The notes under the pieces: generated by a model | Databases searched by the model: none | Seen by the model: only the letters and a program-made list of their open reading frames with translations | What the model was told of the DNA's origin: nothing | Position numbers and translations under genes: made by a program | Shown here: in pieces, positions 1-64,000 of the stretch | Layout of the letters: each line of letters opens with the position of its first letter | How positions within the stretch are numbered: the first letter of the stretch is position 1 | Assembly (NCBI GenBank): GCA_945787125.1 | Contig: CALZHW010000001.1 | Coordinates: 8,323 to 72,322 of the forward strand | Reading direction: 5' to 3' | From: an uncultured Ectothiorhodospiraceae bacterium | Lineage (GTDB): Bacteria > Pseudomonadota > Gammaproteobacteria > S012-40 | DNA length: 64,000 bases

Positions 1-439
1 CAGCTACTTTTTGCGCCAACACAAGGACTTCTTTGGTTGCAGCATCTTCTGCGACAAAATTCTCTGTATCCGTTTCACCAGCAACATAAAGACTGACCAT
101 ATTAACCAGCACTTCTGCCTCAAACGGTTTTACTAAATAATCCACCGCACCGTTTTGCATGACTTCCACTGCTTTCTGGATTGTGCCGTAAGCCGTCATT
201 AACACCACCGGAATATCAGGATGTGCTGATTTCATGCGTTTGAGCAGGGTCGCGCCGTCCATTCCATCCATTTGAACATCAGATACCACCATGCTGACGT
301 TTTCATTATTCAACATATCTAACGCAACATTGCCGTTATTGGCCTCCAGGATGGTGTAACCTGCGAGTTTTAATGTATCGCTTAAGGCTTCTCGCAAGTC
401 ATTGTCATCTTCAACAATCATTATGCTGGAGTGGCTCAT
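1..439 (-). CDS. fleR: sigma-54-dependent two-component response regulator (FleR/FlrC-type), N-terminal receiver domain; gene continues beyond window start
   Basis: Reverse-strand translation from ATG at 439 gives MSHSSIMIVEDDNDLREALSDTLKLAGYTILEANNGNVALDMLNNENVSMVVSDVQMDGMDG...LVKPFEAEVL, a CheY-like receiver with DD pair, phospho-Asp and conserved Lys. It sits immediately downstream of the fleS-like kinase, which matches the fleQ-fleS-fleR order. ORF is open to position 1. Confidence 0.7.
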   Translation of the reverse strand, partial: MSHSSIMIVEDDNDLREALSDTLKLAGYTILEANNGNVALDMLNNENVSMVVSDVQMDGMDGATLLKRMKSAHPDIPVVLMTAYGTIQKAVEVMQNGAVDYLVKPFEAEVLVNMVSLYVAGETDTENFVAEDAATKEVLVLAQKVA

Positions 440-462
440 TTAATAATTCCCTTGTGTTCTGG

Positions 463-1686
463 TTAGAATGATTGAAACGAATTTTTTACGCCACCAAACT
501 TTGGCAAACGTATGACGAAACTGGTACCCGTGTCATTACTGGATTCGACCCAGATGCTACCCGCATGATTTTCTATCACGGCTTTTGCTACTGCTAGTCC
601 TAGGCCCGTACCTTCCGATCGTGTGGTAAAAAATGGCTCGAATATTTTTTCTTGGTTTTCAGTGGAAATACCAGGACCATTGTCGTTCAATATAATATCT
701 ACTGCGGGTAAACCTCGAATTTGTTCAGCGATACGGGTGCGTATCGTCAACCGCCCGCCAACACCACAAGCTTGCATTGCATTACTGATTAAGTTTTGTA
801 ATACACCTAATAAGGCAGAGCGATTGGCCTGCAACATTTCCTGATTAGTGCTAGAAATATCAATGCTTAAGCAAGTTGCACTGGCAACAAGATGGGTTTC
901 CATGGCTGTTTTTAATTCATTAATCAAGTCACTAACGGAAAAAGTATCTTGGACGTGATCACCCGTGCGGCTAAATGAAAGCATGTCTTCAACCACTTTT
1001 TCTAAGTGCTGAAGTCTTGCCAATGCTTTCGAAACAAATTTTGTTCGATCAGCTACCTGCAAATCACCTTTCGCCAGATTCGATATATACAATAATGCAG
1101 AGGCTAATGGAGTACGAATTTGATGAGCGAGTTTGGCACTCATCTCTCCCATGCTAGATAGTCGCTGATGTCGCTCCAATGCTTGCTGTAGTAAACGAGT
1201 TTCAGTAACATCGACAAGTAAAATAATTTGTCCAGGCTCGTTACCCAGTGGGCAGGTTAACAAACTGACCACACGCCCATCTTTAAGCCGTGCTTCCTGC
1301 CCGGTTTGAAAACTGGGAGCAAAAGTGCGATCGATAATGTCACGCCATAACTCACCATCTAAGGGCTCATTAAGAAGTTCAAGCGCTGCTGGATTGCTTT
1401 GCTGAATACGCCCGCGAATATCAATAACGACAACACCGGCTGGTAAAGCAGATAATAATTGTGAGAGCCGATTGGCATAGCGTTCTTTCTCGCTAATTTG
1501 CAAATGGCTTTTGGAGCGTTCGGTCGCTAACTCCTGGGTGAGCGTTAGAATTTGTCTATCGAGATCTCGATAGGTTTCAGAAAGTTTTTCGGAACAGAGG
1601 TTAAACTGACTGAAGGCATCTTCAAGACTAGTAAGATCAAGCTGTTTGGTTGAATTGGTTTTTTGCACTTCTTGCTCCGTTGGCAA
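463..1686 (-). CDS. fleS: PAS-domain sensor histidine kinase (FleS/FlrB-type)
   Basis: 407 aa with H-box MGEMSAKLAHQIRTPLASAL (HisKA) and C-terminal HATPase_c G-boxes (NDNGPGIS, GTGLGLAV). Positioned between fleQ-like and fleR-like genes. Confidence 0.75.
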   Translation of the reverse strand: MPTEQEVQKTNSTKQLDLTSLEDAFSQFNLCSEKLSETYRDLDRQILTLTQELATERSKSHLQISEKERYANRLSQLLSALPAGVVVIDIRGRIQQSNPAALELLNEPLDGELWRDIIDRTFAPSFQTGQEARLKDGRVVSLLTCPLGNEPGQIILLVDVTETRLLQQALERHQRLSSMGEMSAKLAHQIRTPLASALLYISNLAKGDLQVADRTKFVSKALARLQHLEKVVEDMLSFSRTGDHVQDTFSVSDLINELKTAMETHLVASATCLSIDISSTNQEMLQANRSALLGVLQNLISNAMQACGVGGRLTIRTRIAEQIRGLPAVDIILNDNGPGISTENQEKIFEPFFTTRSEGTGLGLAVAKAVIENHAGSIWVESSNDTGTSFVIRLPKFGGVKNSFQSF

Positions 1687-1779
1687 TGCGACTTTCTAGT
1701 AGCATTGTTAGCGGAGCAAGAACTATGCCCGTGCATTGCTCTTTTAATTCAATAACTTAAAAGAGCTTTTTTCTTCATG

Positions 1780-3279
1780 TCAAACCCTTGACGGCTCAGG
1801 ATGACGTTGCAATCCATATTTACGGAGTTTCTCGACCAGCGTTGTACGACGCATTTTCAATCGCTTCGCGGCATGCGCCACAACCCCTTCGGCATCATCA
1901 AGCGCTTGTTTAATCAGGTTAAACTCCAGGTTACTGAGATGTTCTTTTAGATCTAAACCTTCACTTGGCAACCTTGGGTTTGAGGTCGGCGAAGAAAACA
2001 TTTCCACTGAACTAGCCGCAATAGCTTGACTGACTGCCAATTGCGCCTGCACCAGTTTACGTTCCTCAGCCACTTCATCTGCCATCACTACTTTGCCCTT
2101 GGGCTGAAATTTTTCAGGCAAATCAGCAATATCTACCACACCATAAGGATACATAATAACCAAACGCTCGATCAGGTTAGCGAGTTCACGCACGTTGCCA
2201 GGCCAACGGTACTGGCAAAGTGCCATAACTGTCCCAGGGGTTAATCGCACTGAGCCACGTTTTTCCGCTTCCATGCGCGCGATTAATTCATTCACCAACA
2301 ACGGAATATCATCAAGCCTATCGCGCAAAGGTGGCATCTCAATGGGAAAAACATTCAGCCGGTAATATAGATCTTCACGGAACTTTCCATCTCTAATTAG
2401 ATTTTCGAGATGACGATGAGTGGCCGCAACGATTCTGACATCTGCCTTCATGCTGCGATTGCTACCCACTCGCTCATAGGTGCGTTCTTGCAAAACTCTC
2501 AACAACTTAACTTGCATATGCAGGCTCATATCCCCGATTTCATCGAGAAATAACGTACCGCCCTCTGCCAGTTCAAATCGACCCTGACGCGCACTGATAG
2601 CGCCGGTAAATGCGCCTTTTTCATGGCCAAATAATTCACTTTCTAACAAGTCTGCCGGAATCGCACCGCAATTAACCGGTACAAATGGTTTGTTTCTGCG
2701 ACTGGAATTGTAATGCAGATTACGCGCAACAACTTCTTTGCCCGTGCCTGATTCACCGAGAATTAATACAGTAGCATCTGAGTCTGCAACCTGTGCCATC
2801 ATTTCGCGTACGGCGGTGACACTTCGGCTATTACCCACCAGACTTCTAAATAATTCTGTTGAGCGACTGTCTTTGGGTTTTTGTTGACTGATACGAAATA
2901 CCGTGGCTTGATGTAACACATCCGTTAACTGAACATATTTCAGGGGTAAGTCTATCGTGTTAAATGAATTCGACTGAATCGTCGTTTCAATGTCTGAAAT
3001 ATTTTTAGGGAGTTTCTTTAACTTTTCAACGAGTCGGATAATAGGTATGTCTTGATCAACCTCACGAATACCATCAAAAACTTTTTTCATGATCTCGTCG
3101 GAACCACAATCACCCAATAATACTGCCCCAAACGTATTGTTCGATTGCGTCACTGTTTCTTTCCAGTGACGACAATCCGTTATGCGTCCCTCTTGTTCAA
3201 CAAACTCCAGCACGCTCTTATAGATCTGGCGCTTTTGAGTGTCTTCTTCAATAATCAGCACTGTAGATGAATTCGACAT
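1780..3279 (-). CDS. fleQ: sigma-54-dependent flagellar master regulator (FleQ/FlrA-type)
   Basis: 499 aa with degenerate N-terminal receiver, AAA+ sigma-54 interaction domain (GESGTGKE Walker A, GAFTGA motif, DEIGDM Walker B) and C-terminal Fis-type HTH. First gene of the regulator triad. Confidence 0.8.
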
Positions 3280-3394
3280 ATGACTCCCTCGTTAATAAAA
3301 CGATTAATAATTTATACGATTCGTTTGCACAAACGCTAGATTTCACCTCTGGCTTATTCCACAGACTGTTTTTTTATTATTTACACAAATTATG

Positions 3395-3470
3395 GCGTTC
3401 AAATTTTTTCCCATAACCAGCGCCCGCATTGGCAATGCCTTATCGAGAGTGTTGAACTCCGATTCTGCGT
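3395..3470. repeat. Family-A MITE-like palindromic element, truncated copy
   Basis: ttcccataaccagcgcccg...ccttatcgagagtgttgaactccgattctg matches the left arm and right terminus of the full element at 3801-3996. Confidence 0.5.
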
Positions 3471-3800
3471 TATATAATGTGTCTGGTAAGCCATGCTCCC
3501 TACTGATGGCGTTAAGTAAAGCACGAAGAATATGTAATGTCAAAAAAACGTCGCCTAATTGACAGTTTTTTTCCTTTTAAATACAGAGCCTTATATTTAG
3601 CTATAGTATAAATCTTTGATTTTACGCAATTTATATAGCAACGATTCACTTCCTTTATTTTTAGCCTCACAAGCATTCAGTAAAACCTATTGGCTCAGTA
3701 AAACACTCAACTTGGCAGACTTGTAATATGAAAATGTAAACGGAATAAAGTGCAATTCAAAAGCAACTTATGGTTCATGCAGAGCAGGGGAATACAAGAA

Positions 3801-3996
3801 CTCACAATCAGAGTTCAAACTATTTCCCATAACCAGCGCCCGTAGCGGCAAAACCTCATCGAGAGACGCCGGGAATACCCCTATGTAGGCTTGACGGCAG
3901 CATCCATGTGGCACATAGGGCAACACTCTCGATAAGGTTTTGCCGCTACGGGCGCTGGAAAGAGGCACTTTTGCAGCCCTGAACTCCAATTGTAAG
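3801..3996. repeat. Family-A MITE-like palindromic element (~195 bp), full copy
   Basis: Terminal inverted repeats ctcacaatcagagttcaaac / gaactccaattgtaag. Internal long inverted arms ccagcgcccgtagcggcaaaacctcatcgagag ... ctctcgataaggttttgccgctacgggcgctgg. At least 12 further copies in the window. Confidence 0.8.
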
Positions 3997-4010
3997 TAAA
4001 AATCACTGGC

Positions 4011-5957
4011 ATGTTTCATGCTGAAAGCAATAACTTATTCCATCAATCAATTAAGCGAATGAAGAATCCTGCTTTGATAGAAACCGACGATATAGCAACC
4101 GCATATTCTTTTTTTCAACAAGGAGAGTTCGCGCAGTCGAATCAAATATGTCAGCATTTATTGCAAAATAATAACAATGACATCGACGCATTAAACCTGG
4201 CGGGCATCGTTGCCGATGCGCAGAATAAACAACTAGATGCCATAACGTATTTCAAAAAAGCCGTTGCTTTAGCCCCTAAAAACGCCCAGATCTTCACCAA
4301 CCTCGCCACAACCTTAATGGATCTGAACGAAAACAGTGAAGCTATACGTTATTTAAAACGCGCTATCAAAGCGGACAAATACTATGCCGAAGCTCACTAC
4401 AATCTCGGCAACGCCTATTTAAAAAAAAATAAAACCAGCGACGCCAAGAAGGCGTTGCTTAATGCTATAAAATATGACAAAAAGCATTTCAAAGCACTAA
4501 ATAATTTGGCAAACATTTATGAAACCGAAGATCAGCTGGAGATCGCAAAAAAATACTACAAACTATCACTGACTTACAATCAAAATTTTTCCATCGCACT
4601 AAATGGCCTAGGCTCTATTTACATACACCAAGAAAAACTCGACAAAGCCATCGAATGTTTTAGCAAGGCGCTAGCAGATGGCAATGAAGCACTCCCTGAA
4701 ACCCTCAACAGCCTGGGATACGCCTGGTTTAAACTCGGTAATATGGCAAATGCTGAAAAATATTTCTTACAATCGCTTTCTCTGACGCCAGACAACGTAT
4801 TACCTTTGAATTATCTTGGGCTAATACACCAGGAGAATCGAGCACATCAACAATCCATTGAGTCGCTAGAAAAAGCACTCGAGATATCACCTGACGACAC
4901 CCAACTCCTCAATAATCTCGGCCATGTTACACGAGAAGTTGGCCAGTTTACAAAATCAATTTCTCTGTTTGAAATGGCGGTAAATAAAAACCAAAACAAT
5001 GACTCCATTGACCGATCAATGGCGCTCAATAATCTGGCACTTACACAATTGTTAACTGAAGACTTTAAAAACGGCTGGGACAATCACCGTTTTAGACCCG
5101 GTGTTATTGAGGGAAACTCGTCTCCCTTCCCAGATAGAGACTCACTCTGCTTGACTGACAAAAAAATTCTTTGGCGAAAAGATCAAGGAATTGGGGATGA
5201 ACTGCTATTCTTACGGTTTGCACCGCTGCTCAATAGTATTGCCGCGAAATTTTCCTACCGTAGCTCAGAGAAACTTTATCCATTGATTAAAGACTTGAGC
5301 TGCTTTGAAAATGTGTATGCAAACGACAATATAGAAGACCAATATGACTATCAATTTTCTATTGGTGATATTGCCTATTTATTTGAACATCGCCATGCTA
5401 TTGATACACCACAACCCATAAAGCTAACACCTGACGCATCAACACTTACACGCATAAGGCAGACATTGAACCAATTCGGTTCGCCTCCCTACATCGGGTT
5501 CACCTGGCAAGCTGGTATTTTGAAAAATAACAAACGCGTTGGCAACTACCATAAAACTATAGATATCGAATACTTGATCAACTTATTGCGCCCAATAAAT
5601 GGCACACTCATCTGCCTGCAAGTTAACGCAAATAATGAAGATTTAAAGTATTTGTCGCAACAATTGAACCGACCCATACTCGACGCCTCGCCGTTTCACA
5701 ATCAATTAGAAAAAATGCTCTGTATTTTACAATTGATAGACGAATATTTTGCGGTGAGCAATACTTATGTTCACCTGCGAGAATCATTGGGCAAGTCATC
5801 TCATATCTTTGTTTCCAATCCACCTGAATGGCGCTGGCTTAGCAACATAGATAAATCTTACTGGCAGCCCAATAGCAAAATTTATCGACAAGCGATAGAT
5901 GGCAGCTGGCAAGACGCAATAAAGCACTGTAAACACACTATGCAGATAATAGATTAA
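4011..5957 (+). CDS. TPR-repeat protein fused to GT9 (heptosyltransferase-like) glycosyltransferase domain; putative flagellin glycosyltransferase, paralog 1
   Basis: 648 aa. N-terminal half has multiple 34-aa TPR units (AxxYxxLG patterns). C-terminal half carries GT9-like motifs (QGIGDELLFLRF N-lobe motif; VSNTYVHL..G..SHIFVSNPPEWRW resembling the DSGxMHLA.A.G C-lobe motif). Stop TAA overlaps ATG of the next paralog (TAATG at 5955-5959). Confidence 0.6.
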   Translation: MFHAESNNLFHQSIKRMKNPALIETDDIATAYSFFQQGEFAQSNQICQHLLQNNNNDIDALNLAGIVADAQNKQLDAITYFKKAVALAPKNAQIFTNLATTLMDLNENSEAIRYLKRAIKADKYYAEAHYNLGNAYLKKNKTSDAKKALLNAIKYDKKHFKALNNLANIYETEDQLEIAKKYYKLSLTYNQNFSIALNGLGSIYIHQEKLDKAIECFSKALADGNEALPETLNSLGYAWFKLGNMANAEKYFLQSLSLTPDNVLPLNYLGLIHQENRAHQQSIESLEKALEISPDDTQLLNNLGHVTREVGQFTKSISLFEMAVNKNQNNDSIDRSMALNNLALTQLLTEDFKNGWDNHRFRPGVIEGNSSPFPDRDSLCLTDKKILWRKDQGIGDELLFLRFAPLLNSIAAKFSYRSSEKLYPLIKDLSCFENVYANDNIEDQYDYQFSIGDIAYLFEHRHAIDTPQPIKLTPDASTLTRIRQTLNQFGSPPYIGFTWQAGILKNNKRVGNYHKTIDIEYLINLLRPINGTLICLQVNANNEDLKYLSQQLNRPILDASPFHNQLEKMLCILQLIDEYFAVSNTYVHLRESLGKSSHIFVSNPPEWRWLSNIDKSYWQPNSKIYRQAIDGSWQDAIKHCKHTMQIID

Positions 5958-8059
5958 TGCAGACTCAGCCACACAGTAACTCACACAGCAACATAGAGCT
6001 AGCGATCAAGCATTTAAGAGGCAACAATCTGCTACAAGCTGAGAGTTTCGCATTGGAACATATTGCGAACCACCCCGCCGATACTGTAATAGAGAAACTA
6101 TTGGGAGTTATTTACTTTCGGAAAAAAGACTTTAAACCGGCCATCGCATATCTAACATCCGCCATTGAGAAAACACCAGAAGATATTGAACTGCTCAACT
6201 TGCTGGGCTCGGTATATTTGGAAACGTGTGTATATGCAAAGTCTCTCGAATATTTTAGGCTGGCTTTAGCAATCAATCCTAACTATATTGACGCACAATT
6301 TAACTTAGGCCTGACATACTACAAAGAGCGGAAGTTTTCTGACGCCATATTAGCACTGCAAAAAACCCTCAATCTAGAAAAAAACAACATCCATGCAAAA
6401 TATTATCTTGCACTGTCTTTCATTGAGACTAATCAGTTATTACTGGGGCAAGAGATACTGGAATTACTAATAAAGGATAATCCAGAACGACAAAACATAG
6501 CCATTAGTTTATGCAAATACTACATCCAGCATAACAAACACATAGAAATAGACGCATTGATTTTATCACTCGATAATGACAACACAATGTTTAGTATTGC
6601 AAACTGCCTGCTGGAAAGTACGCTTAGAAAAAAGGCAATTCCTATTTATCAGGATCTATTAATTCACAGTAATGATAAATCATCAATTTTAAATAATCTG
6701 GCGATGGTTTATGACAAATTAAACCAAGCCGATATCGCATTGCCTCTATTTCAAGCGGCGATAGATGAAAAACCGGATTACATTGACGCACATAACAATT
6801 TAGGCCGTTTGCTAAGCGATATGAATCGTTTACCTGAAGCGCAAAAAATACTTCTAGATGCACTCTCGCTATCCCCTCGCCATACTAAAGCTCACATTAA
6901 TCTCGGTCGCGTTTATTACCTACAGAATAATTTGGAAAAATCAATTCAATGTTACCAAAAAGCCCTTGCTATCGAAGCAAATAATGCACTTGCACACTAC
7001 AATCTAGGAGTCTCTTATAACGCCATGGGATTGTTTGAACAGGCGATGGCAAGTTATATGACGTGTCTCAGTTTCAATGAGAATCACAATGATGCTGAAT
7101 TAAATCTTGGCATATGTGAACTAACCCTCGGCCAGTTTGCTAACGGCTGGGGTCATTACTTTCAACGCCACCGTTTTTTAAAGCATAAGGAAACGTTATC
7201 AACCATAAATCCAGGCAAAAACTACCAGGGAAAACACCTTTATTTCTGTTACAGCCAAGGAATCGGGGACGAACTCTTTTTCCTGCGTTTTCTTCCCCTG
7301 CTTAAGCAGCAAGAAGTATTCATTACCTATCGTTGCAGTCAAAAATTATATCCTTTGCTGCTTAAGCAGGCGCAGAACCCATTCATCGACAGACTCTTAA
7401 CGGAACACGAAAAAACACCTACATGTGACTACTATTTTACGGTTGATGATTTACCTTTAATTCTAGCGATGGATAGTGTTGAAAAAATTCCACCTAGCCT
7501 CAAATTTGATCAGCCAGACAAACAACTGATGGATAACCTCACGGCTGAATTTTCTGCGCTGCCACGCCCATTTATTGGCATTACATGGCGGGCCGGAACG
7601 CAACCAGAAGTCATCAACCATTACTCCAATCAAAATAATCTCAGTAAAATTTTCCCAATGAACAAGATGATAGATTTATTCAGGGGTTTAAAGGGAACGC
7701 TATTTGTATTACAGAGAAATCCAATGGTAGAGGAGATTGATCAATTAAAAAATAGCCTGCAGCAAGACATTGTTGATACATCTAACTACAACGATGATCT
7801 ATCCAGAATGCTGGGCTTACTAAACATTTTGGATGATTCAGTTTGTGTAAGCAATACTAATCTGCATTTGCTCGCCGCAATGAATAAATCAGCAAATGTA
7901 CTAATTCCTTACCCACCTGATTGGCGCTGGATGGATATCGAAACCTGTTCCCCGTGGTTCCCCGGTTTCAAGACCTTCCGTCAATTGAAAACTCAGAGCT
8001 GGGATGTTTGCCTACAACAATTAAAACACAAATTATTGGATTTATATGCCGTCGACTGA
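5957..8059 (+). CDS. TPR-repeat / GT9-like glycosyltransferase, paralog 2
   Basis: 700 aa with the same architecture and conserved motifs (QGIGDELFFLRF; VSNTNLHLLAAMNKSANVLIPYPPDWRW). Translationally coupled to flanking paralogs. Confidence 0.6.
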   Translation: MQTQPHSNSHSNIELAIKHLRGNNLLQAESFALEHIANHPADTVIEKLLGVIYFRKKDFKPAIAYLTSAIEKTPEDIELLNLLGSVYLETCVYAKSLEYFRLALAINPNYIDAQFNLGLTYYKERKFSDAILALQKTLNLEKNNIHAKYYLALSFIETNQLLLGQEILELLIKDNPERQNIAISLCKYYIQHNKHIEIDALILSLDNDNTMFSIANCLLESTLRKKAIPIYQDLLIHSNDKSSILNNLAMVYDKLNQADIALPLFQAAIDEKPDYIDAHNNLGRLLSDMNRLPEAQKILLDALSLSPRHTKAHINLGRVYYLQNNLEKSIQCYQKALAIEANNALAHYNLGVSYNAMGLFEQAMASYMTCLSFNENHNDAELNLGICELTLGQFANGWGHYFQRHRFLKHKETLSTINPGKNYQGKHLYFCYSQGIGDELFFLRFLPLLKQQEVFITYRCSQKLYPLLLKQAQNPFIDRLLTEHEKTPTCDYYFTVDDLPLILAMDSVEKIPPSLKFDQPDKQLMDNLTAEFSALPRPFIGITWRAGTQPEVINHYSNQNNLSKIFPMNKMIDLFRGLKGTLFVLQRNPMVEEIDQLKNSLQQDIVDTSNYNDDLSRMLGLLNILDDSVCVSNTNLHLLAAMNKSANVLIPYPPDWRWMDIETCSPWFPGFKTFRQLKTQSWDVCLQQLKHKLLDLYAVD

Positions 8060-9695
8060 CATGTTACAAGAAAAAATAATAGCACCCATCAATTTATTCC
8101 AACAAGGTAAATTGCAGGAGGCGAAAAAGTTACTAAAAAATGTACTTGAACTGCACCCTGGATATGCACATGCCTGGTTTATCCTGGGAATAATACACGC
8201 ACAACAGAATGATCTACAGGCTGCAGAAACGGCGCTAATAGCAGCAATCGATCGACAATCTATCTACCCTGAAGCATACAATAACCTTGGTGTAGTGTTT
8301 GATAAACTCGGCAAGTCGCACCAAGCCAAACAAGCCTATGAAAAAGCATTGCAGCAAAATCCTTCGTACTCACAGGCGCTTTACAATATCGCAAATATTT
8401 TCAAGGCGGAAGGCGCATTGGAAACCGCAATTTATTACTATCAAAAAGCGCTGAAAATCGACCCCCGATACGTAAATGCTTTAATTAACCTAGGAACCGT
8501 CTACCAACAGCGACGCAACTATGCAAAAGCTATCAGCTTGTTCGATCGCGCATTGCTTATCGACCCCAATGACCCGACCCTGCTGAATAATATAGGCTTA
8601 GCCTATTACTATAAATTTGAATACAATCAAGCACTCGATTATTATCAAAAAGCACTTCTTGCATGCCCTGGTTTACCTTCTGCGCTGCTAAATATCGCAC
8701 AAGTATTGCAATCCATGGAGGAATACCAAGCGGCCAAACAATATTTCGAGCGAGCAGCGCAAGACCCTGAACATAAAGAAGTTGCTCTAACGAATATCGG
8801 TTTAATGGAGCTGGGGTTATTGAATTTCGAAACGGGCTGGGATTTGTATCGAAATCGAAAAAGCATTAAAGAATTTACTGCTGATATTCCAACTATTTTG
8901 CCGACTGATTTAGCATCGAAAAACATACTTCTCTACAAAGACCAAGGGCTGGGAGACGAAATATTTTTTCTGCGATATGTCGCAATATTGCAGAAAGTTA
9001 ATACAAATCTCACCTATTATACAGACCCAAGACTGCAGACCATTTTGCAACGTTCACTTAATGATATCCAGATTACTAGCTTTGAAAAAAATTTTACGAA
9101 ATATGACCTAGTCATTCCTGTAAGTGAATTGCCACGATTACTTTGCAAGCAGATAAACGACCAAACACCTTGCTCAATACGTTTAAGTAACAACCCAAAT
9201 AATCAACAAAACATCGACAATGCCATGCCTAATAATGGTAAACGTAATATTGCCGTAACCTGGCAAGCAGGATCACCATTATTCAATCAGCTGTTTAAAC
9301 GAATTGAACCGGAAGAACTGGGGGTTATGTTAAAATATATTGACGCCAATGTATTAATTATTCAACGCGACCCAACAAAATCAGACATTAAAAAACTGGA
9401 AAAATCACTCGGTAGAAAAGTCTTTAATTTTTCCTATATTAATAATGATCTGGAAGATACCCTTGCATTTCTAACGCTCATTGATAACTACATAGCTGTC
9501 AGCAATACCAATGCTCACCTGTGTGCAGCACTGGGCAAGCAGGCGAACATTTTTGTGCCTTACCCCGCTGAATGGCGATGGACATTTTCAGAACTACAAA
9601 GCCCATGGTTTCCGAATTTTCCGCTCTACCGGCAAGATATTTCCGGCGATTGGCAAGCTGCCATTCAACATTGCTTCACTGATCTCAATCAATAA
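8046..9695 (+). CDS. TPR-repeat / GT9-like glycosyltransferase, paralog 3
   Basis: 549 aa with the same architecture (QGLGDEIFFLRY; VSNTNAHLCAALGKQANIFVPYPAEWRW). 14-nt overlap with paralog 2. Confidence 0.6.
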   Translation: MPSTDMLQEKIIAPINLFQQGKLQEAKKLLKNVLELHPGYAHAWFILGIIHAQQNDLQAAETALIAAIDRQSIYPEAYNNLGVVFDKLGKSHQAKQAYEKALQQNPSYSQALYNIANIFKAEGALETAIYYYQKALKIDPRYVNALINLGTVYQQRRNYAKAISLFDRALLIDPNDPTLLNNIGLAYYYKFEYNQALDYYQKALLACPGLPSALLNIAQVLQSMEEYQAAKQYFERAAQDPEHKEVALTNIGLMELGLLNFETGWDLYRNRKSIKEFTADIPTILPTDLASKNILLYKDQGLGDEIFFLRYVAILQKVNTNLTYYTDPRLQTILQRSLNDIQITSFEKNFTKYDLVIPVSELPRLLCKQINDQTPCSIRLSNNPNNQQNIDNAMPNNGKRNIAVTWQAGSPLFNQLFKRIEPEELGVMLKYIDANVLIIQRDPTKSDIKKLEKSLGRKVFNFSYINNDLEDTLAFLTLIDNYIAVSNTNAHLCAALGKQANIFVPYPAEWRWTFSELQSPWFPNFPLYRQDISGDWQAAIQHCFTDLNQ

Positions 9696-9778
9696 TCTTT
9701 CTGCCTACAAAACGTTTTGTAGGCATGCAAGCTGCATTGTATAACTACGTCTCATTAGATTATGCTATGGAGAATTAA

Positions 9779-10456
9779 TTGTTACGAGTTTTTATTGGCT
9801 ATGACCCGAGGGAGTCTATTGCGTTTAGTGTACTCGCTCATAGTATTCAACAACGCGCCTCTCAACCGGTTGCAATCATTCCGATTGCATTAAGTAGTCT
9901 AGGTGCAATATACACGCGTGAACGCGACCCACTCCAGTCTACAGATTTTTCTTTTTCGCGATTTCTAACACCCTATCTCTGCAATTACGAAGGCTGGTCA
10001 GTCTTTATGGATTGCGACATGATTGTGCTTGACGATATCGTCAAGCTATTTGATCACGCCGATGAAAAGAGCGCCGTTATGTGTGTCAAACACAATCATG
10101 TACCTATGGAGCAAGTGAAATTCCTGGGCGCCCCACAAAGTCGGTATGAAAAGAAAAACTGGACCAGCGTTATGTTATTTAATAATAAAAAATGCCGGAA
10201 ACTGACTCCAGAATATGTAAATGAGGCATCTGGCCTGGAATTACATCAATTTAAATGGCTAGAATCAGATGATTTGATTGGTAAATTACCAGGCCGATGG
10301 AATCACTTGGTGGGTTTTGACGAAACCAACAAGGAGGTATCTCTTGTCCACTTTACCACTGGCGGCCCCTACTTTAAAGAATATCGAGATTGTGAGTATT
10401 CTGAAGAGTGGCTACATGAATTAAAAAGTATGGAAAATTGCGAGCAACAAAAATGA
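9779..10456 (+). CDS. hypothetical protein, possible GT-A fold glycosyltransferase (GT8-like DxD motif)
   Basis: 225 aa, TTG start. FIGYDPRE...AFSV N-terminus and FMDCDMIVLDDIVKLFD resemble the nucleotide-sugar binding / DxD region of GT8-type transferases. Follows the three TPR-GT genes in the same orientation. Confidence 0.35.
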   Translation: MLRVFIGYDPRESIAFSVLAHSIQQRASQPVAIIPIALSSLGAIYTRERDPLQSTDFSFSRFLTPYLCNYEGWSVFMDCDMIVLDDIVKLFDHADEKSAVMCVKHNHVPMEQVKFLGAPQSRYEKKNWTSVMLFNNKKCRKLTPEYVNEASGLELHQFKWLESDDLIGKLPGRWNHLVGFDETNKEVSLVHFTTGGPYFKEYRDCEYSEEWLHELKSMENCEQQK

Positions 10457-10992
10457 ATAATTTGGTAACCAACAACACTGAAACAACAGCAAACCTTGAC
10501 CAGAATGTTCTATTGAGTTTTCTGGATCACACTGTATTACAGATTTCACAGGCTCACAGTGCAGAAGAAGTAGATCTTTTGATGGATGACTTTTTATCGC
10601 ACGATGTCATTAATATTTTCAGAAACAACAGTGAAATGTTTAGTTTATTGAATGCTGTATGGCTAAACACCTTCAAACGTATATTTATTGAACAACGATC
10701 TGACAGTTTTCCATTAAAAGTATTGTGGCTACCGTTATTGTTCAATGACTTTGGATGGGAAATTGAAGACATAGAAACCTTTGAAAGTGCCAATATGTGT
10801 TTTCAAAGCCAACACCTTGATCAATCTGATCTCTATAAGCACCTGGTAGAATTATTTATGAATGGTTTAAAGTTCAACCCTCAGGTTTCATTCAACTTAT
10901 TCAAAAAACGCTTGGATAATTTGAAGCTATCAAATTCAGACCAAACCAAAGTTAAGACATTGATACAAGAAATTGAAGAACTTGGTTGGTGA
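10438..10992 (+). CDS. hypothetical protein
   Basis: 184-aa ORF overlapping the previous gene by 19 nt. No recognisable motifs. Last gene of the plus-strand island. Confidence 0.3.
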   Translation: MRATKMNNLVTNNTETTANLDQNVLLSFLDHTVLQISQAHSAEEVDLLMDDFLSHDVINIFRNNSEMFSLLNAVWLNTFKRIFIEQRSDSFPLKVLWLPLLFNDFGWEIEDIETFESANMCFQSQHLDQSDLYKHLVELFMNGLKFNPQVSFNLFKKRLDNLKLSNSDQTKVKTLIQEIEELGW

Positions 10993-10996
10993 TTTA

Positions 10997-11173
10997 TTCA
11001 AAAATTACTTCCCTTAATCAGCGCTCGTAGTGGCAAGGCCTTATCGAGAGTGTTGGCAGCATGGATGCTGCCGTCAAGCCTACACGGATGTACTCACGGC
11101 GTCTCACGATAAGGTTTTGCTACTACGAGCGCTGGAAGGTGGCACTTTTGCAACTTTGAAGTCCGATTGTGAG
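10997..11173. repeat. Family-A MITE-like element
   Basis: cccttaatcagcgctcgtagtggcaaggccttatcgagagtgttggcagcatggatgctgccgtcaagcctaca...ttgaagtccgattgtgag. Left TIR degenerate. Confidence 0.75.
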
Positions 11174-11260
11174 TAGTTAAATTTCGATGACGGGAATTAT
11201 TGGGAGTATCTCTGAGTTGAAAAACGATGACTGGGCTAATTCACACTGCACGTTTCTTAT

Positions 11261-11566
11261 TCAATAACGCGCATATTCCTGAGCTGCTTTTTTACTAATT
11301 TTTGATTGTTTGAGATTATTTAAGCAATTATTCTTTTCAATATTACCCAATGTCTCAATTAAATAATTCGCTTCAATAGTTTCAGCGAGTTTTTTACCAA
11401 TTTCATTTTCACTATCGTTTTCTGGGCGGCATAAGCGCATTTTCTCTAACCATTCAGCGCGCTGCTGCTCCACCTCGAGCAGTTTTTCCCAATCAGCTGA
11501 TTGAGCGTACCCTAACATTTCAAATGTCAGTTTATGAACTTGTGATACTACTTGAGCGTAGGTCAT
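11261..11566 (-). CDS. fliT: flagellar export chaperone FliT-like protein
   Basis: 101-aa acidic helical protein directly downstream of fliS, the position FliT occupies in Pseudomonas and Vibrio. No strong motif, so the call rests on context. Confidence 0.45.
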   Translation of the reverse strand: MTYAQVVSQVHKLTFEMLGYAQSADWEKLLEVEQQRAEWLEKMRLCRPENDSENEIGKKLAETIEANYLIETLGNIEKNNCLNNLKQSKISKKAAQEYARY

Positions 11567-11596
11567 TTAATCATTAAAACTCACTATAGGTTATTC

Positions 11597-12046
11597 TCAA
11601 TCAACGTTCTGGGACAGTTTCACAGAATCCTCTTGAGTGTGTTTGTTAGTCGTCAATTCATCCGGAATTGCCTCCCAGGCTGACTTTACAGTTAGCAACA
11701 AACTCGATGCTTCATCTAACATTTCTTCACTGTTATTAGCGTTGGCTTCAACCAAACGCCGCTCTATATAGTCATATAGATTATTCAGATTATCAGCAAT
11801 CTCGCCGCCTTGATCTGCATTCAGACTTAGCCGAAGTCCTTCAACTATGGATATTGCCCAGCTTATGTAGTTGCCTTTATTTGCAATTTCTCCACGCTGC
11901 ATATAACCTTTTGCAGAAGATATTTTCTCCAGGGCACCATCAAGCAACATGCTTATGAGCCGATGTGGACTCGCATAGGAAGCGCCCGACTGAACGCTAA
12001 CTTTACCGTATTCTTTTAACGCACTCTGCACTTTGGCAGCACTCAT
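11597..12046 (-). CDS. fliS: flagellin-specific export chaperone FliS
   Basis: 149 aa, GASYASPHRLISMLLDGALEKI... a typical four-helix FliS. Located downstream of fliD. Confidence 0.8.
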   Translation of the reverse strand: MSAAKVQSALKEYGKVSVQSGASYASPHRLISMLLDGALEKISSAKGYMQRGEIANKGNYISWAISIVEGLRLSLNADQGGEIADNLNNLYDYIERRLVEANANNSEEMLDEASSLLLTVKSAWEAIPDELTTNKHTQEDSVKLSQNVD

Positions 12047-12092
12047 ACTTTACCCCTTTATGATCAAAAATCTCTACGATCTAGCCGTGAAA

Positions 12093-14111
12093 TTAATTTT
12101 GCCTTGCTCCCGGAAGAGACGCTAACTGGTTTTGTAAAAAACTACTCGTAGTATTGAGTTGTGCGACTAAGGAATCCATGGCACTAAACTGTTTAATATA
12201 ACGAGCTTCTATCAATGTGAGCCTTTCTTCCAACTTCTGTCGCTGCGCATTAATATCGTTTATTGAGGCATTCAAACCGTCAGTTTTGCTGTCTAGCAGG
12301 CCATCACTTTCAAGAAAACTGTCAATTAAACGGCTTAATTGCGACATTTTCCCTTCTTTGACGGTGATACTGGTAAACAAACTATCACTGCCTGTACCTG
12401 CGGCTCCGCCATTGATTTCCAGCTGGAAGCCAGCAAATATTCCTGAACCGGTCAATATATTACCGTTCAGTGTTGCCTCTTGGCCACCTATTGTCGCTGT
12501 TCCATCTACTCCGGGGATGCCTGCAATGCTCGCTTGCATTGATACTTCGGTAAAATCTTCAACTATTGCCACTGCTGAAGATACACCGTAGACACTTGAT
12601 ACAATGTTTAACTGGCCGTTATTGGTGCCAGAAAAAAAACTTGGATTAACGGTTACACTTTTACCACTGGCCACTAAATTGCTATCAGCATTAATTAAAT
12701 TTTGCAGATCAGCGGAAAAAGCACTTAAGGCATTTTCACTCGAAAGCGAACCACCAGCACCATCATCAAAATAGTTTTTATTAATCGATATGGAGTTTGA
12801 ATTAACACCATCTACGGCAATTTTAAAATCAAACGGCCCACCCGTACTAAAATTCAAATTCGATGCCGCAAAGTTATTACCAGTCCAACTACCCTGTTTT
12901 GGTTGTTGACCAACCTCTACATTGTATGATCCAGCACCAATATTATCGGTTATGCTGAGAATATTAATATCATTATTGGTACTACTAGACTTACCACCGG
13001 CTAAGAGATGTTTTACGGCATCAGGCTCGGTCTCTAAAGCGGCATTAAATTTATCACTATCAAATTCCAGCGTGCCATCGCGCGCAGTGAGGATACCAAG
13101 ACTGGCAAAGGAATTATATTTTGAAAACGGATCATTTGATGCTGAAGTATTCAGCACATTTCTGACCTGCGATACAATACCACGTACCGTTGCATCACCA
13201 ATCAGTATCCCAGAATTACCGGTTTCCTCATTATAAAATGAGGCCGTATTTAGCGTTTCCATCAAACCATTGAAACCATCAACAAACCCTTGCACTGCTT
13301 CTTTTACACCAGAGTCATCTTTCTCTATAGTGAGTTTTTCGGTTGTTGTGCCGGCAGACTTAAGGTCTAGTGTTACATTTTCGATAATATTGGAAATATT
13401 ATTCGTCTGACTGGTTATTGATACACCATCAATAGTTAGCAAGGCATTCGAGGATGCCTGAGTTTCTTTCAGATTAGCGCTTGCAAAAGCGCTTAAATCA
13501 CCGGTTGTTGAGGATGCTGTAATGCTTAAATTGCCTTCTTCACCCGTTTTTGACGTTATCACTAATTGATAGGCACTACCGTCATATAATACATTGGCCG
13601 TAACACCAATGTTTTTATCATTGATAGAGTCTCGGATGTCTAACAAACTGCCTTCATTTATATCAACCGTATGGGAAATACCTGTGGCATTATCAATATC
13701 GCCCTGAAATTCAAATGTCAGCGTTCCAGTTCCCATTGATAGGGTTTTATCACTTATGCCAGGTGGGGCAACATCAGTTTGTAGTTTTTGTGCGGCTGCA
13801 ATCGCATCGATTTCAATATCATAGGATGATACATCGGCGCTTCTGCTGGCGGTCGCGGTGAACATAGTGTCATTACTACTTGATGCAAAGACTTTACTAA
13901 ATGAGGAAGTGAGTTTTAACTGACTAAAGGTGCCTTGGAAATCGGATAAAGCACTTTTCATTGTGCTATACATCGAAAGTTTGGCTTGGTACTCTGTTTC
14001 TCGACGATCATAACGAGCGGACTTAGCAGCGCCCTCAGCTTCTATTAAACTGGACACTAAACCCTTAATATCAAGTCCTGAGCCAACGCCGAGAGATGAT
14101 ATAGCTGCCAT
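12093..14111 (-). CDS. fliD: flagellar filament capping protein FliD (HAP2)
   Basis: 672 aa. Conserved N-terminus SSLGVGSGLDIKGLVSSLIEAE and C-terminus QFSAMDSLVAQLNTTSSFL are typical of FliD. Confidence 0.85.
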   Translation of the reverse strand: MAAISSLGVGSGLDIKGLVSSLIEAEGAAKSARYDRRETEYQAKLSMYSTMKSALSDFQGTFSQLKLTSSFSKVFASSSNDTMFTATASRSADVSSYDIEIDAIAAAQKLQTDVAPPGISDKTLSMGTGTLTFEFQGDIDNATGISHTVDINEGSLLDIRDSINDKNIGVTANVLYDGSAYQLVITSKTGEEGNLSITASSTTGDLSAFASANLKETQASSNALLTIDGVSITSQTNNISNIIENVTLDLKSAGTTTEKLTIEKDDSGVKEAVQGFVDGFNGLMETLNTASFYNEETGNSGILIGDATVRGIVSQVRNVLNTSASNDPFSKYNSFASLGILTARDGTLEFDSDKFNAALETEPDAVKHLLAGGKSSSTNNDINILSITDNIGAGSYNVEVGQQPKQGSWTGNNFAASNLNFSTGGPFDFKIAVDGVNSNSISINKNYFDDGAGGSLSSENALSAFSADLQNLINADSNLVASGKSVTVNPSFFSGTNNGQLNIVSSVYGVSSAVAIVEDFTEVSMQASIAGIPGVDGTATIGGQEATLNGNILTGSGIFAGFQLEINGGAAGTGSDSLFTSITVKEGKMSQLSRLIDSFLESDGLLDSKTDGLNASINDINAQRQKLEERLTLIEARYIKQFSAMDSLVAQLNTTSSFLQNQLASLPGARQN

Positions 14112-14188
14112 GTTTACCTCGATACGGTTATTAATTCATTATAATGCGCTATGCAGTCCTGCACCTACACTTACACCTAACTGAATAA

Positions 14189-14204
14189 GGCAAATTTCGC
14201 GCCA
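14189..14204 (-). promoter_or_regulatory. candidate sigma-54 (-24/-12) promoter for fliD-fliS-fliT
   Basis: Reverse strand reads TGGCGCGAAATTTGCC, i.e. GG-N10-GC with correct spacing, about 65 nt upstream of the fliD ATG. Confidence 0.4.
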
Positions 14205-14344
14205 TTCAATAAGTTTGTTTGATTTACATTCTTGGTTTATCGATATGCTGTCAATTAAACATTCGTGCATTGGTGAATGTCTTGATTTCAAATGTTTACA
14301 TGTAACTCTATATTTATTCTTACAACACTATTTCGGCTAAAGAA

Positions 14345-14378
14345 AAAGGGCGGAATCTAACTTCCGCCCTTTTTTAAT
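14345..14378. terminator. rho-independent terminator downstream of flagellin gene 1 (bidirectional hairpin)
   Basis: aaaaagggcggaatctaacttccgcccttttttaa: 8-bp GC-rich stem (gggcggaa/ttccgccc) followed by T-run. Readable on both strands. Confidence 0.6.
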
Positions 14379-14380
14379 TT

Positions 14381-15823
14381 TTAACCTAACAGACTCAATA
14401 CATTTTGTGGAATTGAGTTTGCCTGAGCTAACATTGCTGTACCTGCTTGTTGCAGGATTTGCGAGCGTGTTAACTCAGCGGTTTCTACCGCAAAGTCAGC
14501 ATCACGAATTCGCGATCGAGCAGCACTCAAGTTTTCAATGCTTGTTTCCAAGTTAGATATGGTCGATGAAAAACGACTTTGCAAGGCACCAAACTTCGCT
14601 CGCTGACTACTCACTTGGGAAATTGCCGAATCAACCGTTGATAAAGCAAGGTTTGCTCCAGCAACAGTACTGACATCCAAATCAGCCACTTTCTGCAGTA
14701 CAGCTGTTTCAGAAGCCGTTGACAATACAAGAGATCCAGCACCTGTTGCAACAAAAGCTTTATCAGAATCAAATGTCACCTGGCCGGTCACATAGGCAGT
14801 ATCCGCAGTAGCATCCGCCGTTAACGTTGCAGCCCCGCCTGTGGATGTAACCGTTACATCACCTGCATTGGTAAACGTGGTATCTTGAAGATCAATATCT
14901 TTGCCGGCAAAGTTAGTTAAAGCAATTCCAGATCCGTCTTCCTTGATCGTTGCAATAACACCCGTTTTTGCTTGCTGATCATTGAATGCATTAACCGCTT
15001 GCGATAATGCATCGGTTCCAGAGGTCGCATCAATGTTAAAACTAACATCTACTGCCGTACTATTCTCTGACGCTAACGAAAAACGGTAAGTTCCTGCCGC
15101 AGCAAACGTCACGTCAGTTGTTGTTTGCGCGCTAGCTTTAACGCCGGTTTGATCAATTTTTAGATTAACCGAAGCCGCAATATCTTCTGCACTTGCACCA
15201 GCAGCAAAATCAATCGAGGATGTACCACCTGCGCCACTAACCTGAATGGAGCCTGCAGCAGCAATACGAGAGGCTGCAGCTGCACTACTATCATCACCGC
15301 TGAGACGATAATTACCATATTGTTGCGTTTTAAAGTTTGCCGTTGTCGCAACGATAGTCTCATTGGCATTTGCACCCACTTGAAATAGGGCTGTACCAAA
15401 AGTACCATCTAACAACTTTTGACCGTTAAATTCAGTCGTTTTTGCCAAACGATTCAACTCGGACGTTAACTCACCCACCTCTAATTGTAGTGCAGCACGA
15501 TCCGATGCTGAGTTAGTTGCGTTCGCTGATTGCACAGCTAATTCACGCACTCGTTGCAGAATATTTCCTGCTTCGGTTAATGCCCCTTCAGCCACCTGTG
15601 AAAGTGAAATACCATCGTTGGCATTTCGTGAAGCAACGGTCAACCCACGAACTTGTGAAGAAAAACGCTCAGAAATTGCCAAACCAGCGGCATCATCTTT
15701 TGCGCTATTGATACGCAAACCAGACGATAAACGCTGCAATGAAGTCGACAAGCTGCTCTGAGATTTATTTAAATTTCGTTGAGAATTCAACGACATAACA
15801 TTAGTATTGATCATTTGAGGCAT
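14381..15823 (-). CDS. fliC: flagellin (filament subunit), copy 1
   Basis: 480 aa with conserved flagellin D0/D1 termini ([50 protein letters not shown]...; C-terminus ...[29 protein letters not shown]) and a variable Ala/Thr/Ser-rich centre. Confidence 0.9.
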
Positions 15824-15937
15824 TTGTATGCACTCCTAAACCCGCTCGAAATGCTAGTGTGCACTCAGCACATCTCGAGGTTGTATTCAGCGGATATATT
15901 TCTGCACATTACGAAATATTCACCGCTCCCATGATTT

Positions 15938-15964
15938 TTATCGATCAAAGAGAATTTAACTTGA
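15938..15964 (-). promoter_or_regulatory. candidate sigma-28 (FliA) promoter for flagellin gene 1
   Basis: Reverse strand reads TCAAGTTA-N11-ATCGATAA (consensus TAAAGTTT-N11-GCCGATAA), about 105 nt upstream of the ATG. Confidence 0.35.
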
Positions 15965-15989
15965 ATACAAATTGCCGGTTTTTGGTAAA

Positions 15990-16215
15990 ACGTTGCCGCT
16001 TTGAACTACTAGGAGCAATTGTCGACGAGTCCATGGATGGATGAAGGTACGAATCCATGGATGGATGAAGGTAGAACAATGCAGGAGCAATTGTCGAGAA
16101 CAATGCACTAGGGCAGGACGCCCATAGGTACGAGCCCATGGATGGGTGAAGGTAGAACAATGCAGGAGCAATTGTCGAGTATAACGCAGGAGCAGTTATC
16201 GAGGAGCAATTGTCG
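15990..16215. repeat. tandem direct-repeat tract between the two flagellin genes
   Basis: Motif AGGAGCAATTGTCGAG at about 16011, 16083, 16162 and 16203, with a degenerate copy at 16189. Motif CCATGGATGGATGAAGGTA at about 16031, 16055 and 16137. About 80-bp higher-order unit repeated twice. Confidence 0.6.
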
Positions 16216-16385
16216 AGAATGGAAGCTGTAGCAAGGGAAGTTCACAAGTGCAGTATTTTCGATCGTTTGAGCTTGAGCCCTAACTATCTACAGAAAACGA
16301 TCGAAAAATCTTTGCGAAACCAGCTTTCCGCGCAACTGCCAGGGTGCGGATGTACACACCCGTGCGATTGAGTGAATTCTATGGA

Positions 16386-16477
16386 CTCACAATCAGAGTT
16401 CAAAGTTACAAAAGTGCCGCCTTCCAGCACCCGTAGCGGAAGGTGGCACTTTTGCAAGTTCGAAGTCCGATTGTGAG
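16386..16477. repeat. Family-A element, short hairpin-only variant (92 bp)
   Basis: ctcacaatcagagttcaaagttacaaaagtgccgccttccagcacccgtagcggaaggtggcacttttgcaagttcgaagtccgattgtgag: only the outer palindrome is present. Lies 45 bp downstream of the flagellin-2 stop. Confidence 0.7.
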
Positions 16478-16523
16478 TTACTGAAAACTGTATGCACTAG
16501 AAGACAAACAACATTACTCTATG

Positions 16524-17969
16524 TTAACCCTGCAACAAGCTCAATACATTTTGCGGTACTTGATTCGCCTGAGCGAGCATCGCAGTGCCTGCTTGCTGTA
16601 AGATTTGCGACCTGGTTAACTCGGCGGTTTCTACCGCAAAGTCAGCATCCATAATTCGCGACCGAGCAGCGCTGAGATTTTCAACTGACGTTTCAAGATT
16701 AGAGATAGTAGAGACAAACCGGTTTTGCAAAGCACCAAACTTTGCCCGTTGTGAACTGATCTGCGCCAGCGCAGAATCAGCAATAGACAGCGCCAGATTT
16801 GCATTATCAACTGTACCAATATCAAAGTCCGCAACCTTCATTAAAATCGATGCGGATGAAGCCGCTGAGGCAACTATTGATGCAGTGCCCTGCATGGTAA
16901 ACGCTTTGGTTGAATCAAATGTTATGCGGCCAGATACGATTGCGTTATCTACTGTGGTATCTGCATTTAACGTGATTGATGAATTTAATGTATCAACAAC
17001 AACATTACCAGAATTTGCGAAATTCGTATCCTGCACAGTAATATTTTTACCCGCATGTTGGGTCAAAGAAATTCCGCTGCCATCATTTTTAACGGTAGCT
17101 ATCACCCCGGTTTTAGCTGAAGCATCATTAAATGCCGATGCGGCTATTGAAAGTGCTTCTATACCAACAGTATCTGAAATGTTAAACCCTATGGTTTCTG
17201 CAACGGCATTATCACCCATGATGCGCAAACTATATGATCCAGCCGCCGTAAAACTCAAATCAACCTCAGTAAAAGCTGAGGCAGTTACCGCGGTATTTTC
17301 GTTAACCAGGTTAATCGAGGTTGCGATGTCTTCTGCCGTATCAGTTGCTGCATAAGTGACTGTAGCAGTGCCACTGGAACCACTAATCGAAATCGAGCCA
17401 CCTGCCGCGAAACGACTTGCTGCAGCCACAGAATCATCAAAACCTTCAATACGATAATTGCCGTATTGTTGGGTTTTAAAATTTGCCGTAGTGGCAACAA
17501 TTGATTGATTGGCGTTGGAACCCACCTGAAATAACGCCGTGCCAAAGGTTCCATCAAGAATTTTCTGTCCATTAAACTCTGTTGACTTCGCAATCCGATC
17601 CAACTCTGCCGTCAATTGTGAGACTTCCAGTTGCAGCGCTTGCCGGTCGCTCGGAGAATTAGTCGCATTAAGTGACTGTATGGCTAACTCTCGCACCCGC
17701 TGCACGATATTGCCTGCCTCCTCCAACGCACCCTCGGCCACCTGGGACAGCGAAATACCGTCATTTGCATTTCTTGCAGCCATCGCCAGGCCTTTAATTT
17801 GCGAGGTAAAACGCTGCGATATCGCAAGTCCGGCCGCATCATCTTTTGCGCTATTAATTCGCAAACCTGATGACAAACGTTGCAATGATGTCTGCAACGA
17901 ACTTTGTGATTTATTTAAGTTGCGTTGGCTGTTTAAAGACATGATGTTAGTGTTGATAATTTGAGGCAT
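16524..17969 (-). CDS. flagellin, copy 2
   Basis: 481 aa, paralogous to copy 1 with conserved N- and C-terminal helices and a divergent central domain. Confidence 0.9.
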
Positions 17970-18072
17970 AATACTCTCCAGAATATTTCATGCTCTGTAA
18001 GATTTCATTAAAAGAAAACACACTTTTAGAAATACTGCAGAGTTTAATTTTTACAATGGTTTTTGTAGTTAA

Positions 18073-18090
18073 TTGCAACCATCTTGCCAA
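18073..18090 (-). promoter_or_regulatory. candidate sigma-54 promoter for flagellin gene 2
   Basis: Reverse strand reads TGGCAAGATGGTTGCA (GG-N10-GC with a perfect -12 TTGCA), about 90 nt upstream of the ATG. Confidence 0.45.
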
Positions 18091-18161
18091 CTAATAACTC
18101 TTGCCGCTTTAGGCATTTTTCTTCCGCTTAAATGCGCCACTACACTTCATTCACTTAAAAA

Positions 18162-19460
18162 TTATAAATAGTTAAACAATGATAGATTTTGTATTTTGGC
18201 ATAGGCTGATTGAGCGGCTTGCAAGCCGGTTAATTGCAAATTCAAGCGTGTTATTGCTTCAGCATAATCAAGATCTTCTATACTGGAAAGCGTGGTTTTC
18301 ATTTGCAAGGTAAAAGACTCGTTGATTTCCAACTGTTTGTCGACTGTATTCATCCTGGCACCAATCCGTGCACGCACTTCCAGTACCCGTCCGATACCTT
18401 GATCAATGTCAGTAATTGATCGATTTATCTTATTATGAAAAGCGGCCAAATCAGACGATGTCGATTGCGGGCCTCGCAAAGCATCAATGAAATTCTGTAC
18501 AGTGCTAAAAAGACTTTGATTGTTACTAGGTTCAATTGTAAAAATATCTTGTTCTAATGGTGGGCCTGCAGCAGCAGTCGGACTACCCGTAATATTAACT
18601 TTCACCCCTAGCTCATCAAGCCCCGCAATAACAGCACCTTCTTCATACACAACTCCCGCAAAGGCGCCACCTAAAAAAGCAGCCTCCGCTAACCCAACTT
18701 GCACTGCGGGTTCGATGATAGTGTCATTGCCATCCAGCACATAGTATTCTACCGGATCTATATTACTGCCTGAGGCAGGTGGGATAAACTTGATTTTATA
18801 ATTATCAGCAACAAAGGCGCCTGAAATACTGCCAGGATCGATAATACCTGAGCCTTTGTTGTTCGCGTCATCCAATGTTTTAAACGTGCCATTACCATTT
18901 TTAATTGCTAAAAATGTATCTGATCCAGAGTCACCAACAGCAACCTGAGTCGATGAACCCACTTTTAAAAATCGTTGACCATTATCGCCATAGTAAGAAA
19001 AATTACCTACCCCATCAGCGTCGAAAGGCTTGGTTTTCCCCTGATAACCTGAGAATATATATTCTCCATTGCTATCAGCAGTATTTGCCAAAGAAACTAA
19101 TTGATCCAACAGTTGTTCAACTTCTTCAGCGACAAAAGCTCTGCTCTCTACGGTTTGACTATCGTTGTTTCCCAGAATCATCAACTCACGAATGCGTTGC
19201 ACCGCAACACCCACTCCCTGTAGTGTGCCTTCAGATAAACCCATTCGACTTTGTGCGAAACCGGCATTAGACTGGTATTGTTCATTTAGTCCAATATTTT
19301 CATCGAGATCCAGTATCCGTGTAGATCCATAAGGATCATCAGAAGGTGACAACAAGCGCTTGCCAGTTGACACTTGCAGTTGTGTATCACTTAATTTCTT
19401 TTGCTGCTCCAACATTGCAGAGACAGAAATTTGTGACATCAAAGTAGTTGATACTCGCAT
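18162..19460 (-). CDS. flgL: flagellar hook-filament junction protein FlgL (HAP3)
   Basis: 432 aa, N-terminus MRVSTTLMSQISVSAMLEQQKKLSDTQLQVSTGKRL and flagellin-like termini. Follows flgK. Confidence 0.85.
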   Translation of the reverse strand: MRVSTTLMSQISVSAMLEQQKKLSDTQLQVSTGKRLLSPSDDPYGSTRILDLDENIGLNEQYQSNAGFAQSRMGLSEGTLQGVGVAVQRIRELMILGNNDSQTVESRAFVAEEVEQLLDQLVSLANTADSNGEYIFSGYQGKTKPFDADGVGNFSYYGDNGQRFLKVGSSTQVAVGDSGSDTFLAIKNGNGTFKTLDDANNKGSGIIDPGSISGAFVADNYKIKFIPPASGSNIDPVEYYVLDGNDTIIEPAVQVGLAEAAFLGGAFAGVVYEEGAVIAGLDELGVKVNITGSPTAAAGPPLEQDIFTIEPSNNQSLFSTVQNFIDALRGPQSTSSDLAAFHNKINRSITDIDQGIGRVLEVRARIGARMNTVDKQLEINESFTLQMKTTLSSIEDLDYAEAITRLNLQLTGLQAAQSAYAKIQNLSLFNYL

Positions 19461-19462
19461 TA

Positions 19463-21418
19463 CTATCTCCTAACAGCATTTAACAATGTTTCAAAGACAC
19501 TGTTCGCAATCGTGATAACCTGTGCCGCAGCGGCATAAGCTTGTTGAAAACGTAAAAGATTTGCCGCTTCCTCATCTAGGTTAACGCCCGAAATAGATTC
19601 TCTATGCTCTTTCGCTTGCCCCAGCAAAGCATTTTGCGCTTCAAGGCTGATTTCGGATTGACTGGTTTTGTTGCCCACAGACACCACCAATTCACTATAT
19701 GCATCGTGATAGGAAGCATTACCACTAATCATCGTGCCTGTAACCTGGAGTTCAATCAAATCGAGTGCGTTTCTATTATCACTAAAACCACCGGCATTAA
19801 AATCCACCGTGAATGAATCCCCGACTTTTGGTTTGCCGGTAATATTCACCGTCCAACCGTTGTAGGTAAGATCACCGCCAGATGTATAATTTACTGCAAC
19901 GGGATTGCCGGTGCCTACACCAACAACATCAAATTGATCAGCTTCGGCGGGGGATCCTAAGCCGCCAGAATTTGAGAAGGTAAATATAACGGCTTGTTGC
20001 AAATTGGGATCAGAACTATCCACCACACTAGGCTGAGTAATATCACCATTACCCAGGTTGTTTCCAATATTGATATCGCTTCTTACCGCTGAGGCCGCTG
20101 CAATAAAATTAGGATCGGAAATAGCCATTGAAAACTGCCTGGCAGCGTAACGGTTTGGCCTAAGATAAAAAACATCTCCAACAGCCGGTATTCCATCTAA
20201 GCTAATATCCATACCCTTGAAAGTATTTAATTCCGCTGGTGGGCCAACAGCCACAAATCCGGGATTGACGATTTCATTTGTAGCTAAATTGCGAATCGTA
20301 TAATTAACTCCGTTCCACTTTAATTCAAATTCATCAGTGGTGAGATCTTTAATATCGTTGAGCGCAATCGATGCACTAACACCGCCGGTATTATTAAAGG
20401 ACGCCTCAGCCGTTAGCGTTGGTGCATTGAAAAAACTGCCTCCCATAGTATTCGTTAAATCCATGCCTTTCTGATGCTGCTCGTTAAACGTCGTAGCAAT
20501 AGCGATCGCCAATCTTCCCAGGCTATTAATGGAAGGCGTTAGAATCTCATCTCTGAATTGTAATACGCCACCCAAATCTCCGCCACTTAACATACTGGTA
20601 ATTGATGATAGTGTATTGGTACTATTATCCACGTAAGCCACTTCCATATTTGTCGGGTCATCAGGGTTTGGTCTGGCTTGCAATTGCATTGACTGCGCTG
20701 CTAAAACCAGGCTCTGTCCATTGCCGACAAAAACATCTACTGTGCCATCGTTCAATTCCAGTACATTAACATTGACGTGCTTAGACAGCCGATCAATCAA
20801 TAAATCTCGCTTATCCAGTAAATCATTGGGATCCTGACCGGACGCCATACCTCTTGCTACAATAATTTGCTCATTGTAATCTGCAATAGACTCCGACAGC
20901 CGATTGACCGTGGAAACTTGTGTCCTAATGTGGTCGTTGGCGGCACCTTGCAGATCAGACAACCAATCCTGCATAGTAAGAAATCGATCGACCAACCCTT
21001 CACCCTCAATCAGCATGACTTCACGCGCTGGGATAGACACCGGATCATTCGCCACTTCCTGTACTGCAGCAAAAAAAGATTCAATCGCAGGACTTAAACC
21101 TGCATCAGGATCAGCCAGTAAATTATCGACTTGAGATGAGAACTGGTTATATATCGAGAAATATTCACTGGAAGCAAGGCGCGTTCGAACTTGATCAATT
21201 GCATTTTGATCAAACATTCTTCTGACGGCGGTGGAATCGACACCATTACCAATAAAACCGTTGCCACTTGGGCTGGCAAAACGGGTTGCAAGCTCTACCC
21301 GCTGACGGGAAAAACCTTCCGTTTGGGAATTAGTAATGTTATGACCAATCGTGTTAAGACTGCGCTGGAAAACCTGCAATCCTGAAACACCCACCTTAAA
21401 AGAATCACCTGCTGCCAT
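19463..21418 (-). CDS. flgK: flagellar hook-associated protein FlgK (HAP1)
   Basis: 651 aa, N-terminus VGVSGLQVFQRSLNTIGHNITN and C-terminus LRFQQAYAAAAQVITIANSVFETLLNAV are typical of FlgK. Confidence 0.85.
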   Translation of the reverse strand: MAAGDSFKVGVSGLQVFQRSLNTIGHNITNSQTEGFSRQRVELATRFASPSGNGFIGNGVDSTAVRRMFDQNAIDQVRTRLASSEYFSIYNQFSSQVDNLLADPDAGLSPAIESFFAAVQEVANDPVSIPAREVMLIEGEGLVDRFLTMQDWLSDLQGAANDHIRTQVSTVNRLSESIADYNEQIIVARGMASGQDPNDLLDKRDLLIDRLSKHVNVNVLELNDGTVDVFVGNGQSLVLAAQSMQLQARPNPDDPTNMEVAYVDNSTNTLSSITSMLSGGDLGGVLQFRDEILTPSINSLGRLAIAIATTFNEQHQKGMDLTNTMGGSFFNAPTLTAEASFNNTGGVSASIALNDIKDLTTDEFELKWNGVNYTIRNLATNEIVNPGFVAVGPPAELNTFKGMDISLDGIPAVGDVFYLRPNRYAARQFSMAISDPNFIAAASAVRSDINIGNNLGNGDITQPSVVDSSDPNLQQAVIFTFSNSGGLGSPAEADQFDVVGVGTGNPVAVNYTSGGDLTYNGWTVNITGKPKVGDSFTVDFNAGGFSDNRNALDLIELQVTGTMISGNASYHDAYSELVVSVGNKTSQSEISLEAQNALLGQAKEHRESISGVNLDEEAANLLRFQQAYAAAAQVITIANSVFETLLNAVRR

Positions 21419-21434
21419 AATTCACTCCACCTTG

Positions 21435-22319
21435 CTAGCTCACTTCGTCTTGTGTGAGTTCGATTGTTTTTAATGCCTCATTCAATGGCTTAGCCGAAAG
21501 AATGCCTTGGATCTTATTGGCATATTCCGGATCAGTGGCATAACCGGCTTGCTGTAATGCCTGCAAAAATTGAGCGCTGTCTTGGGTTGATTTTAATGCA
21601 TCGCTGTAACGTGGATTTTTTTGTAAAAACGACACATAATCCTTGAAGCTATCTTCATATGAATCATACTGCCGAAAATCTGCACGCTGAGATTGCGCTT
21701 GTCCACCAATAAACTCAACAGTTGAAATACTGGTCTTTGCTCCAGTCCAACCTGCGTCTGCCTTGATATTAAATAAGTTAAAACTGCTTTTGCCGTTCTG
21801 ACCTTGGATTACATACTTTCCCCAGCCCGTTTCCAAGGCAGCTTGTGCCAACAATAATTTGGGTGATACGCCAATTTCTTCCGCTGCATTTTTAGCACTG
21901 GGCCACAATGTCTGCACAAAATCTTTGGCAGATGTAAAGTTTTTTGCTTGGTTCGCCGTTTGCTGATCATTATTGGTTTTATCAATCGATTCCTGAGCAA
22001 CCGGCTTATCATTCTCATTGGGTAAATAACGCCCCAACTGTTTAACTAACGTATCCGCAATTCCCATCCCACCCGCTTTCGAAAGATTCAGGGAAAGTTG
22101 GTCATCATGCATCTCGCGGTAAAATTTTTCCGTTTCGGAATCAAACAACGGATTACCAAAGGAGGCATCGCGCATGGACTTCATCATCATTTTCATAAAA
22201 ATTGTTTCAAACTGCGCAGCCACTTGCTCTAAGGCAGATTTGGAATCTTTATGAGACAGATTTTTAATATCTCGCAGAGAAGATAGATTTAAATAATCGT
22301 CTGAAGCAGAAGTTTGCAT
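21435..22319 (-). CDS. flgJ: flagellar rod assembly protein / peptidoglycan hydrolase FlgJ
   Basis: 294 aa. N-terminal rod-binding region (LEQVAAQFETIFMKMMMKSMR) and C-terminal glucosaminidase-like domain (LLLAQAALETGWGK...FNLFNIKA). Confidence 0.8.
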   Translation of the reverse strand: MQTSASDDYLNLSSLRDIKNLSHKDSKSALEQVAAQFETIFMKMMMKSMRDASFGNPLFDSETEKFYREMHDDQLSLNLSKAGGMGIADTLVKQLGRYLPNENDKPVAQESIDKTNNDQQTANQAKNFTSAKDFVQTLWPSAKNAAEEIGVSPKLLLAQAALETGWGKYVIQGQNGKSSFNLFNIKADAGWTGAKTSISTVEFIGGQAQSQRADFRQYDSYEDSFKDYVSFLQKNPRYSDALKSTQDSAQFLQALQQAGYATDPEYANKIQGILSAKPLNEALKTIELTQDEVS

Positions 22320-22467
22320 GCGTGTATCCAGGTTTTTTTAATGAGTCACCTGAGAAGCTTCAATTAGCGTGCCATTTTTGAGTATTGGCGTGAGATTTCT
22401 ATTCAGGGTTGTCGCTATGGACACGAACTGCGAGAAAAATAATTGAACTACTATTGTAAGTTACTAC

Positions 22468-22666
22468 TCACAATCGGAATTCAAACTATTCCTAGGAATC
22501 AGCGCTCGTAGTGGCAGGGCATTATCTTATAGAGAGTAGAGAGTGTTGGCAGCAGGGATGCTGCCTTCAAGCCTACAAGGACGTATTCACGGCGTCTCTC
22601 GGTAAGGTTTTGCCGCTGCGGGTGCTGGAAGGTGGCACTTTTTTCATTTTGAACTTCGATTATGAG
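22468..22666. repeat. Family-A MITE-like element
   Basis: ctcacaatcggaattcaaactattcc...gcgctcgtagtggcagggcattatc...tgaacttcgattatgag. Inserted between flgI stop and flgJ start. Confidence 0.8.
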
Positions 22667-22669
22667 TTA

Positions 22670-23791
22670 CTAAATTACAATAAGCTCGGCTTTTAAAGAT
22701 CCTGCTTCTTTCAACGCTTCAAGGATAGCGACTAGATCACCTGGCGCAGCCCCGACTTCGTTGACAGCTCTAACAATTTCATCCAAAGAAACACCAGGAC
22801 TAAATTTAAACATGCGACTATTAGCTTGCTCTAGTTCGATATTCGTTTGCGGTACCACGACTGTTTCACCGTCAGCGAGAGGGTTTGGCTGCGAGACAGC
22901 GGCATTCGGGGTAATTCTGACCGTTAAATTGCCGTGTGATACTGCCGAAGCGGCAACTCTGACATGACTACCGATGACGACCGTGCCCGTGCGTGAATTT
23001 ATAATGACTTTTGCCGCAGCTTCGCCTGGGTTAACCTCTATATTTTCCAATACTGATACAAAACTCACACGTTGCGACACATCTCGCGGTGCAATCACAC
23101 TCACGGTAGAGCCGTCCAGCGAACGCGCTGTGCCGTCACCCATCAGTTTATTGATCGCATCCGACAAACGTTTGGACGTGGTAAAGTCTGATGAATTCAA
23201 GTTTAGAAAAATACTATTACCCTGACTAAAGCTCGACGTAACACTGCGTTCAATTGATGCACCATTGGGTATTCTACCGGTACTAGGAATATTAACCGTA
23301 ACACGCGAACCATCTTGTGCCGCACCAAAACCACTGACCACTAGATTTCCCTGTGCTATCGCATAAATATTACCATCTGCACCCTTCAAAGGAGACATCA
23401 ACAAACTACCACCACGCAAACTTTTCGCGTTACCAATAGAAGACACGGTGATATCAATGGATTGGCCAGGTTTAGCAAAAGGCGGCAACTCGGCCTGTAT
23501 CGAAACTGCGGCAACATTTTTCAGCTGTGGTGTAACATTTGGCGGCAGAGTAATGCCAAATTGTGCCAGCATGCTTTTCAAGCTTTGCACGGTGAACGGT
23601 GTTTGCGAGGTTTGATCGCCAGTGCCATCCAAACCAACCACCAAGCCATAACCAATCAACTGATTGCTTCTGACACCGGCAATGCTCGCTAAGTCTTTTA
23701 CTCGCTCTGCATAAGCCGTATTAAAAAACGCCAGTATAAGTATCAGTAAAAATAATCGTTTTATCGTTTTGTTTAACATTAGAATTTCCAT
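22670..23791 (-). CDS. flgI: flagellar P-ring protein FlgI
   Basis: Conserved FlgI body (...[29 protein letters not shown]...). Start chosen at the ATG whose A overlaps the flgH stop (TAATG coupling), giving signal peptide [28 protein letters not shown]. Alternative starts are TTG at 23806 or ATG at 23779. Confidence 0.85.
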
Positions 23792-24459
23792 TAAAATGGC
23801 CACCAATGGCTGTTAACCATGCGACTTAACCAACCTTGCGTATTGGCATCCGCTAATGCCCCGTGACCACCATAAATAATTTGTGCGTTTGCCACGCTGC
23901 CAGAAAGCACCGTATTATCACTGCGAATATCTGCCGGTCGGACAATGCCGGAGAAACGAACGTGCTCACTGCCTTGATTTAAAGTCAGTCGTTTTTCCCC
24001 CTGCACCATCAAATAACCATTCGGCAAAACCTCAGATACCGTCACGGTTACTTCACCTTTCAGGCTATTGCTTTGTGAGGAATCGCCTGAACCTGAAAAA
24101 GACCGTCCAGCATCTAATTCAGTGTTTAATAAATCACGCCCTTTCGAAGTCAACATGCCTCCAAATAGGTTAGGTGTAGGAATTTCTACTGTACTGTCTT
24201 TTGAAGTATTAGTACTGGCGCGTTTTGAAGCATTAATATTTTCACTGAGAACAATAGTAATAATATCTCCCACCCGTTTCGCCGATACATCAGAAAATAA
24301 CGAAATACCGTAACCCGTTTGGTAAATGCTGCCATTATCCTGCGGCGGCGGGGCAGAAATAATCGGCCTGACAGGCACAAAATCAGGTGCGGAAGGTGGC
24401 GCTTTAGTCGCACAGCCCACGGTCAATAATCCACATAATATTACACTAAATTTAACCAT
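23791..24459 (-). CDS. flgH: flagellar L-ring lipoprotein FlgH
   Basis: 222 aa with lipobox LLTVGC and a conserved FlgH core. Confidence 0.85.
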
Positions 24460-24466
24460 AACTAAC

Positions 24467-25252
24467 CTATAAAGTTTGCGTCAGATTGCGTAACATGCCG
24501 TCAACGGCGGCAATGGCCTTGGAATTCATTTCATATGCCCGTTGCGTCTCAATCATATTAACCAGCTCTTCCACCACATTAACATTTGAACTCTCCAATG
24601 ACCCCTGGATCAAGCTGCCTACGCCTTGCTGACCAGGCGCACTAACATTCGGCGCGCCACTGGAAACTGATTCAAGATATAAATTCTCTCCAACCGGTTG
24701 CAGGCCACCGACATTAACAAAGTCCGCTAACTGAATATTACCCAATTGATTCTGCGCTGCATTGCCCGGCACTGAGGCAGTCACGACCCCATCGTTGGAT
24801 ATCGAAACAGACAGGGCGTTATCCGGCACATTAATACCGGGCTGCACGAGATAGCCACTTGCGGTCACCAACTGCCCTTGTCCATCAACCCGAAAAGAGC
24901 CATCACGGGTATACCCTATTTCACCGCTAGGCATTAGCACTTGTAAAAAACCACGTCCTTGTACTGCCACATCAAACGAATTTTCAGTCAGAACAAAATT
25001 ACCCTGGGTATGAATTTTTTCAGTGGCGACCGTTCTTACTCCGCTGCCTAGCATCAAACCCGTTGGTAAATTCGTGTCCTCACTGGTTTTGCCGCCAGGT
25101 TGTCGAACATTTTGATAGATTAAATCCTGAAATATTCCTCGCCCACGTTTAAAACCCGTGGTACTTACATTGGCAAGGTTATTGGAAATCACAGCCATTC
25201 GAGTTTGCTGTGTTTCTAAACCTGTTTTTGAAATCCACAATGCGCGATCCAT
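24467..25252 (-). CDS. flgG: flagellar distal rod protein FlgG
   Basis: 261 aa, [36 protein letters not shown]... with a conserved C-terminal heptad region. Confidence 0.9.
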
Positions 25253-25261
25253 AAAATCCTC

Positions 25262-25330
25262 GATTATCTATTAATTATTGGTAACTCTTTATAACTCTAA
25301 CTCTTTAACTCTAACTCTTTAACTCTATAA
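25262..25330. repeat. simple-sequence tandem repeat (TAACTCTTTA / TAACTC units)
   Basis: ggtaactctttataactctaactctttaactctaactctttaactctataa between flgF stop and flgG start. Confidence 0.6.
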
Positions 25331-25364
25331 AAGTGCAAGCGGTGCGCCACTTGCAAAATATTAC

Positions 25365-26105
25365 TTACGAAACACGCATTAAAATATCTGCTGCCTGATC
25401 AATTTCTTCCGCAGTCTTCATAATTTTAGTTTGCATATCAAAACTTCGTGTTAGCTGGATCATTTTCACCATCGTTTCGACGACACTCACATTGCTTCGC
25501 TCAAGCATGCCCGACATCAACCGAACATTGGCATCAAACGGGGCCGGGTCACCACTTTTTAATTTAAACAAACCGTCGGGGGATTTTTCCATTTCACCTA
25601 ACGGTGGATTAACCAGTCGAATTCTATCAATTTCAGCAAGAGCGGCAGCACTTTGTCCCAGAGGTCGCATGCTAATTGTGCCATCAACGCCGATGGATAT
25701 ACTTTCATAGGGAGGAACAAGTATCGGGCCGGCATTACCTAAAACCGACAGACCACTACGCGTTTGCAAAAAACCTTCGGTAGTCACCATGAGATTGCCC
25801 GCACGCGTATACGCTTCGCTGCCGTCTTTGGACTCTACCGAAAACCAACCATCTTGTTTAATGGCAAAATCTAACTCATTCCCGGTAGTTTCAATCGGCC
25901 CGGATGAAAAATTGGTGCCGACTTTTTCAGTCATCGCATAAACGCGAGAAGCGTGACCTGGGCCATATACCGGCATGCTGCGCTGTTGCGCTAAATCTTC
26001 ACGAAAAGCAATGGTATTTACGTTTGCCAGATTATTATTATTCATCGCCTGCGAGTGCATCACTTCCTTCGCACCCGACATACCGATATAAAGCATTCTA
26101 TCCAT
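25365..26105 (-). CDS. flgF: flagellar proximal rod protein FlgF
   Basis: 246 aa, MDRMLYIGMSGAKEVMHSQAMNNNNLANVNTIAF... of the rod family. Confidence 0.85.
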   Translation of the reverse strand: MDRMLYIGMSGAKEVMHSQAMNNNNLANVNTIAFREDLAQQRSMPVYGPGHASRVYAMTEKVGTNFSSGPIETTGNELDFAIKQDGWFSVESKDGSEAYTRAGNLMVTTEGFLQTRSGLSVLGNAGPILVPPYESISIGVDGTISMRPLGQSAAALAEIDRIRLVNPPLGEMEKSPDGLFKLKSGDPAPFDANVRLMSGMLERSNVSVVETMVKMIQLTRSFDMQTKIMKTAEEIDQAADILMRVS

Positions 26106-26141
26106 TATTCGCCCTTCTCTTTTAGTTGATGAAGAGAAAAT

Positions 26142-26157
26142 TGCAATTCATAGGCCT
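26142..26157 (-). promoter_or_regulatory. possible sigma-54 promoter upstream of flgF
   Basis: Reverse strand reads AGGCCTATGAATTGCA (GG-N10-GC with a perfect -12 TTGCA; -24 element weaker). Confidence 0.3.
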
Positions 26158-26248
26158 AAAACGAATATTTAGGAAAGAAAAGTGAAAAGAATAAGAATAC
26201 TCTCAAATAGAGTTCACTCAAATTGCAGAAATGAGAAAAATTGTAGAA

Positions 26249-26527
26249 AGTCAGCACCCGCAACGGTAAAGCCTTGCCGCTACGGGTGTGCTGGAAGGTG
26301 GCACTATGCAACTACTGAACTCTGATTGTAAGTTACAATCAGAGTCAACTACTCTCCATAACCAGCGTCAGTAGTGACAAAGCCTAATCGAGAGTGTCGG
26401 CAGCATGGATGCTGCCGACAAGCCTACAGGGACGTATTCACAGCGTCTCTCGATAAAATTTTGCCACTACGGGCGCTAGAAGGCGGCACTATGCAACTTA
26501 TGCAACTACCGAGTTCCGATTATAAGT
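26249..26527. repeat. Family-A elements: truncated right-half copy (26249-26332) abutting a full copy (26333-26527)
   Basis: First copy ends ...ggtggcactatgcaactactgaactctgattgtaag. A full copy ttacaatcagagtcaactactctccataaccagcgtcagtagtgac...gagttccgattataag follows immediately. Lies between flgF start and flgE stop. Confidence 0.8.
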
Positions 26528-26537
26528 TTTAACTAAA

Positions 26538-27911
26538 TTAACGTATATTCAATAAGGTCTGAGTTAACTGATCAGCGGTACTGATTACCTGGGCATTCGC
26601 TTGATAATTTCGCTGAGAAATAATCATATTCACCAGTTCATCAGCAATTTCTACCGTTGATGCCTCCAATGCACCTGCTTGAATAAGGCCAAGACTTGCC
26701 GTTCCGGGTTGTCCGAGCGTCGTATCGCCGGCATCAAATGTCTCAAGCCACAAAGAATCACCTTTTTGCCGCAAGCCTTGAGGGTTCGGTACATTAGCAA
26801 CAGCAACCATGCCCAGTATTTCCGCATTACCATTAGTATAACGCGCGAAGACTATACCATTTTCTTCTACATCAAAACCGGTCAAACGACCCGTGGTAAA
26901 GCCATCTTGTGCTAGCTCATTAACAGCGAAGTCACTACCGTACTGAGTCGCTGCACCAAAATTGATGGTGAAATCTATATTTGCCGCTCCAGTTCCTACC
27001 GGCACGCCGGAATAAGAAATCTCTTGCAGTCCTGCCAGTGAGCTGGGATCATCATAACGCACACCAGTCAAGGAACCATCTGTATTAAACTCCAGTAGTG
27101 CGGCAGTTCCTGCTGCTGGCGAAGCGGCCACTGCCGGATCACCCGCGACACCGGTAGCTGCTGGAGGGATTTCCACACCATCAACATAGATCACCGCTTG
27201 CCAACTATTATCCAAGGCAGTGCCATCATCGACTTTTCTAAAATACATCTGCGCGACATGCGGCGCACCTAATGAATCGTAAACCGTTGTTGCGGTTACA
27301 TGGTTAAATGTTGTGGGGTCGGTACGATCAAACGGTATCGGCCCAGCAGTATGATCAAACGCTAGATTAGGTGCACCCGGAGCAGTGAGATTAAATTTAT
27401 TGTCTACATTCGCATCAATATTAACATTGATATCAACTTGCGAAGTCGCTACTGGTGAGCCCACGGCATTTTCCAATTGCAAATCAACCAGACTACCGGT
27501 ATTAAAGGTGGTATTGTTTCCCACGGTGACGGGCGGAAAAACCTGCAAAGTTTGCCCCGTACTATTCACTACCTCGCCATTACGATCCAAGCCAAACGAT
27601 CCGTTACGGGTTAAATAACGCCCCTTGTCATCTTCGACAAGAAAAAATCCCTGACCAGTAATTGCTAAATCAGTACTATTGTCGGTATATTCCACATTAC
27701 CCTGGCTGAACATTTGGCGGATAACAGCTGTTCTAGCACCACTACCATTTGTCACACCGGATATTGCACCATAAGCCGAGGCATAAACATCAACAAACTC
27801 TGCACGTGATGCTTTAAACCCCGTGGTTTGTGAGTTCGCAATATTATTACCGGTAACTTTTAAATCCGTTTGTGAACTGTGCAATCCACTTAATGCAATA
27901 CGAAACGGCAT
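26538..27911 (-). CDS. flgE: flagellar hook protein FlgE
   Basis: 457 aa, MPFRIALSGLHSSQTDLKVTGNNIANSQTTGFK... with C-terminus ...ISQRNYQANAQVISTADQLTQTLLNIR. Confidence 0.9.
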   Translation of the reverse strand: MPFRIALSGLHSSQTDLKVTGNNIANSQTTGFKASRAEFVDVYASAYGAISGVTNGSGARTAVIRQMFSQGNVEYTDNSTDLAITGQGFFLVEDDKGRYLTRNGSFGLDRNGEVVNSTGQTLQVFPPVTVGNNTTFNTGSLVDLQLENAVGSPVATSQVDINVNIDANVDNKFNLTAPGAPNLAFDHTAGPIPFDRTDPTTFNHVTATTVYDSLGAPHVAQMYFRKVDDGTALDNSWQAVIYVDGVEIPPAATGVAGDPAVAASPAAGTAALLEFNTDGSLTGVRYDDPSSLAGLQEISYSGVPVGTGAANIDFTINFGAATQYGSDFAVNELAQDGFTTGRLTGFDVEENGIVFARYTNGNAEILGMVAVANVPNPQGLRQKGDSLWLETFDAGDTTLGQPGTASLGLIQAGALEASTVEIADELVNMIISQRNYQANAQVISTADQLTQTLLNIR

Positions 27912-27971
27912 AACCTACTCCTCATAAAATTCTTAAACTTAGCCCGAATAATTCATAAAATATCCGGATTA

Positions 27972-28034
27972 GGAACGTGAATGAAATAACTTACCTAGCT
28001 TACATCTCATCTTCAGCCCGTCTCGGCACGTTCC
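27972..28034. repeat. Family-C hairpin repeat
   Basis: ggaacgtgaatgaaataacttacctagcttacatctcatcttcagcccgtctcggcacgttcc. Shares the arms GGAACGTG...CACGTTCC and loop core CATCTTCAGCCCGTCT with the copy at 32058-32122. Confidence 0.45.
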
Positions 28035-28055
28035 TTAACGCTGCTCTAAACTGAT

Positions 28056-28748
28056 TTACGACAGAATTTCTCTAATCTCACTCATAGCACGAACGCCAAC
28101 ACCAGCAATGTTTAGCTTCATTTGCTCGCCTGATCGCCCGAGTGTGACACTTTCGACCGGCGCAATCACCTGCGCATTCAGCGAAGTGGTTTCATTGTTA
28201 ATTGTTGCAGAAGCGCGGATAAGATATTCGCCCGGCGGCATTTCTTCGCCGCTATCGCTAACGCCATCCCAGGCAAAAGAAACAGATCCTTCGGTTTGCG
28301 GGCCTTTACCAATGGTTTTTACGACTTCGCCAGCAGGGTTCAATATTTCAAACTTTAAATTAGGTGTGCTCTGCTCCAGATCAACACCACCGAAAAAACG
28401 CTCACCCTCACCGGCAGTCAACTGACTGCTGTCCCCTGGTACCCTGACATATCGTCCGACCATGCTGGAAGCTTGCAATGCTTGATTGGAGACCAGCGAA
28501 GCACTCAAACTATCAAAACTTTGCTGCATTTCCTGTAAACCAGAGACTGTACTGAATTGCGCCATTTGACCGAGGAATTCGCCATTTTCTTGTGGCTCCA
28601 TCGGATTTTGATTTTGTAATTGTGCCACCATTAATTTTAGAAAGTCTTCCTGTCCGAGGGAGCTTTTAGCCTTGGCATCTTCTTGCTGCTTTTTCTGAAT
28701 GCCAAGTTGATCAATTAGTGGATTTGTATTGGAAATGCCGTCAGCCAT
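28056..28748 (-). CDS. flgD: flagellar hook capping / assembly protein FlgD
   Basis: 230 aa, N-terminus ...KAKSSLGQEDFLKLMVAQLQNQNPMEP typical of FlgD. C-terminal beta domain. Confidence 0.85.
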   Translation of the reverse strand: MADGISNTNPLIDQLGIQKKQQEDAKAKSSLGQEDFLKLMVAQLQNQNPMEPQENGEFLGQMAQFSTVSGLQEMQQSFDSLSASLVSNQALQASSMVGRYVRVPGDSSQLTAGEGERFFGGVDLEQSTPNLKFEILNPAGEVVKTIGKGPQTEGSVSFAWDGVSDSGEEMPPGEYLIRASATINNETTSLNAQVIAPVESVTLGRSGEQMKLNIAGVGVRAMSEIREILS

Positions 28749-28772
28749 TTGTAGCCTCCAGGTTAACTATGT

Positions 28773-29186
28773 CTATTGCCCTAAACGCAATGTTGCTAAC
28801 AACAATTGCTTTGATGTATTCATTGCTTCCACATTGTACTGATAAGAACGGGAAGCGGAAATCATATTTGCCATTTCTTCAATCGCATTGACGTTAGGTA
28901 AAAAGATATACCCCTCTTCATTGGCCTGTGGATGCTCTGGATCATATCGCATGCGTAATTCGGCTTGGCTTTCAACAATACCTTTCATTCGCACCCCAGC
29001 CGATGCTTGATCACGGCCTGCCATATCCATCGCTGTAGCGAAAACCGGATGACGTGCTCGGTAGGTCTGTTCACGACTACTGCTAACGGTTTCAGCATTA
29101 GCCAAATTACTGGATGTCACATTCAAACGAATCGATTGCGCACTCAGTGCCGAACCTGATACATCAAATACACCAAATAACGACAT
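28773..29186 (-). CDS. flgC: flagellar proximal rod protein FlgC
   Basis: 137 aa, MSLFGVFDVSGSALSAQSIRLNVTSSNLANAET... Confidence 0.9.
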   Translation of the reverse strand: MSLFGVFDVSGSALSAQSIRLNVTSSNLANAETVSSSREQTYRARHPVFATAMDMAGRDQASAGVRMKGIVESQAELRMRYDPEHPQANEEGYIFLPNVNAIEEMANMISASRSYQYNVEAMNTSKQLLLATLRLGQ

Positions 29187-29188
29187 CT

Positions 29189-29590
29189 TTATTCTCCTTT
29201 AACCGCTGACCTGAGCGCTTTAAATTTACCTGTCAAAAACTGCAGACTCGTTTGATAATGAGTGGCGTTTTCGGCGAATTTTACTTTTTCTATTTGCGCG
29301 TCTACCGTATTGCCATCAATTGAAGGCTGGAGTGGCTGACGATAAAGTAAGGCCGCTGTTTGCGTATTATTGCCGCCGGGTTGTATGTGTCTTGCATTAG
29401 TTTTACTGATCATTGTACCGGACTGACTATTTGCTGCAGTTCGCAATACTTGTCTGAAATCGATATCGCGTGCTTTGTAATTCGGTGTATCAGAATTTGC
29501 CAGGTTGGAAGCCAGCACCGTACTGCGTCTCGCTCGCATGTATAAGGCTTCTTCATGGATTCCCATGGCTTTATCTAGATTAAATCGCAT
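29189..29590 (-). CDS. flgB: flagellar proximal rod protein FlgB
   Basis: The ORF extends to 29611. The internal ATG at 29590 gives MRFNLDKAMGIHEEALYMRARRSTVLASNLANSDTPNYKARDIDF, which matches FlgB N-termini. It is preceded by AGGAG (29598-29602 on the reverse strand) and the sigma-54 promoter. Confidence 0.85.
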   Translation of the reverse strand: MRFNLDKAMGIHEEALYMRARRSTVLASNLANSDTPNYKARDIDFRQVLRTAANSQSGTMISKTNARHIQPGGNNTQTAALLYRQPLQPSIDGNTVDAQIEKVKFAENATHYQTSLQFLTGKFKALRSAVKGE

Positions 29591-29634
29591 TTGTTGCTCC
29601 TGCAAAATCATTGTATTGCGTTGCGTAGAACAAA

Positions 29635-29650
29635 AGCAAACCTCGTGCCA
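29635..29650 (-). promoter_or_regulatory. sigma-54 (-24/-12) promoter of the flgB operon
   Basis: Reverse strand reads TGGCACGAGGTTTGCT, a perfect TGGCAC-N5-TTGC. The TSS would fall about 30 nt upstream of the flgB ATG at 29590. Confidence 0.6.
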
Positions 29651-29900
29651 CAGCTAAAAATCACTTGCGAAAGTATTTTTATAATTATAATTCAATGACT
29701 TAAAGCCTTGCAAAAAAATACTTTGAAATATTCGGAGGCCATCAACAGGCATGAAGGCAAAGGATTGCTGAAGCGGCAAAGACCGACCTGCCGCATTTGT
29801 TGATGCAAATTGTTTTTCCAATCTCGAACAAACCAATCTGCTGAATGCGGCTTTTATCGTGATTAACTAGTCGCAAAATAGTCAAATGATGAAGTTAGGA

Positions 29901-30096
29901 TCTCAAGTTTCGGGGCTCAACTAGTCTCCATAACCAGCGCCTGTAGTGGCAAAGCCTTATCGAGAGTGTTGGCATTGGCAGCCTGGAAGCTGCCACCAAG
30001 CCCACAGGGACGTGTTCGCGGCGTCTCTCGGTAAGGTTTTTGCCGCTACGGGTGCTGGAAGGTGGCACCTTTACAACTTTGAACTCCGATTGAAAG
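29901..30096. repeat. Family-A MITE-like element
   Basis: ...ctccataaccagcgcctgtagtggcaaagccttatcgagagtgttggcattggcagcctggaagctgcc...ggtggcacctttacaactttgaactccgattgaaag. Lies between cheR stop and flgB operon promoter. Confidence 0.8.
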
Positions 30097-30147
30097 TTAG
30101 GATAATGGTGTGGGGAACTTACTAAATTCTCAAAAAATACAGACTAA

Positions 30148-31011
30148 TTACGCTTCAGGCTTTTGATATACCACGCCTTTCGGTGTACGAACCATAGTAA
30201 AAGCGTCAGTATATCGCATCGGTGTTTCGGAGCTGCCCAGAAACAAGTAACCTCCAGGATTTAACGCATGATACATTCTAGTTAAAATATCGGTTTTAAA
30301 TTCCGAGGAAAAATAAATCAAAACATTACGGCAGAAAATCACATCAAATTTACCTAAGGTGGCATAATTTTGTTGCAAATTAAGTAACTTAAACAAAACT
30401 CTATTCTTAACTTCTTGCACAAGCAACCAATCATTATTCATGGGCTTAAAAAATCGAGCTTTTCGTTCTTCGGAAATACCCCGATTAATCGCTGTATTAT
30501 CATAAATTGCTTGCTCACAAAATTTGAGCATCGCGGTCGAAATATCGGTGGCGATTATTTCAGACCCACTAGCAAATACACCCGGGTTATTCGCTATGTA
30601 TTCAGAAATGACCATACTAATCGAGTATGGCTCTTGTCCCGAAGCGCAGGCAGCAGACCAAACTCGCAGTGGTTTGCCTCTATTTTTTGCCAGTGTAGGT
30701 AAAAGTTCATTTTTAAACACTTCAAATGGATAAATGTCACGGAACCACATGGTTTCATTCGTCGTCATGGCGTTCACAACCTGCTCTTTTATTGAAGAGC
30801 AGCCAGGGCGAGTCAAATCTTCTAATAGCTCAGAATAACTTTCGTAATGTAGCTCTTGCATCAAGCGATTCAAACGACTAGTAATGAGGTAATGCTTGTT
30901 ATCCCCCAAGACAATGCCACTCGCCTGATTTAAATACACGCAGAAATCTGCATATTCTTCGTTTGAAATCACTCGTTCACCCAAGTTCTTCCCCGCTCGC
31001 TCTGTCGTCAT
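30148..31011 (-). CDS. cheR: chemotaxis protein-glutamate O-methyltransferase CheR
   Basis: SAM-dependent methyltransferase motifs (VWSAACASGQEPYSISMV; ATDISTAML). Start placed at the internal ATG (MTTERAGKNLGE...) so it does not overlap the cheV stop. The track ORF extends to 31125. Confidence 0.8.
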   Translation of the reverse strand: MTTERAGKNLGERVISNEEYADFCVYLNQASGIVLGDNKHYLITSRLNRLMQELHYESYSELLEDLTRPGCSSIKEQVVNAMTTNETMWFRDIYPFEVFKNELLPTLAKNRGKPLRVWSAACASGQEPYSISMVISEYIANNPGVFASGSEIIATDISTAMLKFCEQAIYDNTAINRGISEERKARFFKPMNNDWLLVQEVKNRVLFKLLNLQQNYATLGKFDVIFCRNVLIYFSSEFKTDILTRMYHALNPGGYLFLGSSETPMRYTDAFTMVRTPKGVVYQKPEA

Positions 31012-31027
31012 ATCGCTTAATAAAATA

Positions 31028-31996
31028 TCACAAGCCTCGTTTTGTAAGCACCGGAACGAATGCCTCAATTTGCTGTTCAACATTTGCCAATAAATCTTCG
31101 CCGTCAAACTTTGCCAGAAATCCATCTGCCTTCACTCGAGCAAGCAATGATGAATCAAAAACACCACTCAGTGAAGTGTGTAATAATATTTTTGTATCAT
31201 TATATAGTGCGTTTTTTCGCACTTCATTGGTTAGCGTATAACCATCCATATTAGGCATCTCTACATCTGAAATAATTAGCGCCAGTCGTTGATATTCCTC
31301 CTGATTGCTTTCAGCCCAACGGTTCAGCGTATTTAATGCTTCCTTGCCATCTTTGACTATTGTACACGCCAGTCCCATTCGCTCTAACACACGTTTTACC
31401 TGGTTCCTTGCGACACTGGAATCATCCGCGACTAAAACATGGCAACGACTTGCCACATCGGAAAGCTTATTGGGCTCTTCCCCCTGCTCAACCTCATTTG
31501 CACCCCATAAACCGGAAATTTCAAATAAAATTTTCTCTACATCGAGAATTTCTATCAGCTCTTCATCAACCCGGGTAACAGCGGTTAAGTAGTGAGAATT
31601 TCCAGCCACAACTGGCGGTGTATGTACTTCTTCCCAGTTTTTGTTAATGATGTGCTCAATGCGAGGCACCAAAAAACCTTGTATTTTCCGGTTATATTCA
31701 GTGACAATAATCGAACAGGCTTGCGGGTCTTCTACCGCTGGCATACCCAGAGCGTGCTGCAAATCAATAATAATAAAAGTGCTACCACGCATATTGGTAA
31801 CACCTCTAACGGATGGGTGTGATTGCGGAATTTTGGTTAACTCAGGACAAGCCACGACCTCACGCACTTTAAAGACATTAATCCCGTATCGCTGCTTACC
31901 CGTAAGGCGAAACAGTAATAGCTCCAATCGGTTATGCCCAACCAGTTGAGTGCGGGCATCAATATTATCCAACATTCCAGGCTTCATTTTATTCAC
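31028..31996 (-). CDS. cheV: chemotaxis protein CheV (CheW-like domain + receiver domain)
   Basis: 322 aa. N-terminal CheW-like domain, C-terminal receiver (HVLVADDSSVARNQV...LIISDVEMPNMDGYTLT...). Confidence 0.8.
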   Translation of the reverse strand: MNKMKPGMLDNIDARTQLVGHNRLELLLFRLTGKQRYGINVFKVREVVACPELTKIPQSHPSVRGVTNMRGSTFIIIDLQHALGMPAVEDPQACSIIVTEYNRKIQGFLVPRIEHIINKNWEEVHTPPVVAGNSHYLTAVTRVDEELIEILDVEKILFEISGLWGANEVEQGEEPNKLSDVASRCHVLVADDSSVARNQVKRVLERMGLACTIVKDGKEALNTLNRWAESNQEEYQRLALIISDVEMPNMDGYTLTNEVRKNALYNDTKILLHTSLSGVFDSSLLARVKADGFLAKFDGEDLLANVEQQIEAFVPVLTKRGL

Positions 31997-32057
31997 TGCC
32001 TTCTAATTCAATACTAATACATAGAACATTAGCGGTAAGCACTTCCTTTTCCTTTAA

Positions 32058-32122
32058 CCACTCTGTAGGAACGTGTATGAAATAACTTACCCATCTTCAG
32101 CCCGTCTTGGCAGTTTATTTCA
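32058..32122. repeat. Family-C hairpin repeat
   Basis: ggaacgtgtatgaaataacttacccatcttcagcccgtcttggcagtttatttcatacacgttcc: 18-bp perfect inverted arms. Lies in the divergent cheV/flgA intergenic region. Confidence 0.45.
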
Positions 32123-32124
32123 TA

Positions 32125-32140
32125 CACGTTCCATAGGCAT
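32125..32140 (+). promoter_or_regulatory. possible sigma-54 promoter for flgA
   Basis: AGGCATAATGCTTGCT (GG-N10-GC), about 45 nt upstream of the flgA ATG. Confidence 0.35.
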
Positions 32141-32186
32141 AATGCTTGCTTTGTTTTACCTACATTCAAATAAGCCAACGTGAAAC

Positions 32187-32897
32187 ATGAAAACTAACTG
32201 CATCTATCTATTTATCGTTACTAGCCTTATTGCAACTAACCTGGTCTGGGCTTCGGTCGTCGATTTTCACCCGCACTCAGAGATAGAAAATCGCGTTGTT
32301 CAGTTTGTAAAAAGCAACATTCAAGAGAATGAAAATATTGAAGTAGAAATCAAGTTGCGCGCTCTGGACTCAAGACTTAAACTTACCCAGTGCAGCATGC
32401 CTGTTGAAGTCTATATGCCACACAATAGTCGAGTCAACAGCCGTTTTTCTGTGGGTGTACGCTGCCAGTCCGGCAAACCTTGGAAAATTTATATCCCGGT
32501 AACGGTAGCCAAATATGCACAAGTGTATGTCTCAACTGCACCGTTATCGAAAGGTGATGTATTACAAGCCGAAGATCTACGGTTGTTAAGAACTGACATT
32601 AGCAAATTGCGCACCCGACCCATTACTGATGCAAACCAGCTAATTGGTATGCTGGTTAAACGTAGCATACCCACTGGTAGCGCGTTTACCTCGCGTCATT
32701 TAACGCACCGCTCGGTGATTAATAAAGGCGATCTAGTGGACATTGTTGCAACAATGAGTGGATTAAACATTCGAATGACGGGAAACGCAATGAGTTCAGG
32801 TGGTAAAGGACAGCGGATTCGGGTGAAAAACAGTTCTTCGAAAAAAACCGTTGAAGGAATCATTATTGATTCGAATACAGTGCAGATAAAGTTATAG
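32187..32897 (+). CDS. flgA: flagellar P-ring assembly chaperone FlgA
   Basis: 236 aa, signal peptide. C-terminal SAF/FlgA domain (...GDLVDIVATMSGLNIRMTGNAMSSGGKGQRIRVKNSSSKKTVEGIII). Confidence 0.75.
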   Translation: MKTNCIYLFIVTSLIATNLVWASVVDFHPHSEIENRVVQFVKSNIQENENIEVEIKLRALDSRLKLTQCSMPVEVYMPHNSRVNSRFSVGVRCQSGKPWKIYIPVTVAKYAQVYVSTAPLSKGDVLQAEDLRLLRTDISKLRTRPITDANQLIGMLVKRSIPTGSAFTSRHLTHRSVINKGDLVDIVATMSGLNIRMTGNAMSSGGKGQRIRVKNSSSKKTVEGIIIDSNTVQIKL

Positions 32898-32995
32898 GAG
32901 CTACTCATTCAACCACCTATTGATTGAATAACAAACCAATCGGACAAATATCGTACAATGCTTGAAAATAATTAGCGAATTTTGTAATTTAGTCC

Positions 32996-33022
32996 TAAAG
33001 TCTTAAACATTAAAACCGTAAA
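32996..33022 (+). promoter_or_regulatory. candidate sigma-28 promoter for flgM-flgN
   Basis: TAAAGTCT-N11-ACCGTAAA (consensus TAAAGTTT-N11-GCCGATAA), about 30 nt upstream of an AGGAGA RBS and the flgM ATG. Confidence 0.45.
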
Positions 33023-33060
33023 AGATAACGGAACAATTCGCATTCAAGCAGGAGAACAAC

Positions 33061-33381
33061 ATGGCGATCAATTCAATTAACAGTGCTATCGGCCCTAAAA
33101 GCCAATCCATTAACGAATCTAAAAATAACATTGCCCCGCAAACCAGCAACCAAACAAATCAGGTTGCCACTGGCGGAACAGGAGATACAGTAACATTAAC
33201 CGGAACAGCTTCTCAGCTCCGAACACTTGAGCATCAAATTGCGAGTTTACCCGTGGTTGATATGCAACGTGTCGAGTCAATAAAGCAACAAATTACCAGC
33301 GGCAGCTATCAAATTGACCCGTTACAGATTGCGGACAAAATGATTAAAATTGAATCTGCCATCAACAAGGGACTAACGTAA
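33061..33381 (+). CDS. flgM: anti-sigma-28 factor FlgM
   Basis: 106 aa. Conserved C-terminal sigma-28-binding region (VDMQRVESIKQQITSGSYQIDPLQIADKMIKIE). Confidence 0.7.
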   Translation: MAINSINSAIGPKSQSINESKNNIAPQTSNQTNQVATGGTGDTVTLTGTASQLRTLEHQIASLPVVDMQRVESIKQQITSGSYQIDPLQIADKMIKIESAINKGLT

Positions 33382-33873
33382 ATGAACGAATTATCTTTTC
33401 TGGAACAACTCAGCCGAGTACTCAACACGCAAATCAAACTCAGTGATGACTTACTTGCATTAGCAAAGCAAGAATACGACATTTTAAGCAGCAATGATGT
33501 GAGCTCTTTAGCCAGTATTGCAGAGCAAAAAAAGCCAATCATTGCTGATCTGGAAAACCTCACTCAAGCCTGGTTCGTCGTGCTAAAAAATAAAGGTGTG
33601 GAATTAAGCGGCGACGGCATAAACCAGTTTCTCAGAGAGATAGATGTTGCGAGTAATTCCCAATTGTTAACTACCTGGCAATTGCTACAAGAAAAAGCGA
33701 TAGAATGTCAGCAGAAAAATACTATCAATGGTTCAGTTATCGCCATGCGACAGCAAACAACCCAAAAAACCATTAACTTATTACGCGGATTTAACAGCGA
33801 ACATCATTCATACGATCACTTCGGCAACGAATCCAACACTTATTCAGGTGGTAATTCTCTAGCCAAAGCATGA
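33382..33873 (+). CDS. flgN: flagellar export chaperone FlgN
   Basis: 163-aa helical protein immediately after flgM (stop and start abut), which is the canonical flgM-flgN arrangement. Confidence 0.65.
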   Translation: MNELSFLEQLSRVLNTQIKLSDDLLALAKQEYDILSSNDVSSLASIAEQKKPIIADLENLTQAWFVVLKNKGVELSGDGINQFLREIDVASNSQLLTTWQLLQEKAIECQQKNTINGSVIAMRQQTTQKTINLLRGFNSEHHSYDHFGNESNTYSGGNSLAKA

Positions 33874-34514
33874 CCTTCTCGTTGTAGACGATTTAGGTCT
33901 TGCGGTGTATCAATATCCCACAATTGATCAGCCAAGGCCCAGCTCAAATTTGAGCGCTTTAGATTGCGTAGGGTTTGCTGCATTACTTCAGGTGTGCCCC
34001 AAGCTACTTGTGAAAAAACAATGGGTGCTATTCGCTTCGCCGCAATAAGCACATAACCACCATCCTCGGCTGGATTAAAAACCATATCGTTATTTTCCAG
34101 TAAGGACAAAGCAGTTAATATTGTCTCTTGATTAATCACCGGGCAATCAGTGCCAATCAACACGACACGCTCATATTTATTCAATGACGCTGTTATCGCA
34201 TGTAACATTCGCTCACCCAGATCACAACCTTGCTGCAAACAAAGCGCTAACTCATGCTGCTGTTTTATCTTTTCGAAAAACTCTGGCATATCATTACTCC
34301 CCAACCAAAGCTCAACTTCCCATTGAAAACTTGACCGTATGTCATCCGGTAAAACAGCGTTTATGGTATACATAACTAATGCGGCCTGAAAGTCAGCGGC
34401 GCCCTGCTCTCCCAACGCGGGAATTAAACGGGTTTTGGTAAAACCAGCAACGGGTGCTTTGGCAAAGATAATTACCAGGTTGGAATCAACAGATGACATG
34501 CACTTAATACTCAC
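33840..34514 (-). CDS. DUF2064 / TIGR04282-type nucleotidyltransferase-fold (MobA-like) protein
   Basis: 224 aa, VIIFAKAPVAGFTKTRLIPALGEQGAADFQAALVMYT...VLIGTDCP: the GT-A/MobA-like fold family that co-occurs with TIGR04283 glycosyltransferases and Cys-rich radical SAM proteins. Its 3' end overlaps the flgN 3' end by 34 nt (convergent). Confidence 0.55.
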   Translation of the reverse strand: MSIKCMSSVDSNLVIIFAKAPVAGFTKTRLIPALGEQGAADFQAALVMYTINAVLPDDIRSSFQWEVELWLGSNDMPEFFEKIKQQHELALCLQQGCDLGERMLHAITASLNKYERVVLIGTDCPVINQETILTALSLLENNDMVFNPAEDGGYVLIAAKRIAPIVFSQVAWGTPEVMQQTLRNLKRSNLSWALADQLWDIDTPQDLNRLQREGHALARELPPE

Positions 34515-34576
34515 TATTGGTGTTCAACGACTGTTCAACTAGCATTCAAGGACTCCGAAGGTGGCACCTTCCATCG

Positions 34577-34760
34577 CCCACAACATTCAAACTATCCTCC
34601 ATAATCAGCACTCGTAGTGGCAAGACTTTTCGAGAGTGTTCGCAGCAGGGATGCTGCCGTCAAGCCTACAGGGATTTATTCACGACGTCTCTCGGTAAGG
34701 TTTTGCCGCTACGGGTGCTAGAAGGCGGCACTTTTGCAACTTTAAATACTGAAGTTTAAG
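34577..34760. repeat. Family-A MITE-like element
   Basis: cccacaacattcaaactatcctccataatcagcactcgtagtggcaagacttttcgagagtgttcgcagcagggatgctgccgtcaagcctacaggg...gcacttttgcaactttaaatactgaagtttaag. Inserted between the GT2 and DUF2064 genes. Confidence 0.75.
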
Positions 34761-35444
34761 TTAATAATATTTCCTAACTAACTTATGCGGTGAAACACCC
34801 AAAAAAAACGCCAAACGCAAACGCCACATTAAAACAATCGTTTTCCAAATACCTTTTTGCTCCCAACGACGACTTGACGTCAGTACTTTTTGCGCCAAAC
34901 AAACCGGACGCGAGTTTTTTTTCAGTGAGTTAGACAGAGAAATATCTTCCATCAAAGGGATTTCTACAAAGCCCCCTAGCTTTTCAAAGACTGATTTTTT
35001 AACAAAAATGGCTTGATCGCCCGTGGCAATGCCGGAAAGTTTCGAACGCCAGTTGATCATAAATTCTATCAGGCGAAACATCCGGTGCCTACCTGATAAC
35101 TGCACATCAAATCGCCCCCAATCTCTCCTGCTAGTTTGCAGTGCGCTAAAAATAACAGTGTCAAACCTTGCTGGCAAACGGGTATCAGCATGCAAAAAAA
35201 GCAAAATTTCGCCAGTCGCTTTGCTCGCCCCAAGATTCATTTGCACAGCGCGCCCAGCATGACCGGATTCAAAAACTTTGTCAGTATAAGCTCGAGCGAT
35301 ATCCACCGTGTGGTCACAACTGCCGCCGTCAACCACAATCACTTCCAGACCATCAAGCTTGCATAATAACGCTAAACCAGTCGCGATAGTTTCCTGCTCG
35401 TTCAGCACAGGAATAATGATACTGAGCCGACATGTTGCAAACAC
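34761..35444 (-). CDS. GT2-family glycosyltransferase (TIGR04283-like)
   Basis: 227 aa, LSIIIPVLNEQETIATGLALL...EVIVVDGGSCDHT...LFLHADTRL: the GT-A DxD (VDGGS) and LHADT motifs typical of this small GT2 subfamily. Confidence 0.6.
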   Translation of the reverse strand: MFATCRLSIIIPVLNEQETIATGLALLCKLDGLEVIVVDGGSCDHTVDIARAYTDKVFESGHAGRAVQMNLGASKATGEILLFLHADTRLPARFDTVIFSALQTSRRDWGRFDVQLSGRHRMFRLIEFMINWRSKLSGIATGDQAIFVKKSVFEKLGGFVEIPLMEDISLSNSLKKNSRPVCLAQKVLTSSRRWEQKGIWKTIVLMWRLRLAFFLGVSPHKLVRKYY

Positions 35445-35451
35445 AGCGCGG

Positions 35452-36414
35452 TTATCCTAAAGCACCACCACAACTACTGCCCTGCCCTGCGGTACAACCA
35501 TAGCAATGATCCGCGATAATAATTGACTTGTCTTGCAACGCATCCACCTTGATATCATTAATATGCATTTTACCCTTGCCTGCTTTACGCATGGGTAAAT
35601 CCAGCATTTGATTGAAGTCGCAGTCATAAATATAACCCAGGTAATCCACACTGATCAGGCTTTTACACATGACAGAACTTAAGTTATCAGCCGAATAACT
35701 ATTGCGCAACAATTGCATATATTCACTGAACTGACCTTTGGAAATCAATGTACTGCCAAAACGTTTGATTGGCATATTCGTAATAGTAAATAAATTATTA
35801 AACACAATGTCGTATTTTTCTTGTAGTATATTTTTATAATCGCTTTCCAATTCAACCTGCGACGGTGGCAAAACAGGGCCGGTCGGGTTATAAACCAGAT
35901 TAAGCACTAAATCGCTATTGGCTTTACCGTATCCCAATGCATTTAATTTCTTCAACCCAACCATGCTGCCATCAAACACGCCTTTGCCGCGTTGTTTATC
36001 GACATTTTCTTGCAGATAACAGGGTAATGAAGCAACGACCTCGACTCGCTGTTCAGCAAGAAACTCCGCTATACCCTCATATCCAGGCTCACTGAGAATC
36101 GTTAAATTACAACGATCGATGACATGCACATCTAGCTCTCTAGCAGCAACCACCAGTGTTCGAAAATGCGGATTCATCTCCGGCGCACCACCGGTTAAAT
36201 CCAACGATTTTATGCGGTGTTTTTGCAGAAAAGCAATCACCTGCTGAATGGTTTCCAATACCATATTTTCTTTTCGCTTGGGGCCAGCATTAACATGGCA
36301 ATGCAAACACTGTTGATTGCAGAGGTAGCCTAAATTGACTTGCAACGTCTCCAGTTTATGGCGTTTAATCGCAGGAAAGTCAGTCACCTTGAGTAAAGGC
36401 AAAGTTGCATGCAT
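35452..36414 (-). CDS. radical SAM / C-terminal Cys-rich domain protein (ArsS-like, TIGR04167 family)
   Basis: 320 aa. CxxxCxxC radical SAM cluster motif (CNQQCLHCH) near the N-terminus and a C-terminal Cys-rich tail (DHCYGCTAGQGSSCGGALG). Adjacent to the GT2 and DUF2064 genes, the conserved trio. Confidence 0.7.
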   Translation of the reverse strand: MHATLPLLKVTDFPAIKRHKLETLQVNLGYLCNQQCLHCHVNAGPKRKENMVLETIQQVIAFLQKHRIKSLDLTGGAPEMNPHFRTLVVAARELDVHVIDRCNLTILSEPGYEGIAEFLAEQRVEVVASLPCYLQENVDKQRGKGVFDGSMVGLKKLNALGYGKANSDLVLNLVYNPTGPVLPPSQVELESDYKNILQEKYDIVFNNLFTITNMPIKRFGSTLISKGQFSEYMQLLRNSYSADNLSSVMCKSLISVDYLGYIYDCDFNQMLDLPMRKAGKGKMHINDIKVDALQDKSIIIADHCYGCTAGQGSSCGGALG

Positions 36415-36533
36415 GTTATTCTCCGGTACTTTACTGTTTTAATTACCATGCCCCAATAAATCGCTTGTTTAACGGGCAAATGTTTTTTATCCTGTAACGA
36501 TGATAAATCAGCAATCCAATTTATTTAATACAA

Positions 36534-36695
36534 CCTAGAATAATCAGTTGGCGCGAATTTTTAGTGCAAGATATTGAAGTGCATAGTGAATTCAAGAATT
36601 GCATGGTCACCTAATTGGTGATCTGCATATTTTTGAATTTGCTAGGCGCATCAAGAGCTTGTGCTAGAAATCGTGGTTCAACTGATTAATCTAGG
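36534..36695. repeat. Family-B MITE-like element (162 bp, 17-bp terminal inverted repeats)
   Basis: cctagaataatcagttg...caactgattaatctagg. About 96% identical to the copy at 47981-48142. Confidence 0.7.
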
Positions 36696-36743
36696 TTCAA
36701 CTATTCAATTAGATGCAACAGCCAATAAAATGTTACAAGCTTA

Positions 36744-37364
36744 ATGGACTATCCCGATTACACGCACGAACGCGTACTCATACAAGAACTTATCAACGGT
36801 GAAGAAGCGGCTTTTCGTCACGTGGTTAAACAGTATCACCAATCGATGCTTTATGTGGCACATTCTATCGTTGGTTCAGCGATTGCCGAGGAAGTCGTGC
36901 AGGAAGCCTGGGTTTCGGTGATTAAGGCTTTACCCGGTTTCGAGAGCCGCTCGGCGTTAAAAACCTGGGTTTTACGCATTGTCAGTAATTGCGCAAAAAC
37001 CCGGCTACGCAAAGAATCCCGCAGTATCGCCATGGGGGATGCCAATGACCTTGAATTTGCCGCACTTCCAGAGGCGCGTTTTCGTGAAAACGGTCACTGG
37101 GCATCAGCTCCCAGACGATGGAATATTGCATCCCCGGAAGCAATACTCGCCAGCGAAGAATTAAAAACTGTCATTTATACCGCGATTGAGTCATTACCCA
37201 TCATACAGCAAACAATACTGACTTTCCGTGACATGGAAGGCATGAGTATGGACGAAATTTGTAAGATTTTAGACATTAGTGAGTCTAATAGCCGTGTATT
37301 GCTGCACCGAGCACGTAGCAAAATTTGGCAAGCTATTGAGAAACATCAGGATGAGCCATGTTAA
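36744..37364 (+). CDS. ECF-type RNA polymerase sigma factor (sigma-70 family regions 2 and 4)
   Basis: 206 aa. Region 2 (LQEAWVSVIKALPGFESRSALKTWVLRIVSN) and region 4 HTH (MSMDEICKILDISESNSRVLLHRARSKIWQAIE). Confidence 0.8.
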   Translation: MDYPDYTHERVLIQELINGEEAAFRHVVKQYHQSMLYVAHSIVGSAIAEEVVQEAWVSVIKALPGFESRSALKTWVLRIVSNCAKTRLRKESRSIAMGDANDLEFAALPEARFRENGHWASAPRRWNIASPEAILASEELKTVIYTAIESLPIIQQTILTFRDMEGMSMDEICKILDISESNSRVLLHRARSKIWQAIEKHQDEPC

Positions 37365-37606
37365 GTTGTAAAGATATCAGTCAATTAGCCAGCGAAAACT
37401 TCGATAAGACATTATCGCCGATGCAACGAATGCAATTCAGAATGCATCTCTTGATGTGTCATAATTGCCGTCTATTTGTCAGTCAAATGGCCTTAACCAT
37501 TGAAACAATCGCTACTATTACCCCGCTACAACCCAATGACCCACAAATTCATGAACAAGCAACGAAGTTAATGGCTATTTCCAAAACGATGATAAACAAA
37601 GAATAA
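37358..37606 (+). CDS. zinc-finger (zf-HC2) anti-sigma factor
   Basis: 82 aa overlapping the sigma gene by 7 nt. H-x3-C-x2-C motif (HLLMCHNCR), characteristic of ChrR/RsrA-like anti-sigma N-terminal domains. Confidence 0.55.
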   Translation: MLSCKDISQLASENFDKTLSPMQRMQFRMHLLMCHNCRLFVSQMALTIETIATITPLQPNDPQIHEQATKLMAISKTMINKE

Positions 37607-37765
37607 AACCTATATCGCTCTGCGCCGACAAGATTCAGCTGATCTATAAAATTCGGTGTTTTTTTGATAAATCTGCTAAAATTGGCCCTCAAATTTCCCG
37701 CGTTTTACCAAAATAAGTAAAACGGTAAAGCCTATTACCAAACTAGTTCTTGAAGGAAGCAATGC

Positions 37766-39481
37766 ATGAGTAAACTCATTACCCCCCATGGCGGCAGATT
37801 AATCAACCTTTATCTTGCTGAAGATGATGTTCAGAAAGAAAAAGAGATGGCTCAGGAAATCCAATCCTGGGATCTCACCCACCGACAAATTTGTGATATT
37901 GAATTATTGCTCAATGGTGGATTTTCTCCACTAGACGGTTTCATGTCCGAGACTGACTATGATTCTGTGGTAGAAAATTTACGTCTGGCTGACGGCACTT
38001 TATGGCCCATGCCGATCACTCTGGATGTAAAAAAAGACTTTGCTGAACAAGTTTCTGTTGGCGAAACCATTGCCTTGCGCGACCAGGAAGGGGTACTGAT
38101 TGCCACCCTAACAATCTCTGATATATGGACACCCAACAAATCCAATGAAGCAACCAAAGTTTTCGGTGCTGATGATCTCGCCCACCCGGCGGTCACCTAT
38201 CTGCATCATCATGCCGGTGAAGTTTACCTTGGCGGTAAATTGAAAGGCGTTGAAGCGCCCAACCATTACGATTACAACCATTTGCGTGATACACCCGCTG
38301 AGCTTCGGACTAAATTTGAAAAATGGGGCTGGAAACGTGTGGTTGCCTTCCAAACACGCAACCCAATGCACCGTGCACACCAGGAACTGACCTTTCGCGC
38401 CGCGCAACAAGTAGAAGCTAACTTGCTCATTCAACCGGTGGTCGGCATGACTAAACCGGGGGATATCGACCATTACTCTAGGGTGCGTTGTTATCAACAT
38501 GTGCTCGATCAATATCCTCAACAAACCACAACACTGAGCTTATTGCCGTTGGCCATGCGCATGGGTGGGCCACGTGAAGCTGTGTGGCATGCACTGATTC
38601 GCAAAAACTATGGTTGCACCCACTTCATCGTCGGCCGTGACCACGCGGGACCCGGCAGCAACTCTCAAGGCGAAGATTTCTACGGTCCTTATGATGCACA
38701 GGAGATGGTTAAAGAGTTTGAGGATGAAATAGAGATCGAAATGGTGCCCTTCCAAATGATGGTATATGTGGAAGAAAAAGCCGAATACTATCCAATAGAT
38801 GAAGTCGATAAAGAAGCCAATACCGTGTTAAACATTTCTGGTACCGAATTTCGCCGTCGCTTGCAGGAAGGCCTGGATATCCCTGAATGGTTTACCTACC
38901 CTAAAGTAGTAGAAGAACTGCGCAAAACCCGTCCACCAAAACACCTACAAGGCTTCACGATATTTTTTACTGGCCTTTCTGGCTCCGGAAAATCAACCAT
39001 TGCGAATGCTTTATTGGTGAAACTTCTGGAAATGGGCGGTAGAAATATTACCCTGCTAGATGGCGATGTTGTCCGTCAGCATCTTTCAAGCGAATTGGGC
39101 TTTTCCAAAGAACACCGAAATCTCAATATCGAACGGATTGGTTATGTCGCGAGTGAAATCACCAAAAATGGTGGCATCGCTATTTGCGCGCCCATCGCGC
39201 CCTATACGGCGACTCGACAGAAAGTAAGAGATATGATTTCACCACTCGGTGGCTTTATTGAAGCGTATGTAGCTACACCACTAGATACATGTGAAGAACG
39301 TGATCGCAAAGGACTCTACGCCAAAGCACGCAAAGGTATCATTAAGGAATTCACGGGTATTAGTGATCCTTACGAAGTACCAGAAAACCCTGAGTTATCC
39401 ATCAATACCCAAGAGTATTCCCCTGATCAAGCTGCACAGCTGATTTTGTTAAAACTGGAAAAACTGGGGTTTATTAAATAA
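37766..39481 (+). CDS. bifunctional sulfate adenylyltransferase (ATP sulfurylase, Sat-type) / adenylylsulfate kinase (CysC)
   Basis: 571 aa. N-terminal ATP-sulfurylase (QTRNPMHRAH, GRDHAGPG motifs) fused to a C-terminal APS kinase P-loop (GLSGSGKSTIANAL). Confidence 0.85.
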   Translation: MSKLITPHGGRLINLYLAEDDVQKEKEMAQEIQSWDLTHRQICDIELLLNGGFSPLDGFMSETDYDSVVENLRLADGTLWPMPITLDVKKDFAEQVSVGETIALRDQEGVLIATLTISDIWTPNKSNEATKVFGADDLAHPAVTYLHHHAGEVYLGGKLKGVEAPNHYDYNHLRDTPAELRTKFEKWGWKRVVAFQTRNPMHRAHQELTFRAAQQVEANLLIQPVVGMTKPGDIDHYSRVRCYQHVLDQYPQQTTTLSLLPLAMRMGGPREAVWHALIRKNYGCTHFIVGRDHAGPGSNSQGEDFYGPYDAQEMVKEFEDEIEIEMVPFQMMVYVEEKAEYYPIDEVDKEANTVLNISGTEFRRRLQEGLDIPEWFTYPKVVEELRKTRPPKHLQGFTIFFTGLSGSGKSTIANALLVKLLEMGGRNITLLDGDVVRQHLSSELGFSKEHRNLNIERIGYVASEITKNGGIAICAPIAPYTATRQKVRDMISPLGGFIEAYVATPLDTCEERDRKGLYAKARKGIIKEFTGISDPYEVPENPELSINTQEYSPDQAAQLILLKLEKLGFIK

Positions 39482-39502
39482 ATCGTTTTTATTGATACTA
39501 TA

Positions 39503-39537
39503 AAAAAAGCCCGGACTTTGTACCGGGCTTTTTTTAT
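39503..39537. terminator. bidirectional rho-independent terminator between sat/cysC and grxD
   Basis: taaaaaaagcccggactttgtaccgggctttttttat: stem gcccgg/ccgggc flanked by A-run and T-run. Confidence 0.7.
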
Positions 39538-39540
39538 ACT

Positions 39541-39879
39541 CTAGGAGCCTGCTGCCGGGCCGGCTTTGGCAACTGCGGCTTCCATCATCGTTTTTAGCTC
39601 ACCGCTCTGCGCAAGTTCCATCGTAATATCACAACCTCCGACCAATTCACCACCGATATACAATTGTGGAAACGTGGGCCAATCGGCAAAACGTGGCAAG
39701 TTTTCAAATATTTCCGGATCCTGAATAATATTGATAAAACCAAACTCAACCCCAGTTGCCGCTAAGGCTTCTGCCGCGCGACTTGAAAACCCGCACATAG
39801 GGAATTGAGGCGTGCCTTTCATATAGATAACCACCGGGTTAGCCTCAACTTGTTCTTTAATTCGATCTAGTACGTCCAT
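39541..39879 (-). CDS. grxD: monothiol glutaredoxin (Grx4/GrxD family)
   Basis: 112 aa with CGFS active-site motif (PMCGFSSRAAEAL). Confidence 0.8.
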   Translation of the reverse strand: MDVLDRIKEQVEANPVVIYMKGTPQFPMCGFSSRAAEALAATGVEFGFINIIQDPEIFENLPRFADWPTFPQLYIGGELVGGCDITMELAQSGELKTMMEAAVAKAGPAAGS

Positions 39880-40068
39880 AATTTCTCCTGTTGCCCCTTT
39901 TGTGTAGGGGGATTATTTTATTGGCTCTACACCACAATTAAAACACTATTATGGCAAGGGTATTCATAATTATATAATGACTTTATAATGGAGACGAAAG
40001 CAAAAAAATCAAGTAGGGGTATTCCGTCGCGACTGACTTATCCACTACATCTTGATATCAGGATTTAA

Positions 40069-40254
40069 CTCACAACCGGAGTTCAAAGTTGTAAATGTGC
40101 CACCTTCCAGCGCCCGTAGCGGCAAAACCTTACCGAGAGACGCCGTAAATACATCCTTGTGGGCTTGACGGCAGCATCCCTGCAACACTCTCGATAAAGG
40201 CCTTGCCACTACTGGCGCTGATTACAAGGAATAGTTTGAACTCCGAAACTTAAG
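40069..40254. repeat. Family-A MITE-like element (opposite orientation)
   Basis: ctcacaaccggagttcaaagttgtaaatgtgccaccttccagcgcccgtagcggcaaaaccttaccgagagacgcc...ctctcgataaaggccttgccactactggcgctg...tttgaactccgaaacttaag. Overlaps the last codons of asnB. Confidence 0.8.
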
Positions 40255-42025
40255 ATTTGAGATTTGTTTGCAGCCAATACTCTAATAATGTTAAGTGCCA
40301 CAATTTACTGCCATTAAGCCGTGTCAACTGTGACTCAGGATTTGCGAGTAATTGATCAACGTATGATCGTTGATATAAACCGCGCTCAATGCATGCTTGG
40401 GAGTTTAGAATATCAGCCATGAAATCGAGGAATTCACCACGCACATATTTTAACGCGGGCATGGGAAAATAACCTTTTGGACGATCGATCACTTTGTCTG
40501 GCAGCAAGCCACGGCTAATTATTTTAAGCGGATGCTTACCGTCAGATTTCAATTTTAATTCCGGCGGCATTTGCGCTGCCAATTCTACCAGGTGCTGATC
40601 CAGAAAAGGAACTCGTGCTTCTAAGCCCCAAGCCATCGTCATATTATCCACCCGCTTTACCGGGTCATCCACAACCAGGGTGGTAACATCCGCGCGTAAT
40701 ACCGCATCCATAAACGTTTCAGCTTGGGGTGAATGTAATAACTCATCCATCAGCATCGAACTGTAATCCTCAGTGAGGTAGTTCGGTGTCAGCATTTGCG
40801 CAAACTCTGCGTGATCTCGATCAAAATAATGTTGGCGAAAACGTTCAATCGGTGTGCCTGATGCGTCAGCCATGCGTGGATACCAGAAATAACCCGCGAA
40901 GACTTCATCCGCGCCTTGACCACTTTGTACCACTTTGACGTGTTGAGAAACTTGTTCAGATAACAAATAAAAAGCCACTGCATCCTGACCGAACATCGGC
41001 TCCGCCATATTGGCTACTGCTTCCGGCAAACGTTTCAATACTTCATCATTAGAGACATGCATTTTATGATGTTTCGTCTGAAATTTTTCAACCACCGCAT
41101 CAGAAAACTCAAACTCACTGCCTTTTTCATCGGCGATATCTTCAAAGCCAATCGAAAAAGTTAGAATATCTTTCACCTCCGCTTCCGCCAGCAATGCCAC
41201 TAGCAAACTGGAATCCAGACCACCCGATAACAAAACACCCACCGGCACATCAGCGACTTCTTTTCGTATTTTAACGGCTTTACGTAAGGCTGCATGAATT
41301 GCGTCAATCCACTCGGGTTCAGACAGGATTTTATCAGGTCGTTTAGCCCTTAAATCCCAATATTGCCACTCATCAACCTGACCATTTGCATCAATTAACA
41401 AGGCATGCGCTGGCTTCATTTTTTTAATGCCTTTGAACAGCGTGCGAGGTGCCGGCACAACGGCATGCAAAGAAAATAAATTATGTAACGCTAGGGCATC
41501 AAGGTTAGTATCAACGTCACCCACATTCAACAATGACTGCATATTGGAAGCGAAACGAAATTTCTTATTATCGTGCTGGAAATACAAGGGTTTTATACCC
41601 ATACGATCACGTGCAGCAAACAGTTGTTGTTTCTGCAAATCCCAAATGGCAAAGGCAAACATGCCGTAAAAATGCTGCAAACACTCTTTGCCCCAATGAT
41701 GATATGCTTTAATAATAACTTCGCTATCACCCTCGGTAAAAAAAGTATAACCTTTCTGCGCCAACTCTTTACGCAACGCTTTGTAATTATAGATTGTGCC
41801 GTTGAAAACCAAAACCATCTGCAACGCTGCATCATGCAGCGGTTGATTAGACTTTTCTGACAAATCAATAATTGATAATCGACGATGTCCAAAGCCTAAT
41901 GAGCCATCAAAGAATTGACCAGCATTATCCGGACCGCGACGCTCAATTGCCTGCATCATCGCATCTATCGTGCGACTCTCTACTGCCGCCCCATCAAACC
42001 GTAATTCGCCACATATGCCACACAT
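40250..42025 (-). CDS. asnB: asparagine synthase (glutamine-hydrolysing), AsnB family; could be a sugar/EPS amidotransferase of this family
   Basis: 591 aa. N-terminal MCGI Ntn glutaminase nucleophile and SGGLDSS PP-loop ATP pyrophosphatase motif. Confidence 0.75.
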   Translation of the reverse strand: MCGICGELRFDGAAVESRTIDAMMQAIERRGPDNAGQFFDGSLGFGHRRLSIIDLSEKSNQPLHDAALQMVLVFNGTIYNYKALRKELAQKGYTFFTEGDSEVIIKAYHHWGKECLQHFYGMFAFAIWDLQKQQLFAARDRMGIKPLYFQHDNKKFRFASNMQSLLNVGDVDTNLDALALHNLFSLHAVVPAPRTLFKGIKKMKPAHALLIDANGQVDEWQYWDLRAKRPDKILSEPEWIDAIHAALRKAVKIRKEVADVPVGVLLSGGLDSSLLVALLAEAEVKDILTFSIGFEDIADEKGSEFEFSDAVVEKFQTKHHKMHVSNDEVLKRLPEAVANMAEPMFGQDAVAFYLLSEQVSQHVKVVQSGQGADEVFAGYFWYPRMADASGTPIERFRQHYFDRDHAEFAQMLTPNYLTEDYSSMLMDELLHSPQAETFMDAVLRADVTTLVVDDPVKRVDNMTMAWGLEARVPFLDQHLVELAAQMPPELKLKSDGKHPLKIISRGLLPDKVIDRPKGYFPMPALKYVRGEFLDFMADILNSQACIERGLYQRSYVDQLLANPESQLTRLNGSKLWHLTLLEYWLQTNLKS

Positions 42026-42027
42026 AA

Positions 42028-43560
42028 TTAGTTCTGATAACCTCCACCACCGGGTGTTTTAATCGTTAAAATATCACCTTTGTTAACGCTAAAATTTGTT
42101 TTTGCAGGTAAACGTTTGCCGTGACACCAATTCTCACCGGCTGCAGCTGCGCCGCCATTTAACATGCCCCAGGGCAAACGATTACGTCGCTCTGTCAAGA
42201 CTGTGACTTCAGCGCTATCGAGAAATTCATATTCACGAATAATACCTTCACCGCCCACAAACATTCCTTTACCGCCTGAATTTTCTCTCACAGCATAACG
42301 CGTGATGCGTAACGGGAAATGGGTTTCCAAAGATTCAATTGGAGTGTTTAAAGTGTTTGTCATGTGTGTTTGCACCGCGGACAAACCGTTACCGTTTGCA
42401 CTGGCTCCCATACCACCACCGATAGTCTCGTAATAATCCCAACTATTATTACCTCGCCCGCCCATGGCAATATTGTTCATACTGCCGTGACTCGCTGCGG
42501 CCATTTTTTCAGGAATCGCCAGCAACAAAGCGCCCATTAACACATCAACCACTCGTGTGCTGGTTTCAACATTGCCTGCTGCCACTGCCGCAGGCCTTTC
42601 AGCATTGAGCAAACAACCCAACGGTGCGCTAATTTTTATTCGTCGAAAGCTTCCGGCACAAGCCGGTGTAGTCGCTGGCATTAAGCAACGAAACACATAG
42701 AATACCGATGCTGCGGCAACGGACAACGGGCAATTAATATTGCCTTTGACCTGCTGCGCAGTGCCAGCAAAATCCACCACTATTTCATCAGGCATGACCT
42801 TAATGCTAACGACAATTGGGATATTTTCATTGCCCATACCATCATCATCCATATAATCGGTGAAACGATACTCACCCACTGGTATTTGTTTCAAGGTACT
42901 ATCTGACAGACGCTGGGCATAGGCATTTAATGCATCCAGTGCATTCGTATAATTCTGCTGGCCGGTGCTTTCAATCAACCGAGTTAGGCGCTGTGCGCCC
43001 AACTGATTAGCGCTAATTTGCGCGGAAATATCACCGTTTGACTGCACGGGATTTGCAACGTTACTCAACAGTTTTTGCATAAAAACATCATCAATGCTAC
43101 CCGCATGAATCAACTTATAAGGAGAGATCACCATGCCTTCTTCATCGAGTGATTGAGAAATCGGCATCGAGCCAGGAGAACAGGCACCAATATCTGCATG
43201 ATGCGCACGATTCGCAATAAAACCCGTGAGTATTTCGGTGACAAAGACAGGCGCAATCAATGTCACATCGGGCAAATGAGTGCCGCCGAGATAAGGATCA
43301 TTAAGAATCAACATGTCACCCGGCAACCATTCCACCTGACTCACAATGTCGCGCATCGCGTAAGCCATACTACCCAGATGAACCGGGATGTGAGCGGCTT
43401 GCGCGCAAAGCTCACCCTGCAGGTCAAAAACCGCACAAGAAAAGTCCAATCTGTCTTTGATATTCGGAGAAAATGCAGAACGTTGCAACACCGCCCCCAT
43501 TTCGTCGCAAATAGCTGATATTCGGCTAGAAAACAAACTTAGTTCGATCGCATTCATCAT
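42028..43560 (-). CDS. hydantoinase B / oxoprolinase family protein (HyuB-like)
   Basis: 510 aa with Hydantoinase_B signature (LNDPYLGGTHLPDVTL). Ends 2 bp before asnB start. No HyuA partner in the window. Confidence 0.7.
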   Translation of the reverse strand: MMNAIELSLFSSRISAICDEMGAVLQRSAFSPNIKDRLDFSCAVFDLQGELCAQAAHIPVHLGSMAYAMRDIVSQVEWLPGDMLILNDPYLGGTHLPDVTLIAPVFVTEILTGFIANRAHHADIGACSPGSMPISQSLDEEGMVISPYKLIHAGSIDDVFMQKLLSNVANPVQSNGDISAQISANQLGAQRLTRLIESTGQQNYTNALDALNAYAQRLSDSTLKQIPVGEYRFTDYMDDDGMGNENIPIVVSIKVMPDEIVVDFAGTAQQVKGNINCPLSVAAASVFYVFRCLMPATTPACAGSFRRIKISAPLGCLLNAERPAAVAAGNVETSTRVVDVLMGALLLAIPEKMAAASHGSMNNIAMGGRGNNSWDYYETIGGGMGASANGNGLSAVQTHMTNTLNTPIESLETHFPLRITRYAVRENSGGKGMFVGGEGIIREYEFLDSAEVTVLTERRNRLPWGMLNGGAAAAGENWCHGKRLPAKTNFSVNKGDILTIKTPGGGGYQN

Positions 43561-43686
43561 TTGAACAGTGTAACATACCGCAGTTAACCTAATTTAGACC
43601 TCAGTTTTTACTTGAATTTAAATAGTTAGTTTTTTAGACTGAGTCAAGATCGTTAAATTCTCACAACCCTACAACCGGAGTACAAA

Positions 43687-44268
43687 ATGGAACATAAACT
43701 TCCTGAATTACCCTATGCGATGGACGCGTTAGCGCCAACTATTTCCAAAGAAACCCTGGAATACCATTACGGTAAACATCACCAAACTTATGTGACGAAT
43801 TTGAATAACCTGATTAAAGGTACAGAATTCGAAGCTTTGTCACTTGAAGACATTATTAAAAAATCTTCAGGCGGTATTTTCAACAATGCGGCACAAGTCT
43901 GGAATCATAGCTTTTACTGGAATTGCCTTAGCCCAAATGGCGGCGGTGAGCCCAACGGCGCTTTAGCCGATGCCATTAATAAAGCATTTGGTTCATTTGA
44001 AAAATTCAAAGAAGAATTCTCAAAAACATCAATCACGACTTTCGGCTCTGGCTGGGGTTGGTTGGTGAAAAACGCTGACGGCAGTTTAGCATTAGCCAGC
44101 ACCAGCAACGCAGGTACCCCAATGACCAGTGGCCAAACCGCTTTATTGACCTGTGATGTTTGGGAGCACGCTTATTATATCGATTACCGCAATGCTCGCC
44201 CGAAATACCTTGAAGCTTTCTGGAGCTTGGTAAACTGGGATTTCGTTGCAAAAAACTTAGCGGCTTAA
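43687..44268 (+). CDS. sodB: Fe/Mn superoxide dismutase
   Basis: 193 aa. [36 protein letters not shown] and [11 protein letters not shown] metal-binding motifs. Confidence 0.9.
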
Positions 44269-44278
44269 CAACTTTAGG

Positions 44279-44452
44279 AATGGGCACGTGATAACTTCCC
44301 TGTTTGGCGCTCTGATTTAGTTTGTATTTGTTCGTTCTGATTAAGTAAAAGTGCAGGAATAGTTGTTCTATTCCGAGCTTTTGCGATTGAAGAACGAGCG
44401 AAGACGGGCTGAAGCAGAGATGCCAAACAGGGAAGTTATTGCGCGCCCATTC
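44279..44452. repeat. Family-D palindromic element, copy 1 (32-bp inverted arms flanking about 108 bp with inner hairpins)
   Basis: Arms ggaatgggcacgtgataacttccctgtttggc / gccaaacagggaagttattgcgcgcccattcc. Inner hairpin ggaatagttgttctattcc. Confidence 0.5.
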
Positions 44453-44568
44453 CTTACTGCATCAGAGCAAGGTTTTACCTTGCTCTGATCCCTTTATCGC
44501 TACCGCGCTGTTTACTTCGCTATCTCCCCGTTCTAAAATTGTCGACCACGCAGCAATGCGTGTTACGG

Positions 44569-44737
44569 CTTCAGGAGCCTGTCCGAGAATGGAAAGCCTA
44601 CTGCGGATTGTTATTTTGACCATTTTTTCCGTTCATTTTCGTTGAATAGAATGACTATTCGCCTCAAATGAACGAAAAAACTGCTCTAAAATAACTTTCC
44701 CTCGCTACGGCTTCCATTCTCGGACAGGCTCCTTGTG
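44569..44737. repeat. Family-D palindromic element, copy 2 (27-bp inverted arms flanking about 112 bp)
   Basis: Arms caggagcctgtccgagaatggaaagcc / ggcttccattctcggacaggctccttg. Inner hairpins cgttcatttt...aaatgaacg and gaatag..ctattc. Confidence 0.5.
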
Positions 44738-44841
44738 TTACTGGGAACGAATCGCCACTTAAGCAGTGGCTCAATCAGCAGTTATATAAATAATATTCGG
44801 TATAACATCGCCGTATTTTTGGTTTTATTGGTGGATAAATC

Positions 44842-46020
44842 ATGAGTAGTCAACACATAATGAACACCTACGGTCGTTTGCCGGTTACCTTTGAACGCGG
44901 CGAAGGCTGTTATCTTTTTGATACTACGGGTCAAGCTTATCTCGACGCCCTCAGTGGCATTGCCGTTTGCAGCCTGGGACATGCACACCCAGCGATCCAG
45001 CAGGCTTTGACCGAACAGGCAGGCAAACTCGTACATACCTCTAATCTTTATCAAATACCTAAACAAAACGAACTCAGCGATAAGCTTTGTGAACTTGCGG
45101 GCATGGAAAACGTGTTTTTCAGTAATTCCGGCGCCGAGGCTAACGAATGTGCGATTAAAATCGCCCGTTTATACGGTCATAATAATGAGATCAAAGAGCC
45201 CGTTATCATTGTCACCGAAGGCAGTTTTCACGGCCGTACCCTGGCAACATTATCAGCCACAGGTAATCGTAAAATCCAGGCTGGATTTGAACCCTTAGTG
45301 CAAGGTTTTGCCCGAGTGCCATTCAATGATATTGACGCCATAAAAAACGTCGCGAAGAATAATAAAAACGTGGTTGCTATATTAATCGAACCCATTCAGG
45401 GAGAAGGCGGGGTAAACGTTCCAGCTGATGATTATCTCAAGCAAATTCGTCAACTTTGCGATGAACATAACTGGCTAATGATGCTGGATGAAATCCAAAC
45501 CGGCATGAATCGAACCGGCCAATGGTTTGCGCATCAACATAACAATATCAAACCCGATGTGATGACCCTGGCAAAAGCTCTTGCCAATGGCGTGCCTATC
45601 GGCGCTTGTCTCGCAAATGGCAAAGCCGCAACAACGTTACAACCAGGCAATCACGGCTCCACCTTTGGCGGTAACCCACTTGCCTGCGCCGCTGCATTAG
45701 CGACCATCGCGATGATGCAAACTCAAGAGATTACTAAGAAAGCACACAGCAGCGGAGAATACCTTATCAATCATTTGCGCTCAATGCTGGCTGAAGTGCC
45801 CGGCATCGTCAACATTCGCGGCAAAGGTTTGATGATAGGCATAGAATTGGAACGCGACTGCACCGAGCTAGTGGCTAAAGCCTTGGATAAAAACCTATTA
45901 ATCAATGTAACCGCACAAAACACCATTCGCTTACTGCCACCACTCATCATTAGTCGCGCAGAGATGGACTTACTCAGCGACAAACTGAGTGCAATAATCA
46001 AAGAATTTTTGGCAAAATAA
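44842..46020 (+). CDS. argD: acetylornithine aminotransferase (class III PLP aminotransferase)
   Basis: 392 aa. Typical class-III aminotransferase N-terminus and PLP-lysine region. Adjacent to argF. Confidence 0.8.
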
Positions 46021-46021
46021 A

Positions 46022-46936
46022 ATGACAAAACACTTTCTTACCTTACTCGATCTCAGTCCTGATGAATTGCGCAGTTTGATTAATCGCGCCGTCGAGCTTA
46101 AGACATTACACAAAAGTGGCCAGATTTACGAACCACTTAAAAACAAAGTGCTGGGAATGGTTTTTGAAAAATCATCCACCAGAACACGCGTTTCTTTTGA
46201 AGCAGGCATGATTCAACTCGGCGGCCAGGCAATTTTCTTGTCGCCACGCGACACCCAACTGGGTCGCGGCGAACCGATTGAGGACTCTGCCCGCGTATTA
46301 TCCAGCATGCTGGACATCATCATGATCCGCACCTTTGAGCACAGCACATTGGAGACTTTCGCCAAATATTCCAGTGTGCCGGTCATTAATGCGTTGACAG
46401 ATTTATATCACCCTTGCCAATTACTGGCCGACTTGCAAACCTTCCAAGAATTGCGTGGCGACATTCAGGGCAAAACCGTGGCCTGGATAGGCGATGGCAA
46501 TAACATGTGCCACTCTTATATCAACGCAGCGAGACAGTTGGATTTTCAACTCAATATCGCAGCGCCAGAAAACTTCGAGCCGCTCGAAGAAGTGCTAACG
46601 CCCAAAAACAATAACATCAACGTAATGCATGATCCATTACAAGCGTTAAATAACGCCGACTTGATTGTTACCGATGTCTGGGCCAGCATGGGTCAGGAAC
46701 ATGAACAAAAAGTACGTGAACGCGCCTTTGCCAACTACCAGGTAACGTCGGTACTGATGCAAAAAGCCAAGTCGGACGCGCTGTTTATGCATTGCTTGCC
46801 CGCTCATCGCGGCGAAGAGGTTGCTGCGGAGGTTATCGATGGGCCACAAAGCGTGATTTTTCAAGAAGCCGAAAATCGCTTGCATTCACAAAAAGCCCTA
46901 CTTGAATTTCTCATGGGTTATATGCCAGCTTCATGA
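46022..46936 (+). CDS. argF: ornithine carbamoyltransferase
   Basis: 304 aa with carbamoyl-phosphate binding STRTR and ornithine-binding HCLP motifs. Confidence 0.85.
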
Positions 46937-47979
46937 GTGTCCGTTTGTTAGAGTTAAAAAACATTGAATGTCGTTATGGCTCAACGATTGCGGTAAAAGA
47001 CTTATCGTTTCGTGTTTATCCCGGAGATTTAATTTGCCTGCTTGGCCCGAGTGGTTGTGGCAAAAGCACTGTACTGCGTGCAATCGCTGGGCTAGAACCC
47101 ATTTATAACGGACAGATCATTTTAGACCAGAAAATAGTCAGCAGCGCAAGCACTACCCTGGCACCGGAAAAGCGTGGCCTGGGCATGGTGTTTCAAGACT
47201 ATGCACTTTTCCCACACATGAATATTGAAAAAAATGTCTGTTTTGGTGTGCGACACTTATCCGCCAAAGAACAAAAACGACTCTGTGATGAAATGCTAGG
47301 AATTGTCGGCCTGGGCGATTATCGCCAACGATATCCGCATGAATTATCGGGCGGACAACAACAACGCGTTGCGCTTGCTCGGGCATTAATTGTCAAACCC
47401 AAGCTTATTCTGATGGACGAGCCTTTCTCTAATCTGGATATCGATTTACGCGAACGCTTAAGCCTTGAGGTGCGAGAAATTCTGAAAGATCAAGGGCTCA
47501 CTGGTATCATGGTGACTCATGACCAATCTGAAGCATTCGCCGTAGCAGACAAGATTGCGGTTTTATATGATCACACACTGCAACAATGGGATACGGCATA
47601 TAACTTATATCACGGGCCGATAAATCGATTCGTTGCTGACTTCATTGGTCAAGGCGAATTCCTCAAAGGTCGACTGTTAAAACCTGACACGGTAGAAACA
47701 GAGATAGGTATTCTAAGTGGTGATCGAGCCTATGACTGGCCAGTGGATACTGCGGTAGACGTGCTTATCAGGCCTGACGATATTGTCCCGCAGGCGGATA
47801 GTGCATTAAAAGCCGAAGTAAAATACAAATCATTCAAAGGCTCGGAAATATTTTATCAACTACAATTGACCACCGGCGGGAAATTGCTAGCGGCATTCCC
47901 AAGCCATTTTGACTTTTATCTCGGCGAGATTATTGGCATCGATCTAGACATACATCACTTGATTGCATTCAAACGATAA
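46933..47979 (+). CDS. ABC transporter ATP-binding protein (PotA/FbpC-like, C-terminal TOBE domain)
   Basis: 348 aa. Walker [10 protein letters not shown], signature [15 protein letters not shown], Walker [12 protein letters not shown]. No permease or substrate-binding gene follows. Confidence 0.8.
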
Positions 47980-47980
47980 T

Positions 47981-48142
47981 CCTAGAATAATCAGTTGGCG
48001 CGAATTTTTAGTGCAAGATATTGAAGTGCATAGTGAATTCAAGAATTGCGTGGTCACCTAATTGGTGATCAGCATATTTTTAAATTTGCTAGGTGCATCA
48101 AGAGCTTGTGCTAAAAATCGTGGTTCAACTGATTAATCTAGG
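47981..48142. repeat. Family-B MITE-like element
   Basis: Near-identical to 36534-36695. Begins 1 nt after the ABC gene stop codon. Confidence 0.75.
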
Positions 48143-48171
48143 ATGATCCCTTTGGGTAAAAAAAAAACAAA

Positions 48172-48206
48172 CAAAAAAAGCGAGCACAAGGCTCGCTTTT
48201 TTTGTT
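48172..48206. terminator. bidirectional rho-independent terminator
   Basis: aaaaaaagcgagcacaaggctcgctttttttg. Serves the convergent ABC gene (+) and cytochrome gene (-). Confidence 0.6.
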
Positions 48207-48232
48207 TCAATGCTTGGCTAATTAACAGCGGC

Positions 48233-48874
48233 TTAGCGGCTGGCTAAATAGTCAGTTATCGCATCCATTTCTTCGTCAGTCAGTTTTTTCGCGATATCCA
48301 TCATCATATTGGCTGGATCATTTTTACGCTCGGCAGCACGAAAATCAGTAAGCTGCTTCACCAGATAATCTTTCGTTTGGCCACCAATAACCGGGAAGAC
48401 CTGGTTAGTCGGTGACTTACCTTTACCGTCTTTACCGTGGCAATTAACACAACCGTAAAGGCCGGTACGAGGATTACCATTCAAAAAAATCTTTTTGCCT
48501 TTTGCTATTTTCTTTTCATCACTGGGTGGCGGCGCTAACATGTAATTTTTGCCAGTCATTGATGGCTGTTTGGCGTAATAAGCCGCGATATCTTTGATGT
48601 CTTGTGGCCCACCAGCCAATGCCGCCATGGCTGACATTGTATCGTTATGACGATGGCCTTGCTGGAAGTCGATGACTTGCTTAAAAATATAACCAGGCTT
48701 TTGGCCTGCTAGATTAGGACATTCAGGATTTACGCTCATCCCGTCAACTCCGTGGCAACCCTGACAAAGTTCAGACTTACCTGCACCTGCTTCGGCGTCC
48801 CCTCCCGCAAAAGCCCCGCTCGCAACGGATACTAAAGCAAAAAATACTAATACTGCCCTTAGTGTTTTTATCAT
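48233..48874 (-). CDS. dihaem c-type cytochrome (cytochrome c4-like), periplasmic
   Basis: 213 aa, signal peptide, two CxxCH haem-binding motifs (CQGCHG, CVNCHG). Confidence 0.75.
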   Translation of the reverse strand: MIKTLRAVLVFFALVSVASGAFAGGDAEAGAGKSELCQGCHGVDGMSVNPECPNLAGQKPGYIFKQVIDFQQGHRHNDTMSAMAALAGGPQDIKDIAAYYAKQPSMTGKNYMLAPPPSDEKKIAKGKKIFLNGNPRTGLYGCVNCHGKDGKGKSPTNQVFPVIGGQTKDYLVKQLTDFRAAERKNDPANMMMDIAKKLTDEEMDAITDYLASR

Positions 48875-49160
48875 CTTAAAACCCTTTTAAACCCATTCCA
48901 CCGAAAGAGCGACATAGCGCACCACTCATCGGAAATTAAATAAAATTTTTATTAAGCACGTTATTTTAATTATGTAGCGCGCGAAGTAAAGATATATCAA
49001 GCAAAAAAGCCAGCGTCAACGCTTAAGTGCTTACTTTTTGTGTTTTACTTTTAATCAGCCCATAAAATACAGTGTTGAGAATACAAAAACAACCATTTCC
49101 ACAGGCTAACTGGGCCTATATACCCGCAGCATTCAGGGTTTCGGTATAATTGAAACTGCT

Positions 49161-50279
49161 TTATTTCCCGACATCAGCCGCTTGCTGAATTTCATTGACT
49201 GATTGGCGCTTACACGCTTTACGGACTAAATGCGGGATTAGTAAATAAAACGGCATGCGCAAATAATGCGAACGAATATAAAGCAGCCAACGCGCGGCAG
49301 ACGTGAATGAGTCGTTACAACTGGCATGATCAGGCATTAAAGCACGGGAAAATAACAGATCCATCAGCATTGGAAAGCGCGGTTTATAGCGCGCTATTTC
49401 GCGGTATTCTTTGTTCGGGATCGGAACATTCAACAGCACTTTTAAATAATGCAGTGCATAATACGTCGGTAACATCAGGTTCAACTGTTTCGCGCGCACG
49501 ATTAACTCCTCCCAAAAAGTCGGTTCTTGCCCGGCTGCGTCTGATATCAATGCATCGAGATCGACCAAATCACGCAATCCATGCTCCAATTCCCCCTCAT
49601 AGAACAAATGGGTGGCACTGTGCAGAATCCTGTCAACCACTGAGAGTGTGTAAATATTTTTTTCAGAAGGAATTTTTCTTATCGCCTGCAATAACAGCGA
49701 TGCATCAGGGGCACAACTGACGGTATCCGGGAGTATATTATGATGCACATCAATAGTGGTGCCACGCTTGTTATGCACCATGGGCGGTAATTCATGCATC
49801 CACTTGCGATAGTATTGTTGATCATAGGCGTCCAGCTTTTCTGACTCCCAACCAGCAAGTGACAACGCCTCTTCAACGACCGCAAGGTCAGCTTTCGCAA
49901 CAATGATATCAACATCTGAAAAAAGCCGCCCTTTGCTGGCGTTAAGCTTGCCTAACGCATACGCCGCACCTTTCAATAAGACCAAAGGCTGATTAATTCC
50001 CCTCAATACCTCATTAATACAGGAAACTTCCCACTGTATGGACTCTATATGCCGTGTGGCAACTTTTGCATTGATTAACAAATGCGACAATGGGCGCGCG
50101 GGCACAAAGGACAGTAAATCTGCATCATTCAATCGATGATAAACCGTGGCTAAGGTTTTTGAGCGGCGAGCCTGCCGAATGAGAAGATCCCATTGCACTA
50201 AACTCATATTGCGAGCCATCGCTGGGTCACGCAAAAATAGCATGAGTTCGCACGGGTTTTTGATAAGATTAAAAGGCAT
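49161..50279 (-). CDS. nucleotidyltransferase-fold protein (uncharacterised NTP_transf_5-like family)
   Basis: 372 aa. Polymerase-beta-like motif GKLNASKGRLFSDVDIIV (G-S...D-x-D). Last gene of the PqqD/HprK-related cluster. Confidence 0.55.
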   Translation of the reverse strand: MPFNLIKNPCELMLFLRDPAMARNMSLVQWDLLIRQARRSKTLATVYHRLNDADLLSFVPARPLSHLLINAKVATRHIESIQWEVSCINEVLRGINQPLVLLKGAAYALGKLNASKGRLFSDVDIIVAKADLAVVEEALSLAGWESEKLDAYDQQYYRKWMHELPPMVHNKRGTTIDVHHNILPDTVSCAPDASLLLQAIRKIPSEKNIYTLSVVDRILHSATHLFYEGELEHGLRDLVDLDALISDAAGQEPTFWEELIVRAKQLNLMLPTYYALHYLKVLLNVPIPNKEYREIARYKPRFPMLMDLLFSRALMPDHASCNDSFTSAARWLLYIRSHYLRMPFYLLIPHLVRKACKRQSVNEIQQAADVGK

Positions 50280-50290
50280 CTGTTGCGAGG

Positions 50291-51193
50291 TTAGACCAAA
50301 GAATCAAACAGTTCAATAGCTTCAGGCAAAGCGCTGTAATTGAATCGATAACAATCGCATTGTTGGATCAAATCGCTTAATACTTCAAACCCGGTTGCAC
50401 CCAAAATATGATAATTAAATGTTTGCTGTGCGACCTCCATAAATGTGTGACCTTTTGAAAATTCTGTAAGTTTTGTCTTACTTGATGCTTGATACTGGGG
50501 CAAGATGACCCATTGAGCTGGCGCGATCTCATTGGCTCTTTGCACGCTCTCTAGTGGTGCTTTTAAATGCGATACCGTGCCTTTGTGCGTATCGTACGCA
50601 ACCTTGCCAAAAATTGGCTTTGCAACAAAATTCTTGATGATATCAATGGATTCGTTTTTTAAACTGATGGGCCTTGGTACCGGCGTAACAGACAGATCTT
50701 CCAGTGATATCAGCGCCAATTCATCAGAAAACAAACGCCAACCATTATTGACCAATGCAGAACACAAGGTGCTTTTTCCGGCACCGGGAGCACCCGGCAT
50801 AATAACCACCTTGCCATTTTTTTCTATCACCGCGGAATGAATCATTAAATATTGATGCGACTGATTGGCAATAGCCCAATTCAAACCCCACTCAAATTGC
50901 GCATAAGCCTGATCAATCGGCAAGGGAGTGAAGGGCTGGGTGCCGTCGTTATTAAAGATGGCCTGCCGCTTGAAAAATCGACGAAAGCCTGAGCCTTGCT
51001 CAATTTGAATGTAAATGTCCGCAAAATCGGCATGTATTTCGGCCTCATAAACGTCATACAGCCGGTAAATATCTTGCGCAACATTATGGATGGTACTGCA
51101 AATATTGACCTTATAAGGCCCAATATTTATGGTCACACCGTTATGAGAAATTTCAGTGTGAAAGAGTTTCGGGCAAATCTGGGAAAGTATCAC
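50291..51193 (-). CDS. HPr kinase-related protein (HprK-related kinase A-type), P-loop kinase
   Basis: 300 aa. C-terminal-domain-like P-loop VIMPGAPGAGKSTLCSAL as in HPr kinase/phosphorylase. No N-terminal HprK domain. Confidence 0.6.
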   Translation of the reverse strand: MILSQICPKLFHTEISHNGVTINIGPYKVNICSTIHNVAQDIYRLYDVYEAEIHADFADIYIQIEQGSGFRRFFKRQAIFNNDGTQPFTPLPIDQAYAQFEWGLNWAIANQSHQYLMIHSAVIEKNGKVVIMPGAPGAGKSTLCSALVNNGWRLFSDELALISLEDLSVTPVPRPISLKNESIDIIKNFVAKPIFGKVAYDTHKGTVSHLKAPLESVQRANEIAPAQWVILPQYQASSKTKLTEFSKGHTFMEVAQQTFNYHILGATGFEVLSDLIQQCDCYRFNYSALPEAIELFDSLV

Positions 51194-51464
51194 TTGGGTA
51201 GTTTACGATGAATCCTTGAGAACTAAGACTAAGCAAATGCTGTTCCAGTGAGAAATTTAATACTTTATCACTGGGAAATTCAAACTTTACCTTTAAGTTT
51301 TGAGCGAGATCACCCAGCCCGTGAGGCTGAGATTGCAGTAAGGTCAATATTTCTGAAGAAAGCGTATCGAGCAAGTGCGTTGAGCCAGAATACCGGTCGA
51401 AGATTATGGCTTCATCCGCCAGCTTTTTTATGATAAAACGGTTTTGTTTGTCAATTTGCCACAT
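51153..51464 (-). CDS. PqqD-family protein (RiPP recognition element-like peptide chaperone)
   Basis: 103 aa, RFIIKKLADEAIIFDRYSGSTHLLDTLSSEILTLLQ is a pattern typical of PqqD/RRE winged-helix proteins. Overlaps the kinase gene by 41 nt. Confidence 0.5.
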   Translation of the reverse strand: MWQIDKQNRFIIKKLADEAIIFDRYSGSTHLLDTLSSEILTLLQSQPHGLGDLAQNLKVKFEFPSDKVLNFSLEQHLLSLSSQGFIVNYPSDTFPDLPETLSH

Positions 51465-51489
51465 TGGCTAGGTTTAGCAGAATTAAGAT

Positions 51490-52245
51490 TTAGGTAAAGC
51501 TACTCACGAACAGGTCAACGATATCCTGGGTGGTCAAATTTATTGTTCTTCCCGCGATAATATATTCACCGCCGCCCATTGCCCCCAATAAATACAAATC
51601 CACCACCTGGTATGGCTGAAAGAAATAACCTGCAGGAATATCCGAAGACAAACCAGAGTTCACTGCGTTAAGGTAACAGGCGGTAGCAAACCGTGCCAGC
51701 TCAAAATCAGTTTGGTTTAATGCGAGAGATTCAAGGTGCGGATTCAGTGTACCCACAGCATATTCGCAAAAATTTGCCCGGTATTTGTCAAGATTGGCGA
51801 ATTTAGGATTACCTTTATATCCTTTGACAGCTTTACAGTCGTCCACCGAGTCCACGTTCTTCAAACTTTCAGATAACGCAAAAATCTCGAATAAATTCAA
51901 ATCAAGATAATTTGTAAAAAGAGGATCCTCAAATGGGTGAAATATACTCGCAAAAGTTGTCGCTTTTCTATCTAAAACCGAAAACTTTCTCGTCTGCTTC
52001 CAGTATCCCGGGCTCCTGCCAAAAGCGTAGGCACCAACGTTACAAGGAGCAGCACCACCACCTACCGACATATTACCGGAGACCATTCCAGAAAAATTGC
52101 AGGTGTTGGATAATACCGGACGACTATGCATGGTCATTAAGACAGGAGCACTAATCAGACCCAGCTTCATTATCTTACGTCGCGACAGATTCTGATCAGT
52201 CAATTTTTGTTGATTGTTTTCGGTATTTTCTGGTTTATTACTCAT
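51490..52245 (-). CDS. hypothetical exported protein with twin-arginine-like signal peptide; first gene of the PqqD/HprK-related cluster
   Basis: 251 aa, SRRKIMKLGLISAPVLMTMHS (Tat-like RRxxxK motif plus hydrophobic core), then Gly/Cys-rich segment CNFSGMVSGNMSVGGGAAPCNVGAYAFG. No recognisable family. Confidence 0.4.
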   Translation of the reverse strand: MSNKPENTENNQQKLTDQNLSRRKIMKLGLISAPVLMTMHSRPVLSNTCNFSGMVSGNMSVGGGAAPCNVGAYAFGRSPGYWKQTRKFSVLDRKATTFASIFHPFEDPLFTNYLDLNLFEIFALSESLKNVDSVDDCKAVKGYKGNPKFANLDKYRANFCEYAVGTLNPHLESLALNQTDFELARFATACYLNAVNSGLSSDIPAGYFFQPYQVVDLYLLGAMGGGEYIIAGRTINLTTQDIVDLFVSSFT

Positions 52246-52738
52246 AATGTTTTATTTGCCAATCATTTTATGATTAATTAGGTATTGGTCTGGAATTACT
52301 TTAAAATATATTTATTTCAATATCTGTAATGCATAAATCATTCCACATCTCATGATTTGCTTTTAATTCAACAATTTACAGAGATTATCCAGCGGTTTTA
52401 GAATTATCCGAGAGAACCTGCTGTTGATTTCCCATCATCCTGTAAGAAATAGCGACAATTAGATGATGAGCTGACTAATATGCTGCCAATTATAATTGTT
52501 TTTGTCGGCCAATTACAGGAAATGTAAAATTAAACGGGCACTATTAGCTAAATTTTCAATAATTTTACAATTGCAAGCAGTGAAAGCCCCGATTTCAGAC
52601 TTCAGCGCCTGCCAACCAAGAAAAATGTGTTAAGATTTTCGACACTAAATTAAAGACTAAACCATTGTGATCAGAATAACTATGATTTATTTCACAACTT
52701 ATTCCCCATCTCTCCCATCGAGCTAAATCACGATACCC

Positions 52739-53971
52739 ATGGCATTAATTCGGCAAAAGCACCGCATAATTCCCACTGTTTTAACATTTTATCTGCTACT
52801 GCTTCTATTTGGCAGCCTGCATCCCATCAGCACCTGGCAAACACCACCCTACCAGGATTTGATCGGCTCATTTGAAAGCGATACAAAATATACGCCCAAA
52901 AGCGATTTAATCATTAATTTATTGATTTACATACCGTTTGGATTACTTCTCGTACTTCTATTAAATCGTTTCGGTCAATACAAAACGACTTATTTACAAG
53001 CCATTATCATCGCGGCGTTAGTGAGCCTTAGCATTGAATGCCTACAACTTTTCATCCCCTCAAGAGCCCAGTCATTTGTCGATTTTGGTATGAATTCAGT
53101 GGGCGCTGGCCTTGGATGTTTACTACACGCTGCATTCACCAAAAAAGGGCTATTGGGTGGCACATTTAATCACTGGCGCTACAATTTATTCTATCGTGGA
53201 CGCTACGTCGATCTTGGCATACTGGTAATTGCTGGCTGGGCTCTTTCCGAACTCAGCCCATTCCTGCCATCCCTAAACTCTCAGCATGTGACTGACGAAA
53301 TACTGGCTTTGCGCAGCCAGCTGGAAATTCGCGACATCCTGTTTCTCGATATTATCAATACCTGCCTGCAAACATATACTTTGCTTATTATTTTCAAGCT
53401 TTGCTTGAGATATCAGTTAAATACCTTGTTATTAGCACTGGCGTTTTGTTTTATGGTGATTTTATATAAAATCCCGGTGGATGGCCTAAGCATACGAATT
53501 GAAAGCATTCTTGGCATCATCGCAGCCACTATCATTTACTTTGTTAGTCCAGGATTATCCAGCCGCAGCAAAACCGGCATTGCCATCTACGCAATAAGTA
53601 TAAGCTACATAATCAGCCAGTTAAATCACCTTCAAATTACACAGATTGACGACATATCTACTTTTAACTGGATACCCTTTGCATTTCCTTCAAACAGAAT
53701 GCAATACATTAATGACATTTTATTGACAAGTTGGGTTTTTGGTGCCATCAGTTTCCTGGTGATTAGCCTTAAATTAAGGCATCACCGTGAAGTTTGGCTA
53801 ATTGGTGTCGTGGCCACGGGCATAGCATGCTCAAGTGTAGAGTGGCAACAGCAATATCTACAACATGTCTCTGCTGATTTAACAATCGTGCTTATTGCCA
53901 TGCTGATTTGGACACTGCCATTTCTTCATCCGGAAGTCAGACGAGCGATCAAATCAAAACCTCTGCCATAA
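52739..53971 (+). CDS. polytopic membrane protein with N-terminal VanZ-like domain
   Basis: 410 aa, many predicted TM helices. The segment RAQSFVDFGMNSVGAGLGCLL resembles the conserved VanZ-family motif. Confidence 0.4.
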   Translation: MALIRQKHRIIPTVLTFYLLLLLFGSLHPISTWQTPPYQDLIGSFESDTKYTPKSDLIINLLIYIPFGLLLVLLLNRFGQYKTTYLQAIIIAALVSLSIECLQLFIPSRAQSFVDFGMNSVGAGLGCLLHAAFTKKGLLGGTFNHWRYNLFYRGRYVDLGILVIAGWALSELSPFLPSLNSQHVTDEILALRSQLEIRDILFLDIINTCLQTYTLLIIFKLCLRYQLNTLLLALAFCFMVILYKIPVDGLSIRIESILGIIAATIIYFVSPGLSSRSKTGIAIYAISISYIISQLNHLQITQIDDISTFNWIPFAFPSNRMQYINDILLTSWVFGAISFLVISLKLRHHREVWLIGVVATGIACSSVEWQQQYLQHVSADLTIVLIAMLIWTLPFLHPEVRRAIKSKPLP

Positions 53972-53998
53972 GCCACACACTAAACGCTTAAATAACAG

Positions 53999-55027
53999 TT
54001 AAATAACTCTTAAATAATTCTGATTCGCCAGATACCAATCCACGGTTTTCTCTATGCCTTGTTCAAACTGCAAGGAAGGCGACCAGGTTAATTCGTTTTT
54101 CAATTTTTCGCCATTAATCGCATAACGCCAATCATGCCCCGGCCGATCGGTGACAAAGGTAATCAAGGACTCATAGGGTTTATCCCAGGGGCTTTTTGCA
54201 TCTAACAACGTACAAATAATTTTTGCAATATCATTATTTGCCCACTCATTATTACCACCGACATTATAGGTTTCGCCAATTTTTCCTTGTCGCACCACCT
54301 TATCAATTGCCGTACAGTGATCATCCACATAAAGCCAATCGCGAATATTGGTGCCATCACCGTAAACCGGAATCGAATCATGATTCAAACACGCACGAAT
54401 CACCGTAGGAATGAATTTTTCACCGTGCTGATAAGCACCATAATTGTTTGAGCAGTTACTGGTGGTCACCGGCAAACCATAGGTATGCAAATAGGAGCGA
54501 ACCAGATGATCAGACCCCGCTTTAGATGCGGAGTACGGTGAATTCGGTGCATAAGGCGTTGTTTCAGTAAAAGCCGGCTCATCTGCTGACAAGGTTCCAT
54601 AGACCTCATCGGTTGAAATGTGGTGAAAGCGGCATTGTGTTTCGCCCCAACCTTTTTCATTCAACCAAACCTGACGCGCGGCCTCAAGTACCGTAAATGT
54701 TCCGATCAGGTTGGATTGTATAAATGCCGCAGGCCCGGTGATTGATCGATCCACATGACTTTCTGCTGCAAAATGCACAATGTTGTTGATATCATGTTCT
54801 TTTAACAAGCTTAACATCAATGCTGAATCACAAATATCGCCTTCAACAAATCGATGCCGCTCAGGCGCTGGTAAATTTTCAAGGTTTTTAAGACTACCGG
54901 CAAAACTTAAATTATCAACATTGACGATGTTTACCGTCTCATCGCTGGTCAGCAAATATCTAATATAGTTACTACCAATAAAGCCTGCACCACCGGTGAC
55001 CAATACATTTTTAGGGCTAAAACTCAT
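53999..55027 (-). CDS. rmlB: dTDP-glucose 4,6-dehydratase
   Basis: 342 aa, NVLVTGGAGFIGSNYIRYLL Rossmann motif, YSASKAGSD catalytic YxxxK. Confidence 0.9.
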   Translation of the reverse strand: MSFSPKNVLVTGGAGFIGSNYIRYLLTSDETVNIVNVDNLSFAGSLKNLENLPAPERHRFVEGDICDSALMLSLLKEHDINNIVHFAAESHVDRSITGPAAFIQSNLIGTFTVLEAARQVWLNEKGWGETQCRFHHISTDEVYGTLSADEPAFTETTPYAPNSPYSASKAGSDHLVRSYLHTYGLPVTTSNCSNNYGAYQHGEKFIPTVIRACLNHDSIPVYGDGTNIRDWLYVDDHCTAIDKVVRQGKIGETYNVGGNNEWANNDIAKIICTLLDAKSPWDKPYESLITFVTDRPGHDWRYAINGEKLKNELTWSPSLQFEQGIEKTVDWYLANQNYLRVI

Positions 55028-55914
55028 TATTTAACGAGCTCCTTAATCATAATTTTTAGTTCGTCTTGCCAGGAATACTGATCGATATCAAATACCGCTT
55101 TAAGCTTAGAACAATCCAGCCGACTATTTTGCGGACGCTTGGCAGGCAACGGGAATTCGTTAGTGGCTATGGGTAAAACGCGCTTGACCATTAAGGTTTC
55201 GTGTTGGCGGGTATTTTCAATAATGGCGTTGGCAAACTCATACCAGGTGCTTTGCGGAAGATCGCAATAATGATATGTACCAAATGCCGTAAAATCTTTA
55301 TTCTGCTCTTTACTCTGCATGGCATGACAAATTCGCAACAGAACTTTCGAAACATTCACCGTGGACGTAGGACAACCGTGTTGATCACTGACGATCTTAA
55401 GCTCTTCTCTCTCACGTGCCAGGCGTTGAATGGTTTTTACAAAGTTATGCCCATATAAACCAAATGCCCAGCTAATTCTTAATATAATGTGTTGCGGCAA
55501 AATGGCGCGGACGGCTTCTTCTCCTGCATTTTTACTTTGGCCGTAAACCCCCATAGGGTTAACCGGGTCTGTTTCTGTATAAGCCGTTTTTTTATCGCCA
55601 TCAAAGACATAATCGGTTGAAATATGAATGAGCGGAACATCGAGCGCAAGACAAGCCTTGGCGATATTTTCCGGCCCGTTCTGGTTCACCTTGAACGCAA
55701 GATCAGGCTCGGACTCTGCTTTATCGACGGCAGTGTAAGCCGCAGCATTAATCACCAAATCCGGGGTGATCTCACGCATTTTTTCGAGCACTGCCTGAGC
55801 ATTAGTGATATCCAGACCATTGCGATCAAGTGCCACCACATCAAACGTCGTCGCCGCAAGATGACACAAGTTTTGCCCTAACTGCCCACCAGCACCTAAT
55901 ACTAAGAGCTTCAT
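55027..55914 (-). CDS. rmlD: dTDP-4-dehydrorhamnose reductase
   Basis: 295 aa, MKLLVLGAGGQLGQNL... RmlD-type short-chain reductase. Sits between rmlC and rmlB. Confidence 0.85.
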   Translation of the reverse strand: MKLLVLGAGGQLGQNLCHLAATTFDVVALDRNGLDITNAQAVLEKMREITPDLVINAAAYTAVDKAESEPDLAFKVNQNGPENIAKACLALDVPLIHISTDYVFDGDKKTAYTETDPVNPMGVYGQSKNAGEEAVRAILPQHIILRISWAFGLYGHNFVKTIQRLAREREELKIVSDQHGCPTSTVNVSKVLLRICHAMQSKEQNKDFTAFGTYHYCDLPQSTWYEFANAIIENTRQHETLMVKRVLPIATNEFPLPAKRPQNSRLDCSKLKAVFDIDQYSWQDELKIMIKELVK

Positions 55915-56468
55915 AATGTGGGTAAATCCTCGGGAGTCATAGCAGATAATAGCGATGCATTTTTGTCCTTTTCTGACAACTCCACTTCATCCAATGCAAT
56001 CGGCCAATCGATAGCGATTGCAGGGTCATCAAAGCGAATACTTTTTTCAGATTCTGGATGATAATAGTCGGTGCATTTATAAATAAAATCAACCGTCTCT
56101 GAAAGCACACAAAACCCATGCGCAAAACCCGGTGGCACATACATTTGACGATGATTTTCATCACTTAGAATCACCCCGACCCATTGACCAAACGTCGCTG
56201 AACCCTGGCGGACATCGACTGCCACATCATATACGTCGCCGCGCGAAACACTCACCAGCTTGCCTTGCGGTTGTATCAACTGATAGTGCAAACCCCGCAG
56301 TACGCCACGAAAAGAGCGTGAATGATTATCCTGCACAAACTGCTCATTTATTCCCGCATCCGCATAACGCACCTGATTATAGGTTTCTTGAAAAAAACCT
56401 CGCTGATCACCGAAAACTTTCGGCTCCAGGATAAGCACACCTGGTAACTTTGTCTCAATAATGTTCAA
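55911..56468 (-). CDS. rmlC: dTDP-4-dehydrorhamnose 3,5-epimerase
   Basis: 185 aa cupin, FGDQRGFFQETYN...RGLHYQ motifs. Confidence 0.85.
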   Translation of the reverse strand: MNIIETKLPGVLILEPKVFGDQRGFFQETYNQVRYADAGINEQFVQDNHSRSFRGVLRGLHYQLIQPQGKLVSVSRGDVYDVAVDVRQGSATFGQWVGVILSDENHRQMYVPPGFAHGFCVLSETVDFIYKCTDYYHPESEKSIRFDDPAIAIDWPIALDEVELSEKDKNASLLSAMTPEDLPTL

Positions 56469-56483
56469 TATCGCCTCCGCTGT

Positions 56484-57362
56484 TTATAATTTTCGATGGA
56501 GAATATTTTTTAAATATTCCCCGTAGCCGTTTTTCATTAAAGGCGCTGCAAGCTTCTCCAGCTGCTCGGCATCGATGTAACCCTGGCGAAAGGCGATTTC
56601 TTCCGGACAACAAATTTTCAGCCCTTGGCGCTCTTCCACCACTTGAATAAAATTTGCCGCAGCGAGCAGCGAATCATGCGTTCCCGTATCCAACCATGCC
56701 GAACCACGACCCAGCTTTTCTACATGGAGCTCTTCTTGCTGTAGATATACATTATTAACATCCGTTATCTCAAGCTCACCACGGGCTGAAGGTTTGATCT
56801 CTTTGGCAATCTCGACAACCTGGTTATCGTAGAAATACAGCCCGGTCACCGCATAATTGGATTTCGCAATTTTGGGTTTTTCTTCAATGCTGATGGCATT
56901 ACCCGACCCGTCGAATTCCACTACGCCATAACGCTCAGGATCTTTCACGTAGTAACCAAATACCGTTGCACCTTTATCCCTTTTGGTCGAATTCGCCAGC
57001 GTGGATTCCAAGCCATGTCCATAGAAGATGTTATCTCCCAGTACGAGACTCACTGGACTATTATCGATGAATTCTTCACCAATCGTAAACGCCTGCGCCA
57101 AACCTTTGGGCTCTTCCTGCACAGCGTATTGAATACTTATTCCCCATTTTTGACCATCGCCCAATAAACGCTGAAATAATATGGCATCCTGAGGTGTAGT
57201 AATGATCAAAATATCGCGTATGCCAGCCAGCATTAACAGCGAAACCGGATAATAAATCATCGGCTTATCATAAATCGGCATGAGTTGTTTGCTGACTGAC
57301 ATTGTCAATGGGTGAAGGCGAGTACCGGAGCCACCGGCTAGTACGATTCCTTTGTAGTTCAA
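56484..57362 (-). CDS. rmlA: glucose-1-phosphate thymidylyltransferase
   Basis: 292 aa, [16 protein letters not shown] nucleotidyltransferase motif. Confidence 0.9.
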
Positions 57363-57436
57363 TTTTATCCCTTTAAGGTAGTGCTATCTTATGTGTTACA
57401 AATAATAACCAGTAAGGCTCTCAATACAAACTTAAA

Positions 57437-57787
57437 ACTCAAGTTACGGAGTTCAAAGTTGTAAAAGTGCCACCTTCCTGCACCCGTAGCGGCAAAACCT
57501 TAGCGAGAGACGCCGTGAATACGTCCATGTAGGATACTCTACGGTATGGGCGACGAGGGCGGGAGGCCTATCTACAAAGACAAGCTCATGGCTTAAGGCT
57601 TGAGCGGCCTTCCCGGATACTTCTTCATCGTACTTTAAATGACCGGATTAGTCCTGTCGCATAACCTTTTGGTTACTGAATTTGATCATACAAGGCTTGA
57701 CGACAGCATCCGTGCTGTCAACACTCTCGATAAGGCCTTGCCACTACGAGTGCTGATCACGGGAAATAGCTTGAACTCCGATACTTG
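57437..57787. repeat. Family-A element split by a nested ~170-bp insertion (left half 57437-57528, insert 57529-57698, right half 57699-57787)
   Basis: The left half actcaagttacggagttcaaagttgtaaaagtgccaccttcctgcacccgtagcggcaaaaccttagcgagagacgccgtgaatacgtccatgtagg and the right half cttgacgacagcatccgtgctgtcaacactctcgataaggccttgccactacgagtgctg...ttgaactccgatacttg together reconstruct one element. Confidence 0.65.
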
Positions 57788-57947
57788 CGTTAAAACATGC
57801 ACTGCAAACAAATATCAATGAATAATTAGAAAGATTCGGCCATACAAAAATTAGAACCAAAAATATTAAATATTCCGCCTTATGGTAATCTGCATTTTAT
57901 AGTTACTCAGTGCTGCATCACGGAAAAACTTATTATTTTTACAAAAA

Positions 57948-58002
57948 CTCACAATCAGCGTTCAAAATGAAGAAAGTGCCACCTCCAGCCACTCAGTGCA
58001 CT
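57948..58002. repeat. Family-A element remnant (terminus only)
   Basis: ctcacaatcagcgttcaaaatgaagaaagtgccacctccagcc. Confidence 0.4.
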
Positions 58003-58325
58003 TCAAATTCATTTTAAAGCCGCCATAGAACAAAATAGGATGTACAAAAATTCCAGAATCCCAAATGCCACAAGTATATAATAAAGCAAGTTACGCAAAT
58101 CTGCATCATATCGGCACGACTTTTGGGATAGAATAAAATTTGAGCTTATCGCATTTGAATCGTCCTGCGCTGACCGTTTACTGATTTAATATATTATACC
58201 TACATATAAGGAAGGCTGAGGAATAATTTGACTAATTAAAGTACTGCGACAGAAAGACGTTACTGAATCTGAAATGAATATATCGAGACAAAAGAGCAAT
58301 CGATATCATTATTACTGAAGCCTAA

Positions 58326-58353
58326 CGATTAATCTAGGTTCAACCTAGAATAA
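58326..58353. repeat. Family-B terminal-inverted-repeat junction remnant (right TIR abutting left TIR)
   Basis: cgattaatctagg-ttcaa-cctagaataatc: both termini of the family-B element juxtaposed with a 5-bp spacer, 25 bp upstream of the MBOAT gene. Confidence 0.4.
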
Positions 58354-58378
58354 TCTAAACGAGAGAAAAAACCTCAAC

Positions 58379-59956
58379 GTGCTGTTCAACTCCTATATAT
58401 TCATTTTTGCTTTTCTTCCTGCAACTTTTCTCGTCTATTTTTTATTGGCTCGATACAGAGGAGGTGAAGCCGCTATCGGCTTCCTTGTCATTGCATCGTT
58501 GTTCTTTTATGGGTGGTGGAACCCCATCTATCTCGTATTAATACTGTGCTCCATTGGCGTCAACTATTTTGTTGGTGAAACCATCTCGAAAATTTGTAAA
58601 CAAAAAAACATCCTGCGAGCAAAAGTGCTACTTATTGTTGGAATTGTTTTCAATCTCGGGCTGCTCGCCTATTTCAAGTACGCAAATTTTTTCGTAGAAA
58701 ACGCTAATGCCGTACTGGAAACCAACATTCATCTCAATCAAATTATCTTGCCATTAGCCATTTCATTTTTTACTTTTCAGCAGATTGCCTACTTAGTAGA
58801 CGCCTACAAAGGAATAACTGAAGAGTTTAGGTTCATTCACTATGCTCTATTTGTCACCTTTTTCCCCCAGCTTATTGCGGGGCCTATAGTGCATCACAAA
58901 GAAATGTTGCCGCAATTTATGCGATTGGAAAACATGAAGCCGCAACTGGAAAATATTGTGATTGGCATAAGCATATTTTCTCTCGGCCTGTTCAAAAAGG
59001 TCGTGCTTGCTGATGGAATTGCGCAATACTCTACTCCGATATTTGATGCCGCAGCGTCTGGCGAAACTCTGACTTTTTTTGCTGCGTGGGGAGGCGCACT
59101 GGCTTATACCTTTCAATTATATTTTGATTTTTCCGGTTATTCTGATATGGCAATCGGGATAGCAAGAGTATTCGGTATTCGCTTACCACTAAATTTTGCG
59201 TCGCCCTACAAATCATTAAGCATTGTTGAGTTCTGGCGTCGTTGGCACATCACCTTATCGCGCTTTCTACGCGACTATGTTTACATTGCACTAGGCGGAA
59301 ACCGCAAAGGTAATGTACGTCGTTATACAAACCTGCTGACGACCATGTTGCTGGGCGGCTTATGGCACGGAGCAGGTTGGACCTTCGTATTATGGGGCGG
59401 ACTGCACGGCCTGTATCTGGTGATTAATCATATTTGGAGTCACATAAAAATACGCTTAAATCTGCAATGGCTTGATGGCTTTCGGGGTTGGCACTTTTTC
59501 AGCTGGCTGTTAACTTTCGTATCCGTCGTCAATGCTTGGGTCTTCTTTCGCGCCGAGAGCCTGAGCGCCGCACTTGAGATTATAAAAGGAATGTACGGTT
59601 TCAATGGCATTGCTATCCCGAATGCGATTTACACGCGACTCGGCAGCATGCAAGGCATACTCAATGAAGTCGGTATTAACAGTTATATAGGTGGTGGCGC
59701 TCAGTTTGTATTCACCTACTTGTGGATAGCGGTACTATTGCTCGTGGTAGTGATAATGCCAAATACACAGCAGATCATGAAAGGTTATTTACAAATTAAC
59801 GCCAAACAAGGTAATGCTCTGTTCGATGAAGGCATCGCTTCGCGCTTGATGACATTCAGGTTTAATGTCGCTTGGGCATTATTGATGGCAGGAGTGATGG
59901 TGATAGCGCTGTTTGGACTCTCCCGCGTTTCTGAATTTTTATATTTCCAATTTTAA
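58379..59956 (+). CDS. MBOAT-family membrane-bound O-acyltransferase (AlgI/DltB-like)
   Basis: 525 aa polytopic. Conserved MBOAT histidine region (WRRWHITLSRFLRDYVYIALGGNRKG) and LWHGAGW motif. Confidence 0.8.
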   Translation: MLFNSYIFIFAFLPATFLVYFLLARYRGGEAAIGFLVIASLFFYGWWNPIYLVLILCSIGVNYFVGETISKICKQKNILRAKVLLIVGIVFNLGLLAYFKYANFFVENANAVLETNIHLNQIILPLAISFFTFQQIAYLVDAYKGITEEFRFIHYALFVTFFPQLIAGPIVHHKEMLPQFMRLENMKPQLENIVIGISIFSLGLFKKVVLADGIAQYSTPIFDAAASGETLTFFAAWGGALAYTFQLYFDFSGYSDMAIGIARVFGIRLPLNFASPYKSLSIVEFWRRWHITLSRFLRDYVYIALGGNRKGNVRRYTNLLTTMLLGGLWHGAGWTFVLWGGLHGLYLVINHIWSHIKIRLNLQWLDGFRGWHFFSWLLTFVSVVNAWVFFRAESLSAALEIIKGMYGFNGIAIPNAIYTRLGSMQGILNEVGINSYIGGGAQFVFTYLWIAVLLLVVVIMPNTQQIMKGYLQINAKQGNALFDEGIASRLMTFRFNVAWALLMAGVMVIALFGLSRVSEFLYFQF

Positions 59957-59960
59957 TCAA

Positions 59961-61181
59961 ATGCCGATAAAAAAATATCTCTATCTTTATATTGCGCTAC
60001 TGTTAACAGTAGCATCATTGTTGGCGGCATTTAATGCGATTGTTGACCCGTATATGCTATTCCACACAGAGCGCATATCAAACTTTAACGATAAAAAACC
60101 TGCATTAATCAATCGAGCCCAGCTATATAAACCCTACAGCGTCGTAAAGGTTGCTCCACAGACAATTATAGTCGGCAATTCACGCCCCGAAATGGGGCTT
60201 GATCCCCGCTCAACATGCTGGTTACCCGAACATGGCACGGTCTACAGCCTAACATTTCCCGGCTTAAGTGCTTATGGGCAGACGCGCGCATTGTTTCATG
60301 GCATGGCAAGTGGCAACGTTAAACACGCATTATTAGGATTGGACTTCGCCGATGCACTCTATCGTAGGGGGCAATTCGTTAAGGAGGTAACATGGCCAGC
60401 CAAGAGCACAGAATTTTTCGATCGACTACTCGTAGATGAACAGGACAAAGAAAATCCACGTCAATGGCTAGCCAAGGTAAAAGATACATTTATGGCTCTA
60501 TTCTCGTTGGATACACTCTTTGATAGCCTATATACCGTCGCCTTCCAATCACCAAACAGCCCTGACCGAACACCACTGGGTTTTAATCCTGCCATGGATT
60601 ACGTTGATATAGTTCGTCATGAGGGTGAATGGGTTTTATTTAGTCAAAAACTCGATGAACTGGAATCGCGCTTTTCAAAAGTCGGACTAAGTATTTTCGA
60701 TACAGTAGGGCATTGGTCGATTGAGCTGGAAGGACTAAGACGAGCAATAGAGTTAGCCGTACAACGCGACATTCATTTAACGCTATTTATCAACCCCTAT
60801 CACTACACCTACTTGGAAAGCATTCGTGATGCAGGGTATTGGGATGAGTTCGAGCAATTCAAACGCAGCCTGAAAGACTTGGTTGATGACTATGCCGGTG
60901 GTAAAGTCGAACTTTGGGATTTTTCCCTCTATTCATCGTACACAGTATCACCAGTACCACTAAAAGGTAGTGCAAACGTATTTAACTGGTTTTGGGAACC
61001 TGCCCATTATAAGGCGGCGCTTGGAGATATTATGTTAGCTGAATTATTTGGAAAGCAATGTGTTCCCGAAAAAAATGAAACTCCTCTGGGAGTCCGCCTG
61101 AATGAAGTGGATATTGGAATTCATCTCCGCAATCAAAATGAGAAACGTGTGGCGTTGTTAAAAGATGTTGTAAATCAATAA
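59961..61181 (+). CDS. hypothetical membrane-anchored protein, possible MBOAT partner (AlgJ/DltD-like role)
   Basis: Start moved to ATG at 59961 (MPIKKYLYLYIALLLTVASLLAAF signal-anchor) so it follows the MBOAT stop. The call rests on position directly after an MBOAT gene. No firm motif. Confidence 0.35.
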   Translation: MPIKKYLYLYIALLLTVASLLAAFNAIVDPYMLFHTERISNFNDKKPALINRAQLYKPYSVVKVAPQTIIVGNSRPEMGLDPRSTCWLPEHGTVYSLTFPGLSAYGQTRALFHGMASGNVKHALLGLDFADALYRRGQFVKEVTWPAKSTEFFDRLLVDEQDKENPRQWLAKVKDTFMALFSLDTLFDSLYTVAFQSPNSPDRTPLGFNPAMDYVDIVRHEGEWVLFSQKLDELESRFSKVGLSIFDTVGHWSIELEGLRRAIELAVQRDIHLTLFINPYHYTYLESIRDAGYWDEFEQFKRSLKDLVDDYAGGKVELWDFSLYSSYTVSPVPLKGSANVFNWFWEPAHYKAALGDIMLAELFGKQCVPEKNETPLGVRLNEVDIGIHLRNQNEKRVALLKDVVNQ

Positions 61182-61218
61182 TGAATTCTTCTTTTAATGT
61201 TTTATTACTCATATTTAG

Positions 61219-61405
61219 CTCACAATCGGAGTTTAAATATTTTTCTCATAATCAACGCGCGTAGCGGCAAAACCTTATCGAGAGTGTTCGGCATGGATGC
61301 CACCCCAAGCCTACAGGGATGTATTCACGGCGTCTCTCGGTAAGGTTTTGCCGCTACGGGTGCTGGAAGGTGGTACTTTTGTAACTTTGAACTCCGAAAC
61401 TTGAG
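61219..61405. repeat. Family-A MITE-like element
   Basis: ctcacaatcggagtttaaatatttttctcataatcaacgcgcgtagcggcaaaaccttatcgagagtgttcggcatggatgcc...ggtggtacttttgtaactttgaactccgaaacttgag. Confidence 0.8.
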
Positions 61406-61625
61406 ATTTAACTAACTGCAATGCGCATTTTTCGATCGACAGAAGCGAATCGCCGCAGCTACTCGCTGAAAAATGTCGAAAATGTGCGCAAAATAGATCT
61501 TACATACTCGAACAGGCTCACAGGAGCCTCACTCTCAATCGTGCTCTCCAGACCTAATAGACTCCTAGCATAAAAAACCAGGATCTGATATTTTTAACTG
61601 CTCACTGAATGAAGAAGCAAAAACA

Positions 61626-62831
61626 ATGAAACTCTTAGCGAATAAACCGATTTTCATTCTCATAACAAGCGCTTTATTTGGCGTGCCCATTGCGGCTGTT
61701 GTCTTTTTTGTGCTCGGCTTTTATCAGCCCAATGTTGTCACCGACGAAACGGTTAATATAGATACTTCCCATCTGAATCCTCAACTGCTCGCGATTCAAC
61801 CGAATCAGTGGATAAAATTAACAAGCCCCTGGTCCCTGCCCTGGACTCGACAGGCACACGCGGGCTCGGCGTTTAATGCCCAACAAGGCAGCTTATTGCT
61901 ATTCGGATCAGACACTCACAACACCAACTGGGATAACAGCGTTCATGAATTTGATCCTGCAAGAGAAAAATGGACGACTCATCAGATCACCAGCGACCAT
62001 GAAAGCTATCGAGTGGATGCAAATAATCGAGCCATTGCTGGCAAAAACGATATCGCCCCCTGGGCCATGCATACATTTGATAACATTGTTTATGACCCTA
62101 AAAATAATACCCTATTCATAGTGGCTAGCCCTGAGCACAACCCCAAAAATAAAGAATTCGAAAACATTATTCATCCAATGTGGATCTACAATCTTAATAC
62201 ACATCAATGGAAAATATTTGAAAACAACGGTAAACCCTATCCAAATTTATTTGCCGGTGCTACCGAATATGACCCTGATCGAGACACCATTGTCGCCTAT
62301 AAATCTGGCATCTGGGAGTTAGGCCCAGAGAGAAAAGAGTGGATCAACGCTACCGAAGAAAACCACCACAACATGCACTACAATATGGAATATGATAAAA
62401 ATAATAAAATATTTGTCGTGTTTGGTAATAGCGAATCAGATGCTTTCCTTTGGTCATATAAGCCAGGTTTTATCGCCGGTGAAAAAGGCACCTGGACGCA
62501 ACATCAACCCAGTGGAGAGCTTCCGCCGCAAGATCAGCATTTTCCTGCGGCTTATGACGAAGAGAATAATGTGTTCCTCCTGCTTCCACGGAATCTAAAA
62601 ATAAATACGACGTCTAATCCACTGACAAACGGGGTCAGCAACACTTACATCTACAACTTCACGCAGAATCAGTACACTAAACTGCCACACACAGAATTAG
62701 AAATTCACGTAATGAACTATATGATGGAATACGATACCCGCCACAACGTTTTCCTTCTCGTCACTGAAGATGAAAGCGTACGCCCTGCTGTTTTTGCCTT
62801 TAAACTTATCCTTGAGAATCCTGATTCGTAA
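61626..62831 (+). CDS. hypothetical membrane-anchored protein, probable beta-propeller-like repeats
   Basis: 401 aa, N-terminal TM helix. Repeated YDP/W-rich segments suggest a Kelch-like propeller. No specific family recognised. Confidence 0.35.
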   Translation: MKLLANKPIFILITSALFGVPIAAVVFFVLGFYQPNVVTDETVNIDTSHLNPQLLAIQPNQWIKLTSPWSLPWTRQAHAGSAFNAQQGSLLLFGSDTHNTNWDNSVHEFDPAREKWTTHQITSDHESYRVDANNRAIAGKNDIAPWAMHTFDNIVYDPKNNTLFIVASPEHNPKNKEFENIIHPMWIYNLNTHQWKIFENNGKPYPNLFAGATEYDPDRDTIVAYKSGIWELGPERKEWINATEENHHNMHYNMEYDKNNKIFVVFGNSESDAFLWSYKPGFIAGEKGTWTQHQPSGELPPQDQHFPAAYDEENNVFLLLPRNLKINTTSNPLTNGVSNTYIYNFTQNQYTKLPHTELEIHVMNYMMEYDTRHNVFLLVTEDESVRPAVFAFKLILENPDS

Positions 62832-62859
62832 TAGGAACCTGTCCGAACTATTTACGAAA

Positions 62860-64000
62860 ATGCTAAAAAGAAATGGCGCGTTGCGACTAATGATTACAGA
62901 ATTTCGAAACTATGTGCTTTTGTGTGTGCTTTTTTTCTTTTTACCAACTGCAGCTCAATCTGCGCCCAAAAATATCGCCGAGTTATTCCAAGGCGATAGT
63001 TTTCTTTTCAGCATAATATTATTAGCAGGATTCACCGTTTTATTCTTGGGTGCCGCAAGAATTCTCGGCAATGTTATTCTCGACAAACAAAAAGCCGCTT
63101 ATATCGCCCCACTTTGGCTTTTACTTTTTTTATCGTTGAACTGGATTTTACTACGCGATGCCGTTCCTGCTGAAAGCCTGCACGACATACTTGGCTCACC
63201 CGTCAAAAACTGGCTTTGGGAGTGGGAATATCTTTATCGATTCACCGCGCTTTTTGCCTGGTTTATCATGTGTTTCACCACATCTGTGCTTATTGCTGAA
63301 TCAGTGCTGGCTAACAAAAAACCTTCTCGCACTTCATTACTCGCCTATTGCTCACTGTTTATTGCGTGTTTTTGCTATTTCCATTACGTCACGGTAATTG
63401 ATGCAGCAACTGATAACTTAACTGAATTAATGGAGGACAATGGCTCCATACAAACATCCCTATATTTGACGCTTGGCTTTATCTTTGCGGGATTAGGAGC
63501 TGCTGCCATCAATTCCTCTAGATCTCGCGACCACGGGATAGCCAGCATCATTTTACTGATTATTTTTAGCTTTATGTTTTCCAGCTTGTTTATATGGCTG
63601 GGAGCTGAGAACAATGTCGAGAAATACGGACAATCATTTCACGCGCTACAGTTTCTGATCTTAGGCGATCGGTCTCTTGATTTGTCCATCTTCCACATTT
63701 TAATTCTCTATACTGCATTATATATTGCCCTCAACATGATAATGCTCGGCTGCTTTAAACTGATGAACCTGCTTCAGGTAAAAGCTCAACCAAGATTGGG
63801 GCAGCAAAATGTTTTGGTTAAACTGCCGCAAAATCGTGACTTTTGGCTTTTTTCAGCATACACCGCCTTTATTTTTTATGGAACGCTATTTTCTACGACA
63901 GAATGGGTAAAAAGTTCCGACTTCACTTTCAGCAATATTCTAAGCATTTGGCAGAATGACTTATCGCCGCTAGATATATTGGTTAATCTTGCTGTCTATG
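62860..64000 (+). CDS. hypothetical polytopic membrane protein (3' end beyond window)
   Basis: Frame is open from ATG at 62860 to the window end (not in the supplied track because no stop codon was reached). Translation MLKRNGALRLMITEFRNYVLLCVLFFFLPTAAQSAP... has a signal peptide and multiple hydrophobic helices. Confidence 0.4.
   Translation, partial: MLKRNGALRLMITEFRNYVLLCVLFFFLPTAAQSAPKNIAELFQGDSFLFSIILLAGFTVLFLGAARILGNVILDKQKAAYIAPLWLLLFLSLNWILLRDAVPAESLHDILGSPVKNWLWEWEYLYRFTALFAWFIMCFTTSVLIAESVLANKKPSRTSLLAYCSLFIACFCYFHYVTVIDAATDNLTELMEDNGSIQTSLYLTLGFIFAGLGAAAINSSRSRDHGIASIILLIIFSFMFSSLFIWLGAENNVEKYGQSFHALQFLILGDRSLDLSIFHILILYTALYIALNMIMLGCFKLMNLLQVKAQPRLGQQNVLVKLPQNRDFWLFSAYTAFIFYGTLFSTTEWVKSSDFTFSNILSIWQNDLSPLDILVNLAVY

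Follow-up and report, generated by a model that had tools for sequence, protein, structure and literature searches.

The closest described relative of the repeats analysed here is the Yersinia element YPAL, which is the same as RU-2 and as Rfam family RF02770 (Ysr224) and is treated in De Gregorio et al. 2006. YPAL has target-site duplications (TSDs) of 3–26 bp, inserts beside dyad symmetry, is co-transcribed and possibly stabilizes mRNA, and was described as having no true terminal inverted repeats (TIRs) (PMC2229807). YPAL/RU-2 is also treated in Delihas 2007/2008, and Yersinia genomes contain 37–144 YPAL copies each (PMC2847712).

We analysed a 64-kb stretch of DNA (the window) carrying a repeat that we call family A. 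A first-pass annotation had counted at least 13 copies or fragments of a ~195-bp family, and profile searching combined with TIR matching recovered all 13 intervals. Each is a full or fragmentary copy of one repeat family, and the coordinates were correct to within 1–2 nt. With an nhmmer profile built from eight copies, full copies scored E-values of 1e-46 to 1e-58 and fragments 1e-3 to 1e-14. The element measures 177–200 bp; copies are mutually 75–87% identical and their flanks are unique. Beyond the 13 intervals we found two additional small remnants, at 22428–22460 and, weaker, at 29867–29894. Of the 27 intergenic gaps that reach 40 bp, family A occupies 10. Its sequence adds up to 2179 bp, a share of 3.4% in the window as a whole and of 24% in the intergenic DNA. 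In this uncultured marine gammaproteobacterium the copies lie mostly just 3' of genes throughout the window. The proposed specific 'invasion of the flagellar regulon' is not borne out, since housekeeping genes (for sulfate activation, glutaredoxin/asnB, rhamnose and others) surround four of the ten occupied gaps. Since another MAG also has a copy at a different locus, prfC/tatD, with the perfect TSD TTATAA, the family is not flagellar-specific; it is old, scattered and untied to any one regulon.

The element consists of a 19–20 nt TIR, unequal spacers on each side, two ~33-nt complementary arms and an asymmetric core of ~55–60 nt. The shared termini claimed earlier were borne out, the TIR CTCACAATCRGAGTTCAAA being matched 12 times at up to three mismatches compared with an expectation of 0.03; the other terminal variant, CTCAAGTTTCGGAGTTCAAA, gave five matches compared with 0 expected. 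The long internal arms are equally real, with 95% of arm cells pairing on one strand. The term palindromic does not hold in a simple sense, because the TIR-to-arm spacers are unlike on the left and right and the core lacks symmetry; the element therefore has an orientation. Three RNA folds gave very stable hairpins (z −9.4, −4.5 and −12.4). No ORF longer than ~90 codons crosses any copy, and there is no reading frame common to the whole family. Spurious ORFs do arise, as the first-pass annotation had anticipated: P0001, a 110-aa 'protein' in MAG GCA_945786995.1, is read largely across a copy.

In the flgI/flgJ gap, a full plus-strand copy (22467–22666; nhmmer E 1.8e-57; core 22538–22601, 85.9 bits) has flanks forming the perfect TSD TTACTA at 22461–22466 and 22667–22672, and the identical copy is present in the independent assembly L001. 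This duplication includes the flgI stop codon. Facing the copy across the 6-bp duplicated target is the minus-strand remnant of an older one (22428–22460; left TIR and left spacer), which is below nhmmer length and was identified by direct reading and comparison with the L083 copy. The full plus-strand copy in the flgE/flgF gap (26333–26527; E 1.6e-51; core 26389–26452, 85.1 bits) lies 10 nt past the flgE stop, end-to-end with a partial plus-strand copy (26249–26332; nhmmer 26264–26331, E 4e-12; TIR match 26314–26332) that retains the arm hairpin, right spacer and right TIR. The cheR/flgB gap contains a full plus-strand copy (29902–30096; E 5.3e-56), for which TIR matches and flanks give one type 2 and one type 1 terminus and a perfect 7-bp TSD, TTAGGAT, at 29895–29901 and 30097–30103. 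In the GT2/DUF2064 gap (neighbours assigned by Pfam), a full plus-strand copy with a decayed left TIR (34577–34760; E 4.9e-55; core 34631–34694, 82 bits) abuts the GT2 gene (34761–35444) at its TAA stop.

Between asnB and the glutaredoxin gene (Pfam), a full minus-strand copy (40069–40254; E 1.5e-57) is flanked by the imperfect TSD ATTTAA/ATTTGA (5/6), supported by reconstruction. The last codon and stop of asnB come from the end of this element, and the AsnB C-terminus is unaltered in the reconstruction. A full plus-strand copy at 61219–61405 (E 4.8e-56; RNA fold −84.9 kcal/mol, z −9.4; core 61279–61339, 73.4 bits) lies 37 nt past the ORF at 59913–61181, with the TSD ATTTAG/ATTTAA (5/6) and type 1 and type 2 termini. 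The plus-strand copy at 10997–11173 (E 5.6e-58; core 11045–11108, 85.9 bits; Ysr224 35.2 bits) has lost most of its left TIR and starts 4 nt past the ORF at 10438–10992; convergent genes flank it.

Other copies are rearranged or truncated. The full plus-strand copy at 3801–3996 (E 4.5e-46), in the fleQ/TPR divergent region 14 nt 5' of the ATG of the TPR gene, has almost perfectly complementary arms and a core (3860–3931) inverted relative to the outer spacers, as judged from arm comparison and a minus-strand match of 69 bits to core model R1. At 57438–57789, the core of a full minus-strand copy is interrupted by a unique insert of ~165 nt (57533–57697), for which searching gave no match elsewhere; nhmmer recovered the copy as two halves (E 2.6e-28 and 1e-23), and it occupies a promoter-side divergent gap, its flanks forming the perfect TSD TTAAAA (57432–57437 and 57790–57795). 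The plus-strand copy at 3395–3470 (nhmmer 3393–3455, E 9e-14; TIR match 3451–3469) reads as an internal deletion in which a partial left TIR, left spacer and left arm are joined straight to the right TIR. A minus-strand terminal fragment at 57948–58002 (nhmmer 57949–57989, E 0.0015; TIR match with one mismatch) comprises a TIR and right-type spacer. The hairpin-only variant noticed earlier at 16386–16477, to which no strand is assigned, indeed has two TIRs and no core: a right-type spacer is present on both sides and a 16-nt arm remnant forms the loop (RNA fold −57.1 kcal/mol, z −12.4). It is located 46 nt past the stop of the flagellin gene at 16524–17969.

Nine complete copies were scored for target duplication. 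TSDs of 6–7 bp were perfect in four of them (three 6-mers and one 7-mer) and matched at 5/6 positions in two, and the probability of at least three perfect cases among nine is 2e-8 against intergenic 6-mer pairs. TSDs are absent from the copies at 3801 and 16386, whose termini are intact, and from that at 26333, which abuts another copy. Insertion occurs by a cut-and-join reaction that duplicates a 6–7 bp AT-rich target starting TTA or ATTT. Insertions lie at the 3' end of the preceding gene or no more than ~50 nt from it, the distance being 10 nt or less in five of eight; three immediately adjoin the end of an older copy. In 80 relatives the syntenic cheR-flgB...flgL loci lack the element, as judged by nhmmer, covariance model and synteny. 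It is also missing from the nearest relative found, L088 (FlgJ only 63% identical), where the flgI/flgJ, flgE/flgF and cheR/flgB spacers measure 155, 180 and 208 bp, compared with 350, 432 and 536 bp in the window. Taken together, the TIRs, the TSDs, the lack of coding capacity, the insertions near stops and the empty junctions of relatives indicate that family A is a MITE (a non-autonomous transposable element), in agreement with the MITE-like family proposed in the first-pass annotation. Our searches found no autonomous IS with family A termini, and no transposase in the 64-kb window. A transposase encoded elsewhere would move the copies, and might favour targets at the foot of hairpins, either terminators or older copies, as in the YPAL report.

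The core links family A to other bacteria. Ysr224 was the sole Rfam family matched, by six copies at 25–35 bits, which is under the curated 70-bit threshold, and the published RU-2 sequence (PMC2759123) aligns over 60 nt with 23.9 bits. We aligned 22 cores: in addition to those of the window, the set covers Yersinia, Enterobacter, Pantoea and Shewanella, plasmids of enterobacteria, and four metagenome or MAG contigs. The stems capping the core are lineage-specific across these genera and unrelated metagenome contigs. In this alignment 94% of cells are paired, compensatory changes affect 16 of 19 base pairs, and none of 500 shuffles did as well. The predicted structure has a closing stem, two small hairpins, both with loops of the form CA-N-GGA-N-G, and one short helix. 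The core had been called variable; once other organisms are compared, it is the most conserved part. Judged by alignment, the ~60-nt core is homologous to that of Yersinia YPAL/RU-2, and the covariation shows a structured module conserved far outside this organism. We place the probability that family A is a MITE and a distant relative of YPAL/RU-2/Ysr224 at roughly 80%.

A sequence-specific factor would recognize the single-stranded core, with CsrA/RsmA on RNA as the best candidate and the mobilizing enzyme on DNA as the alternative. We consider it unlikely, if worth weighing, that the elements or their cores are host-selected RNA modules serving as dispersed CsrA sites or sponges in UTRs. 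The transcribed GGA strand would offer two candidate CsrA/RsmA hairpins ~23 nt apart that recruit or titrate CsrA, a proposal compatible with a mobile origin. Pairs of GGA hairpins are an accepted signature of a CsrA dimer site. Both core loops fit the CsrA/RsmE consensus CANGGANG, the RsmE optimum being (A/U)CANGGANG(U/A), and hairpin 2 agrees with the SELEX consensus of CsrA, RUACARGGAUGU, at 10–11 of 12 positions (consensus from PMC6849547). Across the 22 sequences the C, A, GGA and G are conserved and the stems covary, while most of the variation falls on the two consensus N positions, most clearly in hairpin 2. Half of the window's CANGGANG matches (15 of 30) fall inside elements, where ~1 is expected, all on the same element strand. 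In 12 of 16 elements this GGA strand is the one with the better fold, and its arms contain 39 G.U cells that become A.C mismatches on the opposite strand. The same inference has been published for the TwoAYGGAY and Bacillaceae-1 RNAs (PMC4333381). However, orientation in the window is unbiased: mRNA would carry the UCC strand of four copies (flgI/flgJ, flgE/flgF, cheR/flgB and GT2/DUF2064) and the GGA strand of three or four. Moreover CsrA leaves the other conserved core blocks (AAGCC and UUCACGGCGUC) unexplained, Rfam models Ysr224 on the opposite strand, and a literature search for a connection between CsrA and YPAL found no paper.

Copies within transcription units would be co-transcribed and fold into a ~60-bp stem, most plausibly a 3' barrier or processing site that changes the stability of upstream mRNA rather than a classical terminator. 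YPAL has been claimed to influence upstream mRNA stability (PMC2229807). The elements had been suggested to act as terminators or attenuators and to re-partition flagellar operons. It is rather improbable that they were domesticated in this way, replacing native terminators at flagellar operon boundaries and setting flagellar stoichiometry. The hairpins are extremely stable, and in L088 an intrinsic terminator (9-bp stem and T-run) lies 24 nt past flgI and a terminator-like hairpin follows flgE; elements take these positions in the window, with no terminator-like site left on the coding strand. Nevertheless, in neither orientation are the hairpins followed by a U-tract, orientation relative to transcription is mixed, and promoter and terminator scans showed no enrichment. 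The same element also occupies promoter-side divergent gaps (3801 and 57438) and lies among unrelated genes. A consensus scan found neither an IHF site nor a promoter in family A. Re-partitioning fares no better, as flgI/flgJ and probably flgE/flgF look like operon boundaries in relatives already, marked by a terminator-like hairpin and by a sigma54-type promoter that is kept in the window. Because these junctions are boundary-like anyway, and there is no U-tract or orientation bias, the analysis does not support a regulatory role of the elements in flagellar operons.

Tags of the GTAG/CGTC kind define REP classes (PMC3733652). The elements might be REP/REPIN-like and spread via single-stranded DNA, with an enzyme of the tyrosine HUH class (a RAYT or IS200/IS605-type transposase) recognizing the core hairpins plus a GTAG or CGTC tag. 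On one strand the core does contain GTAG, at a distance of 7 nt from hairpin 1; the arms contain GTAG as well, and CGTC is found at the core edge. Pairing also differs strongly between the strands, as expected if the intermediate were single-stranded, and the part common to lineages is the apical hairpins, not the termini. We regard this route as very unlikely, since 6–7 bp TSDs and 19-nt TIRs are features of DDE-type transposition, not HUH, ~190 bp far exceeds REP units of 20–40 bp, and no RAYT-like gene was found, either in the window or in the neighbourhood of related copies. The sequence comes from a MAG, but faulty assembly or binning can be practically dismissed as the origin of the repeats, as copies differ by 13–25% with unique flanks, the same copies recur on three contigs (L001, L086 and L087) of a second assembly of the same organism, and a related copy is present in another MAG.

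Family A, which we read as a MITE distantly related to YPAL, can be set beside several known systems. It shares palindromic intergenic repeats, GTAG tags and a position 3' of genes with REP/REPIN-RAYT systems (PMC3733652), but has TSDs, long TIRs, a larger size and no associated RAYT gene. The TwoAYGGAY and Bacillaceae-1 motifs (Weinberg 2010, RMfam 2015) similarly present two hairpins with A-N-GGA-N loops as a candidate CsrA dimer pair (PMC4333381), but come from other hosts and have not been described inside a transposon-like palindrome; the elements gave no Rfam match to either, even at E up to 1. The Correia/NEMIS elements (Neisseria) and ERIC/IRU (enterobacteria), for which effects on the processing or stability of mRNA are reported (PMC2229807), resemble family A in size class, TIRs, TSDs, dense intergenic occurrence and long hairpins that are co-transcribed, as predicted for family A, but show no sequence similarity and duplicate TA rather than 6–7 bp. 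With YPAL, family A shares the homologous ~60-nt central module, a weaker match in the right spacer (GGCACTTTTGCAAC versus GGCACTTTGTCAAT), similar size (168 versus 177–200 bp), and a long stem with the core at its apex; both are non-coding and multicopy, duplicate their target, insert just 3' of stops beside dyad symmetry and give spurious ORFs. They differ in that YPAL arms and termini are unrelated in sequence, family A has 19–20 nt TIRs at its extreme ends and 6–7 bp TSDs, and the host of YPAL is an enterobacterium whereas that of family A is an uncultured marine gammaproteobacterium. Family A also occupies one site per 6 kb, a density above the 37–144 copies per genome of Yersinia if the window is typical.

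Family A, a MITE-like repeat with copies of 177-200 bp, accounts for all 13 intervals that the first-pass annotation had grouped together. The repeat finder placed them in one repeat family in the window, and a profile built from eight copies recovered full copies with E values of 1e-46 to 1e-58 and fragments with E values of 1e-3 to 1e-14. We observed 12 matches in the window to the type-1 terminal repeat (0.03 expected) and five to the type-2 terminal variant CTCAAGTTTCGGAGTTCAAA (0 expected), both of which occur at both copy ends. The elements occupy 10 of the 27 intergenic gaps of at least 40 bp and total 2179 bp, which is 24% of the window's intergenic DNA. The G+C content of the window is 43%. 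Its proteins have exact matches in an uncultured gammaproteobacterial MAG (GCA_945787255.1), and the best match to its FlgI among GTDB representatives is 75% identical. The flagellar part of the window comprises fleQ, a TPR/glycosylation block, fliD/S/T, two flagellin genes, flgL to flgB, cheR, a cheW-receiver gene, flgA, flgM and flgN. From ~34 kb on, it is followed by housekeeping genes: GT2, DUF2064, a radical SAM gene, an ECF sigma factor, ATP sulfurylase/APS kinase, glutaredoxin, asnB, oxoprolinase, sodB, argD, argF, an ABC ATPase, cytochrome c, rhamnose biosynthesis genes and MBOAT. Flagellar and non-flagellar gaps are occupied by family A at similar rates, which disagrees with the original picture of an invasion of the flagellar regulon. 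The two tandem flagellin paralogues (14381-15823 and 16524-17969) share a stretch that is 72% identical in DNA. The spacer between them, upstream of the 14381-15823 gene, holds three copies of a ~60-nt unit (16021-16188) containing CCATGGATGGATGAAGG (CATCCATCCATGG on the coding strand) and CAATTGCTCCTGCATTGTTC motifs.

A full copy consists, in order, of a TIR of 19-20 nt, a left spacer, a left arm, the core, a right arm, a right spacer and a second TIR. Element ends read CTCACAATCGGAGTTCAAA, the left spacer (~13 nt) reads CTATTTCCCATAA, the left arm (~33 nt) ends in GAGAG, the core spans ~55 nt and the right spacer (~20 nt) reads AAGGTGGCACTTTTGCAAC. Unequal spacers and an asymmetric core give the element an orientation. 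Pairwise identity among copies is 75-87% (mean 81%), indicating that family A is old and not a recent burst. Variants include a hairpin-only form without the core (16386-16477), an internal deletion (3395-3470) and a half copy (26249-26332) lying end to end with the full copy that begins at 26333. In the copy at 57438-57789 the core is split, between GTAGG and CTTGAC, by a unique insert of ~165 nt (57533-57697). This insert had no similar sequence among those compared and no Rfam match, and its fold is unremarkable (z -1.1). At 3801-3996, the core between the arms runs opposite to the outer spacers and each arm has a sequence of the 'right-arm' type, which suggests that inversion or snap-back took place between the inverted arms of 33 nt.

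Folding of three elements bore out the expectation that transcribed copies would form very stable hairpins, with predicted energies of -84.9 kcal/mol (z -9.4), -60.4 kcal/mol (z -4.5) and -57.1 kcal/mol (z -12.4). Among the arms of family A, we counted three compensatory cells, and 94 of 500 shuffles were as good, so that covariation between copies is not significant. These counts give no indication of selection for the long stem after insertion, and covariation is a property of the cross-lineage core alone. The element has no reading frame that is kept along its length. We rejected a small ORF that begins with the hairpin 1 ATG (MDAAVKPT.MYSRRL...), as its substitutions show no synonymous bias and no spaced ribosome-binding site precedes it. 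The right spacer TGGCACTTTTGCA resembles a σ54 promoter, but this reading was rejected as well, since its GG-to-GC spacing is 3 nt too short for the σ54 consensus.

To assess target-site duplications (TSDs), we compared the flanks of nine complete copies, eight from the window and one from L083 (a locus in the MAG GCA_945786995.1), with the ends set by the TIRs. Perfect 6-bp direct repeats flank three copies (TTACTA, TTAAAA and TTATAA), a perfect 7-bp repeat flanks one (TTAGGAT), and repeats matching at five of six positions flank two (ATTTAG/ATTTAA and ATTTAA/ATTTGA). No direct repeats were found at the flanks of the other three. Judged against random pairs of intergenic 6-mers, at least three perfect TSDs in nine copies have a probability of P = 2e-8. 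Gene order from cheR through flgBCDEFGHIJKL to flagellin is conserved in relatives, and the orthologous-site comparison suggested at the outset was run with the element profile and the core covariance model. Family A was absent from the loci of 80 syntenic relatives (1.25 Mb), flg junctions included, in a comparison that reaches distant relatives (FlgJ at most 65% identical) and does not speak to recent mobility. It was likewise absent from L088, the flagellar locus of the closest relative retrieved (FlgJ 63% identical), where the flg junctions measure 155, 180 and 208 bp compared with 350, 432 and 536 bp in the window.

One more copy, which shares 78-87% identity with those in the window, lies between prfC and tatD at L083, where it is annotated as part of a 110-aa protein (P0001). 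This confirms both dispersal of the element and the earlier remark that it creates spurious ORFs. A search with translated element ORFs returned one true copy (P0001) and four distant cores. Core and TIR patterns had no matches in viral contigs, a whole copy had no BLAST match in plasmids, and the 23-nt arm pattern had none in a genome collection of species representatives, of which the source species is not one. The single match to the arm pattern in metagenome contigs lies inside a coding region and was set aside as chance. No new copies were present in the ~3 kb beyond each end of the window, reached through edge proteins, and no transposase genes were found in the window. Overall, the interpretation of family A as a MITE, already advanced in the first-pass annotation, is supported by its TIRs and TSDs, its small size, its lack of coding capacity or a conserved ORF, its many dispersed copies and its absence from orthologous sites. 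A second MITE-like family is represented by two copies (36534-36695 and 47981-48142) that are 97% identical over ~164 bp. Both carry 17-nt TIRs (CCTAGAATAATCAGTTG ... CAACTGATTAATCTAGG) and end on each side in CTAG, a possible 4-bp duplication, and weak sub-threshold Rfam matches to MicX adjoin the 47981-48142 copy.

At curated (gathering) thresholds, Rfam gave no matches in the window. At permissive thresholds, RF02770 (Ysr224) was the sole family to match the elements repeatedly, with hits to six copies at 25-35 bits (25.5-35.2, against a gathering score of 70) and a best E value of 3e-4 for the whole window. In Yersinia, Ysr224 is a multicopy 'sRNA', and it ranks with the Rfam families that are most abundant across bacterial genomes (PMC12112432, PMC9029176). 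Its consensus is contained in the 168-nt sequence of RU-2, also known as YPAL, printed by Delihas (PMC2759123). Over 60 nt, the family A core can be aligned with the published RU-2 (23.9 bits), and under a common covariance model YPAL of Y. pseudotuberculosis scores 75.7 bits and the window copies 68-86 bits. From the Ysr224 matches and the core alignment with RU-2, we infer that family A is a YPAL-type MITE and a distant relative of YPAL. The latter was reportedly described as a Yersinia MITE in 2006. It is present in ~40-140 copies per Yersinia genome (PMC2847712, PMC2267715).

The core had been described as variable and about 60 bp long. In fact it is conserved, and the same ~55 nt recur at the apex of lineage-specific long stems in several bacteria. 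We found it in Yersinia, Pantoea and Enterobacter megaplasmids, on a Shewanella plasmid, in a fragment on E. coli, Klebsiella and Citrobacter plasmids, in three metagenome contigs of 46-67% G+C, and in three copies in an unrelated MAG (GCA_018401595.1). In this MAG, the three YPAL-type cores lie within 320 bp (9860-10180 of locus L084); two of the three are whole but differ in their closing stems, and the other is truncated. Automatic annotation has read across two of them as a 94-aa protein. At L085 (3975-4095) and in the plasmid matches H8-H22, we observed a YPAL-like element 75% identical to the Yersinia one. Its hosts are wastewater conjugative plasmids of E. coli, Klebsiella, Citrobacter and Shigella, and it lies in a chromosomal-looking fragment flanked by IS26, ISKpn26 and Tn5403 remnants.

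The folded core has four parts: a closing stem, hairpin 1, a helix of 3 bp and hairpin 2. When 22 sequences were aligned under guidance of the model, and the alignment was thus fitted to it, 94% of cells paired and 16 of the 19 pairs had changed on both sides, a result approached by none of 500 shuffles and by no slid register. Aligning 13 sequences independently with MAFFT led to the same conclusion, from fewer events. Conservation is highest in the letters of the two loops, both of which read C-A-N-G-G-A-N-G, and in their closing pairs. Variable, lineage-specific termini and arms surround a deeply conserved, covarying core at the apex, whose two loops fit the CsrA consensus, whereas a MITE recognized by its transposase normally shows the reverse. 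Retention of the core from Yersinia through Shewanella to marine bacteria, within termini and arms that are lineage-specific, suggests that a conserved partner may read the two GGA loops.

One such partner might be CsrA/RsmA. The core would then be a mobile, portable candidate binding module made of two covarying CA-N-GGA-N-G hairpins, on the strand opposite to that annotated for Ysr224 in Rfam. Each insertion would plant a high-affinity CsrA dimer site in a transcript, or the copies together would form a CsrA sponge, and the family would rewire or buffer the Csr/Rsm regulon. We consider this proposal, taken as a whole, rather unlikely. The two core GGA motifs are ~23 nt apart, which is within the range that one CsrA dimer can bridge. 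As quoted in PMC6849547, the optimum site for RsmE is CANGGANG with GGA in a hairpin loop, and the CsrA SELEX consensus is RUACARGGAUGU. The GGA loops of the core, which occur as a pair conserved in 22 sequences on covarying stems, fit the former, and hairpin 2, (C)UACA-N-GGA-Y-GUA, matches the latter at 10-11 of 12 positions. Half of the CANGGANG matches in the window (15/30, against ~1 expected) fall inside elements, all on the same element strand. This GGA strand folds better in 12 of 16 elements from different lineages, and within family A its arms contain 39 G.U cells, which would be A.C mismatches on the other strand; these cells stem from about six ancestral sites and so represent few independent events. 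CsrA binding has likewise been inferred from motif in published work, for TwoAYGGAY and Bacillaceae-1 (PMC4333381), as is suggested here for the family A core. However, the orientation of the elements relative to transcription is mixed, and four copies in the flg and GT2 transcripts expose the opposite, UCC strand, which is also the strand on which Rfam models Ysr224. Other conserved blocks of the core are left unexplained by CsrA, and a mobile element might keep its centre because its own enzyme reads it. We found no link between CsrA and YPAL in the literature and no Rfam matches to CsrB, RsmY or RsmZ in the window. CsrA binding is thus not our main explanation of family A, which we regard as a YPAL-type MITE.

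We then considered where the copies lie. Five of the eight copies with an upstream gene start no more than 10 nt from its stop codon. At flgI the TSD includes the stop codon, behind the GT2 gene the element abuts the TAA stop, at asnB (40250-40260) the final codon and TAA stop belong to the element end, and the element follows the flgE stop by 10 nt and the ORF at 10438-10992 by 4 nt. Removal of the element and one TSD copy at asnB reconstructs an empty site encoding the identical C-terminus (...NLKS*) and the same 591 aa. The remaining three copies lie 37-51 nt downstream of their upstream gene. Three copies directly adjoin the terminus of an older copy or remnant, at 22428-22460, 26249-26332 and, with weaker support, 29867-29894. 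Scoring placed an intrinsic terminator 24 nt after flgI in L088, where a terminator-like hairpin after flgE was also seen by eye; a terminator scan found no such site on the coding strand at the flgI and flgE junctions of the window. A σ54-type promoter motif upstream of flgJ (22359-22374, TGGCACGCTAATTGAA) is identical in L088. Further σ54-type motifs lie upstream of flgB (29635-29650, TGGCACGAGGTTTGCT) and possibly flgF (26142-26157), comparable motifs occupy the spacers before flgB and flgF in L088, and the genes for FleQ and a second σ54 activator lie at the window's left end or just past it. Given the L088 terminators and the σ54-type promoter kept before flgJ, the flgI|flgJ and flgE|flgF junctions look like operon boundaries that pre-date the element, which appears to have landed at or next to their terminator hairpins.

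The site TGTAAGTTACTACTCACA (22455-22472) is the only perfect match in the window to TGTRAG-N6-CTYACA, the GacA/UvrY upstream box; the Gac/Uvr system controls Csr/Rsm sponge RNAs. It is formed by two element ends facing each other across a 6-bp duplicated target. Allowing one mismatch, there are two matches in the window (the other, with one mismatch, at 50465) against 0.42 expected, and the match at 22455-22472 is probably accidental.

A role as terminator or attenuator in flagellar operons, also proposed in the first-pass annotation, is not supported. An intrinsic terminator is a G+C-rich hairpin with a U-tract directly behind it, whereas at none of the copies does a T-run come after the hairpin on the coding strand. 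Scans of the elements for σ70 promoters and terminators revealed no enrichment, yielding only two weak outward hybrid promoters (30079 and 34741) and, on the non-coding strand, a single terminator-like site. We found no support for a specific role of family A in flagellar loci. A large hairpin in a 3' untranslated region may nevertheless change mRNA decay or processing; by analogy with YPAL, ERIC and Correia elements, for which such a generic effect has been claimed, this is the most likely consequence.

As genome natural history, a MITE family in an uncultured bacterium is nothing unusual, and family A chiefly matters for annotation, where its elements give rise to spurious ORFs and mistaken 'sRNA' calls. 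What is less usual concerns evolution, namely a conserved, compensated 55-nt apical structure inside lineage-specific termini and arms. This pattern of variable ends and a conserved core lifts family A above the routine and is testable in Yersinia. If the partner were indeed CsrA, Ysr224, a very abundant 'sRNA family', would become a set of dispersed CsrA sites on a mobile element.

Among known systems, REP/REPIN elements mobilized by RAYT are palindromes of 20-40 bp that carry a GTAG or CGTC tag, lack a TSD and have an associated RAYT gene; the family A core contains both GTAG and CGTC, but the size of ~190 bp, the TIRs and the TSDs contradict such an assignment, and there is no RAYT-like gene nearby. 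The closest parallel is YPAL, which, according to PMC2229807, has internal inverted repeats, no true terminal repeats and TSDs of 3-26 bp, and inserts next to dyad symmetry just after stop codons. Like YPAL, family A inserts just past stop codons, at or next to dyad symmetry. It differs in its arms and termini, which are unrelated in sequence to those of YPAL, in the true TIRs at its very ends, and in TSDs of 6-7 bp rather than 3-26 bp.

Follow-up and report, generated by a model that had tools for sequence, protein, structure and literature searches.

The plus-strand island between fleQ and fliT is a five-gene operon within a polar-flagellum gene cluster, and its most likely role is cytoplasmic O-glycosylation of flagellin ahead of export. 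Its five ORFs, the first three encoding paralogs with TPR repeats and a glycosyltransferase domain (TPR-GT), lie in the window (the whole 64,000-nucleotide stretch analysed here) where the original prediction placed them, with fleQ and fliD-fliS-fliT on the opposite strand (Table 1). The operon-like coupling of the genes was also borne out: the ATG of paralog 2 lies on the stop of paralog 1 (TAATG, a 1-nt overlap), ORF2 and ORF3 overlap by 14 nt, and the start of ORF5 overlaps the stop of ORF4. Judged from orthologue N-termini, paralog 1 probably starts at M17, and this start is preceded by a candidate sigma-54 element. Equivalent elements precede the leading TPR-GT gene of two relatives (by 41 nt in L089 and ca. 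60 nt in L087), and the same pattern occurs upstream of fliD, flaB, flgB and flgG in the window; over the window as a whole it is not enriched (17 observed vs 11 ± 3.4 expected). From these elements, transcription of the island is probably sigma-54/FleQ-dependent.

Table 1. Features of the island and of its surroundings, in positions of the window
Feature	Position	Strand	Description and basis
fleQ	1780..3279	-	Sigma-54 flagellar master activator, divergent left neighbour; Pfam FleQ, Sigma54_activat, HTH_8
Palindromic dispersed repeat	3817..3998	not assigned (.)	Copy directly upstream of island
Candidate sigma-54-type -24/-12 element	4007..4021	+	TGGCATGTTTCATGC; pattern search
TPR-GT paralog 1	4011..5957	+	648 aa listed, probably 632 aa from M17 at 4059; TPR ~aa 30-345; GT9-like GT-B aa 341-648 (nt 5031-5954)
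TPR-GT paralog 2	5957..8059	+	700 aa; TPR ~aa 20-390; GT9-like aa 381-700 (nt 7097-8056)
TPR-GT paralog 3	8046..9695	+	549 aa; TPR ~aa 10-245; GT9-like aa 247-549 (nt 8784-9692)
ORF4	9779..10456	+	225 aa; GT8-like (GT-A, retaining-type fold) glycosyltransferase
ORF5	10453..10992	+	179 aa by public gene call; 184 aa from TTG at 10438
Palindromic dispersed repeat	11002..11175	not assigned (.)	Copy directly downstream of island
fliT	11261-11566	-	Convergent right neighbour; Pfam FliT
fliS	11597-12046	-	Convergent right neighbour; Pfam FliS
fliD	12093-14111	-	Convergent right neighbour; Pfam FliD_N/C
Flagellin genes (2)	14381-15823 and 16524-17969	-	480 and 481 aa; Pfam Flagellin_N/C
rmlA-rmlC-rmlD-rmlB	53999..57362	-	dTDP-L-rhamnose pathway; Pfam NTP_transferase, dTDP_sugar_isom, RmlD_sub_bind, GDP_Man_Dehyd

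Each paralog joins an N-terminal TPR solenoid to a GT-B domain that, at the C-terminus, belongs structurally to the GT9 (heptosyltransferase) lineage; this agrees with the architecture first proposed, the TPR part by Pfam and the GT-B part by predicted structure and hhalign. The Pfam search named originally as a check gave strong TPR_1 matches for all three N-terminal arrays (E = 1e-38 to 1e-45). The C-terminal domains share 28–34% mutual identity, and the motifs first noticed in them (QG[IL]GDE..F[LF]LR[FY], VSNT.xHL and P.[ED]WRW) are fully or almost fully conserved across the three. The same check had a mixed outcome for these domains, which matched no Pfam or NCBIfam family even at E = 10, PF01075 included, so that their likeness to GT9 rests on structure and profile-profile comparison. 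In structural comparison the AF2 model (pLDDT 91.6) best matches WaaC and WaaF, both LPS heptosyltransferases, and the GT9 protein 3TOV from Veillonella. A profile of 122 family sequences aligns with E. coli WaaC/WaaF/WaaU (hhalign, Prob 87%, E = 4e-7); in this alignment the two motifs coincide, and the Asp of QGxGDE falls on the catalytic Asp13 of WaaC. Paralog 1 matches the family profile at 4e-101 (hmmsearch), and PF01075 is the sole recurrent Pfam match across the family (11 of the 122 members, best E = 2.7e-4).

These matches would also suit LPS or glycolipid enzymes of heptosyltransferase type, using ADP-heptose as GT9 enzymes do, with the TPR part serving complex assembly only and with no role in protein glycosylation. 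We consider this highly improbable, because the sequences are no more than 10–14% identical to GT9 enzymes, no domain of the window matches PF01075, and LPS core enzymes have neither a TPR fusion nor a flagellar context. Likewise, the Asp of the GT9 motif VSVDTG is replaced by Asn (VSNTN), suggesting a different donor pocket, ADP-heptose genes were not seen in the window, and sister islands encode sugar methyltransferases and RmlD-like enzymes as partners. The donor is probably not ADP-heptose. TibC is an example of a GT9-lineage enzyme able to glycosylate proteins; with GT9 heptosyltransferases and TibC/AAH the window proteins share the catalytic GD motif that follows beta-1 and VS.(D/N)T...HL, but they differ in the low identity, the lack of a PF01075 match and the TPR fusion, and they show no sign of the iron-finger dodecamer features of TibC.

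ORF4 has, as first proposed, a predicted GT-A/GT8-like fold and a DxD motif (the invariant D78-C-D80), although its Pfam GT8 score is below threshold (PF01501, E = 0.0024, 17.9 bits, cut-off 24.3). Its closest known systems are the retaining GT8 enzymes (LgtC, the GT8 domain of WbbM, GlyE and glycogenin), from which it is set apart as a distinct, highly conserved subfamily of 225 aa with ca. 70% identity across classes. Co-occurrence among the sampled loci makes ORF4 a conserved partner of TPR-GT modules. ORF5 matched no family in profile searches; in the close relatives L001, L084, L086, L087 and L089 a gene of 179–194 aa always follows ORF4.

The island recurs at the same place in relatives. 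Six related contigs share the order fleQ / n TPR-GT / ORF4 / ORF5 / fliT, with n = 3–6, and the window has the lowest copy number (3) among them. The cassette adjoins fleQ in L084, L087 and L089 and lies upstream of fliT in L001, L086 and L087, followed in the last two by fliS-fliD-flaG-flagellin; L086 and L087 also carry an extra TPR-GT gene between or beside their flagellin genes. TPR-GT genes further occur among flagellar genes, with ORF4 alongside, in three other lineages, namely a Steroidobacteraceae (L007), a Comamonadaceae (L076) and an alphaproteobacterial (L070) MAG, and flagellin-like ORFs were found inside the TPR-GT locus of two Thiobacillaceae-type MAGs (L037 and L063). This placement upholds the original proposal of a flagellin glycosylation island.

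The paralogs show 42–51% identity with their positional counterparts in other genomes (44% for paralog 1 with L001_3, L084_2 and L089_2; 42–47% for paralog 2 with L001_4, L084_3 and L089_3), vs 28–34% with their own neighbours. This pattern marks an old array with a kept order: the three paralogs are ancient, order-conserved orthologue groups and not a recent triplication. Nor is such an array unusual, as had been supposed, because relatives carry three to six copies and at least two occur at 30 of the 80 sampled loci. The strong divergence between paralogs might indicate that one or more of them is catalytically dead and serves as a TPR scaffold or chaperone in flagellin export or assembly; TPR proteins are often type III secretion chaperones, and the TPR part gives NCBIfam matches to LcrH/SycD and SctY. 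There is very little to recommend this possibility, since all three paralogs keep every near-invariant family residue (Q-G-x-G-D-E, K, Q, V-S-N-T-x-x-H-L, W-R-W) and each has conserved orthologues elsewhere, indicating purifying selection on the whole domain. The separate specificities suggested for two divergent flagellins are likewise weakened, because the two flagellin genes do exist but their products are only moderately divergent (71% identity, BLASTP).

The domain family as a whole is very large, with 42,456 representatives at E <= 1e-3, and includes fused proteins with up to six modules. Among 80 loci sampled, no more than about 6 have flagellar genes within 10 kb, and many Burkholderiales copies adjoin porin, MgtE and aldo-keto-reductase genes. 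We thus infer flagellin as the target from gene context, the family being mostly outside flagellar loci. These enzymes could instead be active on another acceptor, either a polysaccharide or a different flagellar or surface protein such as the FliD cap, the hook, a pilin or an adhesin; their place in the flagellar locus would then reflect no more than co-regulation or an intergenic site tolerant of insertions. The prevalence of family members away from flagellar genes would agree with this, as would an array in L088 that includes ORF4 and borders on a type IV pilin gene, a 3114-aa member in an Oscillatoriales cyanobacterium, and TibC, the closest protein-modifying structural relative here, which glycosylates an autotransporter. 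The repeats on both sides of the island might also suggest insertion, but they are copies of a genome-wide element (at least 10 copies within 64 kb) and therefore not informative on this island in particular. We regard a non-flagellin acceptor as unlikely, given the recurrence of the position from fleQ to fliT-fliS-fliD-flagellin in close relatives and of flagellar placement in three further lineages, and the TPR-GT genes that lie between or adjoin the flagellin genes of L086 and L087; besides, flagellin is by far the most often glycosylated of the flagellar proteins.

For flagellin glycosylation, the nearest known enzyme is, by analogy of domain plan, FlmG of Caulobacter. The Pseudomonas islands (P. 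aeruginosa FgtA/PA1091 and P. syringae Fgt1/Fgt2) are alike in having glycosyltransferase and modification genes embedded in the polar flagellar cluster, but are located between flgL and fliC, unlike the window island, between fleQ and fliT. Maf proteins (Campylobacter, Aeromonas, Shewanella, Clostridium) also O-glycosylate flagellin in the cytoplasm before export, with nonulosonic acids as donors and often from several paralogs in flagellar loci; however, they form an unrelated protein family, and no window ORF has a Maf-type Pfam match. The FgtA-type analogy of the original prediction had to be dropped, because PA1091/FgtA is described as a fusion of a GT2 enzyme with a phosphotransferase (PMC11833859) and not as a TPR and GT-B protein. 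FlmG, the flagellin O-glycosyltransferase of Caulobacter crescentus, comprises TPR (1–313) and GT-B (309–596) parts (PMC7591256), and its donor specificity changes when the GT-B domain is exchanged (bioRxiv 2022.03.25.485807). It resembles the window paralogs in its N-terminal TPR array of ca. 300 aa and C-terminal GT-B domain of ca. 290 aa, in being, like them, a cytoplasmic protein of 550–700 aa, and in the linkage of its gene to flagellar genes; in addition, the primer-derived FlmG peptide 301–316 (FQIPGVRWSGQDLRGK) resembles the family domain start P..RW.G..L.G in L087_5.

As the sugar donor, a 6-deoxyhexose (dTDP-L-rhamnose, for example) is more probable than a nonulosonic acid. FlmG of C. 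crescentus and Brevundimonas subvibrioides transfers pseudaminic or legionaminic acid from CMP-Pse/CMP-Leg (PMC7591256, bioRxiv 10.1101/2022.03.25.485807), whereas no NulO (Pse/Leg) genes were found among the Pfam-annotated ORFs of the window, and there are hints of deoxyhexose chemistry. A gene for the rhamnosyl O-methyltransferase RMNT_CmcI occurs in the islands of L001 and L087, and RmlD-like genes in those of L086 and L070; P. syringae flagellin glycans, which begin with rhamnose and can hold methylated deoxyhexose (PMC3927599), are consistent with these hints. The sister islands thus agree, indirectly, with the rml operon as the dTDP-rhamnose source originally proposed, but we only infer its link to the island. 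This operon lies 43 kb away, with polysaccharide genes beside it, and its role may instead be in LPS.

In the model borrowed from FlmG, the TPR domain would dock flagellin and the GT-B domain, choosing the donor, would move a sugar from its nucleotide carrier onto Ser/Thr or onto a previously attached sugar. Specificity may differ between the three paralogs, for distinct sugars, linkages or steps, and an oligosaccharide would therefore be built directly on the protein; ORF4 would contribute one further conserved residue to the glycan, and ORF5 would be accessory. The likeness to FlmG is an analogy of domain plan, and an array of three ordered TPR-GT paralogs (up to six elsewhere) with a GT8-like partner differs from the single-enzyme FlmG system.

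The five co-directional plus-strand ORFs of the original prediction, together with their overlaps, TPR arrays, motifs and flanks, were confirmed by an ORF scan of the window and by Pfam searches. Gene 1 shares 1 nt with gene 2 (TAATG), and gene 2 shares 14 nt with gene 3; likewise, the start of ORF5, taken at 10453, overlaps the stop of ORF4. All the neighbours of the island are on the opposite strand, with a histidine kinase and FleQ to its left and FliT, FliS, FliD, two flagellins, FlgL, FlgK, FlgJ, FlgI, FlgH, FlgG, FlgF, FlgE, FlgD, FlgC and FlgB to its right, and its G+C content is 0.37-0.41, versus ca. 0.43 for the window. The exact protein 3 is recorded in NCBI assembly GCA_945787255.1, a metagenome-assembled genome (MAG), and the nearest species-level relative that we found is an uncultured Ectothiorhodospiraceae MAG (locus L001). 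Elsewhere in the window, adjoining flgN, is a trio of genes with no established link to the flagellar island, whose products are DUF2064/CofC-like, a GT2 glycosyltransferase and a radical SAM protein that carries DUF3641.

Coordinates of features in the window and in related loci
Feature	Sequence	Position	Strand	Remarks
PAS/HisKA/HATPase histidine kinase	window	463-1686	-	left of island
FleQ	window	1780-3279	-	left of island
83-aa ORF	window	3768-4019	-	rejected as gene
Sigma-54-type element	window	4007-4021		
TPR-GT gene 1	window	4011-5957	+	648 aa; 632 aa if started at M17 (4059)
TPR-GT gene 2	window	5957-8059	+	700 aa
TPR-GT gene 3	window	8046-9695	+	549 aa
ORF4	window	9779-10456	+	225 aa
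ORF5	window	10438-10992	+	184 aa; 179 aa in public gene call from 10453
fliD-flagellin interval	window	14111-14381		flaG absent
TGGC-N8-TGC element	window	14190-14204	-	just upstream of fliD
TGGC-N8-TGC element	window	18075-18089	-	just upstream of second flagellin gene (flaB)
TGGC-N8-TGC element	window	25335-25349	-	just upstream of flgG
TGGC-N8-TGC element	window	29636-29650	-	just upstream of flgB
Trio adjoining flgN	window	33840-36414	-	
ATP-sulfurylase/APS kinase	window	37766-39481		bifunctional
Palindromic repeat	window	3817-3998, 11002-11175		island edges
Palindromic repeat	window	3401-3454, 16385-16478, 22497-22667, 26263-26499, 29919-30097, 34599-34746, 40068-40224, 57447-57772, 61242-61397		further copies
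Modification genes	L001	12355-20505		just before fliT
Cluster 7 protein	L001	13384-14067		
Cluster 7 protein	L076	7389-8012		
TPR-GT homologue	L003	10001-10915		in-frame stop codon
Extra TPR-GT9-like gene	L086	17579-19396		between two flagellin genes
Extra TPR-GT9-like gene	L087	19581-20687		partial, at cut end of contig
TPR(-GT) array	L088	7504-20559		beside type IV pilin gene

Two direct copies of a palindromic, MITE/REP-like dispersed repeat of ca. 180 nt, 84-85% identical to each other, bracket the island exactly and might be taken as the mark of a mobile island; we rejected this reading because the repeat occurs between genes throughout the genome, at least 10 times in the 64-kb window. 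It is predicted to form a long hairpin (-82 kcal/mol, z = -8.8), has weak matches in the relatives L084 and L085, and possibly acts as a terminator, an RNA stability element or a mobile element. The 83-aa ORF that overlaps the repeat lacks a family match and was discarded as a gene.

The N-terminal halves of proteins 1-3 are TPR arrays (Pfam TPR_1, E = 1e-38 to 1e-45), and their C-terminal ca. 300 residues are 28-34% identical to each other and share the motifs first noticed in the sequence. Pfam thus strongly supported the TPR half of the predicted TPR + GT9 architecture; for the other half, the three C-terminal domains had no match in Pfam or NCBIfam at a cut-off as loose as E = 10, and PF01075 (Glyco_transf_9) gave none at E ≤ 10, let alone above its gathering threshold. 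Nor did a profile of the domain retrieve any meaningful match, or solved structure, among PDB sequences. Structure prediction bore out the expected GT-B, GT9-like fold: AlphaFold2 modelled the gene-3 domain with confidence (pLDDT 91.6, pTM 0.90), and the solved structures nearest to this predicted model are GT9 enzymes, with Foldseek returning the same set as the other fold comparison (WaaC, WaaF, the Veillonella GT9 structure 3TOV and TibC) at E = 2e-9 to 3e-6.

We then compared A4, the 122-sequence alignment of the family domain, with the real E. coli WaaC, WaaF and WaaU sequences by hhalign. Global comparison with a three-sequence alignment of these proteins gave Prob 87% and E = 4e-7, a probability reached only in this way, since single WaaC or WaaF produced only local alignments of 37-43 columns over the VS.DTG motif, with Prob 2-3%. 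The global alignment pairs KDQGLGDE with KTSSMGDV, which holds the catalytic Asp13 of WaaC, and VSNTNAHL with VSVDTGLSHL, where the Asp of the second motif is Asn in the TPR-GT family; hence, both the G-D Asp after strand beta-1 and the C-terminal VS.DTG..H motif of GT9 enzymes have counterparts in A4. PF01075 was the sole Pfam family matched repeatedly in A4, weakly and by only 11 of its 122 members (best E = 2.7e-4). Together, the fold matches, the global alignment and these scarce Pfam hits indicate, at the level of models and profiles, that the domain is a divergent branch of the GT9 structural lineage and not a Pfam-level GT9 member; the protein glycosyltransferase TibC belongs to the same lineage. 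All three window paralogs keep every residue that is nearly invariant in A4, suggesting that they are probably all active glycosyltransferases.

These results bear on which known system the island resembles. The proposed analogy with the FgtA-type islands of Pseudomonas fails, because FgtA/PA1091 is a GT2 enzyme fused to a phosphotransferase (PMC11833859), with a GT-A catalytic domain, whereas the window enzymes are GT-B/GT9-like and have no Glycos_transf_2 match. FlmG from Caulobacter, of 596 aa, is instead composed of a TPR domain (residues 1-313) and a GT-B domain (309-596) (PMC7591256), and replacing the latter changes its donor specificity from Pse to Leg (bioRxiv 2022.03.25.485807). The window proteins share this plan, an N-terminal TPR array followed by a GT-B domain of about 290 aa, as well as the association with flagellar genes, their array being located between fleQ and fliT-fliS-fliD-flagellins; by this likeness, we regard FlmG as their right functional analogue. 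However, FlmG is a single enzyme that uses a nonulosonic acid (NulO) donor, and we found no NeuB/PseI, PseB/C or CMP-NulO synthetase domains, and hence no NulO pathway, in the ORFs with Pfam annotation in the 64-kb window or in the syntenic islands. This, the multi-paralog ordered array and the conserved GT8 partner are what is new with respect to known systems. Searches for FlmG itself retrieved no candidates: an exact 23-mer from the published flmG primer had 0 matches in metagenome contigs, the single match of a degenerate, back-translated primer-derived peptide was a molybdopterin oxidoreductase and thus a false positive, and a chimeric query of such peptides yielded no FlmG candidate in the protein index. 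By eye only, the domain start of the extra copy in L087, PAPRWQGEPLTG, resembles the 16-aa primer-derived FlmG peptide FQIPGVRWSGQDLRGK.

ORF4 is predicted to adopt a GT8-type GT-A fold and carries a DxD metal/nucleotide-sugar motif; its match to PF01501 (Glyco_transf_8) is below threshold (E = 0.0024, 17.9 bits, cut-off 24.3), and a precomputed PF01501 match exists for some of its homologues. ORF5 has no family match in Pfam or NCBIfam and, among the loci compared, is confined to close relatives.

Using ORF4 homologues, we located close relatives in strict synteny with the window island. L084 and L089 contain fleQ, five TPR-GT genes, ORF4 and ORF5; L087 contains fleS-fleQ, four TPR-GT genes, ORF4, ORF5, a methyltransferase, RMNT_CmcI, FliT-FliS-FliD-FlaG-flagellin and a further TPR-GT gene; L086 shows TPR-GT genes (two profile-confirmed), an SDR/RmlD-like gene, a methyltransferase, ORF4, ORF5, FliT-FliS-FliD-FlaG-flagellin, TPR-GT and flagellin; and L001 has at least six TPR-GT genes, ORF4 (73% identical), ORF5, radical SAM, methyltransferases, RMNT_CmcI, an FkbM methyltransferase, a TPR-sulfotransferase and FliT. 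The placement of the array between the fleQ and fliT sides thus recurs in these five loci, and in three other lineages (L007, L070 and L076) TPR-GT and ORF4 occur among flgK/flgL, flagellin, fliD or fliS. Arrays of three to six copies being the norm in relatives, the triplication in the window is not unusual, contrary to what had been supposed. The nearest positional counterparts are L001_3, L084_2 and L089_2 for gene 1 (44%), L001_4, L084_3 and L089_3 for gene 2 (42-47%), and L084_5, L001_6 and L089_5 for gene 3 (45-51%). Because each paralog is closer to these than to its window neighbours (28-34%), sequence comparison indicates that the array is an old, ordered set, of whose five or six members the window keeps three.

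The flaG gene, present in L086 and L087, is absent between fliD and the flagellin gene of the window. L086 and L087 have an extra, more divergent TPR-GT9-like gene, located between the flagellin pair in the former (profile E = 1.5e-70) and immediately next to flagellin in the latter (E = 9e-13). The window lacks this gene, and the spacer between its flagellin genes carries a copy of the dispersed repeat. Just before fliT, L001 encodes a radical SAM/SPASM protein, three methyltransferases (including RMNT_CmcI and FkbM types) and a TPR-sulfotransferase fusion, which suggests that its island glycan is methylated and possibly sulfated. The window also encodes a bifunctional ATP-sulfurylase/APS kinase.

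A pattern search of the window revealed the sigma-54-type element TGGCATGTTTCATGC at the beginning of the island. The N-termini of orthologues suggest M17 as the true start of gene 1, which would leave the element 38 nt upstream; the listed ATG falls inside this -24/-12 element. Likewise, TGGCATAATAAGTGC and CGGCACGGAAGCTGC are found, respectively, 41 and ca. 60 nt upstream of the first TPR-GT gene in L089 and L087. The TGGC-N8-TGC elements preceding fliD, the second flagellin gene, flgG and flgB fit a flagellar hierarchy driven by sigma-54, of the type seen in Pseudomonas and Vibrio; since the pattern is not enriched window-wide, sigma-54 control of the island is something we only infer. A search of the region upstream of the island revealed no sigma-28 consensus.

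The TPR-GT family is very large. An exhaustive profile search retrieved 42,456 representatives, corresponding to 50%-identity clusters (about 42,000), at E ≤ 1e-3, and 22,387 at E ≤ 1e-30. The top-scoring members (P0015-P0164) are giant fusions (858-3140 aa) of two to six tandem modules, for instance one of 3114 aa from an Oscillatoriales cyanobacterium, and are named only 'tetratricopeptide repeat protein' in their source records; this is also the prevailing name across the family, with few members described as TPR-containing glycosyltransferase or GT9 family protein. Among 80 sampled species-level loci, 30 contained at least two modules within 10 kb, and 33 an ORF4 homologue, often directly after the last module. 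Flagellar genes were nearby in only about six (L001, L007, L037, L063, L070 and L076), and many Burkholderiales copies are found beside porin, MgtE, aldo-keto reductase and FAH genes. We found no flagellar context for plasmid copies from Azospirillum, Ralstonia and Burkholderia: no flagellar gene lies within 10 kb of the copy on the Ralstonia megaplasmid, and that of B. thailandensis sits among IS elements and T6SS genes. In L088, a metagenome contig that was found via ORF4 and is not one of the 80 loci, the array adjoins a type IV pilin gene, which hints that some arrays may modify pilin and not flagellin; it comprises about five TPR(-GT) genes, ORF4 and methyltransferases, alongside type II/IV secretion ATPase-like genes. 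A protein of ca. 200 aa with a SAM-methyltransferase-like motif and no Pfam match (cluster 7) accompanies TPR-GT in 13 of the 80 loci (L001, L076 and 11 others); it does not occur in the portion of the window that was clustered, its first 22 kb. The stop codon in the GT domain of the homologue in L003, an alphaproteobacterial chromosome, may reflect a pseudogene or a sequencing error.

The best-supported model, by analogy, is that of a flagellar-locus glycosylation operon of FlmG-like modular enzymes, which retains the glycosylation operon of the original prediction and abandons its FgtA parallel and its unusual triplication. Every paralog in the window would bind flagellin and attach to it a single type of sugar, and ORF4 would contribute another. 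We consider flagellin the probable target of the window enzymes, the main caveat being the broad, mostly non-flagellar distribution of the family. A rhamnose-type glycan is weakly favoured by the lack of NulO genes in the window or sister islands, the rhamnosyl O-methyltransferase and RmlD-like genes of the latter, the rmlBDCA genes of the window, and the rhamnose and methylated deoxyhexose borne by P. syringae flagellin (PMC3927599).

More tentatively, TPR-GT9-like modules might constitute a very large class of cytoplasmic enzymes, outside Pfam models, that O-glycosylate proteins in the manner of assembly lines. Each module would carry its own acceptor-docking TPR domain, and three to six separate, ordered genes, or giant proteins with up to six modules, would extend an oligosaccharide stepwise, building a defined structure directly on a folded or chaperone-free protein (here flagellin) and with no lipid carrier. 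The universally conserved GT8-like ORF4 would perform a common core step, FlmG would represent a general combinatorial system at its minimum of one module, and differences in copy number between strains (3, 4, 5 or 6) would generate flagellar glycan diversity.

Flagellin glycosylation influences filament assembly, motility, immune recognition and phage adsorption. To our knowledge, only two classes of enzymes responsible for it have been studied in depth, namely Maf and the single-enzyme FlmG, and both work with nonulosonic acids. An ordered array of FlmG-like enzymes that varies in copy number, has a conserved GT8 partner and lacks NulO genes in its vicinity would extend the FlmG principle, in which the TPR docks the acceptor and the GT-B domain picks the donor, to multi-step and probably deoxyhexose-based glycans, and would provide a function for a family of about 42,000 50%-identity clusters mostly named by their TPR alone. 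Being separable, the modules could also be used as building blocks in protein glycosylation engineering.

Follow-up and report, generated by a model that had tools for sequence, protein, structure and literature searches.

The radical SAM enzyme ArsS has a documented reaction, DMAs(III) + SAM giving DDMAA, demonstrated for cyanobacterial ArsS only; the cyanobacterial enzyme is reportedly that of the arsM-arsS system of Synechocystis sp. PCC 6803. All three families TIGR04167 (ArsS), TIGR04283 (a GT2 glycosyltransferase) and TIGR04282 (DUF2064) are already named "arsenosugar biosynthesis" proteins in NCBIfam and RefSeq. In the cyanobacterial-type arrangement arsM is adjacent to arsS or co-transcribed with it; the comparison system is Synechocystis sp. 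PCC 6803 arsM-arsS (Cheng et al. 2021). For the other two families our literature search found no reported activity. It returned no paper on DUF2064, and the TIGR04282 and TIGR04167 identifiers appeared only as annotation labels in a few papers.

A copy of this trio lies in the window, by which we mean the whole 64-kb stretch of DNA that was analysed. The arsS, GT2 and DUF2064 genes are three intact, co-oriented minus-strand ORFs, one cassette among thousands of close homologues. The features of the locus are:

33382-33873, convergent with the DUF2064 gene: flgN, overlapping the DUF2064 3' end by 34 nt
33840-34514, minus strand: DUF2064/TIGR04282 protein, 224 aa, CofC/MobA-like nucleotidyltransferase fold (TIGR04282, PF09837)
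~34540-34762, no strand assigned: MITE of family A between GT2 and DUF2064; related copies in the window number at least 10 and occur in both orientations
34761-35444, minus strand: GT2 glycosyltransferase of the TIGR04283 family, 227 aa (TIGR04283, PF00535)
35452-36414, minus strand: arsS, radical SAM enzyme of 320 aa (TIGR04167, PF04055 and PF12345)
36534-36697, no strand assigned: MITE of family B, ~162 nt with terminal inverted repeat CCTAGAATAATCAGTTG, between arsS and the ECF gene
36709-36737, minus strand: ECF-type promoter-like motif TGTAAC-N16-CATCTAA, pointing towards arsS
36744-37364, plus strand: ECF sigma factor, divergent from arsS (PF04542 and PF08281, TIGR02937)
37358-37606, plus strand: small soluble zinc-binding anti-sigma factor, zf-HC2, 82 aa (NF052368, 60.8 bits against a cut-off of 50; PF13490)
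37766-39481: fused sat/cysC (NF004040, 981 bits)

Profile search placed the trio well above the curated cut-offs of TIGR04167, TIGR04283 and TIGR04282. The sequence-only reading had named the three families and drawn the anatomy of the locus correctly, down to its coordinates, the ECF sigma/zinc anti-sigma pair, sat/cysC, the MITE in the GT2-DUF2064 spacer and the 34-nt flgN overlap. Its remark that the role of the trio is uncharacterised also holds for the two GT-fold partners, for which the literature gave no biochemistry. The claim to novelty did not survive, since NCBIfam and RefSeq already label these proteins. Nothing essential sets the window cassette apart from the NCBIfam trio: all three cut-offs are passed, the genes are adjacent and co-oriented, and RefSeq homologues carry the same names, although the window operon is split by a MITE. 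The trio is an intact copy of a widespread bacterial cassette already annotated in public databases; it is a rather typical representative of a known family, not a new pathway.

On balance we think it probable that the cassette is an intact, vertically inherited and stress-induced ArsS organoarsenical ("arsenosugar") module. We favour this first because the family scores are far above cut-offs, the profiles are matched over their full length and the ArsS reaction is documented. ArsS reached 469 bits against a TIGR04167 cut-off of 300, with profile positions 2-303 of 303 aligned, and has the Pfam domains Radical_SAM (PF04055) and DUF3641 (PF12345, 190 bits). The motif CNQQCLHCH, residues 32-40, and the tail HCYGCTAGQGSSCGGALG were both read from the translation. 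The cluster motif CX3CX2C comprises C32, C36 and C39, and the Cys-rich C-terminal DUF3641 domain contributes C250, C265, C304, C307 and C315. In an alignment of seven sequences including cyanobacterial ArsS, C132 was the only one of the ten cysteines that was not invariant. TIGR04167 membership (an equivalog), CX3CX2C, DUF3641 and the invariant cysteines are common to the window protein and cyanobacterial ArsS. A further argument for the arsenosugar module is the ArsS of Pseudanabaena plasmid pPg_02, which adjoins an arsenosugar-type arsM: it is 48% identical to window ArsS, and alignment found every one of its conserved cysteines in the window protein. Window ArsS is 73–76% identical to syntenic relatives, a conservation equal to that of the housekeeping protein AsnB; this too counts in favour of the module, and the intact cassette is most likely vertically inherited. 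A structure search found no solved ArsS structure. An AF2 model (pLDDT 75, pTM 0.81), whose confidence is low in the cluster loop and in the Cys-rich tail at the C-terminus, had SPASM/twitch-type radical SAM enzymes such as BlsE, SkfB and SuiB as its nearest structures.

The two partners are equally clear as family members. The GT2 gene begins 7 nt downstream of arsS, and its product scored 283 bits against a TIGR04283 cut-off of 182 over positions 1-221 of 221, the full profile; GT2 adjoins arsS in 58 of the 87 related loci. The DUF2064 gene belongs to the same operon, separated from GT2 by the MITE. MAG gene calls start it at the ATG at 34499, giving 219 aa, and this is probably the true start. 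Its product scored 195 bits against a TIGR04282 cut-off of 134, and PF09837 was also matched. The protein shares its nucleotidyltransferase/GT-A fold with CofC/FbiD, the 2-phospho-L-lactate (or PEP) guanylyltransferase, and matches the CofC Pfam profile more weakly but above cut-off (27 bits against 22). It also matches PDB 3CGX (E=2e-25), the structure of a functionally unassigned DUF2064 protein; like these comparison systems it has the N-terminal motif AKAPxxGxxKTRL. Relatedness to CofC and 3CGX, with the occurrence of DUF2064 on nearly the same plasmid replicons as ArsS, is another reason for preferring the arsenosugar module. Counted against it are the undemonstrated activities of the partners and their absence from the cyanobacterial locus: window arsS is accompanied by GT2 and DUF2064, whereas neither is near arsS in the one cyanobacterial locus examined.

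The combination of a SPASM-like radical SAM enzyme, a CofC-like nucleotidyltransferase and an MftF-like GT2 in one cassette could also be read, by analogy to mycofactocin or F420, as the means of making a small redox cofactor, or a glycosylated metabolite, that has nothing to do with metalloids. The structural neighbours of the ArsS model fit such a product, as do secondary profile matches to mycofactocin maturase (47 bits), MftF (34 bits) and CofC (38 bits). These matches are far below their cut-offs (105 bits for the CofC equivalog), while the ArsS-trio models are far above theirs; F420 genes are absent, no precursor peptide or cofactor genes lie near the cassette, and relatives have an arsenic-linked genomic context. 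We regard a cofactor role as highly improbable.

In the arsenosugar module, the [4Fe-4S] cluster of ArsS would cleave SAM and the 5'-deoxyadenosyl radical would be added to a trivalent methylated arsenical. The product, by orthology to the cyanobacterial enzyme for which it is established, would be 5'-deoxy-5'-dimethylarsinoyl-adenosine. Adenine would then be removed, probably by an MTAP-type phosphorylase encoded elsewhere, leaving a ribose-1-phosphate derivative. The DUF2064 protein, as a CofC/MobA-like nucleotidyltransferase, may activate this sugar phosphate, and an acceptor may then receive the arsenoribosyl group through the TIGR04283 GT2. As for the methylated arsenic that ArsS needs, either the environment or an ArsM encoded elsewhere in the genome would supply it.

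Pfam annotation of the genes showed no arsM or other ars gene in the 64-kb window, and an ArsM-like HMM had no match there even at E<=10, bearing out the sequence-only reading on this point. For 28 kb to each side of the cassette there is no such gene, which counts against the module. The cyanobacterial-type arrangement is not found in the window, whose arsS adjoins neither arsM, ArsR nor any other ars gene. The sequence-only reading had taken this to suggest a different substrate. Orthologous loci argue otherwise. An ArsM-family methyltransferase adjoins an orthologous arsS (60–67% identical) in 16 of the 87 related loci, and in two loci (L030 and L070) its gene is inside the operon, between arsS and GT2. 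A representative of these ArsM-like proteins aligns to CmArsM across the YGCG, SNCV and GC..GA motifs (E=3e-33). Also against a different substrate are the VTT and MerA-like genes common to the Pseudanabaena arsM-arsS locus and proteobacterial islands, and the retention of all conserved ArsS cysteines. We favour the arsenosugar module because of these adjoining ArsM-like genes and shared VTT/MerA-like genes, and because plasmid islands additionally carry MTAP and a phosphate transporter. On the other side of the balance, an adjacent ArsM-like gene is present in only ~16–18% of related loci, no NCBIfam ArsM cut-off is reached by this ArsM-like family, and MTAP is adjacent in only 8 of 87. The window itself differs from betaproteobacterial islands in having no VTT-MerA-like fusion, DUF547, DUF3047 or TIGR03169 oxidoreductase, all common there.

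The remaining ~82% of related loci, with no adjacent ArsM-like gene, leave room for a trio that acts on selenium, sulfur, antimony or some other soft nucleophile, making another 5'-deoxyadenosyl-derived glycoconjugate in a thiol or oxidative stress response. Consistent with this, a TIGR03169 "SelD-associated" oxidoreductase neighbours arsS in 14 of the 87 loci, some TIGR04167 members are selenoproteins, and islands bear thioredoxin, CcdA, peroxiredoxin-like and AhpD-like genes. Yet DMAs(III) is the sole substrate on which the family has a demonstrated activity, window ArsS has the complete cysteine architecture of its arsM-linked cyanobacterial counterpart, orthologous operons contain ArsM-like genes, and nothing positive pointed to an alternative substrate. 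We consider a non-arsenic substrate unlikely. Its sulfur version had been built on the fused sat/cysC, and we rejected this link to PAPS: sat/cysC is missing from three syntenic relatives (L089-L091), is never a conserved neighbour in related loci and has no copy of the ECF-type promoter motif. The proposed sulfur-containing product is unsupported because of that absence in the relatives, where a glutaredoxin gene (a Fic gene in L091) stands beside the anti-sigma gene instead. We take sat/cysC to be an incidental neighbour of the cassette.

The window cassette adjoins an ECF sigma/anti-sigma pair, whereas the Pseudanabaena locus has an ArsR-family regulator gene 8 kb upstream. The sigma factor has sigma regions 2 and 4 only. 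Its partner carries the zinc residues C4 and H30-x3-C34-x2-C37, the HxxxCxxC motif of RsrA-type zinc anti-sigma factors; the anti-sigma gene overlaps the sigma gene by 7 nt and is translationally coupled to it. ECF homologues adjoin arsS in 27 of the 87 related loci, including Acinetobacter and B. glumae plasmids, and the anti-sigma gene is conserved together with them.

TGTAAC-N16-CATCTAA is the sole match to the pattern TGTAAS-N16/17-CRWCYAA on both strands of the 64 kb (0.04 expected), a pattern partly post hoc, written after CATC and CGTC variants of the -10 element had been seen in syntenic relatives. An equivalent motif lies beside the ECF start codon in all three (L089, L090 and L091), and the pattern or its -10 CGAC variant is upstream of arsS in ~25 loci. 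It also precedes, in single loci each, ArsM-like genes (L084, L054), a VTT-oxidoreductase gene (L017) and a second radical SAM gene (L085); its presence before ArsM-like genes is a further point against a non-arsenic substrate. The window -10 element, CATCTAA, deviates from the commoner CGAC, and with a PWM built from strict TGTAAG-N17-CGAC sites, the region upstream of window arsS gave no good match. The deviating -10 element and the post hoc pattern are counted against the module. Upstream of the ECF gene no autoregulatory motif was matched; the plus strand has a weak TGTAAC-N17-CCAATT at 36490, which was not counted. Scans for sigma-70 promoters and terminators did not rise above shuffled background.

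ECF16 promoters, (T/C)GTAAC-N17-CGAA, respond to HOCl or H2O2. The window promoter resembles those of this type (Caulobacter SigF, Brucella BcrS, Bradyrhizobium EcfF) in its TGTAAC -35 element, C-rich -10 and 16–17 nt spacing, and this oxidant connection also suits a non-arsenic substrate. It differs in having CATCTAA, or CGAC, in place of CGAA. ECF16 anti-sigma factors are moreover multi-pass membrane proteins, whereas the window partner is soluble, a zf-HC2 protein of 82 aa. Control of the cassette by the ECF sigma factor, as the sequence-only reading had suggested, gains support from the pairing in related loci and from the conserved motif, and the cassette may well be switched on by this adjoining stress sigma factor. 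The operon would probably be transcribed from the ECF-type promoter beside the divergent sigma gene, and the zinc anti-sigma factor would plausibly free sigma under thiol-reactive stress, for example from As(III) or methylarsenite. We take the stress-induced arsenosugar module to be favoured here because the ECF pair is conserved and the promoter motif is unique in the window, positionally conserved and ECF16-like.

Two MITEs are inserted in the operon, one in the 5' leader and one in the GT2-DUF2064 spacer, with no ORF broken. As is usual for MITEs, both are short, carry no coding sequence, have inverted repeats at their termini and recur at dispersed sites. The family-A copy occupies a 247-bp spacer between genes that overlap by 4–8 nt in relatives L089-L091, and its fold is a long hairpin (-77 kcal/mol, z -2.6) that might attenuate expression of the last gene, DUF2064, a point counted against the module. 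The edge of this element is also the exact end of one MAG contig. The family-B copy was missed by the sequence-only reading. It has 17-nt terminal inverted repeats and a second copy at 47981-48142 (97% identical), and it separates the promoter-like motif from arsS; in L090 a diverged copy occupies the corresponding intergenic site, and L091 has none there.

The two insertions, the loss of the GT2/DUF2064 translational coupling seen in relatives and the stable hairpin in the transcript could mean that the MITEs have uncoupled expression and that the genes are heading for decay. We hold this to be quite improbable: the three ORFs are full-length relative to their profiles, ArsS is conserved at the level of a housekeeping gene, L090 has its MITE at the same leader site yet intact genes, and no terminator-like site was found on the arsS strand of the leader.

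A bolder form of the arsenosugar module, which we put forward tentatively and think rather unlikely, would make the trio and the ECF/zinc anti-sigma pair a self-contained thiol-stress-sensing unit. Its GT-A-fold pair would carry out the post-DDMAA steps, nucleotidyl activation of 5-dimethylarsinoyl-ribose-1-phosphate followed by glycosyl transfer, and in bacteria without arsM the substrate would be the methylated arsenicals of neighbours or another metalloid.

The literature searched contained no assignment of genes to the post-ArsS steps of arsenosugar synthesis, adenine removal and glycosidation. TIGR04282 and TIGR04283 are obvious candidates for such steps, here in a compact cassette of only three enzymes. 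The conserved pairing with ECF/zinc anti-sigma genes and the promoter motif suggest an undescribed regulatory input, a thiol-reactive metalloid or oxidant rather than ArsR, and the motif offers a concrete handle, through a promoter-reporter, for finding the inducer.

Scores above the TIGR04167, TIGR04283 and TIGR04282 cut-offs established that the sequence-only reading had placed all three cassette genes in the right families, and all cassette profiles were matched over their full length. Coordinates and annotation likewise bore out the ECF sigma/zinc-finger anti-sigma pair and fused sat/cysC reported upstream, and the 34-nt overlap of flgN with the 3' end of the DUF2064 gene.

33382–33873: flgN (PF05130)
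33840–34514, minus strand: DUF2064 protein; TIGR04282, 195 bits (cut-off 134), with a weaker CofC match; start at ATG 34499 in MAG gene calls
34761–35444, minus strand: GT2; TIGR04283, 283 bits (cut-off 182)
35452–36414, minus strand: arsS, 320 aa; TIGR04167, 469 bits (cut-off 300), profile positions 2–303 of 303; Pfam Radical_SAM and DUF3641
36744–37364, divergent from arsS: ECF sigma
37358–37606, overlapping the ECF sigma gene: zf-HC2 anti-sigma
37766–39481: fused sat/cysC; NF004040, 981 bits

The ArsS-type C-terminal domain is present, evidenced in the DUF3641 match and the coverage of TIGR04167; the CNQQCLHCH motif can be read straight from the translation, as can the tail HCYGCTAGQGSSCGGALG. 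An AF2 model (pLDDT 75) places ArsS among SPASM/twitch-type radical SAM enzymes; we found no solved ArsS structure. The cassette is a confirmed observation, beyond chance, and belongs to a family already known and annotated. That family is very large: 8000 of 8000 scored database candidates matched at E ≤ 1e-10, the best 120 of them with 67–100% identity to the window ArsS, and several listed homologs already bear the name 'arsenosugar biosynthesis radical SAM protein ArsS'. Scanning one genome per species yielded at least 596 arsS loci, from which 80 were kept (60–69% identical, nearly all from Gamma-, Beta- and Zetaproteobacteria). Neighbors were counted with HMMs built for recurring neighbors and searched against six-frame translations.

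Recurring neighbors of arsS in 87 loci from other species, and in the 45 of these whose flanks reach 8 kb or more to each side of arsS
GT2: 58/87; 37/45
DUF2064: 46/87; 32/45
VTT/DedA–MerA-like oxidoreductase fusion: 38/87; 25/45
ECF sigma: 27/87; 18/45
Anti-sigma: 21/87; 15/45
Unannotated ~350-aa family: 20/87; 13/45
ArsM-family methyltransferase: 16/87; 7/45
DUF547: 14/87; 12/45
DUF3047: 14/87; 8/45
TIGR03169 oxidoreductase: 14/87; 10/45
MTAP: 8/87; 5/45

Three relatives are syntenic with the window (L089, L090 and L091). Their order is argD/OTCase, sodB, hydantoinase, asnB, grx, anti-sigma and ECF sigma, then divergent arsS, GT2 and DUF2064, then convergent flgN, flgM and flgA; the anti-sigma gene is directly abutted by grx, or by a Fic gene in L091. 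ArsS (73–76% identity among relatives) is conserved like AsnB (72–81%), and GT2 (54–57%) and DUF2064 (42–51%) are lower and still intact. Because of this conservation and the full-length profile matches, the cassette looks functional. The gene missing from all three relatives is sat/cysC, so the window copy looks like a lineage-specific insertion; among the related loci it never recurs as an arsS neighbor. A sulfur-containing product had been suggested from the position of sat/cysC. Synteny contradicts that link and removes its sole basis.

Cyanobacterial arsS is co-transcribed with arsM, and its product adenosylates the trivalent dimethylated arsenical DMAs(III) to DDMAA (5'-deoxy-5'-dimethylarsinoyl-adenosine). 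The window indeed lacks arsM, as had been noted: gene-by-gene Pfam annotation found no arsM or ars genes, only genes for flagella, chemotaxis, arginine, rhamnose and other functions, and an HMM of the ArsM-like neighbors in related loci had zero matches in all six translated frames at a cut-off as loose as E ≤ 10. Most loci, the window and its three syntenic relatives included, have no ArsM within 10 kb, which leaves room for the earlier proposal that the cassette acts on a non-arsenic substrate; but we found no positive sign of any such substrate, and consider this alternative improbable. Comparative evidence gives different chemistry no support, given ArsM-family neighbors in 16 of the 87 loci and cysteines kept relative to cyanobacterial ArsS. 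The ArsM-like gene adjoins arsS in L031 (3811–4941), L084 (14262–15299) and 14 other loci, and in L030 and L070 it separates arsS from GT2. Its product matches Cyanidioschyzon ArsM structures (E = 3e-33) and keeps the YGCG, SNCV and GC..GA cysteine motifs; it falls below every NCBIfam ArsM cut-off (best, the arsinothricin-type model, 366 bits vs 500), and RefSeq calls it only 'methyltransferase domain-containing protein'. The ArsS alignment shows no variation at C32, C36, C39, C102, C250, C265, C304, C307 or C315. On Pseudanabaena plasmid pPg_02, whose ArsS is 48% identical to that of the window, the order is TVP38, MerA-like, arsenosugar-type arsM, TVP38, arsS, with ArsR regulator and phosphate-binding protein genes 8–9 kb upstream; VTT and MerA-like components are therefore common to a bona fide cyanobacterial locus and the proteobacterial islands. 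On balance we lean toward the cassette being an arsenic module.

Plasmid islands of Acinetobacter portensis and Burkholderia glumae carry the same ECF/zf-HC2 pair and add MTAP, a PiT phosphate transporter and thioredoxin/CcdA. Among 72,556 plasmids, ArsS homologs occur in 54 records and DUF2064 homologs in 53, on almost the same replicons; most records are from one Burkholderia lineage, so independent cases are few. An extended 'ArsS island' was seen in Betaproteobacteria and plasmids (L009, L018, L023, L033, L037, L059, L077, L084, L085 and others); B. glumae bglu_2p and an NDM-1 plasmid of Acinetobacter are among the plasmids. The island contains the VTT/DedA–MerA-like fusion, DUF547, DUF3047, the unannotated ~350-aa family, the TIGR03169 'SelD-associated' oxidoreductase, MTAP, PiT, CcdA/thioredoxin and a YiiX hydrolase.

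About 25 loci have the dyad TGTAAG-N16/17-CGAC in the 120 nt preceding arsS, against ~0.15 expected by chance, and it is absent from the opposite strand. In the window and its syntenic relatives a related motif abuts the ECF start codon, oriented to arsS:

Window: TGTAAC-N16-CATCTAA
L089: TGTAAC-N16-CATCTAT
L091: TGTAAC-N16-CGTCTTT
L090: TGTAAC-N17-GTCTCG

The pattern TGTAAS-N16/17-CRWCYAA, its degenerate -10 set after the variants had been seen, has one match in the 64 kb (36709–36737, arsS strand; 0.04 expected). It or the CGAC variant also lies upstream of arsS in other loci and, in single loci each, before the ArsM-like gene (L084, L054), the VTT–MerA-like oxidoreductase (L017) and a second radical SAM gene (L085). 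The window-type motif resembles the consensus of ECF16, (T/C)GTAAC-N17-CGAA, a group of oxidant- and metal-responsive sigma factors. By sequence reading, the zinc-binding motif of the anti-sigma is complete (C4, H30, C34, C37), and a membrane segment is not evident. We infer that the arsS operon is under conserved ECF/zinc anti-sigma control from this candidate promoter; thiol-reactive stress would free the ECF sigma from its anti-sigma to drive the operon.

Two MITEs interrupt the locus. The reported insertion between GT2 and DUF2064 is real: the 247-bp spacer holds a family-A copy that folds as a long hairpin, at whose edge a same-species MAG contig stops exactly. GT2 and DUF2064 overlap by 4–8 nt in all three syntenic relatives, so insertion of the MITE separated two genes that had been translationally coupled. 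A family-B copy of about 162 nt in the arsS–ECF intergenic region had been overlooked; its terminal inverted repeats are CCTAGAATAATCAGTTG. The two family-B copies in the window are 97% identical. Family A has at least 10, in both orientations:

3800–4000: family A
11000–11176: family A
16385–16480: family A
22496–22669: family A
26274–26518: family A
29917–30099: family A
about 34540–34762: family A, GT2–DUF2064 spacer
36534–36697: family B, arsS–ECF intergenic region
40064–40251: family A
47981–48142: family B
57432–57793: family A
61235–61411: family A

Family-A density is ~1 copy per 6 kb, nearly always intergenic, and same-species MAG contigs break at or near these copies. L090, a 73%-identical relative, has a diverged family-B copy in the same intergenic position (about 9760–9950). 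Lying between candidate promoter and arsS, the window copy makes a leader of about 290 nt, with no terminator-like site on its arsS strand. In L089 the promoter is separated from arsS by a DUF547 gene (7624–8397); at that place L090 and L091 have a short ORF or sequence, maybe a remnant, and the window has the MITE instead.

Elsewhere in the window, the flagellar cluster (4011–9695 and 14381–19460) encodes large TPR-repeat proteins, three in tandem, along with a tandem set of three flagellin-domain genes; a pair of small adjacent ORFs (9779–10992) matches no family. Three ORFs (300, 251 and 422 aa; 50291–52245 and 59913–61181) in the vicinity of an MBOAT gene and a rhamnose (rmlABCD-like) cluster have no Pfam match, and the public protein collection holds no record of the 300-aa product with this start.

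The literature searched describes the steps after DDMAA only generically. By family precedent, ArsS would transfer a 5'-deoxyadenosyl radical onto trivalent methylated arsenic. Fold and context suggest that phosphorolysis would then take off the adenine (MTAP recurs as a neighbor in other loci), that the DUF2064 protein, whose N-terminal AKAPxxGxxKTRL motif is CofC/MobA-like and which matched PDB 3CGX, would nucleotidylate the resulting sugar-1-phosphate, and that GT2 would move the sugar onto an acceptor. This locus adds three things to the family: a candidate promoter through which the conserved ECF/zinc anti-sigma pair may exert control, a pair of MITE insertions, and a testable assignment for both uncharacterised partner enzymes.

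Follow-up and report, generated by a model that had tools for sequence, protein, structure and literature searches.

Why does this genome hold 573 bp between sodB, the gene for Fe superoxide dismutase, and argD, the gene for acetylornithine transaminase? A first-pass annotation of the window (the whole stretch of DNA analysed here, 64 kb) had seen two nested palindromes in this spacer with a perfect hairpin between them. It had offered several possibilities: another MITE family, a structured leader for argD-argF, an sRNA gene, or an elaborate terminator for sodB. Its naming of sodB, argD and argF as the flanking genes is borne out by NCBIfam (Table 1). The spacer is very probably an ordinary one of about 240 bp that has received two independent MITE insertions from two different families. 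The dispersal of the copies, the target duplication of the element 1 family and the spacers of relatives, which have neither element, indicate that "another MITE family" was the right choice among the four.

Both palindromes are real and lie far beyond chance. Element 1, which follows the sodB stop codon and precedes a native hairpin, has 33-nt arms (44276-44308 and 44422-44454) that are 91% complementary and 113 nt apart; none of 100 shuffles of the window gave such an arm match. It had been assigned to 44279-44452 with 32-nt arms, and both its extent and its arms are slightly longer. Element 2 has perfect 22-nt arms (44573-44594 and 44712-44733), again with no such match in 100 shuffles, and its former extent of 44569-44737 was slightly too wide. 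Neither arm sequence recurs elsewhere in the 64-kb window. The 179-nt region of element 1 is predicted to form one end-to-end hairpin (-115.2 kcal/mol, z = -16.9), and element 2 a whole-length foldback (-84.7 kcal/mol, z = -12.0), with 0/200 shuffles as good in each case. In these models, what had been called "nested hairpins" is better described as a single continuous foldback for each element. At 177 and 161 bp, the elements encode no transposase; the ORFs that overlap them are mechanical, 50 to 68 aa, with two longer ones running into the spacer. Their terminal inverted repeats, 33 nt (91%) and 22 nt (100%), have ends that are conserved across family copies.

Table 1. Features of the sodB-argD region and related copies elsewhere in the window (positions are those of the window).
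Feature	Position	Strand	Evidence or remark
sodB (Fe superoxide dismutase), upstream flanking gene	43687..44268	+	NCBIfam NF007832, 351 bits vs 348-bit cut-off
TTA, left copy of target-site duplication, element 1	44274..44276	.	flank comparison
Element 1, full-length 177-bp MITE, GGAAYG...ATAACTT...CTTCAGCCCGTCT family	44277..44453	+ (better RNA-folding strand)	family register
Central motif GAATAGTTGTTCTATTC, apex of element 1	44357..44373	.	
TTA, right copy of target-site duplication, element 1	44454..44456	.	flank comparison
Native post-sodB hairpin, 13-bp perfect stem, 3-nt loop TTT, no clear U-tract	44461..44489	+	-20.4 kcal/mol
Promoter-like TTTACT-17 nt-TAAAAT	44511..44539	+	upstream of element 2; also in L214 (1521) and L215 (3873)
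Element 2, 161-bp MITE, GAGCCTGTCSGA...CTACTGCGGA...TTTCCCTCGCTACG family	44573..44733	- (better-folding strand of family)	44575-44731 by family register
Central motif GAATAGAATGACTATTC, apex of element 2	44644..44660	.	
argD (acetylornithine transaminase), downstream flanking gene	44842..46020	+	TIGR00707, 493 bits
argF, next after argD	46022-46936		NCBIfam
Partial degenerate copy, element 2 family (one arm and part of inner stem)	16205..16275	-	80% identity over 60 nt to element 2
Short 63-bp internal-deletion derivative, element 1 family	27973..28035	+	TTA / TTA flanks
Short 65-bp internal-deletion derivative, element 1 family	32068..32132	+	18-nt perfect arms

The motif ATAACTT...CTTCAGCCCGTCT is common to element 1 and two short palindromes of the window, which one half of element 1 resembles. 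A scan with this shared motif, with one genome per species, matched 93 stretches in genome assemblies, almost all of them MAGs of uncultured marine or hydrothermal Gammaproteobacteria. The MAG SZUA-152 alone contains dozens, the matches are frequently at contig ends, and Desulfobacterales MAGs contain a diverged subfamily. The copies are colinear with element 1 over its full length, with a modal length of 177-178 bp, and the best match (L065:1549-1727) is 90.5% identical. Internal-deletion variants are common, and some copies have small nested insertions.

Identical 3-nt flanks are present in 35/56 copies of the element 1 family (TAA/TAA in 22 and TTA/TTA in 12, with mixed TAA/TTA in only 2), whereas the next 3 nt outward, which serve as a control, are identical in 0/56. 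An inverted repeat extending beyond the element would pair TAA with TTA. Thus, direct triplets that match within a copy and differ between copies mark a real target-site duplication, and as judged from these flanks, a 3-bp duplication (TAA/TAA or TTA/TTA) is genuine for this family. Element 1 itself reads TTA-GGAATGGG...CCCATTCC-TTA, with the hyphens marking its ends; its terminal sequence is GGAAYGKGCACG....

The fetched loci, the plasmid collection and the viral contigs yielded no autonomous partner with ends of the element 1 type. The 214 fetched loci contained no full-length IS with matching ends, only neighbouring pairs of MITEs, and one candidate IS junction (L005) was rejected as a truncated copy beside an efflux-pump gene. 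The plasmid collection gave no match to element 1. In the viral contigs, the sole match to its terminal repeat is within a phage gene and was set aside as chance. The end of element 1 may resemble the IS5 inverted repeat.

Element 2 belongs to a second, larger family, which is also dispersed. Another MAG (L078) contains a 74%-identical copy, and the two have in common two asymmetric anchors exactly 88 nt apart; a metagenome scan with these anchors found the family at a minimum of 120 loci (>= 120). A conjugative plasmid of Pseudomonas sp. MPC6 carries a full-length copy, 75% identical over 161/161 nt, that is intergenic and has CTAG flanks. This copy, where there is no annotated feature, was the only one found when the plasmid collection was searched with element 2 or with its terminal repeat alone. 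The family ends and flanks, read from the listing of copies and the consensus, give CTAG-GAGCCTGTCCGAGAATAG...CTACTGCGGA...AAATAGAACAACTATTC...TTTCCCTCGCTACG...CTATTCTCGGACAGGCTC-CTAG, or in short form CTAG-GAGCCTGTCCGAG...CTCGGACAGGCTC-CTAG. Element 2 itself has degenerate 4-nt flanks (TCAG / CTTG), whereas most of the family has CTAG / CTAG. Since CTAG is palindromic, such flanks could be either a duplication or an inverted repeat that runs on past the element; only in a small subfamily are the flanks direct repeats (TTA/TTA). The 7-bp sequence GTGTTAC, repeated directly on either side of element 2, was rejected as a target duplication because its halves have native-looking counterparts in L214, and it is probably a chance repeat.

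A scan of viral and prophage contigs found the element 2-type terminal repeat on real insertion sequences rather than MITEs. Contig L219 contains a complete 1637-bp IS, CTAG-GAGCCTGTCGGAGAAC...GTTTTCCGACACACTC-CTAG, whose product is a 461-aa DDE transposase of the IS1182 family (NF033551, 379 bits vs a 270-bit cut-off; Pfam DUF772 and DDE domains). In other contigs, an element 2-type end is followed by IS1182-like N-termini. These ISs, found on unrelated contigs, have no more in common with the element 2 family than the terminal ~13 nt (GAGCCTGTCSGAG) and a CTAG at either side. The interior of element 2 has no similarity to IS1182 ends above that of shuffled controls, and the idea that it is a simple deletion derivative of the ISs found was rejected because its interior has no significant similarity to them. 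A match limited to the ends is usual, since MITEs commonly share only the transposase-binding ends with their partners; MITEPsy1 of Pseudomonas syringae and its IS5-family partner ISPsy2 have only terminal repeats in common (PMC3189936). The IS1182 terminal bases and CTAG flanks thus make an IS1182-type DDE transposase acting in trans the likely mobiliser of element 2.

MITEPsy1 is also a parallel for the targets. It is active and makes a 4-nt duplication at CTAG/YTAA, and duplications of 3-4 nt at targets of this type are documented for IS5-type elements (PMC3189936). These targets parallel both the CTAG flanks of element 2 and the TAA/TTA targets of element 1. Unlike the elements here, which are whole-length foldbacks of 161-177 bp known from sequence, MITEPsy1 is 100 nt, has the terminal sequence GGAAGGTCTGAAAAAGCC, and its transposition has been shown by experiment.

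The spacers of related genomes have neither insertion. In the protein collection, the two nearest relatives by ArgD (76% and 74% identity) keep the sodB-argD-argF order; their sodB-argD spacers are 240 and 187 bp, neither element is present, and aligning the spacers leaves clean gaps at elements 1 and 2. Removing element 1, one TTA and element 2 from the spacer of the window leaves 238 bp. Three more distant loci (ArgD 66-69% identical) have spacers of 103-208 bp. At orthologous sites, then, the window has both elements, and BLAST and profile searches found neither family in the five related argD loci, three of which have sodB upstream; at ~65-76% ArgD identity, these relatives show absence but no precise pre-insertion site. 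The first-pass annotation had proposed comparing related genomes to learn whether the structure is conserved upstream of argD or scattered: the elements are absent upstream of argD in relatives, and the copies are scattered. Neither element is conserved downstream of sodB in the relatives, so an elaborate sodB terminator is not borne out.

The relatives also identify what is native to the spacer. The hairpin between the two elements, ATCAGAGCAAGGT-TTT-ACCTTGCTCTGAT, is present as had been claimed, but with a 13-bp stem (Table 1) rather than a 10-bp stem at 44461-44485. Both close relatives have a hairpin right after the sodB stop codon (-26.2 kcal/mol in L214 and -23.5 kcal/mol in L215), with the position kept and the sequence differing in each genome. 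From this matching position, the hairpin of the window appears to be sodB's own terminator-like hairpin and to belong to neither MITE; a terminator scan did not flag it, and it is without a clear U-tract. Strong conservation in the spacer is confined to one block, GTTTACTT...CCGTT(C/T)TAAAATTGTCG, which holds TTTACT-17-TAAAAT, the putative argD promoter. A T-rich stretch just before argD is the third native feature. On this map, the sodB 3' untranslated region would contain element 1 ahead of the native hairpin, and element 2 would lie about 30 nt into the argD 5' leader.

Together, these observations suggest the following history. Element 1 would have entered at a TTA some 10 bases past the sodB stop codon, ahead of the native hairpin, with duplication of that TTA. 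Element 2 would have landed downstream of the conserved promoter-like block and before the argD start codon. Both were most likely moved in trans by IS5/IS1182-type DDE transposases: element 1 by an enzyme that makes 3-bp TWA duplications, and element 2, whose ends match those of real IS1182 elements, by one of the IS1182 type. At this locus the elements are most likely passengers: they would be transcribed as highly stable hairpins within the sodB 3' UTR and the 5' leader of argD, and their shape would be kept for the families' own propagation or tolerance.

Correia (NEMIS) elements of Neisseria and ERIC/IRU elements of enterobacteria are 100-155-bp intergenic foldbacks that are co-transcribed with their neighbours and can undergo RNase III processing or affect mRNA stability. 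They are unlike the elements here in sequence, in their TA duplications (Correia) and in their hosts. By analogy, they would be the model for how elements 1 and 2 act, if they have any effect at all; mRNA stabilisation, decay, RNase III cleavage, partial termination or read-through would then be incidental.

Other palindromic repeats are seen in the window as well: one family of ~125 bp has about 10 copies, and another of ~170 bp has two 97%-identical copies. Several MITE families have colonised this genome heavily. With at least two further palindromic repeat families in the window alone, two more MITEs are unsurprising in this genome.

In size and makeup, both elements resemble known bacterial MITEs, which are <200 bp, have terminal inverted repeats, no coding capacity, short target duplications and many intergenic copies, and form long, very stable stem-loops at the RNA level (PMC3184786). 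They differ in that neither family matches an Rfam family, and element 1 has no cognate IS among the loci, plasmids and viral contigs examined. An Rfam 15 scan of 43000-46000 (E <= 1) matched no family; its sole hit was a sub-threshold match to a plant microRNA model (21.7 bits vs a gathering score of 80), which is chance. A close counterpart is bcr1 of the Bacillus cereus group, which is ~155 bp and has mobile-element signatures, short direct repeats and a non-conserved distribution; it is transcribed, and base-pair compensatory changes keep its structure at the RNA level (PMC3184786). It is from a different phylum, however, and differs from the elements described here in sequence and in its duplication, which is 5 bp long. 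The kind of element is thus well known. The two families themselves are very widespread and apparently undescribed; literature searches with other aims found no published description of either.

The two elements have one feature in common. In the 64-kb window GAATAG-N5-CTATTC has just two matches, each exactly at the centre of one element, and two or more matches occurred in only 2/100 shuffles. The first-pass annotation had noticed this shared inner motif and had suggested that the elements are two diverged copies of one element. The observation holds, and the motif extends to both family consensuses in the form AAATAGAAC(A/G)ACTATTC, oriented alike with respect to the better-folding strand, which in both families reads GAATAGTYGTTCTATTT at the apex. 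Between the families, profile searches give weak matches (best E = 0.009), all of them colinear and in the same orientation. However, the terminal repeats, the flank signatures (TWA vs CTAG) and the conserved internal anchors all differ, similarity outside the 17-nt centre is not significant, and each element is far closer to foreign members of its own family (90% and 75%) than to the other element. These differences argue for two families, and descent from a single element is unlikely. Since the central motif is a family-level feature of both, a distant common ancestry is possible, as judged from the sequences.

Both families also appear to keep more structure than decaying or passive relics would need. 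In a 46-copy sample of the element 2 family, 37/52 predicted pairs, those of the inner stems included, keep pairing through two-sided changes. The corresponding count for the element 1 family is 29/65 pairs in 31 copies, with several G-U pairs that are essentially invariant. The copies are related by descent, and the pair counts therefore overstate the number of independent events; moreover, the family scans required exact anchors, so the invariance of the anchors is imposed. One strand folds better than the other. For element 1 this is the sense strand (-114.7 vs -80.8 kcal/mol, with 11 vs 1 G-U pairs), and the asymmetry holds in 31/31 copies of its family (-91.1 vs -60.0 kcal/mol; 10.5 vs 1.5 G-U pairs). 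In the element 2 family it holds in 108/109 copies (-83.1 vs -66.3 kcal/mol), but at this locus the poorer-folding strand of element 2 is sense. The first-pass annotation had expected a plain MITE to be dispersed at unrelated loci and to lack compensatory changes; the copies are indeed dispersed, and compensatory changes are in fact abundant. Since such changes and long stable RNA-level hairpins are documented for bacterial MITE-like repeats (PMC3184786), they do not by themselves indicate a local regulatory RNA.

The two-sided pair changes, the invariant G-U pairs, the strand asymmetry and the shared motif hint at selection on a single-stranded form. One could imagine that both families are branches of one old mobile superfamily that is defined by its single-stranded fold and selected as RNA or single-stranded DNA. 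Its fold may be a ~170-nt hairpin with the apical motif AAATAGAACRACTATTC, invariant G-U pairs on one strand, and stems compensated across phyla. If this were true, the form under selection could be, among other options, an intermediate of transposition, a transcript able to recruit a host factor or to escape one, or a portable module for mRNA processing. We regard this idea as unlikely.

Somewhat less probable again is that the elements, although mobile in origin, have been exapted and now act at this locus as RNA. On the sodB mRNA, element 1 would stabilise the 3' end or offer a site to RNase III; in the argD leader, element 2 would serve for processing or attenuation. Both elements are inside the putative transcription units, the better-folding strand of element 1 is sense, covariation keeps the hairpins of both families, and structure and effects at the RNA level are known for MITE-like repeats (PMC3184786). 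However, the family copies have no orientation bias relative to flanking genes: with crude longest-ORF gene calls, the ratio of sense to antisense is 19 : 11 for the element 1 family and 16 : 20 for the element 2 family, neither of which is significant (two-sided binomial p ~0.2 and ~0.6). The absence of both elements from relatives, which manage without them, the lack of an orientation preference and the poorer-folding sense strand of element 2 together argue against a dedicated role.

Whole-length hairpins, a strand asymmetry conserved family-wide and the CTAC found in the conserved asymmetric bulges of element 2 might instead suggest elements of the REP/REPIN or IS200/IS605 kind, for which a tyrosine (Y1/RAYT) transposase would move a single-stranded DNA hairpin. 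REPs and REPINs are dispersed extragenic palindromes that form hairpins; REPs are short, GC-rich, RAYT-linked and without target duplications. The elements here are AT-rich and 161-177 bp, unlike the 20-40-nt GC-rich REPs, and the ends of element 2 match DDE-type IS1182 elements. In addition, the element 1 family has a direct 3-bp target duplication that is variable and genuine, and Y1 transposition is not known to produce one. Movement of this type is very improbable.

It is equally hard to see the elements as one or two independent small-RNA genes. They are intergenic, with stable hairpins and one strand that folds better, but no promoter-like or terminator-like site brackets either of them, no Rfam family matches, neither is conserved at this locus in relatives, and their family copies stand in both orientations and in every kind of intergenic context, with roughly 10% (by crude calling) inside long ORFs. 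The idea that fares worst is a riboswitch or attenuator for argD-argF: element 2 is highly structured and upstream of argD on the probable leader, but no part of either element is conserved upstream of argD in relatives (element 2 in 0/5), its family is at >= 120 unrelated loci and on a Pseudomonas plasmid, and it has no Rfam match, so that dispersal and absence from orthologous leaders effectively refute it.

For annotation, two MITE insertions explain the oddly long sodB-argD spacer and warn against calling a riboswitch or sRNA there. The presence of several MITE families in this genome is useful for repeat masking and for understanding breaks in the assemblies of related MAGs. Both families are reasonable material for asking why foldback MITEs conserve their structure, a modest question and not a surprising one. 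For the organism itself, stable hairpins in the sodB 3' tail and the argD leader could incidentally alter the expression of an oxidative-stress gene or of an arginine-biosynthesis operon.

The window contains a third palindromic repeat family of about 125 bp, with arms CAGCGCCCGTAGCGGCAAAACCTTATCGAGAG, whose approximately 10 copies within the 64 kb are 77-87% identical; no copy was found among the loci retrieved from other genomes. MITE-like repeats are very abundant in the source genome. In addition, there is a fourth foldback family of about 165-175 bp, with arms CCTAGAATAATCAGTTG, present in two copies. Downstream of argF is a gene for an ABC-transporter ATPase, and one of the copies starts at the stop codon of this gene. 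The 97% identity of these two copies suggests that the family has moved recently. A weak relative is found at metagenome locus L189.

Coordinates of the repeats and associated features (window numbering unless a locus is named)
Feature	Position or locus	Content
~125-bp family, first three copies	3833-3958, 11019-11134, 22553-22635	
~125-bp family, middle three copies	26362-26486, 29934-30065, 34606-34728	
~125-bp family, last three copies	40100-40224, 57470-57533, 61253-61365	
~125-bp family, partial copy	3409-3454	
~165-175-bp foldback family, two copies	36532-36697, 47975-48148	
Region adjoining partial element 2 family copy	16040-16215, 16385-16478	tandem block and separate palindrome
Metagenome match to part of tandem block	L126:703-756	98% identity
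Direct repeat flanking element 2	44560-44566, 44736-44742	GTGTTAC
Apparent copy end on plasmid	L216:3990-4003	GACAGGCTGCTAG
Region upstream of argD that includes the additional segment	44755-44830	~55 nt
Element 1 family copies with nested insertions	L022, L028, L034, L057, L060, L064, L075 and others	
Relatives noted for region just upstream of argD	L215, L229, L230, L231	

The partial copy of the family of element 2 (the 161-bp MITE upstream of argD) adjoins a tandemly repeated block, the units of which contain GGTAGAACAATGCAGGAGCAATTGTCGAGA, a sequence whose end is similar to the element 2 terminal repeat. A separate palindrome nearby has 41-nt arms, which are found again next to copies of the ~125-bp family. 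Around element 2 itself, a 7-bp direct repeat lies a few bases outside the arms on both sides. This pair is probably a coincidence rather than a target duplication, since both halves have native-looking counterparts in L214, a close sodB-argD relative. On the Pseudomonas sp. MPC6 plasmid (L216), the apparent last ~14 nt of another copy directly precede the full-length family member, suggesting tandem or nested insertions at one CTAG.

Within the additional segment upstream of argD, which has no counterpart in the two closest relatives, lie a small hairpin, GCCACTTAAGCAGTGGC, and a near-palindrome rich in A and T, TATATAAATAATATTCGGTATA. Several relatives have a short hairpin with a T-run directly behind it (for example, GGCTATAAAAAATATAGCC-TTTTTTT in L231) ~15-20 nt before the argD start. 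This arrangement resembles a conserved terminator or attenuator in the leader.

Several copies of the family of element 1 (the 177-bp MITE in the sodB 3' region) carry small nested insertions at fixed points, among them a ~22-44-nt unit, CTAAAGCGCCTACTGTTGGTGC, in some cases doubled, and GGCAACTGCTCCTGCGTTGCTCTACCTCCTGCATCCATGCAGTCGTC. These insertions suggest still smaller modules, mobile or slippage-generated, inside the MITE. Desulfobacterales MAGs (Deltaproteobacteria-type; L001, L011, and L041) hold a diverged subfamily, which keeps the internal motif and central loop and has different terminal repeats (GGGTTCACGCAAAAATAACTT...). Its occurrence there implies either cross-phylum transfer or great age.
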